Below, in pieces: positions 1-64,000 of a stretch of 64,000 nt of DNA. The notes under the pieces are model-generated. The model was not told the origin of the DNA. It saw only the letters and a list, made by a program, of their open reading frames with translations, and made no database searches. The stretch covers positions 67,167 to 131,166 of IMG/VR virus record IMGVR_UViG_3300032007_000037. One strand, 5' to 3'. The DNA comes from a virus. Lineage: Duplodnaviria; Caudoviricetes. Positions within the stretch are counted from its first letter, which is position 1, and every line of letters starts with the position of its first letter. The translations under genes were made by a program, and so were the position numbers.

Positions 1-1
1 C

Positions 2-100
2 GTGTTTGTGGTATTGCAATGTTTTGGTATTATCCGTTTCTCCAGAGAACAGATATCCTTTCCAAAAGTGTTAATACCGTTTTATTACTTTTTCAAATAA
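2..100 (+). CDS. 3' end of small hydrophobic (membrane) protein, partial
   Basis: Frame 2 is open from the window edge to TAA at 98-100 and reads VFVVLQCFGIIRFSREQISFPKVLIPFYYFFK. It lies directly upstream of the SPFH gene. Confidence 0.55.
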   Translation: MFVVLQCFGIIRFSREQISFPKVLIPFYYFFK

Positions 101-118
101 TATTTAAATTAAAAAGAA

Positions 119-1336
119 ATGAAAGAAATTAAAGTTACAAAGACTGCCATTATTGGCATTTTCTCAGCTATTATCATTGTTGCAATGTTGTTCTTGTTCC
201 AAGGACTATTTGAGGATTGTGATAAATCCAAAATCTATGTTAATCAGTTCCCATTATCAGGTAAATATGCAGTATGGACTGACGGAGGTCTCCAAAAGCA
301 GTTTTGGGGTAATCTGAATGAGTACAACAAGACCTCACAGGTAGAGTTCACAGGCGTAGAAAAGAATGAAGATGGTTATATTGCTACTGGAGATAATCCT
401 GGTGCAGCTGTTACCTTTAATGATAGAGGTAAAGGTTTCTTGATAGGCTCTTTAAGAGTAGTATTGCCTATAGACTTTGAACACATGGCTAAAATTCAGC
501 AGGATTTCGGTTCTGAAGCAGCTCTTATATCAACCTTGATTAGGCCTACTCTATATAAAGTTGTTACCTCTTGTGGTCCTCTTATGTCATCTTTGGAGTC
601 TGTAAGTGAAACCAGAACTGACTTGATTCAGTATATAACAGATCAATTAAATAATGGAGTATATAAGACAAAGACTCAAAAGGTTACTATTGTCAATGAG
701 CTTACTGGAGACAGTGATATTGTAGCTAAAGCCGAGTTGATTATGGATAATGCAGCACCTGGCGGCTATAAGAGACAGGAGGTTTCTCCCTTCTCCCAGT
801 ATGGTATTACCTGTAATCTTGTTTCAATTACTGATATCAAGTATGATAAGGTTACTCAAGACCAAATTGATGCTCAGAAAGCAGCTAACTTGGCTGTTGT
901 AACTGCCAAGACCAAATCTTTGGAAGCTATTCAGAAGACTATTTTGGTAACAGAACAAGGTAAACAGGCAGCTGAGACAGCTAAGTGGGAACAAGAGAAG
1001 GAAAAGGCTAAGGCTGTAACTAAAGCAGAACAAGAGAAAGAAGTATCAAGGCTTGCAGCAGAAAAGGCTAAGTATGAAAAAGAGAGAATTGTTGCAGAAG
1101 GTGAGGCTCAAGCAGCAGCCAACAGAGCTAAAGTTGCAGCAGGATTAACTCCTCAGGAACGGGCAGAGTGGGATTATAAGACTACTGTAGGTGTTGCAGA
1201 GGCTTTAGCTAATTCTAACGTTCGTTGGGTTCCTGAAGTTATTATGACTAATGGTGGAGGCAGTGGCAGTGCTATGGATGCAGTTGGTCTTAACATGATG
1301 TTGGAAGTTGTTAAGAAAATGAATGACAAGAAGTAA
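119..1336 (+). CDS. SPFH/Band-7 (flotillin/prohibitin-like) membrane protein
   Basis: N-terminal transmembrane helix, SPFH-like core (LIRPTL, YGITCNLVSITDIKY) and a long Ala/Glu/Lys coiled coil with the AEGEAQA..NR motif. Confidence 0.8.
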   Translation: MKEIKVTKTAIIGIFSAIIIVAMLFLFQGLFEDCDKSKIYVNQFPLSGKYAVWTDGGLQKQFWGNLNEYNKTSQVEFTGVEKNEDGYIATGDNPGAAVTFNDRGKGFLIGSLRVVLPIDFEHMAKIQQDFGSEAALISTLIRPTLYKVVTSCGPLMSSLESVSETRTDLIQYITDQLNNGVYKTKTQKVTIVNELTGDSDIVAKAELIMDNAAPGGYKRQEVSPFSQYGITCNLVSITDIKYDKVTQDQIDAQKAANLAVVTAKTKSLEAIQKTILVTEQGKQAAETAKWEQEKEKAKAVTKAEQEKEVSRLAAEKAKYEKERIVAEGEAQAAANRAKVAAGLTPQERAEWDYKTTVGVAEALANSNVRWVPEVIMTNGGGSGSAMDAVGLNMMLEVVKKMNDKK

Positions 1337-1338
1337 GC

Positions 1339-1578
1339 ATGAAACTAACCATTGATACAGAGGTTCTCTCCAAGGAAAATTTAATCCTTGGAGAGTTCCT
1401 CTTAATGCTAATGGGCTATTATGAAATAGATTATGTTCAAACATTCAGTGGGCTTGTAGATAGAAATATAGTGCAAAAGAATCTTATCAAGCCTACATCT
1501 ATTACACTGCCCAATAAAACTAAAAATCTGATTACAGCAATTCTTACTGAATCTGAAAAAAATGAAAATAATAATTGA
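1339..1578 (+). CDS. hypothetical protein; truncated paralogue of the N-terminal domain of the next gene
   Basis: MKLTIDTEVLSKENLILGEFLLML aligns with MKIIIDDKVCTKHKMTLNEVLLAL of 1562..2176. Confidence 0.65.
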   Translation: MKLTIDTEVLSKENLILGEFLLMLMGYYEIDYVQTFSGLVDRNIVQKNLIKPTSITLPNKTKNLITAILTESEKNENNN

Positions 1579-2176
1579 TGATAAAGTATGTACCAAGCAT
1601 AAAATGACATTAAATGAAGTACTATTGGCATTGTTATATAGAAATTGCAACGATGTTGTTAAGATCTATAATAATATGCTAAATAGACAAATTCTTACGA
1701 ACAAGAATGGTAATGTCTATGTTACTCAAAGATGGTCAGAAGTGCTTGATGTTATACTTGCAGACTCTGGTACAAGTCAAGACGAGGAAAGACTAAAGAA
1801 TCTTGCTGCTAAAATGAGGGAATCCTATCCTGAAGGCAGAATGATTGACAGATATACTGGCAAACCCACACCTTATTATTTCAGGTGTAATCCTTCTGAA
1901 ATTCAGAATAAACTCAAAACATTCTTTAACAGATATGGTAATAAATCTGATGAGGAGATATTAGATGCTGAAAGAAGGTATGTGGAAAGCTTTAATGGCA
2001 ATTTCCAACAAGCAGGATTCAGACTACTTAAATATTTTATCTGGAAAGATAATCCCAAACAAGGCCCAGATGGGAACTATGTTGAATCTATCTCTCCTCT
2101 TCTTGACTTTTTAGCAAATAAAGAAGATGAAGGGGTGAAAATAAACAGTGATGACTGGCAAAATAGGATGATATAA
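1562..2176 (+). CDS. putative replication initiation / helicase-associated protein
   Basis: Its stop overlaps the helicase start (TAATG). Probable N-terminal winged helix. Function inferred from position. Confidence 0.45.
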   Translation: MKIIIDDKVCTKHKMTLNEVLLALLYRNCNDVVKIYNNMLNRQILTNKNGNVYVTQRWSEVLDVILADSGTSQDEERLKNLAAKMRESYPEGRMIDRYTGKPTPYYFRCNPSEIQNKLKTFFNRYGNKSDEEILDAERRYVESFNGNFQQAGFRLLKYFIWKDNPKQGPDGNYVESISPLLDFLANKEDEGVKINSDDWQNRMI

Positions 2177-3309
2177 TGAGTAAGTTTCAGGAAGTCCAAG
2201 AGGATAATAAACTTAGGAAGAAAAGAATTGAAGAGGGTAAGTATAATTGTCTGCCCTTTCCATTTCCAAGATTTAGAAAAATATTTCCGGGCTTTGAAAG
2301 AGGAAGCTACGTGATAATCACAGCGAATCAAAAGGTGGGAAAATCAAAATTAGCAGATTTTCTGTTCATTTATGAACCCCTGTTTTACATGATGGAACAT
2401 CCTGAGTTAAAAGTAAAGGTTATATATTTCTCTATTGAGATGTCCGCAAAAGAAAAATATAATGAGTTTTTGTGCCACCTTTTATACAGATTGGATGGTA
2501 TTCATATAGACACTAGAACTCTTCGTAGTGTAGATAAACCATGCGATCAAAAAATCCTAGACTTACTTGAAACGGAAAGGTATCAAAAGTACATTAAAGT
2601 TTATGAGGATATGGTTATTTTCAACGATACTGACAAAAACCCAACTGGTATTAGGAAATTCTATAGAGATTATGCTCTTAAACATGGCCATTATAATTAT
2701 ACTACTATTAAAGATACCAACGAAATAACAGGAGAACTTGAGGATAGGCAAATAATAGATCCTATTAAACCATACACTCAAGATGACGAAGAAGAATATA
2801 GAATTATCCTTCTTGATAATGCGGCCAATATAACTACTGAAAAGGGTTATGAGACTCAAAGGGCAGCTATTGAGAAAGTGTCCAAGGATGGTATTGTGGC
2901 AAAGAAACAATTAACCTATATATTTGTTCTTATACAGCATCAAAGCCAGGCCCAAGAAGGTTTTGAAGCACAAAAGATGGATTTAATGATTCCTTCGGCA
3001 TCAGGTCTTGGTGACAATAAAACAGTGATCAGAGATTGTACTGTCGCTATAGGTTTATTTAATCCAGCCAAGTTCGATAAGAAAGAATTTAAGGATTATA
3101 ATATTACACGTTTAAGGAACTATGGAAGATTCTTAAATATCATTGATGACAGGACTTATGGGGCAGCAGGAAATATTTGCCCTCTCTTCTTTGATGGGGC
3201 TACCAGTACCTTTAGAGAATTGCCACAAACAACTGATAAAGAAGAACTTGAAAAATATTATCAGTATGCAGAATATCTTGATATCCAACATTTCTCTCCT
3301 GAAAATTGA
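2176..3309 (+). CDS. DnaB-like (SF4) replicative helicase, ATPase domain only
   Basis: Walker A ITANQKVGKS, YFSIEMS motif, Walker B IILLDN, LIQHQ and SGLGDNK motifs. Confidence 0.85.
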   Translation: MSKFQEVQEDNKLRKKRIEEGKYNCLPFPFPRFRKIFPGFERGSYVIITANQKVGKSKLADFLFIYEPLFYMMEHPELKVKVIYFSIEMSAKEKYNEFLCHLLYRLDGIHIDTRTLRSVDKPCDQKILDLLETERYQKYIKVYEDMVIFNDTDKNPTGIRKFYRDYALKHGHYNYTTIKDTNEITGELEDRQIIDPIKPYTQDDEEEYRIILLDNAANITTEKGYETQRAAIEKVSKDGIVAKKQLTYIFVLIQHQSQAQEGFEAQKMDLMIPSASGLGDNKTVIRDCTVAIGLFNPAKFDKKEFKDYNITRLRNYGRFLNIIDDRTYGAAGNICPLFFDGATSTFRELPQTTDKEELEKYYQYAEYLDIQHFSPEN

Positions 3310-3354
3310 ATTTATTCGTCCTAAGTAAGATTTTTCTAATTAAACAGAGTTATT

Positions 3355-3394
3355 TTTAGAATGTGTGTTATTTCTTATGAGATAAATACATTTG
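3355..3394 (+). promoter_or_regulatory. Bacteroidota-type promoter (TAnnTTTG) with upstream TTTAGA element
   Basis: TACATTTG at 3387-3394. TTTAGA at 3355 starts 36 nt before the TTTG. ATG at 3423. Confidence 0.65.
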
Positions 3395-3422
3395 CATTCG
3401 TGATTAAAATTGAGTAGAAGTA

Positions 3423-4250
3423 ATGAGTGAAATTGTATTGCCTACACAACGTAGGAAAGCAACAGACCATAATCCAAGTTTAATGGTAATATATGGCAAG
3501 CCCAAGTCTGGTAAAAGTAGTCTTATGGCTTCTTTGGATAACAATCTTATCATTGACTTGGAAAATGGTTATAGAGCACTTGATGTAATGTGTGTTCAAG
3601 CTAGAAGCGCAGAAGACATTTTTAATATCAAGAATGCTATTAAAGAAAAGAATGAGGAAAATGGTAACAAACCTTTTTATAGATTTATCACTATTGACAA
3701 TGCTACCAGATTGGAAGAAATGTCCGTAGTTTATGCAAACCACTTATATCAGAAGACCCAGATGGGAATGACATGGGGCTTTCTGAAGGATAATATTGGG
3801 AATTTATTGACAGATGCAGATGGCAATAAAATTCCAGATCCAAAAGCTGATGTAAGACAACTTCCAAAAGGAGGTGGTTGGTATTATATGAGACAGGCTC
3901 TTAAAGAAATGATTGGTATGTTCAGACCTCTCTGTGATACTCTCATTCTTGTATGTCATGTGAAGGATAAACAAATCCAGAAAAATGATGAAGAAACAAC
4001 TGAAATGGCAGTAGATTTAGCAGGTAAGGTTGGAGACATTATTTGTGGAGAAGCCGATGCTATTGGTTATGTATCACGTGATGAGAATAAAACTCTCCTT
4101 TCATTCAAAGGTGGGGATAATAGTATCAGAGGTTCCAGACCATTACATTTAAGAGAAAAAGTATTTGAGGTTGCTGAATCTGATGAACAAGGTAATCTCA
4201 AAGTAGACATGTCCAAGATTTTCCTTCCAGTAGGAAACACAGATAATTAA
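3423..4250 (+). CDS. AAA-family ATPase (Sak4/AAA_24-like recombination protein)
   Basis: Walker A YGKPKSGKS, IIDLENG, Walker B ITIDN, LVCHVKD and EADAIGY. Confidence 0.85.
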   Translation: MSEIVLPTQRRKATDHNPSLMVIYGKPKSGKSSLMASLDNNLIIDLENGYRALDVMCVQARSAEDIFNIKNAIKEKNEENGNKPFYRFITIDNATRLEEMSVVYANHLYQKTQMGMTWGFLKDNIGNLLTDADGNKIPDPKADVRQLPKGGGWYYMRQALKEMIGMFRPLCDTLILVCHVKDKQIQKNDEETTEMAVDLAGKVGDIICGEADAIGYVSRDENKTLLSFKGGDNSIRGSRPLHLREKVFEVAESDEQGNLKVDMSKIFLPVGNTDN

Positions 4251-4271
4251 CAGTTAAACAACATTAATCAA

Positions 4272-4748
4272 ATGGAGAAAAGAATTTCATTTTTTGAGTA
4301 CCAAAACGCAGTAAGTGTAGCAAGGATTATTGATCCTTATCTTCGCCAAAAAGAGGAGGCAGAAACTCAGAAAGCTAAACTTGAAGAGGAGCTTTCTAAA
4401 ATAACCGCCAAACTGGAGACAGTCCAAGAAGCAATTAATAAGAATCAAAAGGAGATTGATTCTTATGAAGAGGGCATTGTAAGAATTATAGGATTCCATG
4501 TTACTGACTTGGTAAAGAAGGTAATGGTTCCTACAGGTAAGACCACCCCTGCTGGTAAGCCTGCAATGACAGCAGAATTTGTGCCTACAGAGATTGTAAC
4601 ACATGATGAGGCAAACAAGCAGTATATCATTACAATACCTGAAGAGAGTGAGGTTCCTCCTACTACAGAGAATGCAGCAGGAAGTAACTTTGACGGAGAT
4701 AAGGAGAATCTTTTTGCCCACACAGAAGAGACAATGTTTAATAAATAA
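4272..4748 (+). CDS. hypothetical coiled-coil protein
   Basis: 158-aa ORF with a heptad Glu/Lys-rich segment, an acidic tail and an A-rich leader. Confidence 0.7.
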   Translation: MEKRISFFEYQNAVSVARIIDPYLRQKEEAETQKAKLEEELSKITAKLETVQEAINKNQKEIDSYEEGIVRIIGFHVTDLVKKVMVPTGKTTPAGKPAMTAEFVPTEIVTHDEANKQYIITIPEESEVPPTTENAAGSNFDGDKENLFAHTEETMFNK

Positions 4749-4768
4749 ACAATTACAAACAATTTACA

Positions 4769-5710
4769 ATGAAGAAAACAAGTAATCATTACAGTTTCCT
4801 TGTAGTAGGTAAAACTGAAGAATCAAAAGAAGCGTCTGAGGGATTTAAGAAGTATGTAGGTATAGGCGCTTCAAAAGTATTAGCCATCAATCCAACCAAA
4901 GCAGAACTGGAAAAGATTTATGGCCGTGAACTACAAAATGACCCTGAGTACACTGTAGAACGTGATGATGTTAAGGGTGTTGTAGTTGATATTATTGTAC
5001 AGACAGATCCTGAATTGTGCAATGGCGTAGACATGATTAACCATTTGAGATTTAACCTATTCCCATCTAAGGCATTTAACAAAGACCAAAGTAAGGTTAG
5101 AGTAGTTGATACCTTCGGTAATGCTCAGTGGATGAATACTGAGGATGCAAATGCCCATAAACCTTGTTTAACTGCAAATGGAGATCCTCAGAAGATTGAT
5201 AAGGACTATCGTATCTCTTTCATTGGAGAGGCTGATATTCTTGATTTCTTACGCAAGTTCTTATTTAACAAGGATTCATTCAATATGCCCAACGGTGTGT
5301 GGACTAAGAAAGAAGATGCAAATGATGTTATTATCGGCTTTGAAGACCCCAAAAAATTACTTGGTGGCAATGTATCAGAAGTAAAAGAACTGATTGCTTT
5401 GCAGCCTAATAATAAGATTAAGCTTCTTTATGGTGTCAAGCGTGTGGAAGATGCACAGACTGGTAAGGTGTCTTATCGACAGACTGTATGCTCAAGCTAT
5501 GATATGATGCTCCGCAATAATGCTACTGCATCGGCAGTTACACAATTGGAGAAAAACCTTGCATCAGCTAAATCAGCAGGCATGTACTCTAATATAGAAT
5601 ATGCTGTTCAGGAGCTTAAAGAATGGGATGTTCAGCCAACTACTATAACTCAGACTAATGCCGCAGCTGTCCAACCAGCAGCAGCTCCTAAGAAAGCTCC
5701 CTGGGATTAA
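4769..5710 (+). CDS. putative single-stranded DNA-binding protein
   Basis: Lies between the AAA ATPase and the primase. Low-complexity tail ends in PWD, as in many phage SSBs. Confidence 0.55.
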   Translation: MKKTSNHYSFLVVGKTEESKEASEGFKKYVGIGASKVLAINPTKAELEKIYGRELQNDPEYTVERDDVKGVVVDIIVQTDPELCNGVDMINHLRFNLFPSKAFNKDQSKVRVVDTFGNAQWMNTEDANAHKPCLTANGDPQKIDKDYRISFIGEADILDFLRKFLFNKDSFNMPNGVWTKKEDANDVIIGFEDPKKLLGGNVSEVKELIALQPNNKIKLLYGVKRVEDAQTGKVSYRQTVCSSYDMMLRNNATASAVTQLEKNLASAKSAGMYSNIEYAVQELKEWDVQPTTITQTNAAAVQPAAAPKKAPWD

Positions 5711-5715
5711 TATAA

Positions 5716-5752
5716 TGTAGACAGTCTATTTTTAGGCTGTCTATGCTTTTTC
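5716..5752 (+). terminator. intrinsic terminator
   Basis: Hairpin tgtagacagtcta/taggctgtctatg followed by a T-run. Confidence 0.75.
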
Positions 5753-5776
5753 TTAACCCTTTAAAGTAATAATCTT

Positions 5777-6853
5777 ATGATTGTAGGTAAAACTTCTTCC
5801 AGTATCTCCAAAACAGAAATCTTTACCAAGTATTCAGAAACAGAAGTCCTTTCCAAGGTATTTCCAGAAATAACAAGTATTCCATGTATAATTAAATCTC
5901 CTTTTAGAGAAGATGCCCACCCCTCTTTCAGTATCTTTATGGGAGATAATAAGCATCTTTACTATAAAGATTTTGGAGATAGTGATGAAAAAGGAAGTCT
6001 TCTGGACTTGCTTTGTAAGCTCTGGCATTGTACTTTTAACCAATGTCTTAATAAAATATGTGAAATAATGGTAAATGAAGAACAGTCTGATGTAATAGTC
6101 AGGCCTAAACAAATTAAGACATTGACTAGAAAGGAAGCAAGCGATCTTTCTAAATTGGAGATTAAGGAAAGACCCTGGAGAGACTATGATTATAGATACT
6201 GGAAAAGCTATGGTATAGAGCCTGATTGGTTACACTATACTGAAATAAGACCTATTACATTTAAGATTATTACTAAAGAGGGTAAAAAGTATATTTTCCC
6301 AGCAGACAGACTCGCTTATGCGTTTGTAGAATGGAAAGATGATATATTAAGCCTTAAAGTATATCAACCAATGAATACTGATGGCTTTAAATGGTGCTCT
6401 AAAATGAGTGATGGTGTAATATCCCTATGGACTAAAGTACCTGAATGCGGAGATAAAATAATAATTGCTTCTTCGGTAAAAGATGCACTTTGTATTAGCA
6501 GTGTTACACATATACCAGCAGTAGCACCACAGGGAGAGGGATACAACCTAAGCGAGACTGCATGTAAAGAGTTAAAGAGGAGATATAAAGAAGTATTTAT
6601 TTCATTTGATGGAGATAAGGCTGGAGTTAAAGATGCCGCTAAATTGTCTGAAAAAACTGGTTTTATAAACGTTCAATGTCCAATCTTAAATACACCTTCA
6701 GAAGATAATGAAGATGTTAAATGGCTTATCAGTCAAGGTCTGCAAAAAAAGAATGAAGCCAAAGATTGGTCAGATATATATCTTTATTTTGGGAAAGACA
6801 GGTTTGTCCACGAATTTAACAAAGCATTCTCCATTAAAGCAAACAACAACTAA
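5777..6853 (+). CDS. DnaG-like DNA primase
   Basis: Degenerate zinc-binding domain (SPFREDAHPSF..YKDFG), TOPRIM region IIASSVKDAL, FDGDKAG and KDWSD. Confidence 0.85.
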   Translation: MIVGKTSSSISKTEIFTKYSETEVLSKVFPEITSIPCIIKSPFREDAHPSFSIFMGDNKHLYYKDFGDSDEKGSLLDLLCKLWHCTFNQCLNKICEIMVNEEQSDVIVRPKQIKTLTRKEASDLSKLEIKERPWRDYDYRYWKSYGIEPDWLHYTEIRPITFKIITKEGKKYIFPADRLAYAFVEWKDDILSLKVYQPMNTDGFKWCSKMSDGVISLWTKVPECGDKIIIASSVKDALCISSVTHIPAVAPQGEGYNLSETACKELKRRYKEVFISFDGDKAGVKDAAKLSEKTGFINVQCPILNTPSEDNEDVKWLISQGLQKKNEAKDWSDIYLYFGKDRFVHEFNKAFSIKANNN

Positions 6854-6868
6854 AAATCATTAAATTTT

Positions 6869-7288
6869 ATGAGTGAAACAAAAAATCACTTGGGGCTTGA
6901 TAAGTTCCAAGTAACTGTTATTAAGAGTAACTATAATAGTATTAAGCCTTTCTTGAAGAAGATTGAAAAGGCACAAGCCAAGATAGATGCTGCCAAACAG
7001 AAGTATGAAGAAGCAATTGCTGATTCTCAGAAAGAAGTTGCCCAGTGTCAGGATCAGATTTCTCTAATGGATCAATATACCATAGGCATGACAACTAAGT
7101 CTTGTGGTGTTGGCTTAACCATTGAACAGACCATTAAGTACTTGGAGGATGCACCTGCATTTGAGGAGTATAAGAAGTCTATTGGTATAAGTGACATGTT
7201 TGCTAATACTGAAAATGTAGAAGAAAAAGTTTCAGGGGATGCTGCACCAGCAGCTGAAGAAAAAGAAGAGGAAAAAGAAAATGTATAA
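6869..7288 (+). CDS. hypothetical coiled-coil protein
   Basis: 139-aa ORF with an architecture resembling 4272..4748. Confidence 0.7.
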   Translation: MSETKNHLGLDKFQVTVIKSNYNSIKPFLKKIEKAQAKIDAAKQKYEEAIADSQKEVAQCQDQISLMDQYTIGMTTKSCGVGLTIEQTIKYLEDAPAFEEYKKSIGISDMFANTENVEEKVSGDAAPAAEEKEEEKENV

Positions 7289-7309
7289 TTAACTTAAAAC
7301 AATTACATT

Positions 7310-7576
7310 ATGGAAAGAAGTGAAGCTTATGCTTATATTCAAGCAAACAATCTAAAAGACGAAGTATTTGCCCGTTATGGTACAAATTACACCAGAACCA
7401 CCACTGATAAATTGGTTGCCTTTGTAGAGGAAAAGCAGAAAAAAGATTTGAAGAAGGACAGTGTAGCAGAACCAGACGCTCAAGAAGTTAACAGTGCTTA
7501 TGAGGCAGCTTGTCTGGCTTTCTTAGGTGTTCTAGAAGATGCTGGTTTATTAGATAATTTACTGGCTAAAGTTTAA
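7310..7576 (+). CDS. hypothetical protein
   Basis: 88-aa ORF with an A-rich leader, followed by a terminator. Confidence 0.7.
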   Translation: MERSEAYAYIQANNLKDEVFARYGTNYTRTTTDKLVAFVEEKQKKDLKKDSVAEPDAQEVNSAYEAACLAFLGVLEDAGLLDNLLAKV

Positions 7577-7583
7577 AATTATT

Positions 7584-7611
7584 GGAGAGGGACTTAAGTC
7601 TCTCTCCTTTT
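7584..7611 (+). terminator. intrinsic terminator
   Basis: Hairpin ggagagggac-ttaa-gtctctctcc followed by tttt. Confidence 0.75.
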
Positions 7612-7624
7612 AAATTCTATAAGA

Positions 7625-9880
7625 ATGATATATAATAGAGAAGAAGGCGAAGTTACTATATTAGGTGATGTCCAAAAATATAAGGTGAGTATTGATGAGA
7701 AGAATATTAATCATATTGTGACTATTCTATCATCTAATCTTTATTCCTACCCTATGATTTCATTCTTAAGGGAGACGGTATCTAATGCAGTAGATTCACA
7801 TATAGAAGCAAAGACAGAGGAGCCTATTGTAATTTATAGGACAAATAATGATATTTCTATCAGAGATTATGGCACTGGAATTTCACCAGAAAGGTTTCAA
7901 GAAATATATATAAATATAGGCTCTTCTACCAAAAGAACATCCAATAACTACATAGGAAATTTCGGTATAGGTCGCTTCTCGGCACTAAGTGTAGCTGATT
8001 TGGTTAATGTTACTTCATTCTATCATGGTAAGGCATATTACTATGTAATGAATAAAGACATTGACCAACTTCATATAGATTTATTGTATGAAAAAACTAC
8101 GACAGAACATGATGGAGTCGAAGTAAAAGTTCCTATTAAAACATGGAATACCAACACTCTTAGATGTCTTAGTTTTATTGATAATCTATATGTTGAAAGT
8201 GATCTTGAAGCCGATCAGTCCAGACTAGAAAGGTTTAACCAAAGAGAAATAATTTCTTATAAGAATTTTAAAATCATCAGCAAAACCTTTGATAACGAAT
8301 ATCAAGATACAGAAATACTATTTGGTAAAATACCTTATACTGTGAATTATAATTCTCTTTGGGAATATGATGATATGTGGCATGCCTCATGGGAAAGATG
8401 TTTTAAATACATATATCCTCAGTTAGAAATAGGTGACTTGGATATCACCCCGAATAGGGAAAGCCTTCTATATTCGGAAAGGACAAAGGAAACTCTTCGA
8501 AAGAAATATGATGAGTGTATAGATGAATTAACTGAGATGTGGACTGCTCAATGCAATACTGAATATACTGATTTGTGGCAGTATATTAGTGATGTTGTAA
8601 CACATTCAGGAAACACATTAATTATAAAAGGAAATTATGTACTTCCTATCAGTAACAATTTATCTTATAATGCCGTATATAAAAGTAGGCCCGAATGGAA
8701 TGATGTACCATCCAAAGATAAATTATCTATTTTAAATTGCATCTGGACTAAAGATATTGAAGTTTTGGGCAAATTTCAACATGGAGATTTATTCCAAGGT
8801 TATAGTGTACGTGGATCTTACCAAATTAGAAGACTCCATAATGAACATTGGTTTGATTGGGAAAATAAAATGGTGCTTGCATTGCCAAATAGAGCAGGCT
8901 TTACAAGTCAATACTTTAAAGGTTTTGTAACAGAGAAGTATAAAAAAGATTATATACTTTTACTAAAACAATTTCCAGAGACTCTTTCTCATAGACACAT
9001 TAAGTCTTTACTAAGGTCAACGTTTCTAATATCTGATTATAAGGATGCAAAGAGCAGAAGGTTTATGTTCCAGCTTGTCAGGGAAATGATTAATTATATC
9101 TCAGACAAGGTTGTTGTTACAAATGTTATGGACAGCAAGGAATATGCCCAATACAAGAAAGATAACACTATAAAGAGGGAGTTCAAGCATACAGAAAATA
9201 TTAGATTTTCTATTTATACATGTGAGCACGAAGATGCCTATAATATTTCCTTAAAGACTTCCGAAGTAATAGGGTATGTAAGAAAAGAACTTAGTTGTAA
9301 GAAACATAGAATTGTTTATACCGACATTGATAATCCCTTTATATCTGCATTTGTAGGATTAGGCTATCGCAACCTTGTTATTTTGGCTGTTTCAGCAGGT
9401 AAGGTAGACGCGTTAAAAGAAGACATGCCAGATTGGATAAGGCCTATAGAAGAGCTCTATTCTGAGGATAATAGGATTCTTCAGAAATATGCCGCAATTC
9501 AATATATTGTGAATAAACCTCATCTGTATATAGGAAGGATGCGATTTATGCCAAACCCGATTCAAGATGCTGTTAGGATATTGGAAGGATATAAAGATAA
9601 ATATTCTTTCTTGGGGCATGCTAGTTGGCAGCAAAAAGATGATGCAAAACAACTATTAAAAGTTGTTCCTGAGGAAAAATACGATAGAACAATAATGGCA
9701 TTGTATCATAACACTAAACGATACATGAATATAGCCTATCTTTTATATTCAACGAGCGAAGTTGGCTTAGAAACTTATTTCATATTAATGAAACAGAAAA
9801 GATTCCGAATCAACTTTAACTATTATGTAAAGATAAGAGAAAGAATTAACTATTTAACTAAATTGTATGAGAGTAATTAG
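7625..9880 (+). CDS. rIIA: rIIA-like protein (N-terminal GHKL/Hsp90-like ATPase)
   Basis: NLYS..RETVSNAVDSH, IRDYGTGIS, GSSTKR and IGNFGIGRFS motifs. Overlaps an rIIB-like gene. Confidence 0.85.
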   Translation: MIYNREEGEVTILGDVQKYKVSIDEKNINHIVTILSSNLYSYPMISFLRETVSNAVDSHIEAKTEEPIVIYRTNNDISIRDYGTGISPERFQEIYINIGSSTKRTSNNYIGNFGIGRFSALSVADLVNVTSFYHGKAYYYVMNKDIDQLHIDLLYEKTTTEHDGVEVKVPIKTWNTNTLRCLSFIDNLYVESDLEADQSRLERFNQREIISYKNFKIISKTFDNEYQDTEILFGKIPYTVNYNSLWEYDDMWHASWERCFKYIYPQLEIGDLDITPNRESLLYSERTKETLRKKYDECIDELTEMWTAQCNTEYTDLWQYISDVVTHSGNTLIIKGNYVLPISNNLSYNAVYKSRPEWNDVPSKDKLSILNCIWTKDIEVLGKFQHGDLFQGYSVRGSYQIRRLHNEHWFDWENKMVLALPNRAGFTSQYFKGFVTEKYKKDYILLLKQFPETLSHRHIKSLLRSTFLISDYKDAKSRRFMFQLVREMINYISDKVVVTNVMDSKEYAQYKKDNTIKREFKHTENIRFSIYTCEHEDAYNISLKTSEVIGYVRKELSCKKHRIVYTDIDNPFISAFVGLGYRNLVILAVSAGKVDALKEDMPDWIRPIEELYSEDNRILQKYAAIQYIVNKPHLYIGRMRFMPNPIQDAVRILEGYKDKYSFLGHASWQQKDDAKQLLKVVPEEKYDRTIMALYHNTKRYMNIAYLLYSTSEVGLETYFILMKQKRFRINFNYYVKIRERINYLTKLYESN

Positions 9881-10485
9881 ATATAAAAACAGTCTTACGA
9901 TTGTTTTATCTGGTGGTAGAATTCTACAGACAGATGAATGTACAGATGAAATGTTTGAAAAAATAAAACAATTTCAAATAGAGGATAATGAGTTTGAAAC
10001 CATTAATCTACTTATCCCAGAAGCAGTTGATGAATATGCAGATAATGTTCGTCTGATCAAATTTTGGGAAAAGGAAGAAGAGTCATCAGAACTTACAAAG
10101 AAGGGTAACTCTGTTTATTGGAAATCCGTATCTTCTCTATCCATGCCTATGGAGTTTGCTGAAAGAGTTATGAACGCTGAAAAGAATAAGAATAAAGATG
10201 AGCTGGAAGCTTACAGAAATTTCTGGACTCTTCTTTCTCTTAATCCTGATAAGGCCGTAAGAGAGAATCTCTTTAAATTCCTTGAAAAGTGGGGTATGGT
10301 TATTACTAAGTCAGGTTTATTTGTAGGTTATAGAAACGCTGACATTTATAAGAAATTAGATAAGTATGGGGATACTGTTTATACTGACCATCATTCTGGA
10401 ACTACAAGGATTATGATAGGCAAAATGGTTACTCTTGACAGGGCAGAATGTGACTGTGATAGCAGCGTGGAGTGCTCTAGGGGGT
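9867..10485 (+). CDS. rIIB: rIIB-like protein, exon 1 (spliced product 334 aa)
   Basis: NFW..LSLNPD..VRENLFKFL, ITKSGLFVGYR and DHHSG motifs. CSRGL joins HLGG of exon 2 to give the conserved CSxGLH motif. Confidence 0.85.
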
Positions 10486-10562
10486 TAATGTGTAGCCCAC
10501 TTAGGAAGTAATTCCTTTGGAAAATAACGGGTAAAATCGGTGAAGCTATCTAATGTAAATTT

Positions 10563-10623
10563 TAAGTACAACTTATAGGATTCATTAAGTAGTTGTCCTG
10601 TTGGAGCACATTTCATACCTTTA
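10563..10623 (+). promoter_or_regulatory. internal promoter of the intron endonuclease
   Basis: TAAGTACAACTTA (10563), ATTAAG (10584) and TACCTTTA (10616), with the same spacings as the portal promoter. Confidence 0.55.
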
Positions 10624-10643
10624 CAGCAATTAAAAGTAAAGAT

Positions 10644-11468
10644 ATGAAGTACACAAAAGAACAACTGCTTGAGATTTATCAAAAAGAATGTATCACAAAT
10701 AAAATGCGATACAAGGAAGTTAGAGAGAAATATGGTATCCCAAGAGGAACATGGGATTATTGGATTAGAAAAAGAGGAGGCAATTGTGCAGATAAGAGAT
10801 TTCATCGTCCTAATGACGACTTCTTTGATTCAATAGATTCTGAGATAAAAGCATATTTACTTGGGTATCTATATGCGGATGGTTATATTGCATCTGATGG
10901 GAGGATAGGCATAAGATTACAAGAAGATGATGTAGAAATATTGGAAATGATACAAAAATATATTTGTCCAAATAACCCCATAGAATCTTCAAATAATCAA
11001 AATTTTAAAAGGAAACCACAAAATTCAATCAGATGGAAGTCTTTACATATGTACAACAAACTAAAGGAATTTGGATTTTGTATTGATAAGACTCACACAG
11101 ATTCAAATATATTCCAATTAGTTCCTGATAATATGAAGATCCATTTTCTAAGAGGGTATACTGATGGCGATGGTAATCTACAAGTATACAGACTGGATAA
11201 TGGGACTCATCGAAAAATAAGCATATGTTGGTGTAACGGTTGCTCTAAGATATTAAAGGATATTAAAGAATGGTTACCTAATTATTCTTGGCATCTCTAC
11301 GATAATAAAACCTTTTATACACTTGGCTGTTATAACCATAATGAGGCATATGAAATAATCTCATTATTATATAAAGACGCGAATTTCTTTCTAACAAGAA
11401 AAATGAATCAATATAAAATGTTGTTTAATTTTTATAGTAATACCGAGCTAACTAAGCAGATTGCGTAA
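10644..11468 (+). CDS. intron-encoded LAGLIDADG homing endonuclease
   Basis: Motifs AYLLGYLYADGYI and HFLRGYTDGDGNL plus an N-terminal HTH-like segment. ATG 10644 is preferred over the ORF-track start. Confidence 0.9.
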   Translation: MKYTKEQLLEIYQKECITNKMRYKEVREKYGIPRGTWDYWIRKRGGNCADKRFHRPNDDFFDSIDSEIKAYLLGYLYADGYIASDGRIGIRLQEDDVEILEMIQKYICPNNPIESSNNQNFKRKPQNSIRWKSLHMYNKLKEFGFCIDKTHTDSNIFQLVPDNMKIHFLRGYTDGDGNLQVYRLDNGTHRKISICWCNGCSKILKDIKEWLPNYSWHLYDNKTFYTLGCYNHNEAYEIISLLYKDANFFLTRKMNQYKMLFNFYSNTELTKQIA

Positions 11469-11627
11469 GGCTGCTAAGTAGTGTAGAGCGTAGGAGGTGA
11501 ATAAATATAATCCTCCCAAGAGTATCCGTCTCCTGGAAAAACAGGAGCAAAATGTACGCCGAACTGTAAGGAGATTTAGAGTACTTACAGAACATGAGGA
11601 TAAAAAGCCTCATGGATAACAAAATTG

Positions 11628-12013
11628 TACACCTTGGAGGTACAAGCTGGCTATCACAGAACTACTATGGTTCAGTTGGGTTAGTCTGCTTGTGCAACCC
11701 TACTGATGTAATTGCCGTTCCTTGGGCAAGAGCTGAATATGGAAAACTGAGATGCTGTGCATACCTTCCCATAGCTGTAGCTAAATATGATGATACTGGT
11801 CATGTAATCCCATTTAAGACAGATAGTGGATTTGAGGAGCCTTTTGTGCCTACTATACTGTATGATGGAATAATGGCTACAGAAGAAGAGGCAACTTATA
11901 AGATACCTATTCCAAAAGACATAGATGTTACTTTATACGATCATCAATCCATTCCAGATAAAATTCTTTCTATTGCCAGACAATATATGAAGAAAGAAAA
12001 TGACGATAAGTGA
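11628..12013 (+). CDS. rIIB: rIIB-like protein, exon 2
   Basis: HLGG..WL, LCNPTDVIAVP and YGKLRCCAY are typical rIIB C-terminal motifs. Confidence 0.85.
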
Positions 12014-12179
12014 TTATTTTGGTGATTGGTCTAGAGTAATAGACTTACAAGAAGCCGATAGAGTAATGAAAAGACTATTGGCCTCTTCTGTCATCATATG
12101 CCCTCAAATAGAAGACCTCTTCAAATGCTTCAGGCTGTGTAAGTTAAATAATGTAAGGGTAATTATTATTGGACAGGAT
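12000..12179 (+). CDS. ung: uracil-DNA glycosylase (family 1), exon 1 (spliced product 227 aa)
   Basis: Ends in VRVIIIGQD and joins PYP of exon 2 to give the catalytic GQDPY motif. Confidence 0.9.
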
Positions 12180-12182
12180 TAA

Positions 12183-12243
12183 TTAGAAATACTTAGGGAC
12201 TTTTTTAGATAGGTATTTATCTAGGTCAACTGCCGTATCTTTG
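12183..12243 (+). promoter_or_regulatory. internal promoter of the first ung-intron endonuclease
   Basis: TTAGAAATACTTA (12183), TTTAGA (12204) and TATCTTTG (12236-12243). ATG at 12264. Confidence 0.65.
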
Positions 12244-12263
12244 GCACATAATTCAGGGTAATT

Positions 12264-12950
12264 ATGAAAAAGTACAAAGAGATTGTAGTTGAAGACGATT
12301 TAAAACAGCTTCTTATTGGAAGCATTCTTGGAGATGGTTGCTTTTGTTCTGTTAGCAAAACAACTAAGAATATGTGTTTAAGCATTGCTCATTCCATTAA
12401 ACAAAAGGATTACTTGGAATATAAATGGAGTATTTTAAATAAATACAATTTAGTACCTCCTATCCGTGAAAACACTATTCATAATAACAGATATACTCAT
12501 GATTTAACAGAATGTAGATTTAAAACTCGCCTAAACCCTATTTTCACAGAAATTAGAAATAATAATTATGATGAAACAGGACATAAAAGAGTTAAAGAAG
12601 ATTTTGTTAAAGACCTGGAACCATTAGGATTGGCAATCTGGTATATGGATGACGGGTATGTGACAAAGAATTCTTGTATATTATCTACTTGTTCTTTTAC
12701 AATTGAAGAGCAAAACATTCTAGCAAAAATACTATTAGATAAGTTCGATTTGCATTTTAATGTAGGTAAACATGATAATAGTATGTATCTCCAAGCAAAA
12801 GATTTTCCAAAATTTAAGAAGTTGATTGGGAATTATGTTATACCATCTTTACAATATAAATTAGTTCCGTATAGTAAAAGGGTTCTGTATAAATCGGGTG
12901 AATTGCTGGAACATCCCAATGGGACAATCAGCAGCCAAGCACAAGCTTAA
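12264..12950 (+). CDS. LAGLIDADG homing endonuclease (I-SceI-like) in the P1 loop of the ung intron
   Basis: Motifs LLIGSILGDGCF and LAIWYMDDGYV. The 3' end runs through the ribozyme P3-P6 region. Confidence 0.9.
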   Translation: MKKYKEIVVEDDLKQLLIGSILGDGCFCSVSKTTKNMCLSIAHSIKQKDYLEYKWSILNKYNLVPPIRENTIHNNRYTHDLTECRFKTRLNPIFTEIRNNNYDETGHKRVKEDFVKDLEPLGLAIWYMDDGYVTKNSCILSTCSFTIEEQNILAKILLDKFDLHFNVGKHDNSMYLQAKDFPKFKKLIGNYVIPSLQYKLVPYSKRVLYKSGELLEHPNGTISSQAQA

Positions 12951-13013
12951 CAACTTGTGAAGGTTCAGAGACTAACAGTATTATATAAATAAGAACAAGC
13001 TAAATGTTTGATT

Positions 13014-13628
13014 ATGACGAAAGAAGAAAAGGCAACTTTAATTGGAATAGTGCTAGGTGACGGGCATCTGGCATGTAGTAGATACAAAAACTGTAATGCT
13101 TTTCATCAAGAAATTTTCTTAATTCATTCAATAGAACAAAAAGAATATCTTGAGTGGAAAGTTAATCTAATACATTCCATTATAGGAGGGAACAAGCCCT
13201 CTATTATTGAATTTAGCAATAATGGTTATCACGGAGTTAAAGCTATGAAGTCTCATAGATATTTTAGAGTTTTATATAAATATTTATATAAGAATGGAAC
13301 TAAAACAATTCCTTTGAAAGCTCTTAATAGATTAACTCCCTTAGCTATTGCTATATGGTGGATGGATGATGGTTCATTGTGCAAGAAAGTTAGAAATAAT
13401 AAAATTCACGCATGGGAACTATATTTGAACACCTATTTAAGCAAAGAGGAAAATCAAGTTATAATTGACTATTTCCAAAATGTATGGAATGTTAAATGGA
13501 ATCTTAATATGAGTAAGGGTAAGTATAGACTAAGATGCTCTACACAAGAAGGTAGAAAGTTTCTTAATATCATACGACCTATTGTATCTCAAATTAAGTG
13601 TATGCAGTACAAATGTTTAGAAATCTAA
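13014..13628 (+). CDS. second LAGLIDADG homing endonuclease (I-SceI-like) in the P7.1 region of the ung intron
   Basis: Motifs TLIGIVLGDGHL and IAIWWMDDGSL. Lies between the R element and the P3' strand. Confidence 0.9.
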   Translation: MTKEEKATLIGIVLGDGHLACSRYKNCNAFHQEIFLIHSIEQKEYLEWKVNLIHSIIGGNKPSIIEFSNNGYHGVKAMKSHRYFRVLYKYLYKNGTKTIPLKALNRLTPLAIAIWWMDDGSLCKKVRNNKIHAWELYLNTYLSKEENQVIIDYFQNVWNVKWNLNMSKGKYRLRCSTQEGRKFLNIIRPIVSQIKCMQYKCLEI

Positions 13629-13650
13629 TTAACAGTTGAAACTGAATATT

Positions 13651-13788
13651 ATGGAAAAATTAAAAGTATATTGTCCCTATTCTTCTTTAGAATTAGGGCG
13701 GGAAACAATTAAAAAATTAACAAATATTTCTTTTGATAAGCCTTGGTATTTAAAATATAATACTGACACGAGTGCCCGACACTTATAG
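13651..13788 (+). CDS. possible 45-aa intron mini-ORF
   Basis: Reads MEKLKVYCPYSSLELGRETIKKLTNISFDKPWYLKYNTDTSARHL. AT-rich leader. Runs into the ribozyme core as the endonuclease ORFs do. Confidence 0.35.
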   Translation: MEKLKVYCPYSSLELGRETIKKLTNISFDKPWYLKYNTDTSARHL

Positions 13789-13864
13789 TAAGTGAAGATA
13801 TAGTCCGAACTACATGGTAACATGTAGAAATAGAAGATAAAGAGCTTCTATGGTAACAATTATG

Positions 13865-14368
13865 CCTTATCCAAACATTATTAACGGCAAACCTGTAGCT
13901 ACAGGTCTTGCCTTTGCTAATTCCCCTAACGTATCAGAAGAATTCTATTCACCATCTTTAGCTGTCCTAAAGGAGTCAGTAATTGACTATACTAAACCAC
14001 ACGGAATAACTACTTTTGATGCGAGTTTGGAGAAGTGGGAAGAGCAAGGAGTTTTATTACTTAACTCATATTTATCTTGTGCAGCAGGTCTACCTAATTC
14101 ACATATGTTACTTTGGAGACCCTTCACAAAATCCTTACTCATTAATTTGTCTGAATGTAGCCCTGGATTAGTGTATGTACTAATGGGAAGTACGGCACAA
14201 TCCTTTGAACCTTACATTAATGCTAAATGTAATTATGTCTTCAAGACCAAACATCCCGCATACTATGCAAGAGCTCATGAGAGAATGCCTTCAGACATTT
14301 GGAAACAGGTTAATAAAATTCTCATTGGTCAAAGCGGCTATGGGATTGAGTGGTTTAAAGAAGAATAA
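13865..14368 (+). CDS. ung: uracil-DNA glycosylase, exon 2
   Basis: PYP, ATGLAF, SPSL, WEEQGVLLLNS, SH..LW, VLMG..AQ and HPAY motifs. Confidence 0.9.
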   Translation, partial: PYPNIINGKPVATGLAFANSPNVSEEFYSPSLAVLKESVIDYTKPHGITTFDASLEKWEEQGVLLLNSYLSCAAGLPNSHMLLWRPFTKSLLINLSECSPGLVYVLMGSTAQSFEPYINAKCNYVFKTKHPAYYARAHERMPSDIWKQVNKILIGQSGYGIEWFKEE

Positions 14369-14392
14369 TAACGATTAAAAAAAGTAAAACTA

Positions 14393-14731
14393 ATGAAAAA
14401 GTGTTTTATATGTGAAACGGGTAGAGAGATTAAGTTTGGTGACATCGTTAAACTTAATTTAACCAAAAACTTAAAGGATGGTTCAACAGTACACAAAGTT
14501 ATAAAGTGTAAATTCCATCCTATTTTAATTGAGCCTCTTTTAGAGCAAGGTATTATAGAATTAAGAGACGTGGAAGACGAAGAAAAGCTTGATGATGAAA
14601 ATCAGGAAGTTGAAGAATTCTTCGAAGAGCTTCTTAAAAGGTATAGCGAACTTGAAGAAAGGGTTATAGAGCTTGAAGGTATTGTAGCAGAATTAACCGA
14701 AAAACCAAACAAGAATGAGCGAAAGAATTAA
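14393..14731 (+). CDS. hypothetical protein
   Basis: 112-aa ORF with an acidic coiled-coil C-terminus. Confidence 0.7.
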   Translation: MKKCFICETGREIKFGDIVKLNLTKNLKDGSTVHKVIKCKFHPILIEPLLEQGIIELRDVEDEEKLDDENQEVEEFFEELLKRYSELEERVIELEGIVAELTEKPNKNERKN

Positions 14732-15299
14732 GAATGTAGACCATGCCCAAAGACCCAAGGAATATAATGGCAAAAAGTTTAGAAGCGATCTTGAAAGAAA
14801 CACAGCAAGAACTCTTGATGTATTAAATATTCCCTATGAATATGAACCTAGGAAAATTGTGCTTCTGGAGGGTTTCAGATGCCCTTATCAAAAAGATAAG
14901 GTTCGAGCCCTTACATATACGCCTGATTTCATCATAGGGAATATTATGATTGAATGTAAGGGATTTGAAACTCCTGAATGGAAAAACAAGAAAAAGCTTG
15001 TATTTAGATACCTGATTGACAATGAGCCAGACACAATGTTTTATCAGATACATGATTGCAAGAAGTCTTTACTTACTGTCTTAGATAATCATTGGATTAC
15101 TTTGGGAAAGGTTATTAAGGTGACTTCTAAGTCCACCAAAAAGAACCCTTCTGTGGAATATAAATTCTCTTCAATTAGAGAGGCTATGGATACCCTACAT
15201 TTAACAGGAAGGACTATAGCTCCTATTATGCGCTCATTGATGGGTAATGCTCAGTTTGTATATGATTATAACTGGAAGTTAGAGAACTTAAACTTATAA
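14715..15299 (+). CDS. T7 endonuclease I-like PD-(D/E)xK nuclease, putative Holliday junction resolvase
   Basis: FRSDLE, YEYEP, YTPDFII and IECKG motifs. NUMOD1-like C-terminus (YKFSSIREAM). Confidence 0.75.
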   Translation: MSERIKNVDHAQRPKEYNGKKFRSDLERNTARTLDVLNIPYEYEPRKIVLLEGFRCPYQKDKVRALTYTPDFIIGNIMIECKGFETPEWKNKKKLVFRYLIDNEPDTMFYQIHDCKKSLLTVLDNHWITLGKVIKVTSKSTKKNPSVEYKFSSIREAMDTLHLTGRTIAPIMRSLMGNAQFVYDYNWKLENLNL

Positions 15300-15302
15300 C
15301 AC

Positions 15303-15566
15303 ATGGGAAGTCGTTTTGATAAATATAAAAGTGAAGGCAAGGCTATCTCTAATCATATCTCCAACATTAATAACTTTATTGATTGGAATTATGATAGTGG
15401 CCTTGACCTCATTGAGAAAGAGATAAAAGATTTACAAGGAAGGATAGATAGAGGTAATGCCCCAGCTATATTTAGTAATAAGGTGAATGGCCTCATTAAG
15501 TTAGGTGAATGTATAGAGGCATTGCATGAAATCTATCATTTCAATAAAACAACTAAAGATAATTAA
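15303..15566 (+). CDS. hypothetical protein
   Basis: 87-aa ORF tightly packed in the operon. Confidence 0.65.
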   Translation: MGSRFDKYKSEGKAISNHISNINNFIDWNYDSGLDLIEKEIKDLQGRIDRGNAPAIFSNKVNGLIKLGECIEALHEIYHFNKTTKDN

Positions 15567-15568
15567 TT

Positions 15569-16621
15569 ATGGAAATCCAAAAAGAGCTTAGTGACATATC
15601 CCTTCAGATAACAGAACCTGAGTATAGGGCTATGCCTGAGTTATCATATAGTATTTTATCTAACTATATGACATTGGGATTCTCTGGTCTAGATCATCTA
15701 TTTGATAAGAAAGAAAGTCTTTCACTTACATTAGGAAGTGCTGTTGATGCTATAATTACAGGTGGAGAAGATGAATTCAACTCTTTATTTGCTGTAGCAG
15801 ACATTTCTTCTATGGGAGATACAAAAGAAAATAAAATTGTCCATTATCTATTTGATAATTATGGTAAGGTGTATTCCACTATAGAAGAAGTTCCTGCAAC
15901 ATACATTCTTGAAGCTTGTAATCAATTCAATTATGGTGCAGATAATTGGAAACCTGAAACAAAAACAGGTAAGATAACAAAGGCGGGTACAGCTTATTGG
16001 AAAGCTAAAGTAGCTGTTGGAGATAAAACCCTTCTTTCACTTCAGAATTATCAAGATGTGAGAAATATGGTAAAGGCTCTTAGAGAATCTCCTGCAACTG
16101 GTGGATTCTTTGCAAAAGATGATTGGCTTTCTCCTATCAGAAGATACTATCAACTTAAGTTCAAAGCCACTTTAGATAATGTTGGTTATCGCTGTATGGC
16201 TGATGAAATAATTGTGGATTATGAACATAAGATTGTCCAGCCTATTGATCTTAAAACTTCTTTAGGGTGTGATGAATGGAACTTTGAAGAGAACTTTAAA
16301 AAGTGGCACTATTATATTCAAGCACGCCTTTATTGGAGAATCATCAGGGCTAATATGAATGCAGATCCCTATTTTAAGGACTTTGAACTAAATGATTATA
16401 TCTTTATTATAGTAAACCCTAAGAATCTTATGCCGCTCAAGTGGAAATTTCCACTTACTCAAGTGGAGGGTACTCTTATTACTGATGATGGGGAGGAAAT
16501 TGTAGACCCCTTTGTATTGGGAAAAGAGCTTAGGGCTTATCTAAATCTAAGGCCACCTGTTCCTAATGAAATTAACAAAGATGGGGTAAACATAATTAAG
16601 TGTATAAAAATAAAAGAATAA
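15569..16621 (+). CDS. PD-(D/E)xK exonuclease (RecE/DUF3799-like)
   Basis: EYRA..LSYS, LGSAVDA, RCMADEIIVD..PIDLKTS and YYIQARLY motifs. Confidence 0.8.
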   Translation: MEIQKELSDISLQITEPEYRAMPELSYSILSNYMTLGFSGLDHLFDKKESLSLTLGSAVDAIITGGEDEFNSLFAVADISSMGDTKENKIVHYLFDNYGKVYSTIEEVPATYILEACNQFNYGADNWKPETKTGKITKAGTAYWKAKVAVGDKTLLSLQNYQDVRNMVKALRESPATGGFFAKDDWLSPIRRYYQLKFKATLDNVGYRCMADEIIVDYEHKIVQPIDLKTSLGCDEWNFEENFKKWHYYIQARLYWRIIRANMNADPYFKDFELNDYIFIIVNPKNLMPLKWKFPLTQVEGTLITDDGEEIVDPFVLGKELRAYLNLRPPVPNEINKDGVNIIKCIKIKE

Positions 16622-17106
16622 TGAAAAGAATAGTAAAAGTAGTTAGACATAATCCACTAGCTGATGTTGTTGTTAATGAAAAAGGAGATTGCTTTGATTT
16701 AATTGCAACAGAGGATTGTGAGATTACACCAAATCAAGCACATTTGATCTCATTGGGTGTATCTATGAAATTACCCAGTGGATGTATAGCCAAGATATAT
16801 GACAGGAGCAGTAATCCTTTAAAGAGATTCTTTTTTCTTGCCAATGGTGTGGGATACATAGATAATTCATACAAAGGCAAAGACGACATATGGAAATTCC
16901 AAGCATTAGCTGTTAAATCAGGACATTATAAGCCTGTACACGTTAAGGCTGGTGATAGAATATGCCAGTTTGAAATCTGTTTGAGCCAGAAAGCAACTGT
17001 GTTGCAAAAACTTATGTGGCTGTTCACAAACGGATATGAGTTTAAGTATGTAGATGATTTAGAGGATGACAGTAGAGGCGGCTTTGGCTCTACCGATGAA
17101 AATTAA
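16621..17106 (+). CDS. dut: trimeric dUTPase
   Basis: DCFDL, RSS, GYIDNSYKG, GDRICQ and SRGGFGST motifs. Start at ATG 16621 overlaps the previous TAA. Confidence 0.9.
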   Translation: MKRIVKVVRHNPLADVVVNEKGDCFDLIATEDCEITPNQAHLISLGVSMKLPSGCIAKIYDRSSNPLKRFFFLANGVGYIDNSYKGKDDIWKFQALAVKSGHYKPVHVKAGDRICQFEICLSQKATVLQKLMWLFTNGYEFKYVDDLEDDSRGGFGSTDEN

Positions 17107-17118
17107 ATTGATGAGAAG

Positions 17119-17547
17119 ATGGGTAAGAAAAATATTTCATTGTTTACAGTTTCCTTTCGACAGGGCTTCATAAGTCCTAATCTTCCTATAGCTACTTTTT
17201 ATCAGGAAGATAAAAAGATTGTATTTCTTTTAGATTCTGGCTCAGACAAGAATGTTATTGACAGCAATGCAATAAAACTGTTTGAACATAAAGTAAAAGA
17301 CGATGCAGAAGAAACTCATTTGTCTGGTGTAGGTGGAACTCAAAAAGTATATACAGCATCGCTTGCATTTGGTACAAAAGACGAAAAATATACAGCTGAC
17401 TTTCTAGTTACTGATTTGAAGGAAACTTTTGATTTGATTGAAAAGGAACATGGCATTGCTATACATGGTATTATTGGTTCCTCCTTCCTAAGAGAACATC
17501 ACGTTGTATTAGATTTCAAGAATTTAGCCGCTTACAGTAAACAATGA
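17119..17547 (+). CDS. retropepsin-like aspartic protease
   Basis: FLLDSGSD catalytic motif, flap-like LSGVGG and HGIIGSSFL. Confidence 0.85.
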   Translation: MGKKNISLFTVSFRQGFISPNLPIATFYQEDKKIVFLLDSGSDKNVIDSNAIKLFEHKVKDDAEETHLSGVGGTQKVYTASLAFGTKDEKYTADFLVTDLKETFDLIEKEHGIAIHGIIGSSFLREHHVVLDFKNLAAYSKQ

Positions 17548-19156
17548 TTTACTATGTCACTCTTCAGCAGGAAGCATTTGAACATGATGCCTACCAAATG
17601 TGTTCTGTAGAGAAGTCTTTGCAGTTATTAGACTCCTTTACGGGCCATATGATTCAATTAGATACTGAAACCACAGGATTAGATCCGCACATTGATAGGA
17701 TTCTTTTGTTACAACTTGGTAATATTGAAGAGACAATCCAGATAGTAATTAATGCTTCTGAAATAGATATCAGGCTTTATAAAGAGGCTATTGAATCAGC
17801 ATTTATCATAGGACAGAATTTGAAGTTTGATATTAAGGTATTATTTGCCTTTGAAATTATTATTCGCAACTGCTATGATACCATGACCGCTGAGCAGTTA
17901 CTCTATATGGCATATCCTAATTTCATGATAGGTTGTACAGAAGAAATAATGATGCAATATTGTGATTATATAGACAGTGTGCCTGGTTGGGAAGATTTGA
18001 AAAAAGAAGAGAAGAAAAGAATGCTCTACAGAGACGAGCCTGAAGTAGCTGAATTTATCTATGAACATAGTGGTGTCGGTTTAAAAGCCCTAATGTATAG
18101 ATATTTTGGCGAGGAAATGTCTAAGGAAGTCAGGGAGGAATTTACACAAGAACTTCAGAGAATTGAAACTAAGCATATTATCTATGCAGCAAAGGATGTT
18201 CAGCCCCTTTACAAACTTATGCAGATGCAGGTTCAGAGACTGAAAGAACGCGATCTACTTCAAGCAGCCAAAGTAGAGTGCCTCTTTATCCCTTCTATAG
18301 CTTATTATGAGTGGTGTGGTGTACATATGGATGTTCCTTTATGGGAGCAAAAGATGGCTTCTGATTATAAGAAGATGTCTGAAGCCTTGGAGAAACTAAA
18401 TCAGTATGTGGTCGATTTTAATGATAGCAGATTTCTTCGGATTAATCTGCAAGGAGACCTTTTTCTAGGTTGGGACACAGCCCCAAAGTGTACTATTAAC
18501 TGGAACTCCAATAAACAGGTTATTCCGTTCTTAACCGCTCTTGGCTTTAACTGTAAGGGTATTGACAAGAAAACAAAAGAGGAGAAGGATAGCATTGATG
18601 CTTCAGTCCTTGAGCCTCAGAGACATATTAATCCTGAGTTCTATGATATCTATTTAGCCTATACAGAAGCTCAAAAAGTATGTAGTACCTACGGTCAGAA
18701 CTATCTGAATGCCATTAACCCCTATACTAATAGAGTTCATACAACCTTTAGGGCTATTGGAACTGACACAGGTAGATTGGCTTGTGGCTCTCAGAAACAG
18801 AACCAATCCCTTGCAAGGATTAAAGGACTGCCTGTAAGCAAAGAGGTTAAGGATACCAAGCTAAAATGTGCATATCCACAACTTCAGAATCTCCCTGCTG
18901 ATGAAATTACAAGAGCCTCCTTCTGTGCAGAGAAAGGTAATGTCTGGATTTCAATAGACTATTGTGGTCAGGAATCAGTTTTGATGGCAGATTTCTCTCA
19001 GGATAAGGCTATGATGGATGTGTTCCTCAAAGGTGAGGACATGCATTCTACTGTGGCCTATATGATTTTTCCTAATGAAATCCCACGCGATACACCTATC
19101 AAGGATATTAAGAAGCTCTATAAACACTACAGACAGGAAGCAAAAGGGCCTGAGTT
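17544..19156 (+). CDS. polA: family A DNA polymerase with 3'-5' exonuclease, exon 1 (spliced product 795 aa)
   Basis: ExoI DTETTG, ExoII NLKFD, ExoIII YAAKD, TGRL, LQNLP, motif A DYCGQE and the start of motif B (RQEAKGPE). Confidence 0.92.
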
Positions 19157-20057
19157 CAAAATAGGACTCCTTACATGGAAACATGTATGTAAAATCGCAA
19201 ATAACGGTGAACAGATGAACGCCGTGATGGTATGGTTACATACCTTCCTAGAGACTACTAATGCGGGCCTAAACAATAACAGTTGTACGTTATTGCATGG
19301 TCAAGGAATAGCCCACAAGTTATATAATTAACAAATACATAGAATATGAGAACTAGAAAAGTGCAGTATTGTCCCATTTGTGGGAGAAGAAATACTGATG
19401 AATTTGCAGATGGTTATTGCAAGAAACACAAAACCCAGTTAGATAAATATGGGAAAGTACTCGATTGCAATCCTAGGACAAAGTATGACCCCAATGAGTT
19501 TCGTTTCATTGGAAATAGGGTGGAATTTGATACGTATAGCCTCCCAACTAATAATGTGAATCAAACATACATTATTGATGCAGAGGATTATCCGAAAGTA
19601 AGCCAGTATAAATGGCAGACTTTAAGCACTGGATATGCAGGAACAAGAAATCCTGACACTAAAAAGATTATGCTATTGCATAGATTTGTTATGGATGCTA
19701 AACCTGGACAAGAAGTTGACCATATAAATCAGGATATTAGGGACAATAGGAAGGAAAACCTTAGATATGCTGAAAATGGTCTTAACGTAGCAAACAGAAG
19801 ACCTTATAACATCCTTCAGTTAAAAGGGGTAGAACAACAAAAGAGTGGAAAATATAGTGCCTATGTACGAAGGGAGGGAAAACAGTATCATTCCAATGTA
19901 TATGACACTATAGAAGAGGCTCAGTTTGCACGTTATATCTTAGAACAAATGGTATATCCAGAGGGGTTAACCCAAGGTTCCGTTATTAATTTAACTGAAG
20001 AGAAAAAACTGCAAATTATCAACCAATTAACTCATAAATTTGTTAAGTTATGACTAG
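19157..20057 (+). mobile_element. group I intron (901 nt) in polA motif B
   Basis: P1 GAGUU/GACUC. P10 CAAAAUAG pairs with exon-2 CUGUUUUG. P AUAACGGUGAA, Q AACGCCGUG, R UAGAGACUA, S AAGGAAUAGCCC, terminal G20057. Splicing gives AKGPEFCFAYAG (KxxxFxxxY). Confidence 0.9.
19346..20053 (+). CDS. intron-encoded HNH homing endonuclease with AP2-like C-terminal domain
   Basis: LHRFVM..VDHINQDIRDNRKENLR and GV..KSGKYSAYV..YDTIEEAQFAR. N-terminal CxxC..CxxH. Confidence 0.88.
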   Translation: MRTRKVQYCPICGRRNTDEFADGYCKKHKTQLDKYGKVLDCNPRTKYDPNEFRFIGNRVEFDTYSLPTNNVNQTYIIDAEDYPKVSQYKWQTLSTGYAGTRNPDTKKIMLLHRFVMDAKPGQEVDHINQDIRDNRKENLRYAENGLNVANRRPYNILQLKGVEQQKSGKYSAYVRREGKQYHSNVYDTIEEAQFARYILEQMVYPEGLTQGSVINLTEEKKLQIINQLTHKFVKL

Positions 20058-20832
20058 CTGTTTTGCATATGCAGGCAATGACAGTACCTTGGTTCAGCAA
20101 TATGGTATGGATAAGGAAGTAGCCAAGAGCATCTATGATAACTATATGAAAGGTTTTCCAGGAATAGCAAAATTCCAGGAAAAACAGAAGAAATTTGTAG
20201 TAGATAATGGCTATATTCTTATTTCTCCTGTTACAGGCCATAAAGCATTTTGGTGGGACTGGAAATGGTGGTGTAAAATAGAGAAGTCTCAGGATAAAGA
20301 ATTTTGGGAAGAATACAGAATGTATCATAAAGGAACAGGAGATGAGGTTGCAAGAAAGGTTTCCAAGCATTTTAAGGCCAAGACCAAATGGGAGAAAAAT
20401 GCCTGTAACTCACCTCTACAGGGCTGTGGGGCTATTATCTTTAAGAAGTTCAACAAGAGGCTCTTTGACTGGATAGTAGACAATGGTTATTTTAATATAG
20501 TTAAGCTTTGTATTCCAGTCCATGATGAAACTAATGTAGAAGCACCTGCTAAAATAGGAGAACTTGTAAAAGACACTATTCAGACTATCATGCGAGAAGA
20601 GGCTAAGCCATTTCTGCATACTTTGGCACTTGATGCAGATGAATCACGTTTCAGTGTGTGCATTAAGGATTATGTTTATGAGGGAGAGACTGTTGCTCAT
20701 CAGGGAGATATTGTCTGTATCAATGAGGAATCATTCCACAATGTTACAGAAGACAAGAGATATTCTATTGCCATAAAGGATAAATCCTGCTTTGACTCTA
20801 AAGGCCCCTTGCCTACATATTGGATTCACTAA
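20058..20832 (+). CDS. polA: family A DNA polymerase, exon 2
   Basis: FAYAG, FPGI, NSPLQGCGA and motif C VHDE. Confidence 0.92.
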
Positions 20833-20850
20833 TAACCAAAAACAAAACAG

Positions 20851-21054
20851 ATGAAAGCAAGTAATACTCCCGTAGTAATTTCACTCACTAAAGATGAAGT
20901 GGAGGCTTTGGCAGATTTTTGTAATGATAACCTATTAGTAGGTTCAGTATTAATAACTCAGTCATCAGAATCTGGTATAGGTCTTACTACCAAAGTAATG
21001 GTTAAGGATTTGCCAGAGACTATGACTGATATAACAGATTTTAAATCATGGTAA
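20851..21054 (+). CDS. hypothetical protein
   Basis: 67-aa ORF with SGIG and DITDFKSW motifs. Confidence 0.65.
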   Translation: MKASNTPVVISLTKDEVEALADFCNDNLLVGSVLITQSSESGIGLTTKVMVKDLPETMTDITDFKSW

Positions 21055-21097
21055 TATGGGATGCAAAAATAAACCAACATTATAATAGTGTAGAATT

Positions 21098-21559
21098 ATG
21101 TTAATAGAAGTAAAAGTTAAAGTCGTAAGAGTCATTGATGAGAAGACAAGAAAGAAAAGTGAAAACTATCTTGTTGAGAATTGTGAACTCTTTGTAGAAG
21201 CCGAGAACAAAGTGATGAGCGAGCTTGTTGAAGAGAAAAAATCGCACCTTCTCGAAGACTTTGAGATTCAATCTCTTAAGATTTCTCAGATTAAAGAAGT
21301 ATATACCCAATACACTGGTGATACCACCTTTGTCGTCACATTGAAGGACATCTTCCTTGAAACTGATGGTACTGAAAAGGTAACAAAGTACAAAATATTG
21401 TTGTGGGCTAAAGATGTGGCTGAGGCTACTAAACGTGCTACAGAACTTGCTAAGCAAGGCTATGACATGGTTATTGAAAGTATTAAAGAAGCAAATTATA
21501 CATACTTAAATAGCGAAGACAATGCAGGAACAAGTGACAGCACAGAAGCAGAAGCCTGA
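21098..21559 (+). CDS. DUF4494-like protein
   Basis: Two internal repeats (K..E.YLV...FVEAE and K..KYKILLWA....EA) and a terminal IESIKE, resembling Bacteroidota DUF4494. Confidence 0.65.
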   Translation: MLIEVKVKVVRVIDEKTRKKSENYLVENCELFVEAENKVMSELVEEKKSHLLEDFEIQSLKISQIKEVYTQYTGDTTFVVTLKDIFLETDGTEKVTKYKILLWAKDVAEATKRATELAKQGYDMVIESIKEANYTYLNSEDNAGTSDSTEAEA

Positions 21560-21809
21560 TATGGTAAATCATCCTCCTCACTATTCTTGGCTTAAAGAGG
21601 TATGTGGTGTTGAAGTAATAGACATTGTCCGTCACATGGATTTTGACTTAGGCAATGCCACTAAATACATTCTTAGATGTGGACGTAAGGAAGATGCAGA
21701 TAAGACTCTTAAAGAAAAGATGATTGAGGATCTACAGAAAGCAATGTGGTATATTAATGATAAAATAAAAACATTACAAGATGGCAAAACCGAAGATTGC
21801 AACCCATGA
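21522..21809 (+). CDS. DUF3310 (T7 gp1.7-like nucleotide kinase) protein
   Basis: DMVNHPPHY, EVIDI, GNATKYILRCGRK and EDLQKAMWY motifs. Confidence 0.85.
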   Translation: MQEQVTAQKQKPDMVNHPPHYSWLKEVCGVEVIDIVRHMDFDLGNATKYILRCGRKEDADKTLKEKMIEDLQKAMWYINDKIKTLQDGKTEDCNP

Positions 21810-22353
21810 TAGTGCGACTGGTGAAAAAGCCAAGAACTTTTTGTCATGGATAATGATTCCTTTTGCAAGGACTCAAAGTAAAACGATTAAAGAACAATAT
21901 GAAGCTGGTGCTAGAATGTTTGATCTTCGTATTAGAAAGAGTAAAAACATATGGCACATGGCTCATGGATTGTTTATGACTAAGAAGACATTTGTTGATA
22001 TTCTTAAGGAACTATCTTCTTTTGGAGAAACATGCTATATTCTTGTTACCTATGAAGGAAAGCTAGTAGAAGAAGAGGAGCTAGCAAAGTTTATCAGTCA
22101 AGTAAATTATCTTAAGGAGACTTATCCAAAAATCAAATGGGGCCCAGTTGCTGTAAAGTATACAGACAATGATGCTGTAGTAGACTGGAAAACCATCTTG
22201 CCTGCAAAGTTCCCAAAGAATGAACAGGCATTCCTACCCCTTGATGGTAAGCATTGGCAAACGCTCCTTCCAATTCCTTGGTTTTGGAAACAGTTCTATT
22301 TTAAGCATGTAGAATTTGATACAGATATTTATAAGTTTGTAGATTTCTTATAA
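21781..22353 (+). CDS. PI-PLC X-domain-like phosphodiesterase
   Basis: THDS, ARTQSKTIKEQYEAGARMFDLRIR and MAHG; both catalytic His positions are present. Confidence 0.75.
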   Translation: MAKPKIATHDSATGEKAKNFLSWIMIPFARTQSKTIKEQYEAGARMFDLRIRKSKNIWHMAHGLFMTKKTFVDILKELSSFGETCYILVTYEGKLVEEEELAKFISQVNYLKETYPKIKWGPVAVKYTDNDAVVDWKTILPAKFPKNEQAFLPLDGKHWQTLLPIPWFWKQFYFKHVEFDTDIYKFVDFL

Positions 22354-22367
22354 GTAGAGAAAGAAGT

Positions 22368-22403
22368 GGAGTTAAGCCCTGAACAGGGGCTTAGCTCTTT
22401 TTT
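22368..22403 (+). terminator. intrinsic terminator
   Basis: Hairpin gagttaagccct/aggggcttagctc followed by a T-run. Confidence 0.8.
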
Positions 22404-22427
22404 AACACACTGTAATAGATATTCAAA

Positions 22428-22598
22428 ATGACACAGAAAGAGAAGATAAGGGAGAGCCTGATGTTCGCAAATAAAGTGAAGGCTCTTGCTGAAAGCATAC
22501 TTCGTGAAGGCAATGACTATGATATGCAATGGCATAAAAGCTATTGTAAGCAGTTAAGAGAGGCCAGCGAATCAATCCTAAAGAAACTATATTCCTAA
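22428..22598 (+). CDS. small hypothetical protein (56 aa, below ORF-track cutoff)
   Basis: MTQKEKIRESLMFANKV...ILKKLYS. Fills the gap before 22603. Confidence 0.6.
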   Translation: MTQKEKIRESLMFANKVKALAESILREGNDYDMQWHKSYCKQLREASESILKKLYS

Positions 22599-22602
22599 GC
22601 TT

Positions 22603-22959
22603 ATGGATAATGAGTTAAATGAAAAAATAAATGCCTTGTGTAAACTTTCTATAGAAGTAAAAGATGGTTGTATTAAGTACCTTACGGACATTCTTCACAA
22701 AAACGGCAATAAGATAAACTGGAGGAATAATGATGATATAGAAGAATCTGTAACAGTATCATATGATGGAGGCAATCATCCTGAATATGCCAGTAATGTG
22801 TACTCTACTGTATATGGGGTAGAAATTGATGAAAGAGGCTTTATAACCCTTGATACAGAGGACTGTAGTGAGTATGATATTTCATATGTGCCTACAATGG
22901 AACTCATTGATATATGTTCCTTTGTAGACAGTTATCAGGAAGAATTAAATCTTAAATAA
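22603..22959 (+). CDS. hypothetical protein
   Basis: 118-aa acidic ORF containing YDGGNHPEYASN. Confidence 0.7.
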   Translation: MDNELNEKINALCKLSIEVKDGCIKYLTDILHKNGNKINWRNNDDIEESVTVSYDGGNHPEYASNVYSTVYGVEIDERGFITLDTEDCSEYDISYVPTMELIDICSFVDSYQEELNLK

Positions 22960-22964
22960 TAATC

Positions 22965-23018
22965 ATGGGCTGTAATTATTATGCAAAAATTATTCCTTCA
23001 AAAGAGCAGAAAGTATGA
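22965..23018 (+). pseudogene. 5' stub paralogous to the gene at 25819
   Basis: MGCNYYAKIIPSKEQKV* versus MSCNYYAHIIPSKERKK; 35/41 nt identical by hand count. Confidence 0.75.
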
Positions 23019-23148
23019 AAGAAAAAGAATATACCATTACATTAACAGGGGGTCAAATGAGACTCATGGCTGATGCTATTGAGGATTGGAGTAGATTTCT
23101 TTAACCTGTCCTGAGCAAGGCCCTCTAATAAGAATTAAACAAATTTAG
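23015..23148 (+). pseudogene. probable internally deleted gene
   Basis: N-terminal fragment MKEKEYTITLTGGQMRLMADAIEDWSRFL* is followed by an out-of-frame tail LTCPEQGPLIRIKQI*. Confidence 0.45.
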
Positions 23149-23181
23149 TATACTTTTCTTAAAATCAAACGAATTGTAAAT

Positions 23182-23427
23182 ATGGAAATAAGCCTTCAAT
23201 TTAATAAAACAACTGTTAGTTTATCTTTCAATGAGAATATAACTGATTTTGCAGATATTGACATCATGATTGACAACAATAATGAGAATGGAGATCCTGG
23301 TGTAGGTTTTCTCAGATTAAGAGAACATGAAGCAGAGTATTTAGCCCAAGTTATCATGCGCTATGTTGGGCTAAATAGAAAGGACAATGAGAGGTTCAAT
23401 GCTGACCAAGTAAAGAAGATTAATTGA
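23182..23427 (+). CDS. hypothetical protein
   Basis: 81-aa ORF. Confidence 0.6.
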   Translation: MEISLQFNKTTVSLSFNENITDFADIDIMIDNNNENGDPGVGFLRLREHEAEYLAQVIMRYVGLNRKDNERFNADQVKKIN

Positions 23428-23472
23428 TATGGTTAAAACAAAAGATACTGGAAATATAAGTGATAAGTAATT

Positions 23473-23655
23473 ATGAAATTAAGAATAACTTATAGAGTAG
23501 AATCCTATGTTGAAGGAGATACTATAGAAGAATGTAGAGCAAAGTTTGAATGCTCTGACTTATGCCCTGCTGAATTTGTAGAATTAATATCTGTAGAAGA
23601 TGCTGACACTTATAAGGATGTAAAAGATAAATGGGATTCTAGGGTTTATAAATAA
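23473..23655 (+). CDS. hypothetical protein
   Basis: 60-aa ORF with TAATTATG start context. Confidence 0.65.
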   Translation: MKLRITYRVESYVEGDTIEECRAKFECSDLCPAEFVELISVEDADTYKDVKDKWDSRVYK

Positions 23656-23670
23656 CTAAAAAGTATAATT

Positions 23671-23961
23671 ATGTATCAAGTAACAGTACATCACCATGAC
23701 AAAGATTGGGTCAGAGGTGATTTGGAAGATAAGTTTGAGCTGATTGCTCAGGAGAATTTTAAAAAAAGAGCAGCTGCTAAAGAGTTTATGGAAAAAGATG
23801 TTTCCAGAAGACGTTGCAGTGTAATCTATAGAGATTATCATAAAGGAGATAAGCCTAGTTATATATTTGCTTATACAGGAGTTGAGTGGCAGCATGAGAA
23901 CTCTGGTGAAACAATGAGAGAGTATTATGAGTACTCATTGAAGAAAACTAAACTGAGATAA
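23671..23961 (+). CDS. hypothetical protein
   Basis: 96-aa ORF with TAATTATG start context. Confidence 0.65.
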   Translation: MYQVTVHHHDKDWVRGDLEDKFELIAQENFKKRAAAKEFMEKDVSRRRCSVIYRDYHKGDKPSYIFAYTGVEWQHENSGETMREYYEYSLKKTKLR

Positions 23962-23962
23962 T

Positions 23963-24124
23963 ATGGAAGATTATGAGATTATAGGTTGGCCTGATATTCA
24001 GGCTTTCATGGATTTGGATGGCTTTGATGATAATGCTACTTTGATAGAGCCCAATGATTCTATAGGTATTGGCAGTAGTACTTATCTGGTAGATAAAGAA
24101 TGGTTAGAGTCTTTAGGTGAATAA
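23963..24124 (+). CDS. small hypothetical protein (53 aa, below ORF-track cutoff)
   Basis: MEDYEIIGWPDIQAFMDLDGF...GSSTYLVDKEWL. Fills the gap exactly. Confidence 0.65.
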   Translation: MEDYEIIGWPDIQAFMDLDGFDDNATLIEPNDSIGIGSSTYLVDKEWLESLGE

Positions 24125-24129
24125 TTGCT

Positions 24130-24372
24130 ATGGCAAAGAAAGCTTATTTAGTAACTTTCACTACTACAACAAGAGTAGTAGTTGATATTCCAGAAGAGTT
24201 TAATCCTAATAACTGCAATCTTGCAATAAAAGAGCATGAGGAAGCTTATGATTCCATTATAAGAGAAGCAAGGGAGAACATTTTGGAAAACCCTGAAAAC
24301 TACATCTATGGAGATAATGCGGAGATTAACGAGGATATAGAATGTCCTTATGGAACCTTTGAAGAAGACTAA
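24130..24372 (+). CDS. hypothetical protein
   Basis: 80-aa ORF with TRVVVD and EDIECPYG. Confidence 0.7.
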   Translation: MAKKAYLVTFTTTTRVVVDIPEEFNPNNCNLAIKEHEEAYDSIIREARENILENPENYIYGDNAEINEDIECPYGTFEED

Positions 24373-24375
24373 ATT

Positions 24376-24588
24376 ATGAAAAAATCGTTTGTAATAACCG
24401 AAGTTTCTAGAGAAGACTTGGAAGAATTGGGATTTGATACTTCAGAAGTATCAGATGAAACTATGGAAAGATTAGCTAGTAAACTGGCTGATGACTATTG
24501 TGAACAGCTTTTTTGGACTAGTTTGGATATTATTGCTGAGTATATGAAAATACCTAAAAAAGCCCAAAGAGATTCTGGAATGGGATGA
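24376..24588 (+). CDS. hypothetical protein
   Basis: 70-aa acidic ORF (VSREDL..GFD, LADDYCEQLFW). Confidence 0.7.
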   Translation: MKKSFVITEVSREDLEELGFDTSEVSDETMERLASKLADDYCEQLFWTSLDIIAEYMKIPKKAQRDSGMG

Positions 24589-24625
24589 AGATAACCAAGA
24601 AGTAATACTATAATATTAAATAATT

Positions 24626-25189
24626 ATGGCAAATATGGCAAGTGTGGCTTATGCTATTGAAGGGCCACAAAAAGATTTAGAAAAAATCATGGGGGCCATT
24701 TGTCTGGCAATGACAGATAAAAAGCACTGGACTGAGTATAAAGCTTGTGAACATCTTGGTTTCAGTGAGCAGGAACTAGATAACAAGAGGCTTGGAGGTG
24801 AAATTGATAGTGATCCTACCTTAGAGAATGGAGTACTCAGATTCTATGCTGAAGAGAGATGGGGCTTGCAAGACTTTGAAGAGGTACTCAGAAAGAAGTT
24901 TCCTGATATTAAGGTCTATTGGGTTGTAGAGGAGCCTGGATGTGAGGTTTATTGTACCAATGACAAAGAAGGGAAGTATTTCCCTGAGAGATACTGGGTA
25001 GATACCGCTAAAGATGATATCTATGTGTCTGAGTACTTTAAAACTGAAGAGCAAGTATATAAGTGGCTTAATGAGAAGTATGGAGTTAAGTCAAAGGAGG
25101 AAGTAGAAGCCTGGAATGCTGGCTATGAGGATACTGGAGATGAATGTGAGAACTTCATCTATATTCATAAATTTGATGTAGTAGATTGA
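24626..25189 (+). CDS. hypothetical protein (YubB/DUF1281-like)
   Basis: MAN......IEG start and VYWVVEEPGCEVYCTND motif. Confidence 0.55.
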   Translation: MANMASVAYAIEGPQKDLEKIMGAICLAMTDKKHWTEYKACEHLGFSEQELDNKRLGGEIDSDPTLENGVLRFYAEERWGLQDFEEVLRKKFPDIKVYWVVEEPGCEVYCTNDKEGKYFPERYWVDTAKDDIYVSEYFKTEEQVYKWLNEKYGVKSKEEVEAWNAGYEDTGDECENFIYIHKFDVVD

Positions 25190-25256
25190 CTTATGCAAAT
25201 TCCTGTTAGTAAATGCTTGATACAGGTACTATAACATTTTATAAGGAAGCATTAAG

Positions 25257-25745
25257 ATGAAGCCAAATGAAAAAAATCGTATAATGTGTCCTGACTGTGG
25301 AAGACCCAAGATGCAGTTTGAATCTGAGAAGAAAGCTCTAAACTTTATTAAATGGAATGCAGATGATTTTGAAAGTGGGGGTGAATCACTCAGAGCATAC
25401 TACTGTGAGGCTTGCTGTTGTTGGCACATATCACATAAACAGTATCGAAGTGGCTATGGTAAGGATCTTAATAATAAGATAGAAGCTTTTAAACAGCAAA
25501 AAAGTAGCAGTAATAAGAGACTGGATAAATTAATTCGTAGTTCAAACATTGAGCCTGCTATGCATCAAGCAGAAGAAATCTACTCTCAATTAGACCTAAA
25601 ATATCAGCCAAGAAAATCCCTCAGGGATATTATCAATGATTTTCTTAGGAATCATGAGGAGTACCAAGATTCTCCTACTTTGCGGAATGAAATAGCCCAT
25701 TTATACGATATTGACAGTAGAAAGAAAAAGAAGAATAAAATATGA
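25257..25745 (+). CDS. hypothetical zinc-binding protein
   Basis: CPDC..K..F.SE..A and RAYYCEACCCWHIS motifs. Confidence 0.65.
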   Translation: MKPNEKNRIMCPDCGRPKMQFESEKKALNFIKWNADDFESGGESLRAYYCEACCCWHISHKQYRSGYGKDLNNKIEAFKQQKSSSNKRLDKLIRSSNIEPAMHQAEEIYSQLDLKYQPRKSLRDIINDFLRNHEEYQDSPTLRNEIAHLYDIDSRKKKKNKI

Positions 25746-25822
25746 AACTAATAGAGAGTAAAGCAGGACATGTCCCTCAAGAAGAAGATTTTGAGGAAAT
25801 ATACAAAAATGGTTTAATATGA
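25742..25822 (+). pseudogene. 26-codon stub, possibly the 5' end of a flavin-dependent thymidylate synthase gene
   Basis: MKLIESKAGHVPQEEDFEEIYKNGLI*, overlapping both neighbours. The resemblance to phage ThyX N-termini is from memory. Confidence 0.35.
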
Positions 25823-26418
25823 GTTGTAATTATTATGCGCATATCATTCCTTCAAAAGAAAGGAAGAAGAAACTCCACGATGCTATAGAAGCTAATGACT
25901 TTCCTCTAATTAACAAACTAACGAATGAAATGTATGATCGCATTAGGGTTGAGTATGGAGAAGGTCATATTACTGGTGGAGTAGTACATCTGGGCAAGAG
26001 GTCATGTGGCTGGAAGTTCTTATGGAACCCTAATGTCTTTGTAATTAGAAATGGACACTTAGAAGATAATAATGGTATAAGGAGGTATGTTCCTGACCCA
26101 GACACTCCTCTATATACATACCCTCTTACCAAAAAAGGGCTTAAATCCTTTATTGATAAAGGGGATGTGCTTATTTATGATGAGTATAATGAGCTTCAAG
26201 ACAAAGAAATCTTTTGGGACATGGCTCTTAAATGGGGCTATGAGAAGGATAATGAAGGTTGGGATGCTGCATCCTATGACAGAAAGCGCACTTCCTATCC
26301 TGTCACTGGAGAACTTACTGATCTTCTTAAAAGGGAAGGATATAAGTTTACTTCCTACACTAACTCTGACTTCTATTCAGATGGTTTGAGATTTGCAGGA
26401 TTTATAGATTTTAGTTAA
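25819..26418 (+). CDS. hypothetical protein
   Basis: 199-aa ORF with NYY, HLGKRSCGWKFLW, IYDEY and a terminal DFS. Confidence 0.75.
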   Translation: MSCNYYAHIIPSKERKKKLHDAIEANDFPLINKLTNEMYDRIRVEYGEGHITGGVVHLGKRSCGWKFLWNPNVFVIRNGHLEDNNGIRRYVPDPDTPLYTYPLTKKGLKSFIDKGDVLIYDEYNELQDKEIFWDMALKWGYEKDNEGWDAASYDRKRTSYPVTGELTDLLKREGYKFTSYTNSDFYSDGLRFAGFIDFS

Positions 26419-26419
26419 T

Positions 26420-26782
26420 ATGAGTAGAAATGAAAGTATAACCCTATCCCCCAAACATGGGGTAAATCCCTCAGTGACTCACTGTGAGTGCTGTGGAAAA
26501 GAGATTGGTCTGGCTTTATTTGGCAGACTTAAAGGAGATGCAGAGGCTCCTCGTGATGTAGCAATGGGACTCTGTGATGACTGCAAGAAGGTCATTGATG
26601 CCCAAGGCTTAATGATTATTGAGGTCAGAGATGGTGAGACTGGTAAAAATCCATACAGAACAGGAAGACTTGTAGGTATTACAAAGGAAGCCAAGGAGAG
26701 GATGTTCAAGGATATTAAGTCTCCCATGTGCTATATGGAGCAATCTATGTTCAGTCCTATGTTTGGTCAATATTGTAAGTAA
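26420..26782 (+). CDS. hypothetical zinc-finger protein
   Basis: LSPKHGVNPS..CECCG..CDDC and RTGR. Confidence 0.75.
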   Translation: MSRNESITLSPKHGVNPSVTHCECCGKEIGLALFGRLKGDAEAPRDVAMGLCDDCKKVIDAQGLMIIEVRDGETGKNPYRTGRLVGITKEAKERMFKDIKSPMCYMEQSMFSPMFGQYCK

Positions 26783-26794
26783 AACAAAAAGAAA

Positions 26795-27451
26795 ATGACA
26801 GACAACTTTGATAGATACAGGGAGTTCATTAATCTTTGTGGTGGACTCCCTGACACTAATGAGAAAGGAACTCTTGACAAATACTATGTAATAGAGTTGA
26901 TGCGCAGAGGCAAGGATAATCCTGATATGCCTGCTGCTAACTATCACTTCAGGAACTACTACATCTACTCATGGTATGACTTGGAGAAGTATGAGGAGGA
27001 GATTAAATCCATCTGCACACTCTTGAAGATGAGAGCCTATTGCTCTGTAAACTACAAACTGATGTCTCAGGTGGCTCTTGACACTTTGGCAGAGTCAGCA
27101 AGAAGAATTGCAGCTCATGATTATAAGAAGTTCTACAACATCTTTGAGTCCTGTTCAGGTAAATATACTCCTTCGGGTAATAACCTATGGGTCATTGACT
27201 TGGATGGAGATTACTCTGAGGAAGCAATCAACAAATTGCACATCTACATTAACCTTCAGAAGTCAAAACATGCAGAGAAGGTAGTTTATCAGATGCCTAC
27301 AAAATATGGCTTGCATCTTATTTGTCATCCTTTTAACCTCCAAGAGTTTCAGAAGGGATTCAAGGCTCTTGAAGCTGCTACTTTTGGGGCATTCCTAGAG
27401 GCTCCTGATGTGAAGAAGAACCACCTGACATTGCTCTATGAGAATCTTTAA
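26795..27451 (+). CDS. archaeo-eukaryotic primase (AEP/Prim-Pol)-like protein
   Basis: WVIDLD (motif I), PTKYGLHLI (motif II) and a downstream PDVK (possible motif III). Confidence 0.55.
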   Translation: MTDNFDRYREFINLCGGLPDTNEKGTLDKYYVIELMRRGKDNPDMPAANYHFRNYYIYSWYDLEKYEEEIKSICTLLKMRAYCSVNYKLMSQVALDTLAESARRIAAHDYKKFYNIFESCSGKYTPSGNNLWVIDLDGDYSEEAINKLHIYINLQKSKHAEKVVYQMPTKYGLHLICHPFNLQEFQKGFKALEAATFGAFLEAPDVKKNHLTLLYENL

Positions 27452-27475
27452 AATCTAAGTAAAATCCTAAGAATT

Positions 27476-27841
27476 ATGGCAGAGTGGAGAGATGTTGTTT
27501 GGTGGGATGACTACCAAGTTAGTGATGAAGGTGAGATTGTCCGTAAGAAAGATGGTGTCATCATGAAACAGTATATCCAAAAGAGTGGTTATGCAGCTGT
27601 ATATCTAAGGAAAAATGGCTGGACATCAGCTGTTATGGTTCATCGGATAGTTGCCAAAGCATTTTTAAGAGATGACTTCAAAGATGATAAATGGATAGTA
27701 GACCATATTAATACTATTCGTCATGACAACAGGCTCTGCAATCTCAGAGTAGTAAATGCTTGGAGTAATGCTAATAACGAGACAACCAGACTGAATAGAA
27801 AGAAATCTAGGAAGAAGAAGAATGACTCTGATGAAAATTGA
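27476..27841 (+). CDS. free-standing NUMOD4-HNH endonuclease
   Basis: EWRDV..YQVSDEG, VHRIVAKAF and VDHINTIRHDNRLCNL. Confidence 0.85.
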   Translation: MAEWRDVVWWDDYQVSDEGEIVRKKDGVIMKQYIQKSGYAAVYLRKNGWTSAVMVHRIVAKAFLRDDFKDDKWIVDHINTIRHDNRLCNLRVVNAWSNANNETTRLNRKKSRKKKNDSDEN

Positions 27842-27868
27842 GAATTTTGTAACTATAAATTGAGAATT

Positions 27869-28018
27869 ATGTTCTGCAAATACAAGGGTAAAGAATGTCC
27901 TTATGCTGGTAGTATGAAGATAGCAGGTTGTAAGGAATGGGGAGAAACAGAAGGTATTCATGAATATACTATCTGTTACAATGATGGGATTGGCAGAGAT
28001 GTAACTAAATGTAAATGA
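27869..28018 (+). CDS. small Cys-rich hypothetical protein (49 aa)
   Basis: MFCKYKGKECPYAG...CYNDGIGRDVTKCK. Fills the gap. Confidence 0.55.
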   Translation: MFCKYKGKECPYAGSMKIAGCKEWGETEGIHEYTICYNDGIGRDVTKCK

Positions 28019-28019
28019 T

Positions 28020-28487
28020 ATGATAGAACTGAATGAGAAAACCCAACAGGATTTCCTTAATAGGGAGTGGGTACAAAGACTCTTGGAGGCAGGAGTTGAT
28101 ATGAGTGATGCTAAGTATTACATAGTTTATGACATAAATGAGCAGCGAGACTATATTAGATTTGGTAAGCAGCCTTTAACATTTGCTTGTACCCACATAC
28201 GACAAATTCCTACCTACACAGTGTCAGAATTACTCTATAAGCTGCATGAATGGATATATCCTACTATTGATGGGGAAGAATACTCTGGAGGATTGAAGGT
28301 ATCAAAGGATGCTCCTTTTTATATTGCCCACTACGATTTGAAAAATAAAGAGGATAATGCGCAACATGAGGAATTCTATGCAAAATCAAAGTATCCTATT
28401 GAATCCCTTGCTATGCTATTAATCCAATGTCATAAGAAATATATTGGCATTAAAACAAAGGACACTAAAAATATTGATAATAAGTGA
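28020..28487 (+). CDS. hypothetical protein
   Basis: 155-aa ORF with L.EAGVD.S and IPTYTVSELL.KL. Confidence 0.7.
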   Translation: MIELNEKTQQDFLNREWVQRLLEAGVDMSDAKYYIVYDINEQRDYIRFGKQPLTFACTHIRQIPTYTVSELLYKLHEWIYPTIDGEEYSGGLKVSKDAPFYIAHYDLKNKEDNAQHEEFYAKSKYPIESLAMLLIQCHKKYIGIKTKDTKNIDNK

Positions 28488-28511
28488 TTATGAAATTAAA
28501 ATAGTACAAGG

Positions 28512-29003
28512 ATGGTATTGAACGAGAGGGGTAACATAAAACAGTTTAATCTGGTATGTTATCCAATAGATTTTACAGTGGTCATAGGTGAACTGGAAAA
28601 GGAAGTAAATAAAATCTACAGACCCTATGAAGAGGAGTATAAAGATGCATGGATCATAGCTCCTAAATCTACAGGCACAACTTATAGGGTATTAGAAAGA
28701 AAGACGGGTATACCATGTGTTCTCATATGGATTAAGAAGGTAGAAGAATTTACGTCATCTATTGTATCTCATGAGTGTGGACATGCTGCCTTGGAAATTT
28801 GGAATTATATCAAATCGGAAGTGTTTCTTACCAATCAGGAGCCCTTCTGCTATTTATTAGGGAATCTTGTCAGATTGGCTGTAGGATGCTTTTATGAGAT
28901 TCCAGGCATTAAACCTCCTGTAATCGAGGAAGATGCCTTTAATAATCCGAAAAGAGGTAAGAACAAATCAAAAAAGAAAAAAGACAATGCAGAATTACAG
29001 TAA
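28512..29003 (+). CDS. putative zinc metallopeptidase (HExxH)
   Basis: VSHECGHAA and a downstream QEPFCY third-ligand motif. Confidence 0.65.
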   Translation: MVLNERGNIKQFNLVCYPIDFTVVIGELEKEVNKIYRPYEEEYKDAWIIAPKSTGTTYRVLERKTGIPCVLIWIKKVEEFTSSIVSHECGHAALEIWNYIKSEVFLTNQEPFCYLLGNLVRLAVGCFYEIPGIKPPVIEEDAFNNPKRGKNKSKKKKDNAELQ

Positions 29004-29361
29004 TACAGGAATAGAGCATGATTCGTATAAAGCCCCCTGGAATCAGAAAGACCAGAAAGAGGAGGAATTCCAATGTCTGTGCAGTCAGACACTCAGTAAA
29101 TCAGCCTTAATATTCTCCAGTTCCTATACCCCTATAGCAGAAGACGGAGTTGTCTATAGTGATACTGCTAACATAGACTGGGAAGAAGAATATCATGACA
29201 ATGACCACTATACTCCTCTACAGTTAATAGGGCTCTTTAAGCAGTGTCTTGAAGAAAATTTAAAGAATGGACTGGTATTTAAAAATCCAGGAGTCACACA
29301 AAGACTGATTGAAGAGTGTGAAGGATGGACAGAAGATGAAACTGAATATGTAGAAGGATAA
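28987..29361 (+). CDS. hypothetical protein
   Basis: APWNQ, SQTLSK and TPLQLI motifs. ATG 28987 is the more plausible start. Confidence 0.65.
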   Translation: MQNYSNTGIEHDSYKAPWNQKDQKEEEFQCLCSQTLSKSALIFSSSYTPIAEDGVVYSDTANIDWEEEYHDNDHYTPLQLIGLFKQCLEENLKNGLVFKNPGVTQRLIEECEGWTEDETEYVEG

Positions 29362-29363
29362 TT

Positions 29364-29573
29364 ATGGATTATTTAACAGTATTGAATTTTTCAACAGGTG
29401 AAGTAGATATCTATCCTACGGAATTTGACCAAGAACAACAGGATAATGATGTTTTAAGCTTTTTAAATCATAGGGAAAGCGATTGTCACTGGATGTATGG
29501 AAAGAAAGTAACACTACATAGCGATATTATAAAAGATGGAGATATACAACGATATTTGGAAAGTAATCCCTGA
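29364..29573 (+). CDS. hypothetical protein
   Basis: 69-aa ORF with VLNFSTGEV and SDCHWM. Confidence 0.65.
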   Translation: MDYLTVLNFSTGEVDIYPTEFDQEQQDNDVLSFLNHRESDCHWMYGKKVTLHSDIIKDGDIQRYLESNP

Positions 29574-29865
29574 TACAGATAACAAATATGAAGTATGCGA
29601 CAGGGGTATTGTACGAAGAATATTCTATAAAAAAGATGGTAGTGTGAGAACCAAAAGAGAACTTCATCCTATTAAGAATTGTGGCTCATTAAGAGTATGG
29701 ATAAAAAGATATGGGAAATGGGCATATTTTTGTGTTCATAGACTTGTAGCAGAAGGATTTATTGAAGGGTTTGATCTCTTTAATCTTTCCTTGAGAGTAA
29801 AACATATTGACGGTAACATTAATAATAATTTTGTATCAAACCTTAAAATAGTAAAAAAATTATGA
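29536..29865 (+). CDS. NUMOD4-HNH endonuclease-like protein
   Basis: IWKVIP..KYEV, VHRLVAEGF and VKHIDGNINNNFVSNL. Confidence 0.75.
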   Translation: MEIYNDIWKVIPDTDNKYEVCDRGIVRRIFYKKDGSVRTKRELHPIKNCGSLRVWIKRYGKWAYFCVHRLVAEGFIEGFDLFNLSLRVKHIDGNINNNFVSNLKIVKKL

Positions 29866-30146
29866 TTGATTTAGTTAAACTGGTTACTGATACTGAAAAT
29901 ACTGTTAAAAAAATTATAACTTCTTCTGAAAAGTATGCAAAAGGTTTGAGAGAATTGGAAGATCGGGGCTTTTCAGATAAAGGTATGTTAGAAAAATGTA
30001 TTGAAATTACTGCTATACAGTCACAGCAGATTAGATTCTTAGCCACTATTTGTTTATCTTATGTAAAAACTGAAAAGTTTGCAAGTGACTTGGCTATAGC
30101 AACAGTATTACAGAACAAAAAAGAAAAGAATAAAGAAAATGAGTAA
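29862..30146 (+). CDS. hypothetical protein
   Basis: 94-aa ORF with an ATGA overlap. Confidence 0.6.
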   Translation: MIDLVKLVTDTENTVKKIITSSEKYAKGLRELEDRGFSDKGMLEKCIEITAIQSQQIRFLATICLSYVKTEKFASDLAIATVLQNKKEKNKENE

Positions 30147-30372
30147 AATTGCAGTTGTTCTATGGGCTCTTACACTTATAGGAGGTTTGACGTATAGTTT
30201 TTTTCGTATGTTTTCAGAAAAGAGACTATTTAAAAAAGATAGGTATAATCCAATATTAGGGAAAATAACAAAAGAACAAGATACCTTATTTCTATCTTTT
30301 TTGTGTGGTACTGCAACTTTTCTTATTGTAGTGTTAATTGTTAGAATTATACTTGTGTATTTTGTAGAGTGA
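30139..30372 (+). CDS. small two-TM membrane protein
   Basis: Two hydrophobic helices separated by a basic loop. Confidence 0.6.
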   Translation: MSKIAVVLWALTLIGGLTYSFFRMFSEKRLFKKDRYNPILGKITKEQDTLFLSFLCGTATFLIVVLIVRIILVYFVE

Positions 30373-30378
30373 TAAATT

Positions 30379-30552
30379 ATGATAAGACATAAATGGATTA
30401 TTGGATTAAGAAACAAAGTATCTTCCTTGGCAGGAGAATGTGATTCAGCAGCTGCTATAGAAGGCAGTAAGCTTACAACATCTGAAAGACAGAAAATTCA
30501 GACAAACTTGAGAAAAATAGTAGAGTATATTGATAGTAAACTGTTTAATTGA
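30379..30552 (+). CDS. small hypothetical protein (57 aa)
   Basis: MIRHKWIIGLRNKV...YIDSKLFN. Fills the gap. Confidence 0.55.
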   Translation: MIRHKWIIGLRNKVSSLAGECDSAAAIEGSKLTTSERQKIQTNLRKIVEYIDSKLFN

Positions 30553-30553
30553 A

Positions 30554-30832
30554 ATGGAAAAATTAAAGATATTATTTGCAGTAACAATCATATTGTTATT
30601 TACATGTTGCGCAGACTCTAAAACATTTGAAAAGGCTGATGGTACAAAATTCACAGCCGAACCTTATGGATGGATGAACACATCTAGAAAGATTGAAGGA
30701 GTTAAATATGATATTAACGCTGGCAATCTTGTGTGGAGTATACTATTAAGTGAAACCTTAGTGGTTCCAGTATTGTTAACTGGCGAAGCATTTTATGAGC
30801 CTGTAGCCTATGAAGAAGTTGAAGGAAATTAG
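30554..30832 (+). CDS. putative lipoprotein / membrane protein
   Basis: Signal peptide with lipobox-like Cys (MEKLKILFAVTIILLFTCC), EPYGW and a hydrophobic GNLVWSILLSETLVVPV segment. Confidence 0.7.
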   Translation: MEKLKILFAVTIILLFTCCADSKTFEKADGTKFTAEPYGWMNTSRKIEGVKYDINAGNLVWSILLSETLVVPVLLTGEAFYEPVAYEEVEGN

Positions 30833-30983
30833 CATTAAAGAGTTTGTACAGACTATAAAAAATACTGCCATCCCAACTGTAACGTCTTTAGGAAACGGAT
30901 TGTACAGATTGCCTGACGGAATTATAACAAATTTGAATGGTCTTAAGAAATTTGATAAGCAAGTAAGAAAACATGAAAACTAG
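30810..30983 (+). CDS. small hypothetical protein (57 aa)
   Basis: MKKLKEISIKEF...SLGNGLYRLPDGIIT.. Confidence 0.55.
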   Translation: MKKLKEISIKEFVQTIKNTAIPTVTSLGNGLYRLPDGIITNLNGLKKFDKQVRKHEN

Positions 30984-31057
30984 ATTACAATCTTATTTAC
31001 CAAAAACCTGATTATGGTAAGATATAATCATTCCCTTTCTTTTTACAATTAAACCCT

Positions 31058-31119
31058 TTACCGAGGATAAAGATTTTTATTAAGTGCTGATATGCTTTAA
31101 GCTTAATATATTATCTTTG
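31058..31119 (+). promoter_or_regulatory. promoter of the virion RNAP operon
   Basis: ATTAAG (31079) and TATCTTTG (31112-31119). ATG at 31145. Confidence 0.65.
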
Positions 31120-31144
31120 CCTCAAAATATAAATCATACTATCT

Positions 31145-34100
31145 ATGAGCGATATTATTTGTCATTTCTCTCCTAAAGGAGGTATAGATGATAGAATTTC
31201 ACAAGTCCTGACAGGTTATTCAAAAGAGGATATTGGAGCATTGAGAGGTCTTTATGATATGGATCATAAGAAGCCCCTTGTTGTTATTCTTGAAGGTTCT
31301 GACGAGACTAAAATGTTCTCTGGCGAGGATGTTTTAGCAGCTGCTAATGAACTTATGAAATATAAGAATTCTCAAGCTGAAAGACATCTTAAAGAAATGA
31401 AAAGGACGACTAACCATATGGCTAATACGTTTAATCAGCTTTATCACGTAGATGGTTGGAACGCTACTACTCGTAGAAATCGTATTAATATGGTAGCTGC
31501 TGAGTTTACTGCGGAAGTTAGTCGTAGATTGAAAGAGGCTGAAGCTGAAGGTGTCTCTTTAACTAGGGAGCAGGTAATCAACGGATATAAGTCTAATGGG
31601 CAATTTCAGCACGGTCAATTTAGCATTTTTGAGTCTGTCTTTGATAAATTAATGGCTCGTTTTAATAATGCTAGAAAGTTGTTAGCCAAAGCAGAAACCC
31701 TCTCACAAGAGAAACTCGACTCTCTTAAAGAAGAAGATAAACAGAAGATTAGAAATGCCAAACTTATAGCGCAAGAATATCCTAAGATTCTTTCTAATTG
31801 GTCAGCATTGGCAACCTTCGCAAGAATGTCTTTAAGAGATACTGAAAGCCTTAAACTTGGTCAGAATTTGGAGTATGCTTCTCCAACCTCTCCTGATAAT
31901 TTTACAATGGATTCTCCAATGGAGGATTATTATAATCTGGAAGAATCTGTAAGAGAGGCATGGATGGTACATCAGTCTGAAACCTCAGCTTTTGGTTCTT
32001 TGGGTTCTGAAATAAGAAGATTTTTATCTACAATCAACCAAGTTGATGGTAATGGCCAAACGGTGAAAGATGATTTAGGCTATGCCATTAAGATGGATCC
32101 TATTACTTCTCATCAGTATTTAGCAGAGATACTTAGAGGTGTAACTTCTGAAAGTGCAATGATAAAAAAGTTAAGATCATTGTCCGATGACCCTATGGTA
32201 AATGCCATACTTACAGCTCTAGCTAAGGCTTCTCAGGCTGATTTGTCTAAATCTATTGATGACACAAACAGACCTAAAAATCCTGTTATTCTGACACAGC
32301 TACTTCTTGACATGCATAAGAATATGATTCCATATTCTGCGTTGGTAAGAAATAAGGTTGGAAAGATTATTGCCAAAATATTAAATAAAGAAGCCAATTC
32401 ACTTGAGGACGAGTTTGTATTGAGAATGCAAATTAATCAACAACTTGATAAAGGCTCATCAATATATAGTGAAAAAGGTACAGTAGATTGGGAAAAATTG
32501 GCCCAATGGAATGTAGAATCTTCGTTGCTATTACCCTCTCCTAATAAGGAAGAAAAAGAGAGTAAGAATATCTTTGCATCTCAACAATTTTATAGGACAG
32601 GATTTTATGGTAATACTTTTAATAAAATTCAGAGACGGGAATATCTTAAACGAGCCTCTCAATCTTTAGGTATTCCTATGACTGATAAGGCTGCTTATAA
32701 GATTCTTGGTAATAAGGCACTATTAAGTGCATATACAAAAGCTCTTCAAGAATTTAGAACTGAAACTAGAAATGCGTTTAGGGGTGATGTCCTTGATAAA
32801 CTTAAAGTTCTTGAGACTTTTTGGAAGACAGAACATCCTACAATGGAACAAAAGGCTGAGTATAGAGAAGCTTTAGCTGACTTAAACAATAGAAATATAA
32901 AGTTTAACGGAAAAGGAGATACATTTTTAGGCAAAACCTATGGAGGTAATCAGCAGCGGTCTAAAGGCGCTGGTATGGATAGGGTTATCAAGATGCTTGG
33001 TATATTAGCGTCTGTTACCAATAATCTTAAGACAGAGCGCAGAGTCCCTTGGTTTGATAGAAAAGGAAAGACTAATTCCAGATATTCGGATAGAACCCCT
33101 TCTTATATGGGAGACTTGGTAGATAAGCTTCATGAGTTTGTAGCTGAAGGTGATGCGCAAGGTCTGAAAGATTTCATTATGGATAAATGGGGACAATCTT
33201 CGTTCTTCTATGATAAGTCTACAGGTAAGTTCTTGAATAAGTGGCTTCAAGAACTGTATGACTCTATAACAAAAGATTCTAAAGTTAATAATGATGCAAT
33301 GGCTAAAGTCTTTAAATTTGATGAATTTTTAGGATCTAACATTGATAAGACTGTATCTATTTTTGAAAACTTTACGGAGAAGCAACATGCTGAAGCTATG
33401 CTTAAGCAATTCTTACAGGAAAGAGACAATAATAAAAAATCTACTTTAGCTAAGTATCCTTGCTTTATTCTTGGAGATTCAGGTGCTCAGATGTTTTTTA
33501 CTGCTCATCATTATAGTAAAGCTGAAATACTTGAAGGATTAAAGGACGTTGCCAAGCAAGAAAGAGAAAGAATTAAGTATGTTAAGGCTACCAATGAAGT
33601 TCTTGAAAAGGGTGGTTTTAAGAAGATTGATAATTTCTCTCAGACTGCCAATGAATTTACTATGCTAAAGTTTCTTAATAGTGACTTTGAGAATGGTAAA
33701 TATTGGAAGATTCTTACTGGTAATCAAGATATGACAGATGCTGAAATGAAGGCTTTGGATAAGTCTAAAGCTGTACAACAAGCATTAGAATCGTTTGAGA
33801 ACCAGTCTTTGGAGGAAGCTTTAAATGTTTATATGCAAGATGCTCTTGATAAGTTTAATAAAAAGCTTGCATCTGTAGGAATTTTGACGGAGGTTAAGGG
33901 AGAAGGGGGAGTTATTAGTTATAAAGATACTAAGGGTTACTTCAATCAAAATCTTGATCTATATGGAAATAACATAGAAGAGATGTTGGAAGATTTCTTC
34001 TGGAATACCAAGTATGCTACTATAGAACAACTTCAACTCTTTACTGTTGATCCTGCTTTCTATGACCATAGGTATCCTGTAAAAGACTTACAGAAACGCT

Positions 34101-37100
34101 ATAAAGAAATTTATGCTCCAGGTAAAGGCATATCTTTGGAGGCAAGAGATTATAAAGGTAATCTTTATGTGAATAGGCCCTTTGAGAAGGCTGTTTACTT
34201 TGATGATATATCTGTTAGTTCTGAAGATGTTAACCCTGCTTTCTGGAATATGCTTAAAGAGACTTTTAAAGGCCAACCTGAGGTGCTGAATGCCTACAAA
34301 AAGAATTCTCTTACCGATGGTCAGGGATACAGGTCTTTAAAGAGCTACAGAGCCGTTATGGGCATGGCAGGACAATGGACCCCTGCAATGGAAAGTGCCT
34401 ATAATAGAATTATGGACATTAGGAATAGTGGACAGCCCATTACTGAAGAAGACATTAGGGAGCTTGCACAGCTTGCTACAATTTTCCAGCCTATCAAACC
34501 TTATATGTTTACCTTGGAGAAGCTTCAAATTAATGATGATGGTGACACTGCTTTAATTCCTGTGCAGCATAAATATGCAGAAGTAGTATTAATCCCAGAA
34601 CTGATGCTGGATGGCAAACTGAAAGATGTTGCGCAGTGGATGGAGGATAATGATGTTGACCTTGTAGCTTCTACTAAGTGTGTTAAAGTTGGGGCTTTTG
34701 GTAGTGTTGATCTTAAGGGTGTTGATACTGCTGATGCTATTCAAGGAACACTTAACAGGGCATTCATTCACAATCTTTCATGGGCAGACTATAGAATTCA
34801 GTCAGGTGTACCTGAGCATTTAAATCATGCTCAATTATTTGGTACTCAGATAAGAAAATTAATTCTTGCTAACATTAATAAGAAAGATGATTATCAGCGA
34901 TATTTGAAGAATATCTTTAGGCAGACTACCGACGATCCTTTAGGATTGAAAGTAGCTCTTCCTGGAATGGGCAATGTTCATCTAAACGGCAGAAATCTAA
35001 TCAGCTTTTATAATTGTCTGATAATGGCTAATCTCTTTGATAGCTATGATGATTTTGCTAACAATGCCGCTACTAATCAGGAACTTTCTGATAAGATGAT
35101 TCAAAACATTACTTCCAATGCTAATCAGGCCGAAGATAATGCATTTGGTTTATCTCTTATTGATGAAGGTGATAATGCTGGGGACTTTGTAGTACCTCCA
35201 GGGGAGCCGGGAATGGAACATGATGCTGCTGCTTTATTATGGTCTTTATTCAAAAAGGCTGTTAACAAACAGAAGATTAAAGGAGGCTCGGCTGTTCAGG
35301 CTTCTCCTTGGGGTCTGGCAGAAACAAAAGCGTCTGATTTTATTTCTGGAAAAAGAGCTACTGAATGTGGCGATTTGTTTGAGGTGGTTAGTCCTGAAGG
35401 CGACAATGTTCTTTATGATGAAATAGAGATGCCTTTTAATCTCAGCTATACTGCTCCTGGAAGAAATGGTAAAAGAGGTAAGACTGTACCTTTAAGGTTT
35501 GAAGATTGGTGTAATACTGATGGAACCCTCAAGCTGTCCGACCAAATAGTCTATGGAGAAGATGCAAGAGAGTATCTATCTTGGCCTGTAAGTGGTAGGG
35601 ATAAGTTTGGTAAGGCTATTGATCCTGAACAGGGTTATTACATACCTCTTATTGAAACTAAATATAAAGGCATTCTTGATATTATAGCTTATCGTATTCC
35701 TACTGAAAGGGATTACTCCATGATTAACTGTAAAGTGTTCAGGTTCAGTAATCCTCTTGCAGGTGGTACAATGAAAGTCCCTTCTTCTAGAACTACCACT
35801 GCTGGTTTTGACTTTGATATTGATAAACTCTACTTCTTTATGAGAGAGTTTGCTCAAACACATCTATCAAAAAAGCAAATTAATGATATCTGGAACGCTA
35901 TCTATGGTTTGAAGTTTGATAAAGGAGGGGAAATAATAGGAGGTAATGAAATATATCAAGCTCTTAAGCAAGCAAAAGCATTAGATATAGAGGGACAGAA
36001 GAGATTAGGCAGTATTGCAAGCTTGTTTAAAGATAATATGTCTGGCATAGGTGATTTGAACAGTCAGAGAGATGTAGAAAGTGAACTATATGACTACTGG
36101 GAGTCTGCTGGATTAGAAGGCACCCCAGAAGAAGCGTTTACTAAATATCTTGAAAATCATCGCAAAGAATATCCTATATTTGATGTTTATGACCCAACAG
36201 TCTCTCCTTTGAATCCTGTAAAGAATAATAAAGGTGAGGTTGTCACTAAGGGTAATAGTAGAGCAGCAAGAAACAATATGTTGATTGATCTCATGCGTCA
36301 AAGACTGATGGATAAAGAGACATTAAAAGCTAGATATACTCCAGGTGGGTTTGAAAGCAATAGGGATGCTGCTCTTAGAATGAGGGTTCTCCAGTTTGCT
36401 GATAAAGCCAGTATTACCACTGATGGTAAAATTGACTGGTCTAAGGTCGATAGTTATGTTCAGGAGATTAAAGATAAGAAACGGAAAGATCCTGAACCAG
36501 AGTATGATCCTTCAGACCCAACAGCTGTCTTAGTGTATAACCAGCAGAATCAGGTAGCAGCCAAGTTAATTGGTATTTTTGCAAATCAAAATACTAATCA
36601 TGTTTATGCTTCAACTATGCATGAGCTAAAACTTGCTACCCCGCTCTATTTTGGCAACCACACCAAAGAAGGACTTGAAGACATGTTACATGCTCCTGAA
36701 GGTATTGATGTAGATACTAATGTAGCAGAGTATCTGGCTGCTTCTGTAGATGCTGTTAAAGATCCAGTATTAAACTTTTTGAATCTTAACCTAGTAACTG
36801 CTGATGCAGGAGCTTTACTTGCTAGAATTGGGTATACACCTCAAGAGATTGGTTTATTATTCAATCAACCTATTATTAAGGAACTATGTGATTATGCCTC
36901 TAACAACAACGTTGGTACTGACATGGCAATCTCTCAGATGATGTCTAAGTATGGTGGGAAAGACTTTGCTTTCGATAAGAACTTCTTATATGACAAATCT
37001 TCTACCACAACTGATAAATTAGCTGACAATATCATTGAAGCTAGGAATTTTACAGAAAACGGTTCTAAAATGTCAGATGCATTTAAAAGGACTCAACTTC

Positions 37101-38977
37101 ATGTGTTGTGGCTTTTTAATGAGTTAATGGCTGATACAACAGATCTTAACTCTTTTGTTCAATGTACTAGATTTACTGCCGCTAATTCTGTAGGTTCTAC
37201 ATGGGGTGATTTGATTGCCCAAGAAGATAGAGTTAAAAGATTTATCGACAAATATCAGAAAGAGGATGACGCTGATGAGGAAAATGAAGAGAATAAAAAC
37301 AGGAAGAACCAGAAAAGACTTGTTTTCCAATTATTCGATCCTGAAGATAAATCAAACAGAAGTGTTCATGTTGAAAAAGCAAACTTAGGTACTACTAATA
37401 AAGGTATTCTCAATATCGGTGAAGACGTTCTAAGTTTAACACCTGAAGAGTATATGTCTCAGATGTCAAGGAATCCTCTAGCTTTTGAGCAATGTATGAT
37501 GGACTTAACTAGGAAAGCCGCTGAGCAATTATTCTCTAGACATTTCCCATATTCTACAAAACTATATAAGAATATGAGAGATACAATGAACCATCTTACA
37601 AAGTATGGAGTGCTGGACGCAGATGTAATTAATAGCTTGCATAGGGAGTTTATTGTTTACCTGTTATCTAAACAGAAAGGCAGTATCTTCGATGGTGAAG
37701 CCTTGTCTGGATTTGAAATAGAAGATATCCCTGTTACTAACAGAGAGTATTATACCACTCTGTTCCCTAATATTCTTCAGGTGCTTAAATCTGAAAAATT
37801 ACTAGCGAACCACCCATTCTTTGATGCTTTGACCATTACAGGTGATGGGGAGAGTATGGAGAACCTGAAGATTACCGTTCAAGGTATGGGAGGTCTTCAG
37901 ACTAATGCATCTAATATACTTACAGAGATGTGGGCAGAGGCTTATAACTCTGATGATGTTGTCCACAGTGCCATGCTAAACATGGACTTTTCTATTAAAG
38001 ATCTTGCACAAGGCATGTATCTGTATAACTTCTATAAATTAGGTTATAATTTCCATCCTACTTCTACAATGAGTCTTGCACCTACGTTAATGAAGCTGGG
38101 TTTAAGGGTTAATACAGATACAAGAGAAGAAGGTTATATTGATTTTATCAACGATGTTATCAAAGGCAATGTAACAATGGGTGCTGATGATATGATATCG
38201 TTTGCTAAACAATATATCCTTAATCATCTTGACAACAAGAAGATTGTATTCACACCTGTTGGAAATGCTAGAAATGCTTTATCTGGAGCCTACAATACCA
38301 CAACAAATAGTTGGAATGACTCATTTACAATATCTTATGAGCAGCTGCCTAAGAATGTTAGAAGCCTATTTACTCTTAGCGATAGTAGATTAAAAGGTAC
38401 ATTAAAAGCGTTTAGACCTGTTATAGCTATTGAAAGAGATGGAGTCACTGTATATTATATGGCAGATTCCAAATCTGAAATCGGTTTTAATATTACAGCT
38501 ACGGGTGATGGCAGAATGACTTATAAGAGAGTTCATGCTCAAGGTAGTAAAGGTCAACAGATTCAATACTTTGGTCATGCTTCATTTGAGAAGTACCAAC
38601 AAGATGCTGGTAAAGCTAATAGAATGAGTAGTAGCCTTCAACAACAGTCTCAACAAACTGATGTTTCTCAAAATTCTGTAGACACAGATATTATTGATGG
38701 AATACCAATAGAAACTCCAGATGGAAATCATATTGAAGTAGGCCAAGATATATCAGGAATGTTTACTGATGCAGAATGGAGTAAGATGATATCAGACTTT
38801 AGACAGATGTATCCTCAAGATACTCAAGGAGTTCATGATAATGAGATTAAATCGTTACTTATGGACACGTCTGATAATCAGAATGTTGAAATTCTTAACG
38901 ACTTATCAAGAAGACTTGATAGAGGAGAGAAAATGCAGACAATTGATATTGAAGGCAAACCGATAGATGTTTGTTAA
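31145..38977 (+). CDS. virion-packaged single-chain two-barrel DNA-dependent RNA polymerase (crAss-like)
   Basis: 2610 aa. Catalytic loop AGFDFDIDKL, plus TDGQGY, YRIPTE and VDAVKDP motifs. Confidence 0.9.
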   Translation: MSDIICHFSPKGGIDDRISQVLTGYSKEDIGALRGLYDMDHKKPLVVILEGSDETKMFSGEDVLAAANELMKYKNSQAERHLKEMKRTTNHMANTFNQLYHVDGWNATTRRNRINMVAAEFTAEVSRRLKEAEAEGVSLTREQVINGYKSNGQFQHGQFSIFESVFDKLMARFNNARKLLAKAETLSQEKLDSLKEEDKQKIRNAKLIAQEYPKILSNWSALATFARMSLRDTESLKLGQNLEYASPTSPDNFTMDSPMEDYYNLEESVREAWMVHQSETSAFGSLGSEIRRFLSTINQVDGNGQTVKDDLGYAIKMDPITSHQYLAEILRGVTSESAMIKKLRSLSDDPMVNAILTALAKASQADLSKSIDDTNRPKNPVILTQLLLDMHKNMIPYSALVRNKVGKIIAKILNKEANSLEDEFVLRMQINQQLDKGSSIYSEKGTVDWEKLAQWNVESSLLLPSPNKEEKESKNIFASQQFYRTGFYGNTFNKIQRREYLKRASQSLGIPMTDKAAYKILGNKALLSAYTKALQEFRTETRNAFRGDVLDKLKVLETFWKTEHPTMEQKAEYREALADLNNRNIKFNGKGDTFLGKTYGGNQQRSKGAGMDRVIKMLGILASVTNNLKTERRVPWFDRKGKTNSRYSDRTPSYMGDLVDKLHEFVAEGDAQGLKDFIMDKWGQSSFFYDKSTGKFLNKWLQELYDSITKDSKVNNDAMAKVFKFDEFLGSNIDKTVSIFENFTEKQHAEAMLKQFLQERDNNKKSTLAKYPCFILGDSGAQMFFTAHHYSKAEILEGLKDVAKQERERIKYVKATNEVLEKGGFKKIDNFSQTANEFTMLKFLNSDFENGKYWKILTGNQDMTDAEMKALDKSKAVQQALESFENQSLEEALNVYMQDALDKFNKKLASVGILTEVKGEGGVISYKDTKGYFNQNLDLYGNNIEEMLEDFFWNTKYATIEQLQLFTVDPAFYDHRYPVKDLQKRYKEIYAPGKGISLEARDYKGNLYVNRPFEKAVYFDDISVSSEDVNPAFWNMLKETFKGQPEVLNAYKKNSLTDGQGYRSLKSYRAVMGMAGQWTPAMESAYNRIMDIRNSGQPITEEDIRELAQLATIFQPIKPYMFTLEKLQINDDGDTALIPVQHKYAEVVLIPELMLDGKLKDVAQWMEDNDVDLVASTKCVKVGAFGSVDLKGVDTADAIQGTLNRAFIHNLSWADYRIQSGVPEHLNHAQLFGTQIRKLILANINKKDDYQRYLKNIFRQTTDDPLGLKVALPGMGNVHLNGRNLISFYNCLIMANLFDSYDDFANNAATNQELSDKMIQNITSNANQAEDNAFGLSLIDEGDNAGDFVVPPGEPGMEHDAAALLWSLFKKAVNKQKIKGGSAVQASPWGLAETKASDFISGKRATECGDLFEVVSPEGDNVLYDEIEMPFNLSYTAPGRNGKRGKTVPLRFEDWCNTDGTLKLSDQIVYGEDAREYLSWPVSGRDKFGKAIDPEQGYYIPLIETKYKGILDIIAYRIPTERDYSMINCKVFRFSNPLAGGTMKVPSSRTTTAGFDFDIDKLYFFMREFAQTHLSKKQINDIWNAIYGLKFDKGGEIIGGNEIYQALKQAKALDIEGQKRLGSIASLFKDNMSGIGDLNSQRDVESELYDYWESAGLEGTPEEAFTKYLENHRKEYPIFDVYDPTVSPLNPVKNNKGEVVTKGNSRAARNNMLIDLMRQRLMDKETLKARYTPGGFESNRDAALRMRVLQFADKASITTDGKIDWSKVDSYVQEIKDKKRKDPEPEYDPSDPTAVLVYNQQNQVAAKLIGIFANQNTNHVYASTMHELKLATPLYFGNHTKEGLEDMLHAPEGIDVDTNVAEYLAASVDAVKDPVLNFLNLNLVTADAGALLARIGYTPQEIGLLFNQPIIKELCDYASNNNVGTDMAISQMMSKYGGKDFAFDKNFLYDKSSTTTDKLADNIIEARNFTENGSKMSDAFKRTQLHVLWLFNELMADTTDLNSFVQCTRFTAANSVGSTWGDLIAQEDRVKRFIDKYQKEDDADEENEENKNRKNQKRLVFQLFDPEDKSNRSVHVEKANLGTTNKGILNIGEDVLSLTPEEYMSQMSRNPLAFEQCMMDLTRKAAEQLFSRHFPYSTKLYKNMRDTMNHLTKYGVLDADVINSLHREFIVYLLSKQKGSIFDGEALSGFEIEDIPVTNREYYTTLFPNILQVLKSEKLLANHPFFDALTITGDGESMENLKITVQGMGGLQTNASNILTEMWAEAYNSDDVVHSAMLNMDFSIKDLAQGMYLYNFYKLGYNFHPTSTMSLAPTLMKLGLRVNTDTREEGYIDFINDVIKGNVTMGADDMISFAKQYILNHLDNKKIVFTPVGNARNALSGAYNTTTNSWNDSFTISYEQLPKNVRSLFTLSDSRLKGTLKAFRPVIAIERDGVTVYYMADSKSEIGFNITATGDGRMTYKRVHAQGSKGQQIQYFGHASFEKYQQDAGKANRMSSSLQQQSQQTDVSQNSVDTDIIDGIPIETPDGNHIEVGQDISGMFTDAEWSKMISDFRQMYPQDTQGVHDNEIKSLLMDTSDNQNVEILNDLSRRLDRGEKMQTIDIEGKPIDVC

Positions 38978-38999
38978 ATAGATTAATCTAGATTCAGAT

Positions 39000-41900
39000 A
39001 TGGCAAATGCAAGTTGTTCATTAACGTGTAATGTTAAAGATCCTAGGACTGGTAAAATAGAGGTTAGCTCTTTATGGGAAGACTTATCTAAATTCTTTAA
39101 GGGTGACAGAAGACAAGCTGTCACCCACTACTTCCTTACTAAGGATAATAACTTCCTTCGTGAGAATAGTGATATTCTAGAATTTAATGTTGATGGTGAG
39201 GTTACAATTTCTTCATTAAAAAAAGCTCTAGAAAGGGACGGAGAATATAGTAATCTTTCCAATGCACGAACTAGAGAGCATCTTAATAGAGAGCTTAAAG
39301 CAGGCAAGTATGATTACTCTGAAGCTCTCGACAATGTGCTAAGATTTAATAAAAGCAGTCAATTCAATGATAATTGGATGGCTACTTTAAAGAAGGAGAA
39401 CGATGGAAAATATTCAATAGAAGTAGTAGAAAGAACCCCTGACGCTGAATATACTTTGGCGGATCATGTTCAAAATAAAATTCTTACCGATGCTATTAGG
39501 CTTATATTAAAAGATAAGGGACTGTCGGTTGAATTCTTGGATAATCCAAGTTATGCGGTTCAATATAACACTCAAAATATACAACTGGATGCAGAAGGCT
39601 TAATGTCAGTTGCTCAAGTATTAAACGGAGTAAACACTGCTCCTGAAGTAGCTGAAGTAGCGGGTCACTTTATTGTAGCTAGTATGCAGGACAGTCCTTT
39701 AGTTCAGAGACTCATTAACCTATTAGACACGGATGTGCAAAGAGCACTGTTTAGAAATGAGAAGTCTGAATTAAATAGGGACGATTTTATAGTGGCTGAT
39801 ACTTCTGCTAAAGAAGCTGCTGGCATCTTGCTGGGTAGGGCTTTACTAGAACCTATTGAAAAGGCAAAAAAAGGTAATTGGTATTCACCTGCTAATTTAG
39901 GCCCTGTTATTCCTAGAGCTATTAAGTGGTTACTTACAAAAATTGTAAATCTTGCACAAAGAGTATTAGGGACTTATACTCCAGATGAAGTTGGCAAGCT
40001 AATAGCTAAAGCTAAAAGTGCTGCTTCTACGGCTGCTATGGGATTCATTAATAATCCTGAAGAGGCTGATGTAGAAGCTGCTTTAGCGGCCCCATCAACA
40101 TATAGAAGTGGAAGTTTGTCAAAAAGAATGGCTGATAATGTAAAGAGGAATATTGTAGCCTACTATGATACCTTAGGAGGATTGAAGGATGTTGTCTCCA
40201 GACTAAGAGAATCTATTGGAAGATCTGAAAGTCCCACCAACCAAGATATTATGAAGAAGCTAAAAACTCTTGTAAGGGGTGTTTCAGCAAATTACGAATC
40301 TCAAATGAAGTTTGAAACTCTCGCAAGAGCTGCTTCTATAGAAGGAATAGTTGTTACTTTGGAAGGCCTTACTCAGATTCTTGATACTGATGTTAGGACT
40401 TTATTGGAGCAGATACAGCCTTCTAATAAAGTTAGTGCATTTCCTCAATTGGTTTCCAATGCTAGAAATCTAAGGACTGTAAACACAGCTATAAAAAATA
40501 TTGCTCAAATATATGAAACTATTCAAGGCAGAATAGACTCTTTGAGTGCTGAGGAAGTTGTTACATATCGTGATGCTGATGACAATATGGTTATAGAAAC
40601 TCTCAGAGAAGCCGTTAAAAGATTGGGTGATGTGTTAGTAGGTAATAATGAGACCTTTATTGATAGACAAGGACAAGAGAGTACTGTAAATGGTTTACAA
40701 GGTTTGTTAGAGTCTAAGAGAAGGCAGATATTTATAGATGCACTTAGGGATTTTTACGGTCAAGACACCATTAATAAATTTGCAGGTGTTGTATGGCAGC
40801 AGAATGGTTGGATGCCAAAACTTGTTAAAACAGAAAGAAGGGAAAAAGAAGTAAGAGATTTTGCTGATTCTCTTGAAGAGGATATATCATGGTTTGATAG
40901 ATATCTAGAATCTGCCGCAGATTGTGGAGACTTTGTAACAGCAGTTGGTAATAAACAAGTTAAGCAGGCTAACATGAGTGCTGATAGATTGGCATTTATG
41001 TTCTGGGACCGATTAGAAACATCTAGGCTTCAAATGGAAGAATTGTTCGGTAATTCTGATTGGACTCCTCTGTTAGAAGTAGTAGAGGTAACAGATGACG
41101 ATGGGAAGATTCTTGGCAAAGTAAAGTCTGGTAATTTTGTATCACAACTTAATTATGGAGCGTGGGAGAATGCTAGAAAAGAATTTAAAGAGTCTCTAAA
41201 ACAAAGTTGGAATGAACATTTAGCCAATCTTAGAGAAGCTTATTATAAGAATAATAAAGGTGGGGCTTTTAACCTTACTGACCAACAAAGAGCTGTCTTA
41301 TATCATAATTTTGTAGATCCTCTTTGGAAAAAATGGCATGTAGAACATTCTGAAAAGGTGAAGACCACGTTTGGAGAGAAGTGGGTCCCAAACAGTTCTA
41401 AGTATAAAAGTAAACAATGGGAAGAACTATTTGGCGTTAAAAATCCTAGTCTTACTGAAGAGGAAATAAGTCTTAGACAAAAAAGATTAAAGTGGTATAA
41501 TTCTTTCATGGAGATAAAAAAGAATATGGACGAATTACTTCCTACAAATGCTACTGTACCTTGGAGGGCTCCCCAGATGACTGGCAGATTTTCTCACAGA
41601 TACAAGAATCTTAATGCTAAAATGAACAACAGTCGTGCTGCTTTTGGTAATGCCCTAAGAAGAAGTATGCAGGATTGGGCTGTTATTAGGCCTGATGAAG
41701 CGTGGATGTTCGGTTCTAACAATGAGTTTAATGAACTGAATGAGGATCCTTTAGAGGATGAGATGTATTTCCAGAGGGAAAAAATAAATAGACTTCCTGT
41801 TTTTGGCATCAATAAGCTAAAAAATATGGAAGATTTATCTACTGATATTTTTGGGACGATGATGCAGTATGGTTCTATGGCTGCTACTTATCATGCAATG

Positions 41901-43853
41901 TCCCAACTTGTAGATGTTTTCGAGTTAGGAAAAGATGTTCTTAAGCAAAGAAGATTAGATGAAAAAGGGAAAAAATCTGAAAAGAACTTAGATGAGGGTC
42001 AAACAAAGGCATATGCCCGCTATCTTAAGTTTCTTGAGAAACAAGTTTACGGTATCAATGTTACGCCTCCTAATTGGGATAGAAAGAATGTATGGCGTAA
42101 ATTTGCTAACAATTTATCTTCTCTTGGCGGCAGAATTCTATTGTGGGGAAATGTTCATGGAGGAATAGTTAATACCGGCACTGGTATGTTTGAAATAATG
42201 AAAGAAGCTGCTGCTGGTGAAAACTTTAATATGGCTGAAGTAGCCGAAGCCCATAAGATGTATTATAGTGGTCTACTCGATTCAGATGGGTATTTTGGAA
42301 CATTTACTAATATGTTTACTGATCCACAAAGGGCAGATGATAAGAATTCTCTATGGATTAGGCATTGGAATATCCTGTCTGAAAATAGGTCATTCCTATA
42401 CAATCAACGCTTTGATAATAAAGCCATGAGTTTATTGGATAATCGAATGTGGGAATGGTTTAACCACACTATGATGCTACCCTATTCTTCTGGAGACCAC
42501 TACATGCAGACAATACCTTATTATGCTATGGGTATTAGAACTAAAGTCTATGACCACGAAGGTAATAGAATGAGACTTATTGATGCATACGAGATTGTGG
42601 ATGGTGAAGAGGTATTTGCAGTAGAGAGGGAAGATGGGGAAAGAGGAAGAACATTAGGTCGGACACCTAAAAAGCTTAAACTGAAGGATGGCATATTTAA
42701 AACTCCTGCCGACATAGATAAATTTGATACTGTTCAAGGCTTGCTGGGTAGAATTAATAATTTCTATCAGAATAATCCTAATATTAAAGATAATGCTGCT
42801 ATAGCCCTAGATATGTTCAGCGACTCTGAGAAGGAATTCCTTCACGATGAAGAACTAGATGTGCCTATTAATGTTAAACAGCTATCGTCTTTAAAAAATG
42901 CCTTGGAACTTAAAGCCAGCAAGCTCCGATTTAATGAGGAAGATGAATCTGCATTTATGGATAAATGTAGAAATATCTGTAATAGGTTACATGGTATCTA
43001 TAATTCAGAGGATAAGGTTTGTCTTCAGCAGAATTTCTATGGTAATTTAGTAATGGCTATGAGGGGTTATGCCCTTGGTATGATTAATAGAAGGTTTGCT
43101 CCTAGTAGATTTAATGTTCCTCAAGGTAAGGTTGTAGAAGGTAGTTATCAGACTTTGTTTAAAGTGTTCATGTCATCATTATTTAATATGAGTAATGCTG
43201 ACAACTGGAAAGCTGTTGGAGAAGCAATGTTCTTGATGATGCCTATTGGCAATCTTATGTTAGGTTCTAGTAAATACGGAGAAAGGCTTAAAGCAGATAT
43301 GTTAAAGGCTGGATTCTCAGAACATCAGTATTATAATATGAGAAGAAATAGTGCTGACTTCTTAGTTCTTGAAGCTTTAGCTTTAATGAACTTATTAGCC
43401 TCTCCAGGTGCTCACTTTGGTCTGGGTGACAAAGATGAAGACAAGAATAATAAAGTAGACACATCAGACAATTTTTTGGCTGGTTTGATTTATTACTTTA
43501 CAATGAGATGGTTTAATGAGCAAGGTGCTTTCACATGGCCAACTGCAATATTTAATGAGGGTACCCAACTATTAGACTATGTTCCTGTTGGGGCAAGTGG
43601 ATTTTTTGCTTTAATGAACTTAGGAATCCTGATGGCAAGAACTGGCATAGACGGAATGAGTGGTGAAAGAGATTTTAAGAACTCAGATTTGTATTATCAG
43701 TCTTCTAAGAAAGGAAAGTACTCAAAGGGTGAGGCCAAATGGCATAAGAAATTTAAAAGTCTTGCCCCTTATTATAGAAGTTATTATGCATTAAGCCATC
43801 CTTACGATGCTGCTACAAGTTATGAATATGGCAGAAGAGTAAGAGGTAAATAA
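39000..43853 (+). CDS. large virion ejection/cargo protein
   Basis: 1617 aa directly after the RNAP. Helical, with a degenerate zincin-like AEVAGH, RLHGIYN and a hydrophobic C-terminal region. Confidence 0.7.
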   Translation: MANASCSLTCNVKDPRTGKIEVSSLWEDLSKFFKGDRRQAVTHYFLTKDNNFLRENSDILEFNVDGEVTISSLKKALERDGEYSNLSNARTREHLNRELKAGKYDYSEALDNVLRFNKSSQFNDNWMATLKKENDGKYSIEVVERTPDAEYTLADHVQNKILTDAIRLILKDKGLSVEFLDNPSYAVQYNTQNIQLDAEGLMSVAQVLNGVNTAPEVAEVAGHFIVASMQDSPLVQRLINLLDTDVQRALFRNEKSELNRDDFIVADTSAKEAAGILLGRALLEPIEKAKKGNWYSPANLGPVIPRAIKWLLTKIVNLAQRVLGTYTPDEVGKLIAKAKSAASTAAMGFINNPEEADVEAALAAPSTYRSGSLSKRMADNVKRNIVAYYDTLGGLKDVVSRLRESIGRSESPTNQDIMKKLKTLVRGVSANYESQMKFETLARAASIEGIVVTLEGLTQILDTDVRTLLEQIQPSNKVSAFPQLVSNARNLRTVNTAIKNIAQIYETIQGRIDSLSAEEVVTYRDADDNMVIETLREAVKRLGDVLVGNNETFIDRQGQESTVNGLQGLLESKRRQIFIDALRDFYGQDTINKFAGVVWQQNGWMPKLVKTERREKEVRDFADSLEEDISWFDRYLESAADCGDFVTAVGNKQVKQANMSADRLAFMFWDRLETSRLQMEELFGNSDWTPLLEVVEVTDDDGKILGKVKSGNFVSQLNYGAWENARKEFKESLKQSWNEHLANLREAYYKNNKGGAFNLTDQQRAVLYHNFVDPLWKKWHVEHSEKVKTTFGEKWVPNSSKYKSKQWEELFGVKNPSLTEEEISLRQKRLKWYNSFMEIKKNMDELLPTNATVPWRAPQMTGRFSHRYKNLNAKMNNSRAAFGNALRRSMQDWAVIRPDEAWMFGSNNEFNELNEDPLEDEMYFQREKINRLPVFGINKLKNMEDLSTDIFGTMMQYGSMAATYHAMSQLVDVFELGKDVLKQRRLDEKGKKSEKNLDEGQTKAYARYLKFLEKQVYGINVTPPNWDRKNVWRKFANNLSSLGGRILLWGNVHGGIVNTGTGMFEIMKEAAAGENFNMAEVAEAHKMYYSGLLDSDGYFGTFTNMFTDPQRADDKNSLWIRHWNILSENRSFLYNQRFDNKAMSLLDNRMWEWFNHTMMLPYSSGDHYMQTIPYYAMGIRTKVYDHEGNRMRLIDAYEIVDGEEVFAVEREDGERGRTLGRTPKKLKLKDGIFKTPADIDKFDTVQGLLGRINNFYQNNPNIKDNAAIALDMFSDSEKEFLHDEELDVPINVKQLSSLKNALELKASKLRFNEEDESAFMDKCRNICNRLHGIYNSEDKVCLQQNFYGNLVMAMRGYALGMINRRFAPSRFNVPQGKVVEGSYQTLFKVFMSSLFNMSNADNWKAVGEAMFLMMPIGNLMLGSSKYGERLKADMLKAGFSEHQYYNMRRNSADFLVLEALALMNLLASPGAHFGLGDKDEDKNNKVDTSDNFLAGLIYYFTMRWFNEQGAFTWPTAIFNEGTQLLDYVPVGASGFFALMNLGILMARTGIDGMSGERDFKNSDLYYQSSKKGKYSKGEAKWHKKFKSLAPYYRSYYALSHPYDAATSYEYGRRVRGK

Positions 43854-43894
43854 TGCATAAGTTGTATTTGTTGTATTACAAATTGTTGTTTGTT

Positions 43895-43926
43895 GAAAGG
43901 AGGGGTTTTCCCTCCTTTCTTTTTTT
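43895..43926 (+). terminator. intrinsic terminator at the convergence point
   Basis: Hairpin gaaaggaggg/ccctcctttc followed by a T-run. Confidence 0.8.
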
Positions 43927-43991
43927 AATCGTAGTGCAGACCTACTTTTACAAACAAGTCTATTGACATATATTGCTTATGAAAAAAATGT

Positions 43992-46376
43992 CTACTTCTT
44001 TGTTGACTGTTTTGCGATCTGTTTCTCTTTTACCTTAATATCATCTTTATGCATTCTTTCATCTGATTGAAGTTTAGCATTAAATTGTCTAGCTTGTTCA
44101 GCTATCTTCTCTCTTTCAATTACACTAGTTTCATCATTATCATGATTCATAATAGCCATACGTTGCTGTTCGGCAACAGAATTGATCTGAGCAATAAGTA
44201 TATCTGCTTCAAGTTTTTCTTGATGCATCTTATATTCCATCTCTGCTTTCTGCTGTTCCATAGCAGCCCTAGTCTGAATTTCTTGTTGCTTGAGTTGCAT
44301 CTGTTGTTGCATTTCTTGCTGCTGCTGAGCAATAATCTTCTTCTCGCAGTTTTCAACAATTCTTTGCTTCTCAGCCATAGATGTGGTAGTAAATATCTTC
44401 ATCATTGTAGAGAAGTCAATCTTATTATTCTGAAGACCTGCTTGAGCCAGACCTTCTAACTGTTGATTCAACTGTTGAGCACCATTACTATTGTCTACAA
44501 CAAGGCCGTAGTCACATTCAGCAAACTCATCACCATCAAATTCTACAAGAAGTTTACTGCCATCTGAAAGAATGTTATCAAATTTTATCTTTCTACCCTT
44601 AAAGGCAATCTTAGCAGTTTCAAGAAGGCATTCTAAAACTCTCTTCTTTACACTTTCATGAATGATAAACAACCACTCTGTGCTATGAGAAGATTGAAGA
44701 GTAGCCCTTTCTACACCACCAACTGTTTCTCTATTAGATATTTGTCCTTCTCTTTGCTTAGATATGCCTGCAAGTTCTCCTACTTTGTTTGAAATCCATT
44801 CAAGATAATTTATATACTGAGTAATCTCTTGACCAAGAGAAGCATCTACAACACCTGTAGAAGCATTGTTAAGACTTCCTACGGGCTTACCAGCCATTAT
44901 TCCTTCACCTTCTTTGGCACTGTCTTCTACAACAATTCCGTGTGTGTGAAGATAATATAACCATTCATCAGGTTCCCAACCCTTTGGAGTTTTTGCAAAA
45001 TCTAATTTAATGGCTTTACCTATATTCCTAGCAAGTGTCTTGTTTAATCTGTCATGAACCACATCATACAGATATGCATAAGGCTTCATAATATCAACAA
45101 GGCTAAAAGGAGTTTCGCCATTGCTTGAATAAATAGAACCTATCACGCCCAAATGACACTTAGAAGGATTACTAAGCCTATTGTATTGAATTGGTCTAGG
45201 CCCCATATCTACATAGATATCTTTACCTATCTTCGTACCTCCCCATGCTTGATTAATCCAATATACCTTCTCTTCCTCACCCTTATTAGGATCTATCTTA
45301 TAATCTTCATCATAGAAGTTAAAAACCTCTTCTCCTGTTTCAGGGTCATAACTCTTAACTTTCTTAATTTTTCTACGAGAAATCCAGTATACTCTAAGAA
45401 CTCTAACATTTCCATTCAAATCGTATGGAAGCAGGTTGTGTTCACTTTCATCTGAAAAAAGGGTTAAAGGATCTATCTCTTCATCACCTGCTACGAAGTC
45501 TTCTCTGGGTACAAAACCATAGCGAGGGTCACGGTTAGCCATTGAATCAGTCCAAGCACTATTATTAGAATCAGCACCATTTTCTATATCATTTATTTGT
45601 TGCTTAGTTAATTGGTCATAGTATGTAGTTACTATTTTTCCAGGATTCCAATATTGCTCAATGATTATCATATCAGCATCTTCTACTCTGGTAGATGTAC
45701 CTGATCTAATAATTCTAACTTCTCTTGGATTAAGTTTCTCTACATAAGGCTCCCCTCCTACTATATCAATATGATATAATTCTTCTCCCACACACTCAGC
45801 ATCTTCAAAGCCTTCATTGAATAAGATAGGCAAATCCAGTTCTTTTGAATAATGATTCAATACTAGATTAGCCCTTATCTCACGTTTGTCTTGATATTCA
45901 TATGTAAAATAATCAGATTGTTTTTGCAATTCTTTTTGGAAATCTTCTTCACTTTGGGAAGTATCCATGATTAATTCCTGCAACCTCTGATTAACTAATT
46001 CATTCTTTTCCTTCTCCATTTCACTAATGGCAGAAGGATTTGTTATAACAACTCTATAGTCAAACAGTCTCCTACTTTCCTCTCCTTTCAATACTTCCAA
46101 CTTACTATTAATAATTGGATAGTGCTGTATATTATCGGGAATATATGAAGCTTCTGTGTGGAATGGATTAACAACAAGAGCCAAATCATCCATATGAATT
46201 TTATCACGTAACAAATCATAATTAATCTGCATTGCTTTGACAGACTTCCTTGTAACGTGGTAATGCATAAAGCTATGTTTATCGGCAAAATCCACTACCT
46301 TTTTTCGCCAAGTTTTATTCTTAGCCCTAAATGACAATTGCTGAGATGGAAAACCACCTAAAATGTTATATGCCAT
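43992..46376 (-). CDS. portal protein (crAss-type)
   Basis: FPSQQL..K...W, IQHYPII..K..VL.GEE, GISKQREGQI..RETVGGVER and a Gln-rich C-terminal coil. Start re-called at MAYNIL. Confidence 0.88.
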   Translation of the reverse strand: MAYNILGGFPSQQLSFRAKNKTWRKKVVDFADKHSFMHYHVTRKSVKAMQINYDLLRDKIHMDDLALVVNPFHTEASYIPDNIQHYPIINSKLEVLKGEESRRLFDYRVVITNPSAISEMEKEKNELVNQRLQELIMDTSQSEEDFQKELQKQSDYFTYEYQDKREIRANLVLNHYSKELDLPILFNEGFEDAECVGEELYHIDIVGGEPYVEKLNPREVRIIRSGTSTRVEDADMIIIEQYWNPGKIVTTYYDQLTKQQINDIENGADSNNSAWTDSMANRDPRYGFVPREDFVAGDEEIDPLTLFSDESEHNLLPYDLNGNVRVLRVYWISRRKIKKVKSYDPETGEEVFNFYDEDYKIDPNKGEEEKVYWINQAWGGTKIGKDIYVDMGPRPIQYNRLSNPSKCHLGVIGSIYSSNGETPFSLVDIMKPYAYLYDVVHDRLNKTLARNIGKAIKLDFAKTPKGWEPDEWLYYLHTHGIVVEDSAKEGEGIMAGKPVGSLNNASTGVVDASLGQEITQYINYLEWISNKVGELAGISKQREGQISNRETVGGVERATLQSSHSTEWLFIIHESVKKRVLECLLETAKIAFKGRKIKFDNILSDGSKLLVEFDGDEFAECDYGLVVDNSNGAQQLNQQLEGLAQAGLQNNKIDFSTMMKIFTTTSMAEKQRIVENCEKKIIAQQQQEMQQQMQLKQQEIQTRAAMEQQKAEMEYKMHQEKLEADILIAQINSVAEQQRMAIMNHDNDETSVIEREKIAEQARQFNAKLQSDERMHKDDIKVKEKQIAKQSTKK

Positions 46377-46402
46377 AAAAACTTTCTTTGTATTTCTAAA
46401 TA

Positions 46403-46463
46403 CAAAAGTACAAATACTCACTTCAGCAACCTAAAACCTAATAAAAGATTTAATGAGTACTTA
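46403..46463 (-). promoter_or_regulatory. portal promoter
   Basis: On the minus strand: TAAGTACTCATTA (46463), ATTAGG (46442) and TACTTTTG (46410-46403). Confidence 0.65.
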
Positions 46464-46480
46464 CAGATAATACTAAAATA

Positions 46481-46508
46481 ACAAAAGGGGTCTTGTTAAA
46501 GGCCCCTT
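46481..46508 (-). terminator. intrinsic terminator of the two-gene cassette
   Basis: Minus-strand hairpin aaggggcctt/aagacccctt followed by ttgttatttt. Confidence 0.7.
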
Positions 46509-46514
46509 CTGATA

Positions 46515-47006
46515 TCAAGAATTCAAGTATTTCCAAATCTTCTCGTTCCCATATGGATTATCTGCATCATCCAAATAGTTCACAGCTTCTTCTACTAGTT
46601 TATCTAATAACTCTTCATTAGATGCTTGAGGGAACCATTTCTTTAACTTGTTGCAGTTATCTGATTTAACCATGTTCAGAGTAACCTCAAAATCATAGAA
46701 ATTGTAGTTTGGAATATTACCCTTTACTTTATCATATATCAATTTAACCTCAGGCTCAGTCCAGTAAGGTGCTTGGTGTTTAACACCAGTTGTATCTATA
46801 TAATAAAATTTAGCAATTACTTTATCAGCGAAATCCCTATTAAAGTGGCCACCATTAGTACCATAATAAACTTTTGTCTTAAGGACATCTTTTTGTTTTT
46901 CTGGTACAAACTCTTCGATGGCATCACTGAGGATTTTGGTAATACACCACATTTTATCTGAACCTTCTCCTCTGAGTCCTTCTTTAAGGATACTGTAGAC
47001 ATCCAT
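46515..47006 (-). CDS. hypothetical protein, second gene of the inserted cassette
   Basis: GHFN..FA, APYWT, YNFYDFEVTLNM.KSD, YLDDAD and KIWKY motifs. Confidence 0.75.
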   Translation of the reverse strand: MDVYSILKEGLRGEGSDKMWCITKILSDAIEEFVPEKQKDVLKTKVYYGTNGGHFNRDFADKVIAKFYYIDTTGVKHQAPYWTEPEVKLIYDKVKGNIPNYNFYDFEVTLNMVKSDNCNKLKKWFPQASNEELLDKLVEEAVNYLDDADNPYGNEKIWKYLNS

Positions 47007-47009
47007 ACA

Positions 47010-47669
47010 TTAGGCCCCTGTTGTGGGAGTTGTTTTAGAAGCATTTACAGCATTGAGAATTCTCTGTTCACTGAGCTGGCTCTGAAGGGAGTTGATGATA
47101 CCCTGCTGCTCTTGACTCCAGTGATTACTCAGTGTGTCAATGATTCTCTGAGTATTAGCTAAAGAAGCCTCCTTAATATCACAGGCGTTTCTCTCCAACT
47201 GATAGCCTATAGAGGTAAATCCATTGGTAACAGTATTTGTAAGGGCTTGACTCTGTTGCAGGATGGTATTGGTCTGCTGACAAGTACCCAACTGGTTCTG
47301 GTAGCCCTGAGACAGAATCTCTGTCTTGATGCCACACATACCACTCTGCATCTGAGAACTCATAGCGTTGATAGCTGCCTGTACATTATCAGTGCTTGTG
47401 TTCAGCACACCTGCCAACTGAGTAATTGCGGCTGTATTGCCTGCTATTGCCTGCATAGTCAGATCGTTGTTATGGTTGTCAGAAACCAAGTCACTGAGGT
47501 TTTGGATTTGTGCAGCATTTGCAGCACCGTTATTGCCCCAACCAAAACCGCCATTACCACCAAAGAACATCATCCACAATAGGTAGATAAAAGGATTGTT
47601 CCACTGACTGTTAGCACCACCGTTGTTTGCCATTGCAGCAAAATCTGCATAAGAAAGATTGTTTTCCAT
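47010..47669 (-). CDS. Asn/Gln/Gly-rich protein with one hydrophobic segment and a coiled coil
   Basis: WNNPFIYLLWMMFFGGNGGFGWG, GYQNQL.TCQQTN and NTQRIID motifs. Confidence 0.8.
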   Translation of the reverse strand: MENNLSYADFAAMANNGGANSQWNNPFIYLLWMMFFGGNGGFGWGNNGAANAAQIQNLSDLVSDNHNNDLTMQAIAGNTAAITQLAGVLNTSTDNVQAAINAMSSQMQSGMCGIKTEILSQGYQNQLGTCQQTNTILQQSQALTNTVTNGFTSIGYQLERNACDIKEASLANTQRIIDTLSNHWSQEQQGIINSLQSQLSEQRILNAVNASKTTPTTGA

Positions 47670-47760
47670 TTCTAAAATAAATTAATCGTTAATACTATTG
47701 TGTTTTGCAAAACACCACAAAGTACCTTAATTTATTTTAGCTTATGAAACAACGCTTATA

Positions 47761-47797
47761 AATAAAATAAACCTCTAACCCATAGAGAGTTAGAGGC
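47761..47797 (-). terminator. intrinsic terminator after the 2730-aa gene
   Basis: Minus-strand hairpin cctctaac/gttagagg followed by tttattttattt. Confidence 0.7.
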
Positions 47798-47813
47798 TTT
47801 ACTCATTACCAAT

Positions 47814-50800
47814 TTATACATGACCTCCGCAATCTTTCTTTAACTTCTTGATTCTAGCTAAGAAACCATCTTCGTCATTAGGATTAACAGCATCCGCTGT
47901 TCCTTCTGGTGAATCATCGACTCTTACTTCTTCAGTACCACCTTGTTCGTCTAGGAAAGATGTATCACTATTCACATCAAATCCTAATCCTTCGTCTGCT
48001 GGGGACATCTTTTGCTCTTGAATAATTGGTTGACTGTTAACAATTTCTTCAGTAGATGTAATCGTTTCTGCTGGAGTGTCACTCTGATCTTGAATAGCTT
48101 CTACTATAGCTTCTTTCTCAGCGTCAACCATCTTATCAAAGCTTGCTACTAATTTTTCATCAGACAATCTATTAAGCTTGAATTCTTCTCCAACTTTATA
48201 ATTTGCACTATCAAAGACTTCATATTCTCCTGTAACATTCTTTCGTAATAGTTGATTACTATTAGGTCTTTGTTGTACATAATCTTCATTTGTCTTAGGA
48301 TTAGGATATTCTACTTGAATAGGAATAATATTAATACTAGCTACTTGCAAACCATATTCATCCTCTAGGAACTTTGCATACATAGAGAGCTGCCTATCAT
48401 AACCTTTATTTGAACTCTCTGCTTCTTCTTTGGTAAGTATGTTGTTATGTTTTGTCTTAAAGTCATAGATATGCAAATTGCCATTTCTGTCTATAGCCAA
48501 TACGTCTAGTGTACCTGCTACTCTGACTTCCTCAGTCCCTACGCCATTTTCTTTTTTAACTGTAACGTTCAGCTCACCTTTGGCTGTAATATGACCAGGG
48601 TTATACTCACCATTCTCAGTATAGCTAGTCTGAATAATAACCTGACCTTTTCCCCTTAATCTAGTTTCAAATGCCTTAAGAGCTGCATATGCCTCGGCAT
48701 AATTTTTTGATGTTGAGTTGGCATACCTTTCAAAGGCAGTTAATCTTTCTTGTTCCGACATATTGTCAAATACACCATTAAAGACATCCCTACCAAATTC
48801 ATCAATACTATCACCTAGTTTAGAAGATACTGTAGCATAGGGACTATTAGGATCAAATCTTTCTCCCATTTCATCAAGAGCATATTTGATTGAAGTGACC
48901 CTTGACCAAATTTGTCCCTGTATAATATAATGTCTGCCATCATTTGTTAAGTTTCTTGTTTTAGAATCTTCAATCATTTTGTTAACGGCATTTATTATAA
49001 TCTTTGGTATACTGCTGACAATAGATTCCTTTGATGAGGGCTCAACTATCATACCTGTATCTCCATCAACAACACCTGCTGGGCTGTCTGTCTGTCCTAC
49101 AGGAAGTTGCTCTGTCACAGTAATAGCAGCATCAGGAGTAGGAACTTTATCTGTGTAAAGTTCATTTCTCATCCTATTATTAATGTTAACTTCTACACTT
49201 CTTGAAGGATAGACTAGTTTGGTCATTTGCATTTCCCAGATTCCATCATCATATAACTCTTCTAGATTAGTTCTAGCAGCTTCTCTGGCCTCTTTGGTAG
49301 AAGCATCATGCATACTGTTTACATCCTCATAGTTTACTTGAAGTTTAACGGCATCATATCTGGAATCATCTTTACTCTTTCTGACATTTCCTTCTTTATC
49401 TAAAATAAGATCTTTTAAGAATAATGCATATTCAGCTGGGCTTAACTTTTCGTTATACCTAGTAGTAAGAGTTGAAAGGAGGTTCTCATCAGCTTTTGCC
49501 CCATAATATGCTTTTATGCTTATTACCTTCTCCGCTGGTAAACCTTCTCCTATCTCTACATCAACAATAAGAGAGTTTCTACCAACCATAAGGTTGTTGT
49601 TTATAGCAGTCCTAACACTTTCTCCAAATTCAGAAAGAGTTTTTTTAAACTGACTAACATTAACTGGATTACCATTTGAATCAAACAATCCACTAGGAAG
49701 CTTTATTTTGGAAAGCTGATTAAACAATCTCCTAAATCTAGAATTAGAATTAATTATCTCCTGAGAATTGGTTCCTTCATTATCTACTTCTCGAAGTTCT
49801 TCTACAATAGGACGACCTGTGTTCTTATCTGTAATATTTTCCATATTCTTTAATAGAACAATCTTCTTCAAAGAGTCATTGGTTCCCTTTTGTATTCTGA
49901 AATCAAGTTCTTTACTATTAGGATCATCAGCATCTTTGCCAGGAACCTCCCTCTTTACTAGTCTGTCTAAGAATGTCTTTCGCATCTTTTCATACAATGA
50001 AGTTTTTCTAACTTCCTGAAGACTGTTTATCTCTTTTGCTTCTTGATAGGATTGTCTTTCTTCTTCGGTAGCATTAATCAAAGTTTCTATATCAGAAGCA
50101 ACATTTTCCTCCATCAATTGCTGCACACTCGTCTTGGGTGTTTCTTGAGTTCCATGCGGTATGGCATCTTCTTCTGTATGACTGTTTATATGAGCTTGGT
50201 CTACTGGCATTGTAATTGTAGTGCCGTTATATTTACTTCCTTTCTTAGGAGCATATCTTAAGACATGAGCATCAGAATCTTCCCAATTTATTCTACCTCG
50301 AATTGAACCCATCATTGTGGCAGTTTTTTTCATAGCTTCTGAATCACTTGTCCTAACCTCACTACTAGGCATAACTCCTACTACTTGATACTTATGGATT
50401 TTATTATCGGTCTTGTCTTTAATAGGAATCAACTTGCTTTCGTCATCAATGAGATGTTTGTTCTTATTAGTAATTTCTAACGCTAGAATAACTGGAGCAG
50501 ATATTGCAGCAACGTAGTTATAGCCTTTTCCCTCTATTTCTTCTTTTACTTTCTGAGTCACTGTCGGATCATAAATAAAAACAAATTGTCCTTGATGTAA
50601 AGGCCCTTGTTTTTTATCTTTTTTCCATTTTTCATATTCGTTTGCCAGAGCATCAGAAAATTTCTGTAAGAAAGCTACTACGTTATGTTGTTTGATATAG
50701 TCTTTCCAGACAGGATTTTTAAGAAGTGCATCTAAATCTCTTGATTCTAGAGTGGTAATAGGAGAGTTGGAGTTGGGGAAGAGGGGGTTATTAGTTTTAC

Positions 50801-53800
50801 CATCCTCTTTCTCCTTTACAGTTTCAACCTTCTCTTCCTCCTTCTTCAGCTCCAAATTTGAGAGTTTAGTAACCATAACATCTATCTGAGGGGCTTCACT
50901 TTGGTCTGTTATAAGGGCATCTTCTAAAATCTTATTCTGTAAAGCTTTAATATTAGTGAACGCAGTATTAGCCAAATGCGAAGACATAATATCCTTGATT
51001 TTATCTCTTGTCTGTTCTGGCATTTCCATCTTATTTATGGCTTCTAGTAAAGAGGCCACATCATCTATCAGGTTAGAATTTAGTGTTGCCGCACTGCTTA
51101 ATACAGCATCGTTCTTATCAGATTTCTTTGGTTCTTCTATTGGCTGTTCAATTTTCTTTTTCTTAAGGCCGAATATATCCCTTGTAGCAGGCTTCTCATC
51201 AGGTCTGGGCTCTCCTTCCTCCATAGTAGTTAGAGTTTGTTTTTCACCTTTAACTTCAATAGGAGTGGTGGCCACACTCTGTGGCTGAGTTGCGGTTTCT
51301 TTGGGGGTCATAGCCTTATCAGAGGTTTCTTTGGTCTCATTGAAACTATTAACCACATCGCTTGCTAACTGGGCCATATATTGAGGTTGTACAGAATTAA
51401 CTCTGTCTTCCACACTAACTACTTCCCCATCAGCATCAACAGAATGATTTCTTTCCTCTATATACTTTTGAAAGTCCTCTGTTTGAACTTGTCCTACCAT
51501 ATCATCAGTAGAGAATCCTCTTTCCGCTAAGAAATCTAAGGCTAAGTAAATCAGTCCCTTGTCATTATCTGTCAGTGTTCTATCTGTTGTAATTCGTTCA
51601 GACGTATCAGGTGTTTCCTCAGTATGTTTAACGGTTTTGGATTTTTTTAAGAATCTATCTAATTCTACAACCTTCTTTCTGGCTTCATTTCTTTCTGTCA
51701 AAACATTATCAATACCATCTTGTATAGTCTGAAGATCTTTATCAGAGACAATTCTAGCCTTATCCTTCATTAACTTTTCGGCAGTATCCCATATTCCCCT
51801 TAATATGGCAGTAGAATAATTTCTAGCTTTTTTAGTCATATTTTCTTCAGAAAGGGTTGCTTCGGAGTCATTAAGCACTTCTCTAAAAGCTTCTCCAACT
51901 ATCTTATCGTTAAAGAAATCAATAATATTCTTCTTTCTATTTTCAACCAAAGCTTGCTGAAGGTAATTAGCTCCTATAGGATCCTTCATAATTCTTTTGG
52001 CTGCTTCCATATTATCTTCTATCCTATGGGTTAATATAGCAGCATCCCTTATCCTTTCCATCGCATCATTAAGGACAGTACCATCTTCTACAAGAAGATT
52101 TTTTGCTTTATCTATTTCTTCTTGCTGGGCGTTAGAATAGTCATCCCTATAGTAATCATCAAGCATCCTAAGTCTATCATCAGCATTTAATTTGAGAATA
52201 TCCTTAGCAGATATTATTTGTTCTTCTGCCCCATCAGCAAAGGTTTTTTCATCAGTTTTAATTTTATTTAAAGCAGCCTGCTCTTTGTCTAATCTTTCCT
52301 TTGCAAATATTTCTTCTCTATATCTTAATTCCTTAAGTGTTGCATTCATTCGAATACTTAAATTAGGATTGTCCTCTTTTTTGGCATCTTGTTGGGCTTT
52401 CTCTAGCTTCCTTCTAGCTTCTTCTACCCTTCCTTCCTGAGCTTTAAGACTTCTTTCCCAACCCTTCTTGCTTCCATATTTAGCAAATGGATTACTGGGA
52501 GTATCTATTGATTCTTCCCAGCTAGTTCTATTAGAAATCTTCCCTTCAAGCTCCTTCAATCTTTCCTTGAATCTATCATTCATTACATATTGATACATCA
52601 GTTGCTTGGCAACTTCTGGATGATATGTAGCTCCAACAGACTTAGAGAATTTCTCTTGTAAGTCTTCTGTCTTCTCCATTATATTTAACAGGCCCTGTGC
52701 ATTCTCTTTAAGTCTGGACTTTGCAATATCAATCTGAGCATCAGTAGATAATCCTTCTAATACACCCTTATTAGAATCTAATCCAATGAAGGTCTTTAGC
52801 AGTTCTTTCTGCCTTTCAACTTGTTCTTCATCCGAACTTTCATCTATGGCAGCTGCATCTTCAAGAGTTTGTATAGCCCTACCATAAGAAGTATCCATTG
52901 AGTCAAAGATAGGACTTCCTAATACTGTATTAAAAGCGCCTATTAAGGAATTGGCAATTTTCTTTTTCCTACTCCACTTAGCTTTATCAGGTTCTGCCTG
53001 AGTATTCGTAACAGCACCATTCTTCTTTAAGTCTAACAGTGCCATTGCCAATGTAAATGCAGCTTTATCCTTTGCGTCTTTGGCTTCCATAATACTTGTT
53101 CCTTCTCTACTAGCTTCTACTTGGTTTAGAGAAGAAATTGTCTCTGTCATGTTATCCAACGCATAAGCATGTTCACTTATTGTCTTATTAGCTCTATCTA
53201 TTTCATTTTGTGTTAATCTTGAAGCAGAATGTGCATCGGCAACAGCTTGAAGTATAGGATTATTGACAAAGTCCCCTACAAGTTCTGACCAATGAATACC
53301 TGCTACTTTACTCCCAGATTTTTCAGCCTTTTCAATAGATTCTGCAAGCTGTTTCATTCTCTGTTTATGAGTAATAGCTCCTGCTATATTAGGACTAAAT
53401 GTTACAGGTGCGCCTAAAGCTCCTACTCCACCATCTATAAAGGATCTTTTATCAGCCATGGCCTCTTCTGCTCCAGCCATACCAGCAACAATTGGATTTA
53501 GATAATTATCCAATACAGTACCATATGCAGCGGGATTATACTTTTGCAGCAGATAGTTATTGAAATCTTGTATGCCATAAGCCTTTGCAAACCCCACTGT
53601 TACATCATCAAAATAATTAGACTGAAAGCCTCCCCATATTTGATTACTAACTTGTGCTAAAGCTTTTTTGGTTTTTGCCCATTTTGCTAAAGTATGCTTA
53701 CCGTCTTTAACCGTTGTTCCTAAATAAGGATTATTAACTCCCATTGCCGCCAAAGTTCCTTTATCGAAGAGATAGCTTTTGAATAACCCATTTGTAGGAG

Positions 53801-56006
53801 CCATTCTTGCTGCTTCTATGGTTGCGTCTAAAACATAACTATGAGCAGCATCTGCCCTAGCTTGTTCTCTTTCTTCCAAATGGTTATTCTCTTGTTTTTC
53901 AAGTATCCTTCTTCTAGAGTGTTCTACATAAGCCTTCCATGCTTCTTCTTCATTTAAAGCAACAGATGTAGCATTTTCTCCAGCATTAAGTTTCCTTCTT
54001 TCATTTGCAGCATTAACTAATTCTCGGAACTCTTGCATTGCTTGTGGAGTTTGCAACCATTCTTTAAGTTCATCGTCAGTATCTTTTCTTACAAGCTCAT
54101 CTACTTTAGCATTATTTTCCGCAAGAACGTCATTATAAGTTTGCATACCGTAGGCAACGTCAATACCTAATGAACTTCCAGCAAGAATACTTCCATGACC
54201 TATTTTGTTAGCTATCTTTGCACGTAATGGAGATTCTGAAGACAACACACCTGGGGATATCTCAGTTCCCCTTAAAAGTTTTGTGGAAGCTGATTGAACA
54301 AATTTGCTAAGAAGGTGGTTCTTAAGCAAATCTGACCATGCAAACTTGGTCATTCTAAGAGCTTCATTAGCAGTATTCCATGTCCAGAAGTCTCCTTCTG
54401 TACCAGGCATAACAACATTGTTCCACCTAGAAACCCCACCATTCTTATCGGCTTTTGCAATGGCATCGGGATCTAGGGTATTATATTGATCTACTTTATT
54501 CCAATATTGAGGATTTAATAATATGGAGTTGTTGCCTTCTCCACTTGCATCTTTACCGTCCAAATAATTTGATAAGGCCTTATCTCCTGCTTCATTGAAG
54601 TCTTCTCCATTAATTGAGCCTAACGTACCATAAGTCAAATAAGTAGCCAAAGCTCCTAAACCTACAACGTTATTAGCCAGATTTGAAACACCACCTACTG
54701 CTATATTCATTCCAGACTGCCCTGCCCATAACCATCCACTTTGATGTTCACTTGCATATTTCTGCATATCTTGGTCTAATACCTGCATAGCAGAATTCAT
54801 ACCAAACTTTTTTGCAATAGCTTCTGTTTGAGCAATATATCTCAGTTTATCCAAAGTGCCAAAGTGTTCAAACTCGCCAGAATCTTTAAAAGCACTATAA
54901 TGATTAGAGCCTATGTAGTCTTCTTCATGAACCTTCCCTAAAGAGTCTTTATATGTTCTTTTGCCATTAAGAGCTATATCATCAAACCAATCATCAATTT
55001 TACCAGAAGATAATCGACCATTGTTGTATGCTTGATACAACTCTTCATACCTGCTGGCTTGGTCTTCTGCTACAAGTTCCTTCTTTCTTTCATTATCTGC
55101 TACAATAATCTTATCAAGTATTTCATCATTTTCCTTCTGTTTCTTTGTAGTAGCGACATCATAAGAATCTTCAGGATGAAGAATGCCTTGCGCAAATCCT
55201 CCTATTCCACCTCCTAAAACACCCATGATTATACCAGCACCAAGACCAGCACCTCCACCTACTAATCCTCCTGCAATACTTCCAGAGAAGGCATATGACT
55301 TAGCACCTGACTTAGAACCCTCCCACGCAGCAGAAGCTCTGTCTTTTAAAGAATAATCCCACCAATTCTTAATACCTTCTTCCCATGTTTCGGGCTTAAA
55401 TAATAAGAGTTCTTGCTTCTTAGGATTTTGCTCTTCTTTATTATCAAGCATCTGCTGTGATAAATAATTAGACTTGAGCAAATCTCTCTTACCTTGTAGT
55501 GTAAGCTCTTCCAAAGCTGTGATATTGTTATTGCCTTTATATTTGTCATACACAGCTTTTGATAAAAGATAGTCTTCTAACCTTGCATCCCTTGCTTCTG
55601 TATCAGCTCCGTGAGTTATAGCGTTTGTATAATCATCTATTCCAAGATGTTTAACATATTCTTGATTTTTCCATAATCTTTCTTTAAAGATGTCTGACTT
55701 ATCAGCTATCTTGTCTGCATTTTCTTGTTCCCACAATGCTCTTTCCTCATCACTGAGTCCACCAAATCCAGTATCCCATCTGTTGATATCTGACATTACA
55801 TTGAACTGTTCAACCTGTTCTTTAACAGGAGTATTCACAGCCCAATTAACGAACTCTGTAGCCTTCTTTAATTGTTTTGAATTCCATGTTGGAACCTGAT
55901 AGTTAAAATAGTCATCTGCTACAGTAGGAACACTTTGATCAGCTTTAGAAGAACTATTCTGAAAAGTGTTATATGGATTAAATGTAAGTCCTATTCTATT
56001 TGCCAT
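47814..56006 (-). CDS. giant virion ejection/cargo protein with C-terminal PD-(D/E)xK nuclease domain
   Basis: 2730 aa. Gly-zipper hydrophobic segments near the N-terminus. VAGTLDVLAID..HIYDFKT..YDRQLSMY near the C-terminus. Confidence 0.8.
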   Translation of the reverse strand: MANRIGLTFNPYNTFQNSSSKADQSVPTVADDYFNYQVPTWNSKQLKKATEFVNWAVNTPVKEQVEQFNVMSDINRWDTGFGGLSDEERALWEQENADKIADKSDIFKERLWKNQEYVKHLGIDDYTNAITHGADTEARDARLEDYLLSKAVYDKYKGNNNITALEELTLQGKRDLLKSNYLSQQMLDNKEEQNPKKQELLLFKPETWEEGIKNWWDYSLKDRASAAWEGSKSGAKSYAFSGSIAGGLVGGGAGLGAGIIMGVLGGGIGGFAQGILHPEDSYDVATTKKQKENDEILDKIIVADNERKKELVAEDQASRYEELYQAYNNGRLSSGKIDDWFDDIALNGKRTYKDSLGKVHEEDYIGSNHYSAFKDSGEFEHFGTLDKLRYIAQTEAIAKKFGMNSAMQVLDQDMQKYASEHQSGWLWAGQSGMNIAVGGVSNLANNVVGLGALATYLTYGTLGSINGEDFNEAGDKALSNYLDGKDASGEGNNSILLNPQYWNKVDQYNTLDPDAIAKADKNGGVSRWNNVVMPGTEGDFWTWNTANEALRMTKFAWSDLLKNHLLSKFVQSASTKLLRGTEISPGVLSSESPLRAKIANKIGHGSILAGSSLGIDVAYGMQTYNDVLAENNAKVDELVRKDTDDELKEWLQTPQAMQEFRELVNAANERRKLNAGENATSVALNEEEAWKAYVEHSRRRILEKQENNHLEEREQARADAAHSYVLDATIEAARMAPTNGLFKSYLFDKGTLAAMGVNNPYLGTTVKDGKHTLAKWAKTKKALAQVSNQIWGGFQSNYFDDVTVGFAKAYGIQDFNNYLLQKYNPAAYGTVLDNYLNPIVAGMAGAEEAMADKRSFIDGGVGALGAPVTFSPNIAGAITHKQRMKQLAESIEKAEKSGSKVAGIHWSELVGDFVNNPILQAVADAHSASRLTQNEIDRANKTISEHAYALDNMTETISSLNQVEASREGTSIMEAKDAKDKAAFTLAMALLDLKKNGAVTNTQAEPDKAKWSRKKKIANSLIGAFNTVLGSPIFDSMDTSYGRAIQTLEDAAAIDESSDEEQVERQKELLKTFIGLDSNKGVLEGLSTDAQIDIAKSRLKENAQGLLNIMEKTEDLQEKFSKSVGATYHPEVAKQLMYQYVMNDRFKERLKELEGKISNRTSWEESIDTPSNPFAKYGSKKGWERSLKAQEGRVEEARRKLEKAQQDAKKEDNPNLSIRMNATLKELRYREEIFAKERLDKEQAALNKIKTDEKTFADGAEEQIISAKDILKLNADDRLRMLDDYYRDDYSNAQQEEIDKAKNLLVEDGTVLNDAMERIRDAAILTHRIEDNMEAAKRIMKDPIGANYLQQALVENRKKNIIDFFNDKIVGEAFREVLNDSEATLSEENMTKKARNYSTAILRGIWDTAEKLMKDKARIVSDKDLQTIQDGIDNVLTERNEARKKVVELDRFLKKSKTVKHTEETPDTSERITTDRTLTDNDKGLIYLALDFLAERGFSTDDMVGQVQTEDFQKYIEERNHSVDADGEVVSVEDRVNSVQPQYMAQLASDVVNSFNETKETSDKAMTPKETATQPQSVATTPIEVKGEKQTLTTMEEGEPRPDEKPATRDIFGLKKKKIEQPIEEPKKSDKNDAVLSSAATLNSNLIDDVASLLEAINKMEMPEQTRDKIKDIMSSHLANTAFTNIKALQNKILEDALITDQSEAPQIDVMVTKLSNLELKKEEEKVETVKEKEDGKTNNPLFPNSNSPITTLESRDLDALLKNPVWKDYIKQHNVVAFLQKFSDALANEYEKWKKDKKQGPLHQGQFVFIYDPTVTQKVKEEIEGKGYNYVAAISAPVILALEITNKNKHLIDDESKLIPIKDKTDNKIHKYQVVGVMPSSEVRTSDSEAMKKTATMMGSIRGRINWEDSDAHVLRYAPKKGSKYNGTTITMPVDQAHINSHTEEDAIPHGTQETPKTSVQQLMEENVASDIETLINATEEERQSYQEAKEINSLQEVRKTSLYEKMRKTFLDRLVKREVPGKDADDPNSKELDFRIQKGTNDSLKKIVLLKNMENITDKNTGRPIVEELREVDNEGTNSQEIINSNSRFRRLFNQLSKIKLPSGLFDSNGNPVNVSQFKKTLSEFGESVRTAINNNLMVGRNSLIVDVEIGEGLPAEKVISIKAYYGAKADENLLSTLTTRYNEKLSPAEYALFLKDLILDKEGNVRKSKDDSRYDAVKLQVNYEDVNSMHDASTKEAREAARTNLEELYDDGIWEMQMTKLVYPSRSVEVNINNRMRNELYTDKVPTPDAAITVTEQLPVGQTDSPAGVVDGDTGMIVEPSSKESIVSSIPKIIINAVNKMIEDSKTRNLTNDGRHYIIQGQIWSRVTSIKYALDEMGERFDPNSPYATVSSKLGDSIDEFGRDVFNGVFDNMSEQERLTAFERYANSTSKNYAEAYAALKAFETRLRGKGQVIIQTSYTENGEYNPGHITAKGELNVTVKKENGVGTEEVRVAGTLDVLAIDRNGNLHIYDFKTKHNNILTKEEAESSNKGYDRQLSMYAKFLEDEYGLQVASINIIPIQVEYPNPKTNEDYVQQRPNSNQLLRKNVTGEYEVFDSANYKVGEEFKLNRLSDEKLVASFDKMVDAEKEAIVEAIQDQSDTPAETITSTEEIVNSQPIIQEQKMSPADEGLGFDVNSDTSFLDEQGGTEEVRVDDSPEGTADAVNPNDEDGFLARIKKLKKDCGGHV

Positions 56007-56023
56007 AACATGTTTATTTAAAG

Positions 56024-57622
56024 TTAAATACCATTATGCTCACCGTCATTTTGCATATCAATATCCTCCATGATAATGTTATTAAGCTTGCCAACGAAAT
56101 TATTAAATGCGCTGACGTTTTTAATTTTTCCTTCAACGTCTACACCTGGAATATACAATCTAAATGAGTTGTCACTGGCAAAATCATAATCCCGTTTAAA
56201 CTCCATTATGCCAACTACTTTCTTTATCTGTTCGTCAGACATATTTTCACATACCTCAGGAAGTAAGTTCCTCACATAATCTCGGACTTGTTTTTTAGCT
56301 TTTTCTGATTTTAAGTTTTCATACTTGTAATCTTCAGCTTCAGAAGGTTTGCTACTAAAGGTATCTTCAGCCTCTAAATCAAATCCATTTTCAGCGTCAT
56401 TTCTAAAAGCATCAGCATGAAATATAGGAAATGCCTTTTTTAAGTCTAATTTTGTTGTGGTATATGTCCCATCCCCATTGTTTACAAGAAGCTCACCTGT
56501 TGTTGTTTTTCCTTTATTAACAATTAAATCTGCTGCACTTTTGCTTAAATTTGCTGGTTTTGTATTATTATCTGTCTTAAGATTACTTCTTCCGGGTAAA
56601 ACATTTCCTCTCCTTACATAATTTATATATTCGTCAGATATCCCAGTAATTCTTCCATTATCAACGTTATACATCCAAATGTCTGTTGCGTGTTTTGGAT
56701 CTTGTGTTGCATCATATCTGTAACCAGTAGGACTAGTTTTGTCTGGTACTAAGCCTGCCATTGTTGCTTGTAACTTCTGCCCCTCTAAGGCTCTGGCATT
56801 ACTTGCTCTTTCAGAAGCAGTCATGACATCATAGTCTCGCTGTATATTTCTTGCTTCTTTGTAAAGAGCACCTTCCATAATACCGTTAATAATGCTTTGT
56901 CTGGCTTTATCATAATTACTGCCAGTAAGGTTATCTTCAACGCCTCTAGCCTTCATGATATCATCAACAGCTTTCTTAAATTCTGGAATAGCTTCCAAAT
57001 TACTTTGAAACTCTGCTATCTTCTCAGGACTATAACCTTGAGTCTGAACAAACTCTTGATAATACTTTGATACTGTGTCATTTATCTTAGTATCGCCATA
57101 TATTCTTGCTGAGGCACTTGCAGCATACTGAGCACCCTCTTTTCTTAAATCCTCGCCACTAACATTATACAAGTTAGGTGTTTTATTATTTAAGAAATCA
57201 TCTATTGTGGGCTCAGAAGCATATAGCATAGAGGGATCTTTGGCTCTCATCTGAAGCCTGAAGTCCCTTTCCTTCTGAAGAGCTTTATCAGCTGTTTCCA
57301 ACTGACCAATTTCGCCTTGATACCTTTTCTTAAGATTCATCAGAGTTCTTCTATTACCCATATTAAGGCCATTTTTGCTGAAATCAGTAAAAGCTTTATT
57401 CATATCATCAGCATAACCTTTGTATATCTTGGCTGCTTGACTGTTGGGATTCTCCTCAGCTACTTGTTCAAGATATTTGAACATATTAGCTTTATTGGCT
57501 AAATCGTCATAAGCTGCCTCAGTTTTATCGTATTCTCCTTTATAAATAGTAAGAGGCTGTAACATCTCTTGAAAGCTATAAGGACGAAAGCTACTATCTA
57601 CAACATAATTATAGTTTGGCAT
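56024..57622 (-). CDS. virion cargo/structural protein
   Basis: 532 aa. N-terminal FRPYSFQEMLQPL motif. Lies within the virion gene block. Confidence 0.65.
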   Translation of the reverse strand: MPNYNYVVDSSFRPYSFQEMLQPLTIYKGEYDKTEAAYDDLANKANMFKYLEQVAEENPNSQAAKIYKGYADDMNKAFTDFSKNGLNMGNRRTLMNLKKRYQGEIGQLETADKALQKERDFRLQMRAKDPSMLYASEPTIDDFLNNKTPNLYNVSGEDLRKEGAQYAASASARIYGDTKINDTVSKYYQEFVQTQGYSPEKIAEFQSNLEAIPEFKKAVDDIMKARGVEDNLTGSNYDKARQSIINGIMEGALYKEARNIQRDYDVMTASERASNARALEGQKLQATMAGLVPDKTSPTGYRYDATQDPKHATDIWMYNVDNGRITGISDEYINYVRRGNVLPGRSNLKTDNNTKPANLSKSAADLIVNKGKTTTGELLVNNGDGTYTTTKLDLKKAFPIFHADAFRNDAENGFDLEAEDTFSSKPSEAEDYKYENLKSEKAKKQVRDYVRNLLPEVCENMSDEQIKKVVGIMEFKRDYDFASDNSFRLYIPGVDVEGKIKNVSAFNNFVGKLNNIIMEDIDMQNDGEHNGI

Positions 57623-57659
57623 ATTTTACTCCTCCGTTTTTAAACAGTTAAACGTTCTT

Positions 57660-60600
57660 TCATTTTCTACTCTTTTTCTTAATTCTCAGCTGTTTGTATA
57701 TTTCAGGATTAAGATTGCCAAAAGCTCCAGATAAAGCAAGTATATCTCTCCAGTTTTTATCTTCATTCTCTCTGCCAAGCTCGCTCATACCCTTGTAAAG
57801 ATTATTAATATTACTATATAGAGAATTGTACCAACCTGCCTCATTCTCCAATTTTTGTCTTGCAATATCTGCGGCTAAACTAGACCTATAGTGTCTAGCC
57901 TTATTAGCCATTTCAGCGTTATAAATAGAAGACTGTAGGCCCATATGACTATTTTGCAAATCAGTATTTCTATTGAAATCTGCTACTTGAGCTTTCTTAG
58001 TATCGTTGTACTCTAGAGCTTTTCTTCCTAACTCTGCACTGGCAATTTGATTATTATAGCTATTAGTAAGAATACCTGCCATTCTAGCAGGATTAGAAGA
58101 ATTAGTCAAAACCCTATCAGTAGCTCTTGAATTTTGATCAAGCCTGTTCTGCTCGTACCATATATCCAAGGGAGAATATTGAAGCTTGTCTCCTATTGGA
58201 ATATATGTAGATTGATTAGAAGCCTCACTAGCCATAGCAAGCGCAGAATCTAAACCTGAATAGTCGGGTCTGCCTATACCAGCAGTCATCATTGTCAATC
58301 CAGTAACAGGGCCAAATAATCCTGCATATCTTGGCCATTCTGCTCTATGTCTTGGTACTACATCCTCATCCTCACTAGTGATTTGGGGAGTAGGGGTGGG
58401 TGTAGTAGGGGTTAATACTTTTTGTTCTGATGTTGCCTCTGCTGGCCTGTCAATCCAACTGCCAGTATTCCAGTCCCATACTTTAGGAGCTTTTTCTGCG
58501 GCTTCTTTGGCAGCGTCTATCTCTGGAATGGAAAGTCCATAGAGAGTTCCATTATCATCCTTCCAGTTATCATTTGGAGCATAAGTCAGTCCTAGGTCTG
58601 CAAAGTCATCGACCAAGTCCTTGTAGTAGGCATCATCACCATAAGAAGTGCTACCAAAGTTTCTGATAGATGTCCTAGGGCCATTGTAGCCATCAAACCA
58701 GTTATCTGGCTTGTCTTCTGTGGCAGCGCCTTTTGGAAGATTGATTGCCTCTGCAATGAGATTCTTGATATTGCCATTGTCATCCTTGGTATAGAAACCT
58801 GTATTACCAAACAACCTGTCAAACAGTTTCTGGTGGTTAAGCACATCCTCACTGTACCCATAATTAGACTTGCCTATACCATTTCTGATATGGTCATAGT
58901 AACTTTGCTGAAGACTATTTAGTTCATTCATAGCATCTTTTCTGACAGCAGTCTTGGACTCTTCATCAGGAGCCATATCCAATCTCTGCCTGATATTCTC
59001 AATGTATCTTTTTAAACCAGGCTTGGTAAATACATCCCAGTGGTTCTCTTTGTCATTCTTCCAAGTACCTACATTCTTCTTGCTTCCTCCTTCCTCAAAG
59101 AGATTACCACCTTCTGCCATAACAGACTGATCCTCAACAATCTCTGGCTGTGTCATCTGCTCTTGTTGCTGAGCCATAGCAATCTCTTCAGGAGAAGGCT
59201 GTACTTGCTGTTGAGTCATAGCTTCCTCTTGTATAACAGCATCTTGAGCAGCTTGTTCTTGTGCTGCTTGTTGTTGCATTACGGCTACTTGTTCCTCAGG
59301 GGATAGAGATTCAAATGCTTCTTTAGCTCTTTTAGTCTCCATCTCTTGTTTCTGCCTCTCTTGCTCCTCTTGAAGAGTTTGCATTTGAGCTTTAAAAGTG
59401 GCCTGACTAATTGGATCATTGGGAGTTTCAGCTATATTCTTTTCAAGCTTTTTAGCCAAATCAGCATATGTTAAATCCTTCTTTTTACTAAGATTGAATC
59501 TTTCCTTAGTTGCATCGTCTACAGATATTCTATTAGAGAAAACATAATCATCATAGATTACCTCTCCTTCTTCAACAAGATTGGGTGTACCTTCTTGGTC
59601 TTTACCAATCTGAACCCCTTGATTAGGATTTTCTTCATGAGAACCACCTGCGTCTATGTGAGTTAATTTCGTAGGATAATCTCCTCCATGAGTCTCTAAA
59701 TCCCCGCCAAATGCAAGAAGGTTATTTACTGCGTCCAAGTAACCACCATAAGCATGTTTGAACTTACGGGCATTTCTAGCAAAAGTAATCATTTTCCTCA
59801 CTGAAGGATTACCTTCTGCCCATAATTCAGCCTCAGTCTTACCTGTCCTCTTCTTAAGAGCAGTAAGCCTGCCAGGATGCTTAATTTCTATCTTGCCTCC
59901 TTTAGCAAAGAAAGCAGGTGATACGCCTGCAAAAGGATTATCTAAACCTTCTGTATTTTTCTGATTATTTTTCATCGTAAGAAAATCGCTCATAAACCCA
60001 TAATCAACTGCACCCATATTAGTACCAAGTGGCCCACCAAATGCAGCAAAATTCTTTAATGCGTTTCTGTCCATATTAGTATCAACATTTTCAGCACCAG
60101 TAGCCAAACCATGAGACTGGATATTTAAACCAGTATTCTCTTTAGCTATAAGATTGTTTCCCAATCTAGTTCCTTTTGAAGTAAACCATCCGTTCTGATA
60201 AAGATCTTCCCAATTAAATCCAGAGCTTCCTATCATCTTACCAGCATTACTAACCAAAGACGCATTATCAGAAGAAGCAGCAAGAGTGTTACCGCTATTG
60301 ATAGCATTTTGAGTATTTTGTTTAATGAAATTGGTGTTTTCTTTATTTTCTTTTACACCGAACATTCTGGAGAATAGACCTCCAACAACACCAGAACCAA
60401 AACTTATAAAACCACCAACAGGACCAGGAATGAGAGAACCTATTTGTCCACCAATATTCTGAATAGAACTTCCTACTCCACCATCATCAAAACCTCCTCT
60501 GATTGCATCTCCTGCCACACCTCCAAGAGCAGCACCAACTGCTCCTATCGAAGGCAACAGTCTTACATTTCCAGATACATTAGGTTTGGAGGTAACTGAT

Positions 60601-60878
60601 GAAAGACCGTTAGCTTTTCTGAAATTCTCCAATTTACCAGCACTTGTTCCTATAGCTTTTGATCTCTCTACTCCATTGCTCCAATTAACTCTAGGGACTG
60701 TATTTGGCTTTGTGAGATTTATATTATTTATACCTAGATTTGAAGTAGAACTGAATTGAGTACCACCTAAAGAAGGTGCTAAATAACCTTGAGGTTTAAA
60801 TAACCCCCCTTCATCGAACACATTTCCAACGGCAGACTTATTCCACTTGTTTACTGTATATAGTCTATCTTTCTTCAT
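57660..60878 (-). CDS. virion cargo protein with repeated xxxGG motifs
   Basis: GGSHEENPNQGV..NLVEEGEVI..YVFSNR domain, Gln-rich linker and Gly-rich hydrophobic segments. Start re-called at MKKDRL, downstream of a promoter. Confidence 0.7.
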   Translation of the reverse strand: MKKDRLYTVNKWNKSAVGNVFDEGGLFKPQGYLAPSLGGTQFSSTSNLGINNINLTKPNTVPRVNWSNGVERSKAIGTSAGKLENFRKANGLSSVTSKPNVSGNVRLLPSIGAVGAALGGVAGDAIRGGFDDGGVGSSIQNIGGQIGSLIPGPVGGFISFGSGVVGGLFSRMFGVKENKENTNFIKQNTQNAINSGNTLAASSDNASLVSNAGKMIGSSGFNWEDLYQNGWFTSKGTRLGNNLIAKENTGLNIQSHGLATGAENVDTNMDRNALKNFAAFGGPLGTNMGAVDYGFMSDFLTMKNNQKNTEGLDNPFAGVSPAFFAKGGKIEIKHPGRLTALKKRTGKTEAELWAEGNPSVRKMITFARNARKFKHAYGGYLDAVNNLLAFGGDLETHGGDYPTKLTHIDAGGSHEENPNQGVQIGKDQEGTPNLVEEGEVIYDDYVFSNRISVDDATKERFNLSKKKDLTYADLAKKLEKNIAETPNDPISQATFKAQMQTLQEEQERQKQEMETKRAKEAFESLSPEEQVAVMQQQAAQEQAAQDAVIQEEAMTQQQVQPSPEEIAMAQQQEQMTQPEIVEDQSVMAEGGNLFEEGGSKKNVGTWKNDKENHWDVFTKPGLKRYIENIRQRLDMAPDEESKTAVRKDAMNELNSLQQSYYDHIRNGIGKSNYGYSEDVLNHQKLFDRLFGNTGFYTKDDNGNIKNLIAEAINLPKGAATEDKPDNWFDGYNGPRTSIRNFGSTSYGDDAYYKDLVDDFADLGLTYAPNDNWKDDNGTLYGLSIPEIDAAKEAAEKAPKVWDWNTGSWIDRPAEATSEQKVLTPTTPTPTPQITSEDEDVVPRHRAEWPRYAGLFGPVTGLTMMTAGIGRPDYSGLDSALAMASEASNQSTYIPIGDKLQYSPLDIWYEQNRLDQNSRATDRVLTNSSNPARMAGILTNSYNNQIASAELGRKALEYNDTKKAQVADFNRNTDLQNSHMGLQSSIYNAEMANKARHYRSSLAADIARQKLENEAGWYNSLYSNINNLYKGMSELGRENEDKNWRDILALSGAFGNLNPEIYKQLRIKKKSRK

Positions 60879-60900
60879 ATACAAAATACTATTTATAATG

Positions 60901-60952
60901 CAAAAATAAATCTTTACTTTCAGTAAAGTCCATAATTTAATTAAAAAGTAAG
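60901..60952 (-). promoter_or_regulatory. promoter of the cargo-protein operon
   Basis: On the minus strand: CTTA (60952), ATTAAA (60941) and TATTTTTG (60908-60901). Confidence 0.6.
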
Positions 60953-60984
60953 GGAGTGAAAGTTTTTTACTAACACTCCCTACA
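60942..60984 (-). terminator. intrinsic terminator after the tail gene
   Basis: Minus-strand hairpin gtagggagtg/cactcccttac followed by ttttt. Confidence 0.65.
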
Positions 60985-61011
60985 CTTTGCAATTAACTTA
61001 AACTAATAACA

Positions 61012-64000
61012 CTAATCAAAATATGTCATCACGACATCATGTATTTCTGTTCTCTTGGATGTATCATTCTTCTTCTCCAGTTTAAGATACAGCCAAGGAT
61101 TTCTCATTCTATCCATAGGATGTGCTTTTCTTCCATTGTTATCATTATCTCTAGGAATATCACATCTCCATATTCTAAACTTTCTCAACAGAGTGGAATC
61201 ATCACCATCGTGATGTTTATAAGGACTGTGGCCATCTTTATCTTTAAGATTAGTGTAGCCTTTCTGATACTCATTCCAGGCTTCTAACTTATCAAACGGT
61301 AAGAAAGGCTTGTGATTAATCCCTTCGTCTATACCCTCTCCATCTATTGAGGCCCTAAACTCAAGATTAGTAAATATCTTATCTACTTGAGGCTCAGGAT
61401 TACCTACAAGAGTTGTAGAGAAGGGTTTATAATTACCAAAGAATTTACAATAGTCACCACCTCTATGTAGCCATAAATCCTTTCCTTTCCACCACAATCC
61501 ATCCTCATCCAAACTACAGAAATATGGAGTATTCTCATAGCTATAAAATGATGTAAAGGCTCCAAGCTTCTCTGAAAATGCCAAACAGTGCTCTTTATTA
61601 ATAAAGAGAACATCTTGGTTTTGCCTGTCATAATAAGTTACAAAGTCCTCAAAAGATACAGGATTCCATTTCTTATTAGAGTAAATATTAGTCTTACACC
61701 ATGTATTAAATCCAAACTTATTAGAGAGGTTGTTCAGTTCACCGTTAAATAGATATATACCCTTATCATTAGAATCAATGAAATAAATACCTGAAGGAGT
61801 ATTACAGATAGAGTATTTATTAGAGCATCCTATAGAATTACTATAATATCTCTTTCCTTGAACCTTCTGAGAGTTAGCTATCTCAATGGGTACCCCTTCT
61901 GTAGAAGCTATCTGAACAGTTTCATTGTAGAGTATTTGAGATATACCGCTATCTTGGAAAGTAAAGAGTTGGTTATTCAATCTTTGTATAGACCGAATCT
62001 CTCCTTTACTGCCGTCCAGTTCTAAATTAGACGATAGTGTAATATTAGTCCATTGATCAATCTCAGCACCACTTTCTTTTGTTTTGGTAAATGTAATCAA
62101 GTTTGGAAATTTAAATACCTTGTCATCTTCCGTCTTTTTATAGTTAAAGAAGTTATCTTTCTGATTATATACAGGATTCATCAGATTAAAGTTCACAGGA
62201 GATATCATAGTGTTATCCCTTTGTCCTCTATTTCTATCCCATCTACCATCAAGATTAACATGACTCTCACACATAAAAGAGAATATCTCCACCATTTGAT
62301 TGGAGTCTTGATCTGAATACGGATAAGTTTTCAAACAATCATATCTTTGATAGAAAGTATCTCCTTCAGTCCATTTAAGTGTCATAGGAGATTCTGTATC
62401 AATGCTCTGTGCTTCTCCTCCTACAAGCCATCTGTTAGCTTGAACAGCCTGTATACCTTTACCTCCAAATATGTAACTTGGATCAACATCCTTATAAAGT
62501 TCTGCTAACCATAAAGTAGCATAAGGCTTACTGTTATTTAATGCAAGACTTCTATCAATCAGACTGCTTCTTATATCTATACCTTCCTGATTAAAGGCTA
62601 TCCTATCTCCCCAAAAAGTCTTACCACCAGTTCCTTCGTATTTTCCAGCATAAATCGTATCACCATTGCTATCATAGACAGCATATGGAAGAATATTTAC
62701 TTTATTATCTCCAACACTATAAGCAGGTAAAGACATAACAGCATGAGTGCCAGACTTATATCTCATTAGAACAGCACCTTGCTTATTTGCATTAGAGAAA
62801 TAACCTCTTGCATGAGTTCTCCATTTTCTATCATTAACAAGGGACTTGTCAACATTTGCATAATAGTTTACATTCAAGGGACTATCTTGTACTTGTTTTG
62901 ACAGTCGTAAGTTTTCAATAAATTCATTATTTTGTAAATGTACACAGGTTTCTGTTTTTCCAAAATCATACAACTTGATAGGAGTAGTATTTCCAGAAAC
63001 AGTACATTTATAAATACTATGAGTAGCAAAATATGCAGTATTGCAAGAATATAATAGCTGAGAAGAAATTTTGGTCTTAAGAACTGAAGAAGCACTTGAA
63101 TTACCTCTTGAATCGTTTGTAAGAGACCTTGCAACCTGCCAAGGATATATAAGGTAATGTGCTGCTTCAGGATAAGAGCTAACTGCCTTATCAGCTTTTA
63201 CATCTATCCATGCATCTTCCCACATATATTCAGCAATCATCCTATAACCTGCATCTATATTCTTATTAAGATAATAAGTATTAATATCAAGTTCTCCCCT
63301 TCCAAAATCTTTAGCCTCTTTAATATAGCCATTATCATCTTCTTCTGTTTGATAATCAAGAGGAATCATGGAAGAAGATGTAGTTATCTTATGGGAGGAG
63401 GCATTCGCAGTTATAGGTAATACACCTATAATACGAAGTTTGAGATTATCTGTTGGATAGTTTTGTACAATTGTATCAAATTCCAAGTCAGGAGAATTCA
63501 ACGTTACAATACTTTGATCAACAAAGAATTGAGTATTTGTATTTTCAGCATCCTCATTAATTGTAAGATCGAAAGGAGTATCATACTTTGTTACTGAATT
63601 TTGTATTTCAACCTCTTTTAACCTGTTACAGGTAGGAAGATAATATATCTTTGAAGTAGATGTACCGTCAAAAACATTTACTGTATCAATATCAGACATT
63701 GAATACAAGGAGGCATAATGGTTAAAAACTGCTACATTGCCTTTTTCTTTGTAAAGGGATATGGTATAGTCACCATAATGCAATCTTGCATCAATAAACA
63801 ACTGATATATAAGAGACTCATCTTTATATTTAAAATCACATTTTCGAAAACTTACATTAAAGTATACATTTTCTTCAGAACCTGTATATCTTAAAAGTCT
63901 ACAGAAATCATCAGCGACCACACCATCAGGAAGGGCATATCTTCTTACATTATTCTCATCAAAACCAGTCCAAAACCATAGCCTATACATCTTATTGTCA
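61012..64000 (-). CDS. tail stabilization/nozzle-type protein (crAss-like), 5'-partial
   Basis: GDTFYQRYDCLKTYP, YFIDS, FSEKLGAFTSFYSY, KIFTNLEF, RKFRIWR..IPR and RMRNPW motifs. The frame runs off the window edge. Confidence 0.75.
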   Translation of the reverse strand, partial: DNKMYRLWFWTGFDENNVRRYALPDGVVADDFCRLLRYTGSEENVYFNVSFRKCDFKYKDESLIYQLFIDARLHYGDYTISLYKEKGNVAVFNHYASLYSMSDIDTVNVFDGTSTSKIYYLPTCNRLKEVEIQNSVTKYDTPFDLTINEDAENTNTQFFVDQSIVTLNSPDLEFDTIVQNYPTDNLKLRIIGVLPITANASSHKITTSSSMIPLDYQTEEDDNGYIKEAKDFGRGELDINTYYLNKNIDAGYRMIAEYMWEDAWIDVKADKAVSSYPEAAHYLIYPWQVARSLTNDSRGNSSASSVLKTKISSQLLYSCNTAYFATHSIYKCTVSGNTTPIKLYDFGKTETCVHLQNNEFIENLRLSKQVQDSPLNVNYYANVDKSLVNDRKWRTHARGYFSNANKQGAVLMRYKSGTHAVMSLPAYSVGDNKVNILPYAVYDSNGDTIYAGKYEGTGGKTFWGDRIAFNQEGIDIRSSLIDRSLALNNSKPYATLWLAELYKDVDPSYIFGGKGIQAVQANRWLVGGEAQSIDTESPMTLKWTEGDTFYQRYDCLKTYPYSDQDSNQMVEIFSFMCESHVNLDGRWDRNRGQRDNTMISPVNFNLMNPVYNQKDNFFNYKKTEDDKVFKFPNLITFTKTKESGAEIDQWTNITLSSNLELDGSKGEIRSIQRLNNQLFTFQDSGISQILYNETVQIASTEGVPIEIANSQKVQGKRYYSNSIGCSNKYSICNTPSGIYFIDSNDKGIYLFNGELNNLSNKFGFNTWCKTNIYSNKKWNPVSFEDFVTYYDRQNQDVLFINKEHCLAFSEKLGAFTSFYSYENTPYFCSLDEDGLWWKGKDLWLHRGGDYCKFFGNYKPFSTTLVGNPEPQVDKIFTNLEFRASIDGEGIDEGINHKPFLPFDKLEAWNEYQKGYTNLKDKDGHSPYKHHDGDDSTLLRKFRIWRCDIPRDNDNNGRKAHPMDRMRNPWLYLKLEKKNDTSKRTEIHDVVMTYFD

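Follow-up and report, generated by a model that had tools for sequence, protein, structure and literature searches.

A phage UDG gene is split by a group I intron with two LAGLIDADG endonuclease genes, one of which probably homes into introns

The window analysed here, a 64,000-nt stretch of a Caudoviricetes genome, contains a family-1 UDG gene (ung) that is split at GQD/PYP (here and below, a slash within a sequence marks the junction). The interruption is a group I intron of 1685 nt, which carries two LAGLIDADG genes, ORF1 and ORF2 (Table 1). Exon 1 ends in ...GGACAGGAT (GQD) at 12179, is collinear with the intron-less UDGs of loci L002-L005 and is followed by TAA at 12180-12182. Exon 2 opens with CCTTATCC (PYP) at 13865, next to G13864, the terminal base of the intron; it scores 34 bits against PF03167 (cut-off 24.3) and matches solved family-1 UDG structures (E 9e-14), its KHPAYY aligning with HPSPLS. 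Splicing at the predicted exon junction CAGGAT/CCTTAT would rejoin GQD and PYP and restore the GQDPYP of intron-less homologues. A sequence-only reading of this DNA had proposed a GQD/PY split with a TAA right after the 5' splice site, and both are borne out by the exact coordinates and by four related phages whose uninterrupted UDG bridges the junction as ...G(Q/M)DPYP..., L002 and L004 having the GMD variant. Because that TAA would stop translation of unspliced RNA, an active enzyme presumably requires the predicted splicing.

Table 1. Features of the interrupted UDG gene and its intron, in window coordinates.
Feature	Position	Strand	Description
UDG exon 1	12000..12179	+	60 codons; GQD at end; last base T
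Group I intron	12180..13864	+	1685 nt; starts with TAA, ends with G; RF00028 half-matches; helix covariation
TATCTTTG	12236..12243	+	some 20 nt ahead of the ATG of ORF1; candidate promoter
ORF1	12264..12950	+	228 aa, I-SceI-like LAGLIDADG, P1 loop; PF03161 125.2 bits
Internal guide sequence	12878..12888	+	AAGG, G12882, TTCTGT; read from sequence
Core 5' half	12894..12974	+	P3 12894-12900; P4 12904-12909; P5; P4' 12928-12933; P6/P6a; P7 5' strand 12970-12974; RF00028 and covariation
Closing stem 5' arm	12976..12986	+	CAGTATTATAT; extended P7.1, exact complement of 13755-13765
ORF2 cassette	12979..13635	+	657-nt insert relative to unoccupied site GACTAACAG/TTGAAAC
ORF2	13014..13628	+	204 aa from ATG 13014, I-SceI-family LAGLIDADG; PF03161 115.8 bits
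P7.1/P7.2 tail	13636..13754	+	TTGAAAC at start; 45-50 codon ORF (13636 or 13651 to 13788)
Closing stem 3' arm	13755..13765	+	ATATAATACTG; also in ORF2-less thyX introns
Core 3' half	13773..13864	+	P3' 13773-13779; P8 13780-13794; J8/7 and P7' 13795-13806; P9 13810-13827; P9.1 13830-13851; terminal G 13864; RF00028 and covariation
UDG exon 2	13865..14368	+	167 codons; PYP at start

At the Rfam gathering threshold, no match was found in the whole window. Two half-matches to RF00028 lie below it (each about 41 bits, against a threshold of 50 bits), one at 12828-13012 (41.1 bits, P3-P7) and the other at 13677-13827 (40.9 bits, P8/P7'/P9), ORF2 breaking the model into these two parts. Over model positions 1-253, the ORF1-only UDG introns reach 79.3 bits (L006) and 66 bits (L022). 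Compensatory changes among 12 distinct related introns were found in P3, P5, P6a, P7.1, P8, P9 and P9.1, with P4, P6 and P7 invariant. As the MAFFT alignment mis-registers P5, P6a and P8, helices were folded for each sequence separately.

In size and in having a pair of endonuclease genes, the intron is like a typical fungal twintron (PMC4964425), in which two introns, nested or side by side, each have their own endonuclease gene. We consider the chance of such an arrangement here to be very slim. A twintron would have a second core with its own splice sites, and the intron contains a single R element (12963), a single S element (13795) and a single set of model positions, with the RF00028 half-matches being complementary parts of one model. 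P3 and P3' pair across the ORF2 insertion, with compensatory changes in three of seven pairs, and the inserted piece contains no ribozyme elements and has a hairpin, in place of splice sites, at its borders. No further core was found in the Rfam search even at E<=10, in agreement with the earlier proposal that only one ribozyme core is present.

The guide sequence defines the loop that holds ORF1. Its AAGG pairs with CCTT of exon 2 (P10), and its TTCTGT pairs with ACAGGA of exon 1 (P1), so that exon CAGGAT faces GTTCTG at 12882-12887 (T12179 with G12882, CAGGA with TTCTG). The terminal exon U (U-1) thus pairs with a guide G in P1 and a G ends the intron, as in other group I introns. The guide is kept across relatives, with GTTCTG and GTCCTG variants, and covariation at position -7 of P1 is only partial. 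In related introns of JAB and dut, which belong to the same family, the guide lies 4-7 nt before P3, the P1 loops are 10 and about 75 nt long, and P2 is absent. A guide in the 84-nt 5' leader, which would put ORF1 in P2, was searched for and none was found. The guide (GTTCTGT, 12882-12888) is 702 nt from the 5' splice site, the final ~27 codons of ORF1 overlap the guide and P3-P6a, and its stop codon (12948-12950) falls in the P6a loop, all as expected from the initial suggestion that the first endonuclease gene sits in the P1 loop and reads on through P3-P6.

ORF1 aligns with I-SceI, the enzyme of the yeast mitochondrial omega intron, over residues 1-201 (E 1e-14) with both motifs in register. 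It probably lies behind its own promoter: TATCTTTG is kept in the 5' leaders of most related introns and fits the -7 promoter consensus of Bacteroidota, TAnnTTTG. In 19 other phage contigs, this UDG intron is present with ORF1 as its only ORF, and R and S are separated by 69-73 nt. The ORF1 homologues in these 19 introns are 64-74% identical to that of the window, whereas the UDGs that host them are only 43-51% identical to the window UDG (63% in L018), which indicates horizontal transfer of the intron. ORF1 is thus most likely the resident enzyme, which would cut intron-less ung at the GQD/PYP codons and drive homing of the whole intron; its candidate target is the intron-less ung junction. 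A possible pseudo-homing site in L006-type leaders (TTAGGTCAAATACCTTATC compared with the junction TTAGGTCAGGAT/CCTTATC) was set aside, as by a rough estimate its similarity was marginally beyond chance and it was weak in the window.

ORF2, for which a TTG at 13008 is also open as a start, is 30% identical to ORF1, and both of its motifs align with those of PDB 6x1j and I-SceI. ORF1 and ORF2 each score far above the 25-bit cut-off of PF03161 (LAGLIDADG_2), each has two motifs ending in an acidic residue, and these residues (...LGDG..., ...MDDG...) align to those of solved I-SceI-family structures. No other PF03161 gene was found in the window's own genome. With dN/dS of about 0.07-0.1 for ORF1 and about 0.05 for ORF2 (against thyX copies), and with the acidic motif residues retained, both genes appear functional, although the UDG and thyX copies are separated by a dS of about 1 and most of the purifying selection measured may therefore predate arrival in ung.

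Relative to an unoccupied site, ORF2 and its short flanks form a discrete cassette with TAACAG repeated at both edges. The loop that holds it is closed by an exact 11-bp stem, which confirms the earlier view of a second endonuclease gene between P7 and P3' enclosed by a long-range helix; variants of this stem in L036 and L066/L067 (CAG/CTG, TAG/CTA and TGG/CTA) preserve pairing. Since P3 and P3' pair and covary across the insertion, the notion that a single core accommodates both endonuclease genes, each in a loop of its own, is likewise upheld. We propose that ORF2 arrived later, entering directly downstream of P7 at GACTAACAG/TTGAAAC, and that the first bases of the cassette (TATTATAT) extended pairing with a pre-existing 3' arm into the 11-bp clamp. 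By keeping P7 and P3' together, the clamp could allow the single ribozyme still to fold. The small ORF in the tail downstream of the cassette reads through P3' into P8. ORF1-only UDG introns have GACTAACAG/GTGAATAG at this position and not the TTGAAAC half-site (for example, GACTAACAGGTGAATAG in L006). The 112-nt tail that follows ORF2 in the window has no relative in any of the fetched loci, so that the empty intron directly ancestral to the window intron was not observed.

The ORF2 cassette was also found in introns of thyX (L036-38 and L059-64), a JAB/MPN protease gene (L058) and the dUTPase gene (L066/L067), always just after P7. These copies are 85-99% identical (99% at the amino acid level for L058), and the exon junctions of their thyX, JAB and dUTPase host introns are unrelated to each other, suggesting that ORF2 probably homes into introns. 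Between the window and the JAB intron, only 4 of 673 nt differ across positions 12970-13642 (669 unchanged), compared with 34 of 68 nt in the flank to the left and 89 of 113 nt in the flank to the right, and only 9 and 7 nt of flank are shared at the two edges of the cassette. A nearly identical cassette in a different intron points to very recent mobility at the DNA level.

A search of viral contigs gave 55 unoccupied sites of the form GACTAAYAG/TTGAAAC, spread over 54 contigs; 42 are in thyX introns, and for 12 none of the exon queries (UDG, thyX, JAB, dut) matched nearby. In thyX introns that lack ORF2, such as that of L048 (around GAGACTAACAGTTGAAACTAT), the site is uninterrupted. The candidate target of ORF2 is GAGACTAAYAG/TTGAAAC (also written GAGACTAACAG/TTGAAAC). 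The UDG intron thus exists at the same site with a second ORF (the window) and without it (n=19), and thyX introns likewise occur in HNH-only, HNH plus ORF2 and ORF2-only forms. An exact-pattern search of viral contigs with the P7/ORF2 junction found no second two-ORF UDG intron, returning only two known thyX loci, and megablast of positions 11500-14800 against the phage collection gave no match.

Could ORF2 have reached the ung intron by a different route? Recombination between the conserved cores of two distinct introns during co-infection might have carried it there, with its true target being an exon junction, such as that of intron-less thyX, and the copy in ung being a stowaway without mobility in its present location. 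Several observations would suit this account: both the site and ORF2 are found far more often in thyX than in any other gene, the UDG and JAB copies nest as a pair among thyX copies in the ORF2 tree, and thyX is absent from the genome of the window. A JAB homologue is likewise absent, leaving neither gene as a potential internal donor. In addition, some introns of thyX, JAB and dut have no endonuclease gene besides ORF2, as might equally be expected if the specificity of the enzyme were relaxed or directed at exons. We nevertheless regard this route as unlikely, given that introns of four genes whose junctions are unrelated contain highly similar copies, and given that the two copies that differ at only four positions both lie outside thyX, with edges exactly at the cassette ends. 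Breaks at such precise positions, with so little shared flank, fit cleavage better than random crossovers.

LAGLIDADG maturases are established in fungal mitochondrial introns, raising the question of whether ORF2 now acts mainly as a maturase that aids a large, interrupted ribozyme, its endonuclease activity being lost or irrelevant. The strong purifying selection on ORF2 would be compatible with such a role, and a 1.7-kb intron with inserts of about 700 nt in two loops might need help in folding. This role seems improbable to us, more so than recombination, as ORF2 retains both catalytic acidic residues and its cassette appears to have moved as DNA very recently. Moreover, ORF1-only and ORF2-less introns are common, which argues that the ribozyme does not depend on ORF2.

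Collectively, these comparisons favour, with a probability of roughly 0.75, a single T4-like (IA-type) intron with two independently acquired, intact endonuclease genes, ORF1 directed at ung and ORF2 at the intron. The order of events, with ORF1 resident and ORF2 later, and the cleavage specificities of both enzymes are inferred from sequence. Successive invasions, one enzyme homing into ung and the other into the intron, had been suggested at the outset, and the 19 ORF1-only intermediates and the presence of ORF2 at the post-P7 site elsewhere lend this support. The recognition site of ORF2 most likely comprises DNA encoding the ribozyme core and P7.1, with no exon sequence, and we propose that such a site could let the cassette spread among ORF-less introns of the family in any host gene. 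We lean slightly towards the broader idea that the ORF2 lineage targets ribozyme-core DNA (the R element, P7 and the start of P7.1), making it a parasite of introns, not of genes.

The td, nrdB and nrdD(sunY) introns of phage T4 carry I-TevI/II/III, with one endonuclease gene (GIY-YIG or HNH) per intron, in P6a or P9.1. Like these group I introns (reviewed in PMC3984707), the window intron is of IA type with P7.1-type peripheral helices, has R and S elements (GTTCAGAGACTA and AAGATATAGTCC), interrupts conserved codons of a nucleotide-metabolism gene and places an endonuclease gene, predicted to be expressed separately, in a peripheral loop. Unlike them, it carries two LAGLIDADG genes, in the P1 loop and P7.1, and lacks P2. 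Both encoded proteins resemble I-SceI and PDB 6x1j in being single-chain, two-motif enzymes, and differ from I-SceI in being phage-borne, in addition to their divergence from each other. Another parallel is offered by biorfic introns of fungal mitochondria, such as Podospora anserina nad1-i4 and cox1-i7 (PMC4964425) and Hypomyces aurantius cox2-i1, in which the same group I intron is known with one or two ORFs; the optional one travels in one piece with a short stretch of flanking sequence and enters an intron that already bears an ORF. The window intron differs in residing in a bacteriophage, and its optional cassette in occurring in introns of four genes and having a defined unoccupied site (n=55).

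CrAss-like gut phages provide a similar ecological setting, with human-gut contigs of about 60-190 kb, UDG, Thy1 and dUTPase in the gene repertoire and many group I introns detected through endonuclease domains, as described by Yutin et al. 2021 (PMC7886860); in the passages searched, no mention was found of a two-endonuclease intron, a UDG intron or cassette exchange between introns. Neither a phage ung intron nor a phage intron bearing two endonuclease genes was found in the literature searched. Mycobacteriophage LittleE, considered as a two-endonuclease case, has a single antisense LAGLIDADG gene, not two.

The usual account of how group I introns gained mobility is that endonuclease genes invaded introns already in place, and to our knowledge natural intermediates of such invasions are scarce. 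This locus and its relatives provide a complete series in uncultured gut phages, from intron-less genes to introns with one and with two endonuclease genes, together with dozens of exactly defined unoccupied sites and a cassette that recently moved between different introns. The idea of homing into introns can be tested directly with two proteins and a few synthetic substrates. Such introns also split single genes into several ORFs, which is relevant to the annotation of these phages. If the intron-directed reading is correct, ORF2 could hop among ung, thyX, JAB protease and dut introns, bringing its own clamp helix to keep each ribozyme working.

The source record is a 131-kb IMG/VR virus with terminal repeats, and the window is its second half. 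An upstream open reading frame (12000–12182) has the C terminus ...VIIIGQD, with TAA directly after it. The downstream frame, with a start within 13850–14368, carries PYPNIINGKPVATGLAF... from 13865 and encodes the second piece of a family-1 uracil-DNA glycosylase (UDG; PF03167, 34 bits against a cut-off of 24.3; match to solved UDG structures, E = 9e-14). In four related phage contigs (L002–L005; 62–66% identity in exon 2), the UDG gene is uninterrupted and ...G(Q/M)DPYP... reads across the predicted junction. Because these intron-less relatives read straight over it, we conclude that ung is split exactly within the catalytic GQDPY motif (GQD^PY; ^, junction), with TAA at the 5′ splice site (12180), as the sequence-only reading had described. 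The intervening 1685 nt (12180–13864) are preceded by T and end in G, as group I introns require.

At the gathering threshold, Rfam gave no match in the window. At a relaxed threshold, the group I intron model RF00028 matched in two halves, 12828–13012 (model positions 5–158, 41.1 bits) and 13677–13827 (3′ elements, 40.9 bits), with no further ribozyme signal. The intron contains a single R element (GTTCAGAGACTA, 12963) and a single S element (AAGATATAGTCC, 13795), and the earlier claim of a single ribozyme core stands (see table). The ribozyme resembles the T4 td/nrdB/nrdD type; group I intron classes are described in PMC3984707. In UDG introns that carry only the first LAGLIDADG gene (ORF1), the core is uninterrupted and whole-model Rfam scores are above threshold (79.3 and 66 bits). 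Across 12 distinct intron sequences, P3 shows compensatory variants (TCGGG/CCCGA, CAGGG/CCCTG, TTGGG/CCCAA and TCGGA/TCCGA), and both-strand changes also occur in P5, P6a, P7.1, P8, P9 and P9.1. A twintron is ruled out, as the P3 pairing of the window bridges the insertion carrying the second gene (ORF2).

Ribozyme helices (window positions) and exon junction of the ung intron, and introns of other genes that carry the ORF2 cassette
Feature	Position or locus	Strand	Pairing or exon junction	Remark
P1	12882–12888	+	exon ACAGGAT x GTTCTGT	read from sequence
P10	12878–12881	+	exon 2 CCTT x AAGG	read from sequence
P3	12894–12900 x 13773–13779	+		read from sequence
P4	12904–12909 x 12928–12933	+		read from sequence
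P5, then P6/P6a		+		ORF1 stop codon within P6/P6a loop; read from sequence
P7	12970–12974 x 13802–13806	+		read from sequence
P8	13780–13794	+		read from sequence
P9	13810–13827	+		read from sequence
P9.1	13830–13851	+		read from sequence
ung			GGACAGGAT^CCTTATCC	
thyX	L036–L038, L059–L064		GTGTCCCAT^GAATTTGT	intron interrupts RHR motif; ORF2 homologue present
JAB/MPN protease	L058 866/1839		TTAGTGCAT^TCACATCA	JAMM motif split GLVH^SHH; ORF2 homologue present
dUTPase (dut)	L066 1583 with L067 about 415		GTTGACGCT^GATTATCG	motif III split GCVDA^DYRGE; ORF2 homologue present

ORF1 encodes 228 amino acids (PF03161, 125 bits), of which residues 1–201 align to I-SceI, including both motifs. As proposed earlier, it lies in the P1 loop and reads on into the core: the only sequence that could pair with the end of the exon is located 702 nt further on, 5 nt ahead of P3, no alternative guide sequence was found in the 84-nt leader, and the final ~27 codons are ribozyme sequence. 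This layout has no space for P2, and it recurs with short P1 loops in the JAB-gene intron L058 (GTGCAT^TAATTTGTGA-GTGCAC, with P3 six nt on) and the dUTPase intron L066 (a loop of ~75 nt, then GGCGTC). Coding constraint on the exon keeps P1 near-invariant across relatives; there are one-sided changes from G-U to G-C, and the −7 pair covaries partly (A-T or T-A in most sequences, a mismatch in some).

Relatives share a conserved TATCTTTG ~20 nt upstream of the ORF1 ATG (window 12236–12263; L006–L024, about 3975–4000), with a covarying hairpin between it and the start codon. The element fits the Bacteroidota −7 promoter consensus, TAnnTTTG, a fit that makes a promoter of its own probable for ORF1; together, element and hairpin look like a private promoter plus translational control for the intron endonuclease. 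The L006-type leader (about 3955–3980; weaker in the window, 12222–12240) also contains TTAGGTCAAATACCTTATC, a sequence that shares 15 of 19 positions with the intron-less homing junction TTAGGTCAGGAT^CCTTATC and departs from it at the four central bases. It may represent an operator or the scar of an invasion, although by rough estimate the match is only marginally beyond chance.

The intron occupies the identical GQD^PYP position in 19 further viral contigs (L006–L024), all 19 of which carry ORF1 with an R-to-S gap of just 69–73 nt. Their ORF1 proteins are 64–74% identical to the window copy and their host UDGs 43–51% (one 63%), whereas the window UDG is nearer to intron-less UDGs (61–63%), a pattern indicating that the intron has been transferred horizontally among diverged ung genes. 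ORF1 has a dN/dS of ~0.07–0.1. Every listed allele with the intron has CAGGAT^CC(T/C)TA, and each of the four intron-less alleles carries a difference no more than 6 nt from the junction (CAAGAC, CAGGAC...CCC, ATGGAT...CCA), which fits either co-conversion combined with the need for P1/P10 pairing or resistance of the target site. Two intron-less alleles (L002 and L004, about 4990–5000) encode GMDPYP in place of GQDPYP (ATGGAT^CCA), a change that abolishes P1 pairing and the sequence common to the listed alleles with the intron; both may be variants that resist homing. In three ORF1-only introns, A rather than G directly precedes exon 2 (ATTA^CCTTAT; L019 4848–4851, L020 and L021 4844–4847), and splicing after the closest G upstream would insert 12 in-frame nt; either the terminal G has been lost or another 3′ splice site is used.

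ORF2 encodes 204 amino acids from the ATG at 13014 (PF03161, 116 bits; dN/dS ~0.05). Its motifs can be aligned with those of PDB 6x1j and I-SceI, and its identity to ORF1 is just 30%. The gene sits between P7 and P3′, closed by the stem CAGTATTATAT (12976–12986) x ATATAATACTG (13755–13765), the placement and enclosing stem that had been read from the sequence. An ORF of 45–50 codons (13636–13788) starts just after TTGAAACT and reads via the 3′ arm of P7.1, then P3′, into P8. Its frame (…YNT…SA…) is that of a 64-aa thyX-intron ORF (L036 4637–4831) conserved between L036 and L051, and it may be a remnant or the C terminus of an older loop ORF. In other introns, TTGAAACT-N-ATG stands before various ORFs of this loop.

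Close ORF2 homologues (85–99% amino-acid identity) occupy the same position in introns of other genes. The JAB and dUTPase introns belong to the same family as the ung intron and again lie at catalytic-motif codons; the four exon junctions are mutually unrelated. As thyX introns without ORF2 read continuously through GAGACTAACAG^TTGAAACTAT, the insertion corresponds to window 12979–13635, with TAACAG repeated at each edge. The window and L058 differ at 4 of 673 nt across 12970–13642, and at 34 of 68 and 89 of 113 nt in the adjacent left and right flanks, respectively. Exact copies of the 25-nt unoccupied site number 55, spread over 54 viral contigs: 42 contexts are thyX introns, 12 had no match to the four exon queries and one had just a distant UDG-like match upstream. 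The occupied junction was found in only two viral contigs besides the window. In an ORF2 protein tree (partial L066 and L067 omitted, outgroups distant, midpoint root only), the UDG copy is sister to the JAB copy (support 96/99), and the pair sits among thyX copies.

Three forms of the thyX intron occur: HNH gene alone, HNH plus ORF2, and ORF2 alone. The HNH gene (~790 nt) lies in P5. Neither the ORF2 protein nor the matched thyX exon segments differ between L036 and L062, and L037 and L063 likewise share one ORF2 protein; each pair represents a clean presence/absence polymorphism of this gene.

Enzymes that are 85–99% identical cannot be targeting four unrelated exon junctions, and the ORF2 contexts share no sequence other than the part of the ribozyme core that surrounds the insertion point. 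Most economically, ORF2 would cut the DNA encoding GAGACTAAYAG^TTGAAAC and then be copied into the break; with a target inside intron DNA, it would spread among introns, not genes. In empty introns, pairing with the pre-existing 3′ arm is limited to CAGT/ACTG; the first eight cassette bases would lengthen this complementarity into a clamp that shields the core from the 657-nt insert. The ung intron would be a resident ung-homing element (ribozyme plus ORF1), super-infected by the intron-homing gene ORF2. The 19 ORF1-only UDG introns and the cassette at the same position in thyX, JAB and dUTPase introns support the successive invasions first suggested. Against this reading, the ORF1-only UDG introns recovered carry GTGAATAG rather than TTGAAAC right of the site. 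The 112-nt tail after ORF2 has no relative among the loci compared, so the direct precursor of the window intron is missing.

Two further arrangements were observed. A 291-aa LAGLIDADG ORF (10593–11468; PF14528/PF00961), flanked by a rIIB-like N-terminal ORF (9867–10511, phrog_609) and an ORF at 11594–12013, probably marks a second endonuclease-bearing intron (9867–12013), in rIIB. In a GC-richer phage (L039 2572–4630), two adjacent introns lie between two flanking ORFs; in the second, an HNH ORF runs through the R element into an ORF2-like LAGLIDADG (43% identity; fusion frame of 446 aa), and we read it as another two-endonuclease intron.

Two-ORF introns are known from fungal mitochondria, and the nearest parallel to the ung intron is offered by the 'biorfic' Podospora introns nad1-i4 and cox1-i7, whose optional ORF travels together with a short stretch of flanking sequence (PMC4964425). 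Group I introns occur at high density in crAss-like gut phages, and the passages searched in that source mention no two-endonuclease introns, ung introns or cassette exchange (PMC7886860). Our literature search, which reached few subscription journals, turned up no phage intron described as carrying two endonuclease genes. The intron of mycobacteriophage LittleE holds a single endonuclease gene. The chief interest of the system lies in the combination of a portable cassette with many defined empty sites.

Follow-up and report, generated by a model that had tools for sequence, protein, structure and literature searches.

Three giant proteins of a crAss-like gut phage, with its particle-borne RNA polymerase (RNAP) in the middle, carry a cysteine at exactly those ends where one protein would meet the next. 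Relatives across the Crassvirales show the same arrangement, and no closely spaced Cys pair was found in the fused stretch where two of the genes are joined, which points to a predicted end-to-end tether, probably of disulfides. The window analyzed is a 64,000-nucleotide stretch (positions 67,167 to 131,166 of IMG/VR record IMGVR_UViG_3300032007_000037). A preliminary description, made from the sequence alone, noted that the 2,730-aa protein (p2730) has a single Cys near its C-terminus, that the RNAP has Cys6 and a Cys as its last residue, that the 1,617-aa protein (p1617) has Cys6 and Cys10, and that the two outer ends (the N-terminus of p2730 and the C-terminus of p1617) have none. Translation of the three ORFs bears this out at every position given. 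The preliminary description did not state that the RNAP, with 11 Cys in total, and p1617, with six, also carry nine and four internal Cys, respectively, in this clade, so that only p2730 is nearly Cys-free here.

The three genes code for the RNAP cargo block of a crAss-like phage, orthologous to crAss001 gp47, gp50, and gp49, proteins which in cultured relatives are packed inside the capsid. The RNAP matches PDB 6VR4, with 'GFDFDIDK' aligned to 'GSDFDIDK', was also matched to crassvirus RNAPs by tblastn, and has 36% identity over 95% of its length to the DAC15 and DAC17 RNAPs. Profile searches (E-values for 13 targets) identified the flanking giants. The muzzle, cargo 1, cargo 2, and p2730 genes lie in the same layout as in crAss001. 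PHROGs returned nothing for the three giants, Pfam gave only a PD-(D/E)XK domain in p2730, a search for related loci among viral contigs with p1617 found no relative, and PDB searches with p2730, p1617, and their profiles found nothing meaningful. The coordinates of the features are listed in the table.

Table. Features of the RNAP cargo block and its neighbors in the 64,000-nucleotide window.
Feature	Coordinates	Strand	Description	Evidence
RNAP	31145-38977	+	Virion-type RNA polymerase, 2,610 aa; orthologue of phi14:2 gp66, crAss001 gp50, and DAC15 gp076; proposed middle link	PDB 6VR4, E 7e-20; tblastn; profile search
RNAP N-terminal motif	31145-31210	+	'M-x(1-5)-C-H-x-S-P-x-G-G-I-D-D'; protein begins 'MSDIIC'; Cys6 codon 31160-31162	C6 invariant in 45 aligned relatives; Cys in the first 10 residues in 120/120 relatives and in 117/123 representatives of 50% clusters
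RNAP catalytic motif	35807-35827	+	F-D-F-D-I-D-K, residues 1555-1561	Invariant columns; aligned to 'DFDIDK' of 6VR4
RNAP Cys2610	38972-38974	+	Last residue, '...TIDIEGKPIDVC'	Invariant in the RNAP alignment; Cys in the last 10 residues in 119/120 relatives
p1617	39000-43853	+	Giant cargo protein, 1,617 aa; orthologue of crAss001 gp49, DAC15 gp077, and phi14:2 g065; proposed last link	Profile hits: gp49, E 8e-120; g065, E 2.6e-11
p1617 N-terminal 'C-S-L-T-C'	39015-39029	+	Protein begins 'MANASCSLTC'; Cys6 (39015-39017) invariant; Cys10 (39027-39029) clade-specific	Alignment; Cys10 replaced by Tyr in two aligned relatives (P0044, P0045)
p2730	47814-56006	-	Giant cargo protein, 2,730 aa; orthologue of crAss001 gp47 and DAC15 gp078; proposed first link; directly downstream of cargo genes 1 and 2	Profile hits: DAC15 gp078, E 2e-148; crAss001 gp47, E 2.5e-14
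p2730 C-terminal tail	47817-47888	-	Residues 2707-2730; basic amphipathic 'FLARIKKLKKD', then the only Cys, Cys2726 (codon 47829-47831), and 'GGHV'; preceded by an acidic low-complexity linker of about 70 residues	C2726 invariant in 46 aligned relatives; Cys within 10 residues of the end in 117/120 relatives, sole Cys in 89/120
p2730 PD-(D/E)XK nuclease-like domain	48282-48683	-	Residues 2442-2575	Pfam PF12705, E 1.4e-5; same domain in the p1617-position protein of cr1_1
Cargo protein 2	56024-57622	-	532 aa; one Cys, at residue 458	PF25712, E 9e-53
Cargo protein 1	57660-60992	-	Likely true start is Met39 of the listed ORF ('MKKDRLY'), leaving no Cys	PF25725, E 1e-48
Muzzle	61012-63990			PF25731/PF25729

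To ask whether the terminal Cys residues could be fortuitous, as the preliminary description had proposed to test, we tabulated Cys positions among relatives of the three proteins. A Cys lies in the terminal 10 residues of the RNAP in 120/120 (N-end) and 119/120 (C-end) relatives, of p1617 in 50/51, and of p2730 in 117/120, and p2730 relatives with a sole Cys have it as the only one in 2,300 to 3,000 residues; the outer ends score 0/120 and 0/51. The Cys frequencies of the families themselves (0.42%, 0.45%, and 0.057%) predict a Cys in a given 10-residue end in about 4%, 4%, and 0.6% of proteins, whereas the values observed at the four junction ends are 100%, 99%, 98%, and 98%. In alignments reaching down to 29 to 43% identity, C6 and C2610 of the RNAP, C2726 of p2730, and C6 of p1617 are invariant columns, and invariance persists through divergence to about 25% identity while neighboring residues change. 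The cargo block is also Cys-depleted, with 0.04 to 0.42% Cys against mostly 1 to 3% in the other ORFs of the window. The pattern is not chance, and we consider it very unlikely that the Cys have a role unrelated to linking, such as a part in a packaging signal or in stability of the ends, or are a by-product of composition, and absence of a pair tracks gene fusion; the observation in favor of such a role is that the RNAP N-terminal Cys lies in a conserved motif which is also kept by solitary homologues. These RNAP homologues, in cellular-looking contexts with no p2730-like or p1617-like neighbor in the DNA examined, lack a Cys in the last 12 residues (one has a Cys 17 residues from its end) but retain the N-terminal Cys, which may therefore have a further role. 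Cys31 of cargo protein 1 and Cys4 of the portal ORF were rejected as further terminal Cys, as both lie upstream of the likely true start codons.

The same rule holds in nine annotated genomes with separate genes: crAss001, DAC15, phi14:2, cr116_1, bajarodcaudo virus 1, IAS virus, cr111_1, Dulem virus 41, plus relative L016. In phi14:2 the only four Cys in 5,398 residues are residue 1797 of 1,797, residues 3 and 2179 of 2,180, and residue 3 of 1,421; in crAss001, gp47 ends '...ALRCNS' and gp50 ends '...DKICGANTLYEL', and the N-terminal peptides of gp50 and gp49 are 'SKRC...' and 'AKKC...'. Two apparent exceptions, RNAP gene calls without a C-terminal Cys, proved to be TAG-recoded; read through TAG they end '...PKPQC' and '...PDISC', and the next ORFs start 'MGAYC' and 'MGSC', so that the rule predicted the true gene ends. 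We also looked for RNAPs with additional protein-level splits, at which a new junction might bring a new Cys pair, but the short representatives were either interrupted inside the DFDxD motif by an intron or endonuclease, or were cut by contig ends.

Gene fusions are informative as to how the Cys would be paired. In four Intestiviridae (Carjivirus, crAss002, cr107_1, and Rudgehvirus) the RNAP is fused to the p1617 homologue; Cys3 is kept, the upstream protein keeps a Cys 1 to 2 residues from its end, and no two Cys lie within 25 residues of each other between the two homologous cores. In three Suoliviridae (cr1_1, cr10_1, and cr60_1) the p2730 homologue is fused to the RNAP; these have no N-terminal Cys and no such pair anywhere in the fused protein, and where the join could be placed (cr1_1 and cr10_1) no Cys lies near it, whereas the C-terminal Cys and Cys3 or Cys5 of the next protein are kept. 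Profiles of the terminal 400 residues did not map significantly onto the fused proteins, and the junctions are therefore only bracketed between the homologous cores; our claim is limited to the absence of two Cys within 25 residues of each other in that bracket. The Cys thus behave as two separate pairs, p2730-C with RNAP-N and RNAP-C with p1617-N, and the order p2730, RNAP, p1617, which equals the gene order in phages where the three genes are colinear (phi14:2, cr111_1, and Dulem virus 41) and the domain order in the fused proteins, is well supported.

We considered two other wirings of the four termini, in which the RNAP closes on itself (Cys6 with Cys2610) and p2730-C bonds p1617-N, or all four meet in a single four-Cys metal node. 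The counts fit (two N-terminal and two C-terminal Cys), and in this clade the RNAP has four invariant Cys, at 6, 1456, 1915, and 2610. However, each fusion removes one Cys from each of the two supposed bonds yet leaves the other two conserved, which would require rewiring in every fused lineage, and a four-Cys node cannot exist in fused genomes, which keep only one pair. The internal RNAP Cys are not conserved outside the clade, phi14:2 gp66 having only Cys3 and Cys2179, and we reject both wirings as very unlikely. It is also unlikely that each terminal Cys works on its own, bonding to a different virion component (portal, capsid interior, or cargo protein 1) or to a second copy of the same protein. 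Terminal Cys can exist without an adjacent partner, in that cargo protein 1-like proteins of Intestiviridae have a sole Cys 7 to 10 residues from the C-end, in a 'CGG' motif like that of p2730, and the next protein has no N-terminal Cys; solitary RNAP homologues likewise keep theirs. But this does not explain why the outer ends never carry a Cys, why exactly the two facing Cys are absent at each fusion while the other pair stays, or why the Cys-bearing ends are the ones joined in fused proteins.

We propose, with moderate confidence, that in the particle the three proteins are joined end to end by two separate Cys-Cys links, most likely disulfides, between Cys2726 of p2730 and Cys6 of the RNAP, and between Cys2610 of the RNAP and Cys6 of p1617. 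The Cys sit at or next to flexible tails (an acidic linker plus a short basic helix on p2730, a Q/S-rich linker on the RNAP C-end, and positions 3 to 7 of the N-ends), and could therefore meet without the bodies of the proteins docking. The preliminary description had interpreted the pattern as disulfides or metal bridges joining these same ends into one thread of ~7,000 residues, with fixed order and stoichiometry, that comes apart in the reducing cytoplasm, and this interpretation is partly supported. The analysis establishes the Cys pattern, its conservation, its restriction to facing ends, the absence of a pair where genes are fused, and the orthology; we infer that the bond forms in virions of this or any crassvirus, that it is a disulfide, that it fixes 1:1:1 co-packaging and the order of exit through the narrow tail channel, that it serves ejection rather than co-packaging or assembly, and that it opens by reduction in the host cytoplasm. 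A co-fold of RNAP residues 1 to 380 with the last 130 residues of p2730, the latter supplied without an alignment, scored 0.50 (runs 0.50, 0.15, and 0.51; best of three controls 0.00; partner pLDDT at least 36; at least 26% of contacts shared between runs, with no contacts listed), a result graded only as weak support and of a kind more often wrong than right without a strong prior. In calibration the pass mark was reached by 58 of 80 solved complexes and 2 of 110 mismatched pairs, but scores of 0.60 or under came from only 7 of the 80 solved complexes and from both mismatches that passed.

Several considerations weigh against the proposed links, and there is no direct evidence for any bond between these proteins. 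Virions assemble in the reducing cytoplasm of an anaerobe, and no thioredoxin was detected in the 131-kb genome (a search for Erv1, whose control gave no signal anywhere, was uninformative). In favor of the proposal, inter-subunit disulfides are seen in crAss001 virions, in which gp47, gp49, and gp50 are present by mass spectrometry (PMC10172136), although disulfides in purified particles could have formed after lysis. Recombinant phi14:2 gp66 is active alone in DTT, so the link is not needed for catalysis, and in this clade two of the other RNAP Cys (C1456 and C1915) are invariant. An alternative is that the facing Cys bind a shared metal ion (Zn, Fe, or Cu), forming a non-covalent clasp at each junction which could assemble in a reducing cytoplasm. 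Some clades have a His close to the Cys, as in 'ICH' at the RNAP N-end and 'CGGHV' in this window, 'HELDC' and 'HELKC' at the C-end of many p2730 relatives, and 'MIHC' and 'MNHC' in Suoliviridae, and p1617 of this clade has CxxxC. However, only one Cys per terminus is conserved, and there are too few conserved ligands to fill a metal site: phi14:2 has 'SNTIC', 'MACK', 'QECK', and 'MSCK' with no His, crAss001 has 'LRCNS', 'KRCI', and 'KKCA', and Cys10 of p1617 is not invariant. Two thiolates alone make a poor Zn site, and the closest analogue, cyanophage A4, uses a disulfide; we regard a metal clasp as unlikely. More speculatively, and doubtful on present evidence, crassviruses may pack their RNAP as the middle link of a redox-gated thread of about 7,000 residues, in which two head-to-tail disulfides give 1:1:1 loading and a fixed order of exit, the reducing cytoplasm of the host cuts the thread and frees the active polymerase, and in this clade the second Cys of the p1617 'CSLTC' motif acts as a built-in resolving thiol that helps to release it.

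Crassvirales are the most abundant phages of the human gut, and how they load three proteins of 150 to 300 kDa into the capsid and pass them through a channel under 50 Å wide is an open question, for which the crAss001 atlas says only that the order of exit is probably set by packing and mutual interactions. An order-wide rule that can be read from sequence gives a concrete hypothesis, testable in cultured phages. It is also practical for annotation, as it locates true protein ends in genomes with TAG recoding, tells protein-level splits from intron interruptions, and sets the order of the cargo proteins even when the genes lie on opposite strands, as they do here. We found no paper describing the pattern for Crassvirales, and the papers on crAss001 (PMC10172136) and phi14:2 (gp66 structure, PDB 6VR4; bioRxiv 10.1101/2020.03.07.982082) do not mention cargo cysteines or any link between the three proteins.

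The closest precedent is the pre-ejectosome of cyanopodophage A4 (Anabaena phage A-4L), in which two large, adjacent, colinear ejection-protein genes code for gp27 (1,717 aa), with its sole Cys at 1715 after a C-terminal helix, and gp26, with its sole Cys at residue 5, and cryo-EM shows a disulfide between them inside the capsid (PNAS 2025, PMC12002296; PDB 9K2V and 9K3A as cited there). In the position of their Cys, p2730 and the RNAP C-end resemble gp27, and the N-ends of the RNAP and p1617 resemble gp26. No sequence similarity is detectable, with profiles of the three crAss families giving E of 0.16 or worse against A4 gp26 to gp29, and PDB sequence and profile searches finding no such chain; the resemblance is therefore one of design, not of descent. 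A4 also differs in having one junction rather than two, no RNA polymerase in the chain, and pentameric copies around the portal axis, and its authors treat the bond as a local stabilizer, reporting conservation of basic residues only, not of the cysteines, in the passages we consulted.

Among cultured Crassvirales, the cargo blocks of crAss001 (gp47, gp50, and gp49) and Cellulophaga phage phi14:2 (g067, g066, and g065) have orthologous proteins in the same synteny with the muzzle and cargo proteins 1 and 2, found in virions by mass spectrometry and placed in the capsid cargo zone. Presence in the virion is known by mass spectrometry for crAss001 and phi14:2 only, the phage described here being uncultured. 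The clade described here is only about 25 to 36% identical to these, has a larger genome (131 kb) and more internal Cys, and places the portal gene between the p2730 and p1617 genes. The disulfides of the crAss001 tail and portal-vertex protein gp57 (PMC10172136) show that bonds between different virion proteins exist in purified crassvirus particles, but they join folded structural subunits at internal positions, not the ends of cargo proteins. The ejection or internal-core proteins of podophages, T7 gp14, gp15, and gp16 and N4 gp50, gp51, and gp52 (PMC13434306), are likewise large proteins stored in the capsid and expelled through the tail ahead of or with the DNA, and N4 also ejects a giant RNAP; assembly there is described as non-covalent, and the N4 paper contains neither 'disulfide' nor 'cysteine'. 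The fused RNAP polyproteins of Intestiviridae and Suoliviridae ('three proteins fused into a single polyprotein', Drobysheva et al. preprint) have the same domains in the same order, with a peptide bond replacing the junction that carries the Cys pair in split genomes. That preprint proposes that the polyprotein is cut into pieces, whereas here the pieces are made separately and, on our reading, tied together afterwards.

All three ORFs, and every cysteine named in the preliminary description, are located where it placed them, and its observation is confirmed. The 2,730-residue protein (p2730) has a single Cys, at residue 2726 ('KKDCGGHV'), the RNA polymerase (RNAP) has Cys6 and ends in Cys2610, and the 1,617-residue protein (p1617) starts 'MANASCSLTC'; the N-terminus of p2730 and the C-terminus of p1617 have no Cys. 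The preliminary description did not state that the RNAP and p1617 of this phage also contain 9 and 4 internal Cys, respectively, and a restriction of cysteine to the ends is strict here only for p2730.

Coordinates of the features discussed, in the window and in the loci of relatives (L numbers)
Sequence	Position	Strand	Feature
Window	31145-38977	+	RNAP
Window	39000-43853	+	p1617
Window	47814-56006	-	p2730
Window	48282-48683	-	PD-(D/E)XK domain of p2730
Window	43992-46421, 46515-47006, 47010-47669	-	Portal gene, with a DUF7841 protein and a 219-aa protein
Window	17544-20832	+	Family-A DNA polymerase in two ORFs: 17544-19331 (exonuclease and N-terminal polymerase part) and 20050-20832 (C-terminal part), separated by an HNH endonuclease ORF (19346-20053)
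Window	13008-13628 and 27476-27841	+	Homing-endonuclease genes: LAGLIDADG_2 (E 3e-33) and NUMOD4 plus HNH_3
L005 (cr116_1)	22079-22726		Interruption of the RNAP gene
L006 (bajarodcaudo virus 1)	21759-22490		Interruption of the RNAP gene
L020	1217-9631		TAG readthrough in cargo genes
L023	7001-14101		TAG readthrough in cargo genes
L019, L025, L013			TAG readthrough in cargo genes
L024	7001-14851		RNAP homologue in cellular-looking DNA
L026	2337-9638		RNAP homologue in cellular-looking DNA
L022	3070-17647		RNAP homologue in cellular-looking DNA
L007 (crAss002 gp30)	6105-7778		gp30-type protein
L011	5412-7790		gp30-type protein
L012	4573-6846		gp30-type protein
L009	25059-31082		cr1_1 gp077, with the PD-(D/E)XK match at residues 789-886

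The window is the right half of a complete 131,166-bp virus record with direct terminal repeats. The RNAP matches the crystal structure of phi14:2 gp66 (6VR4, E 7e-20), including the catalytic DFDIDK, and is 36% identical over 95% of its length to the DAC15 and DAC17 protein and about 25% identical to crAss001 gp50. Family profiles tie p2730 to DAC15 gp078 and crAss001 gp47, and p1617 to DAC15 gp077, crAss001 gp49, and phi14:2 g065. Upstream of p2730 on the minus strand lie the muzzle protein, cargo protein 1, and cargo protein 2, as in crAss001. In crAss001, gp45, gp46, gp47, gp49, and gp50 were found in virions by mass spectrometry, and the last three were assigned to a cargo zone inside the capsid; they must partly unfold to pass constrictions under 50 Å (PMC10172136). 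The only portal gene of the phage (phrog_6547, E 1e-136) lies between the p2730 and p1617 genes, accompanied by the DUF7841 protein gene and a gene for a 219-aa protein with faint small-terminase similarity. A relative about 70% identical in p1617 and the RNAP (L016) has only three small ORFs at that place, so the packaging genes have moved within this clade.

To determine whether the terminal cysteines are conserved, we searched a collection of 5.8 billion proteins and recovered 51 relatives of p1617, 120 of the RNAP, and 120 of p2730. A Cys lies within the first 10 residues in 120/120 RNAP relatives, 50/51 p1617 relatives, and 0/120 p2730 relatives, and within the last 10 residues in 119/120, 0/51, and 117/120, respectively, whereas the Cys content of the families themselves predicts about 4%, 4%, and 0.6% per 10-residue end. 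The one p1617 exception is an N-terminally truncated 990-aa fragment, and one more p2730 relative has the Cys 12 residues from its end; in 89/120 p2730 relatives it is the only Cys of the protein. In alignments reaching down to 29-43% identity the junction Cys are invariant columns, although Cys10 of p1617 is not. In a second, less redundant sample of one protein per 50% cluster, 117 of 123 full-length RNAPs have a Cys in the first 10 residues, with four more at residues 11-16, and 115 have one in the last 12.

We next read the cargo block in 16 annotated phage genomes. Eight have separate genes—crAss001, DAC15, phi14:2, cr116_1, bajarodcaudo virus 1, IAS virus, cr111_1, and Dulem virus 41—and all of these carry the four junction Cys and none at the outer ends. 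In crAss001, gp47 has its sole Cys at residue 2339 of 2341, gp50 has Cys at 5, 1334, and 2404 of 2412, and gp49 has its sole Cys at residue 5. In phi14:2, the only four Cys in 5398 residues are g067 residue 1797 (its last), g066 residues 3 and 2179 of 2180, and g065 residue 3. In phi14:2, cr111_1, and Dulem virus 41 the three genes are colinear, in the order proposed for the chain.

Other genomes have two of the genes fused. In Carjivirus, crAss002, cr107_1, and Rudgehvirus the RNAP and the p1617 homologue form one protein of about 4100-4200 residues, which starts 'MSC' or 'MAC' and has no Cys at its C-terminus; between the RNAP core and the p1617-like core it has only isolated Cys more than 100 residues apart, with no pair within 25 residues, and the upstream zincin-bearing protein keeps a Cys 1-2 residues from its end. 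In cr1_1, cr10_1, and cr60_1 the p2730 homologue and the RNAP form one protein of about 4500 residues, with no N-terminal Cys and no two Cys within 25 residues of each other anywhere; in cr1_1 and cr10_1, in which homology brackets the join (that of cr60_1 was not mapped), no Cys lies near it. In these three a Cys lies 3-10 residues from the C-terminus, and the next protein starts with Cys3 or Cys5. Each facing pair is thus present or absent as a unit, independently of the other pair; reciprocal presence had been named beforehand as a test, and the outcome favors the wiring of the p2730 C-terminus with the RNAP N-terminus, and of the RNAP C-terminus with the p1617 N-terminus, over any other.

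Eight of the 123 representative RNAPs, which are apparent exceptions, lacked a Cys in the last 12 residues. Two of these proteins (P0331 and P0303) are gene calls cut at an in-frame TAG in phages that read through TAG; when read through, they run on for 324 and 112 residues and end '...GNPKPQC' and '...GRPDISC', and the next ORFs start 'MGAYC' and 'MGSC'. Two more (P0326 and P0293) also continue through TAG until their contigs end. Several relatives read through TAG in the cargo genes, with 4 to 17 in-frame TAG codons, and standard gene calls therefore truncate the RNAP and split the next protein into fragments.

The other four apparent exceptions (P0394, P0324, and the tandem pair P0408 and P0385) lie in cellular-looking DNA next to ClpB, topoisomerase, metabolic genes, or a transposase, with no p2730-like or p1617-like neighbor in the DNA examined, although one contig ends just after its RNAP gene. 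Their lack of a Cys in the last 12 residues (P0324 has one 17 residues from its end) fits a protein with no downstream partner, but they keep the N-terminal Cys within its conserved motif, which does not fit simply and suggests that this Cys may have a further role. Full-length homologues of the crAss RNAP in such DNA (GC 44-46%), one case being a tandem pair, neighbor ClpB, topoisomerase, aminotransferase, and transposase genes, and they may be domesticated or belong to another kind of element.

Many short RNAP calls end in '...GFDFD'. These, together with cr116_1 and bajarodcaudo virus 1, are genes interrupted inside the catalytic motif by an endonuclease-bearing insert, most likely an intron, and they carry no consistent Cys at the break. 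The interruption, probably a group I intron, falls exactly within the motif ('...GSDFD' then '(M)VDK...') in many crassviruses (also P0357, P0364, P0370, P0387, P0404, and others), and gene callers then report two RNAP 'halves'. Within the window, the family-A DNA polymerase gene has an intron-like or homing-endonuclease interruption, and two further loci code for homing endonucleases.

The gp30-type protein that follows the muzzle gene (the cargo protein 1 position) in Intestiviridae has a sole Cys 7-10 residues from the C-terminus in a 'CGG(K/S)' motif, which resembles the 'ACGGKK' end of the p2730 family, yet the next protein has no N-terminal Cys as an evident partner. In addition, the PD-(D/E)XK domain of p2730 matches a segment of cr1_1 gp077, the protein at the p1617 position, and one weak p1617 relative (P0051) also carries it; the domain has moved between cargo proteins.

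As to the nature of the putative link, only one Cys per terminus is conserved, and a nearby His or second Cys is clade-specific and absent in phi14:2 and crAss001. A defined metal site is therefore unlikely, and a disulfide is the simplest reading. Its plausibility rests on three facts, of which a precedent in cyanophage A4 is one. The crAss001 structure shows disulfides between different virion proteins, and the cargo proteins are depleted of other Cys, at 0.04-0.42% against mostly 1-3% in the rest of the window, as expected if stray thiols would be harmful. Against a disulfide, the host cytoplasm is reducing and no thioredoxin was detected in the phage genome. We also co-folded RNAP residues 1-380 (45-row alignment) with the last 130 residues of p2730 (single sequence), which gave a score of 0.50 (runs 0.50, 0.15, and 0.51), with the best of three controls at 0.00, a partner pLDDT of at least 36, and at least 26% of contacts shared between runs. 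The method classes this as weak support: in its calibration the pass mark was reached by 58 of 80 solved complexes and 2 of 110 mismatched pairs, but scores of 0.60 or under came from only 7 of those 80 solved complexes and from both mismatches that passed, and we give the result little weight.

The pattern is real and strongly non-random, and the preliminary interpretation of a head-to-tail chain is partly supported. The comparative evidence supports well the order of the proteins and the pairing of their ends, whereas the disulfide itself, its function in packaging or ejection, and its release by reduction are reasoned inferences. In the literature searched we found no description of terminal cysteines or of a link between crassvirus cargo proteins, nor did we find one in targeted reading of the crAss001 atlas, the phi14:2 RNAP preprint, and the 2026 N4 paper; the phi14:2 preprint notes only that the three proteins are fused in some phages and are 'likely cleaved'.

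As far as we can tell, an order-wide, two-junction chain with the RNA polymerase in the middle is undescribed, but the kind of bond is known from cyanophage A4, which has exactly this sequence signature. A4 gp27 has its sole Cys at residue 1715 of 1717, and gp26, encoded by the next gene, has its sole Cys at residue 5, as we confirmed in the A4 genome; the cryo-EM map shows that disulfide beside the C-terminal helix of gp27, which docks into gp26 (PMC12002296). A4 gp26 and gp27 show no sequence similarity to the crAss proteins, so this is a parallel design and not a shared family.
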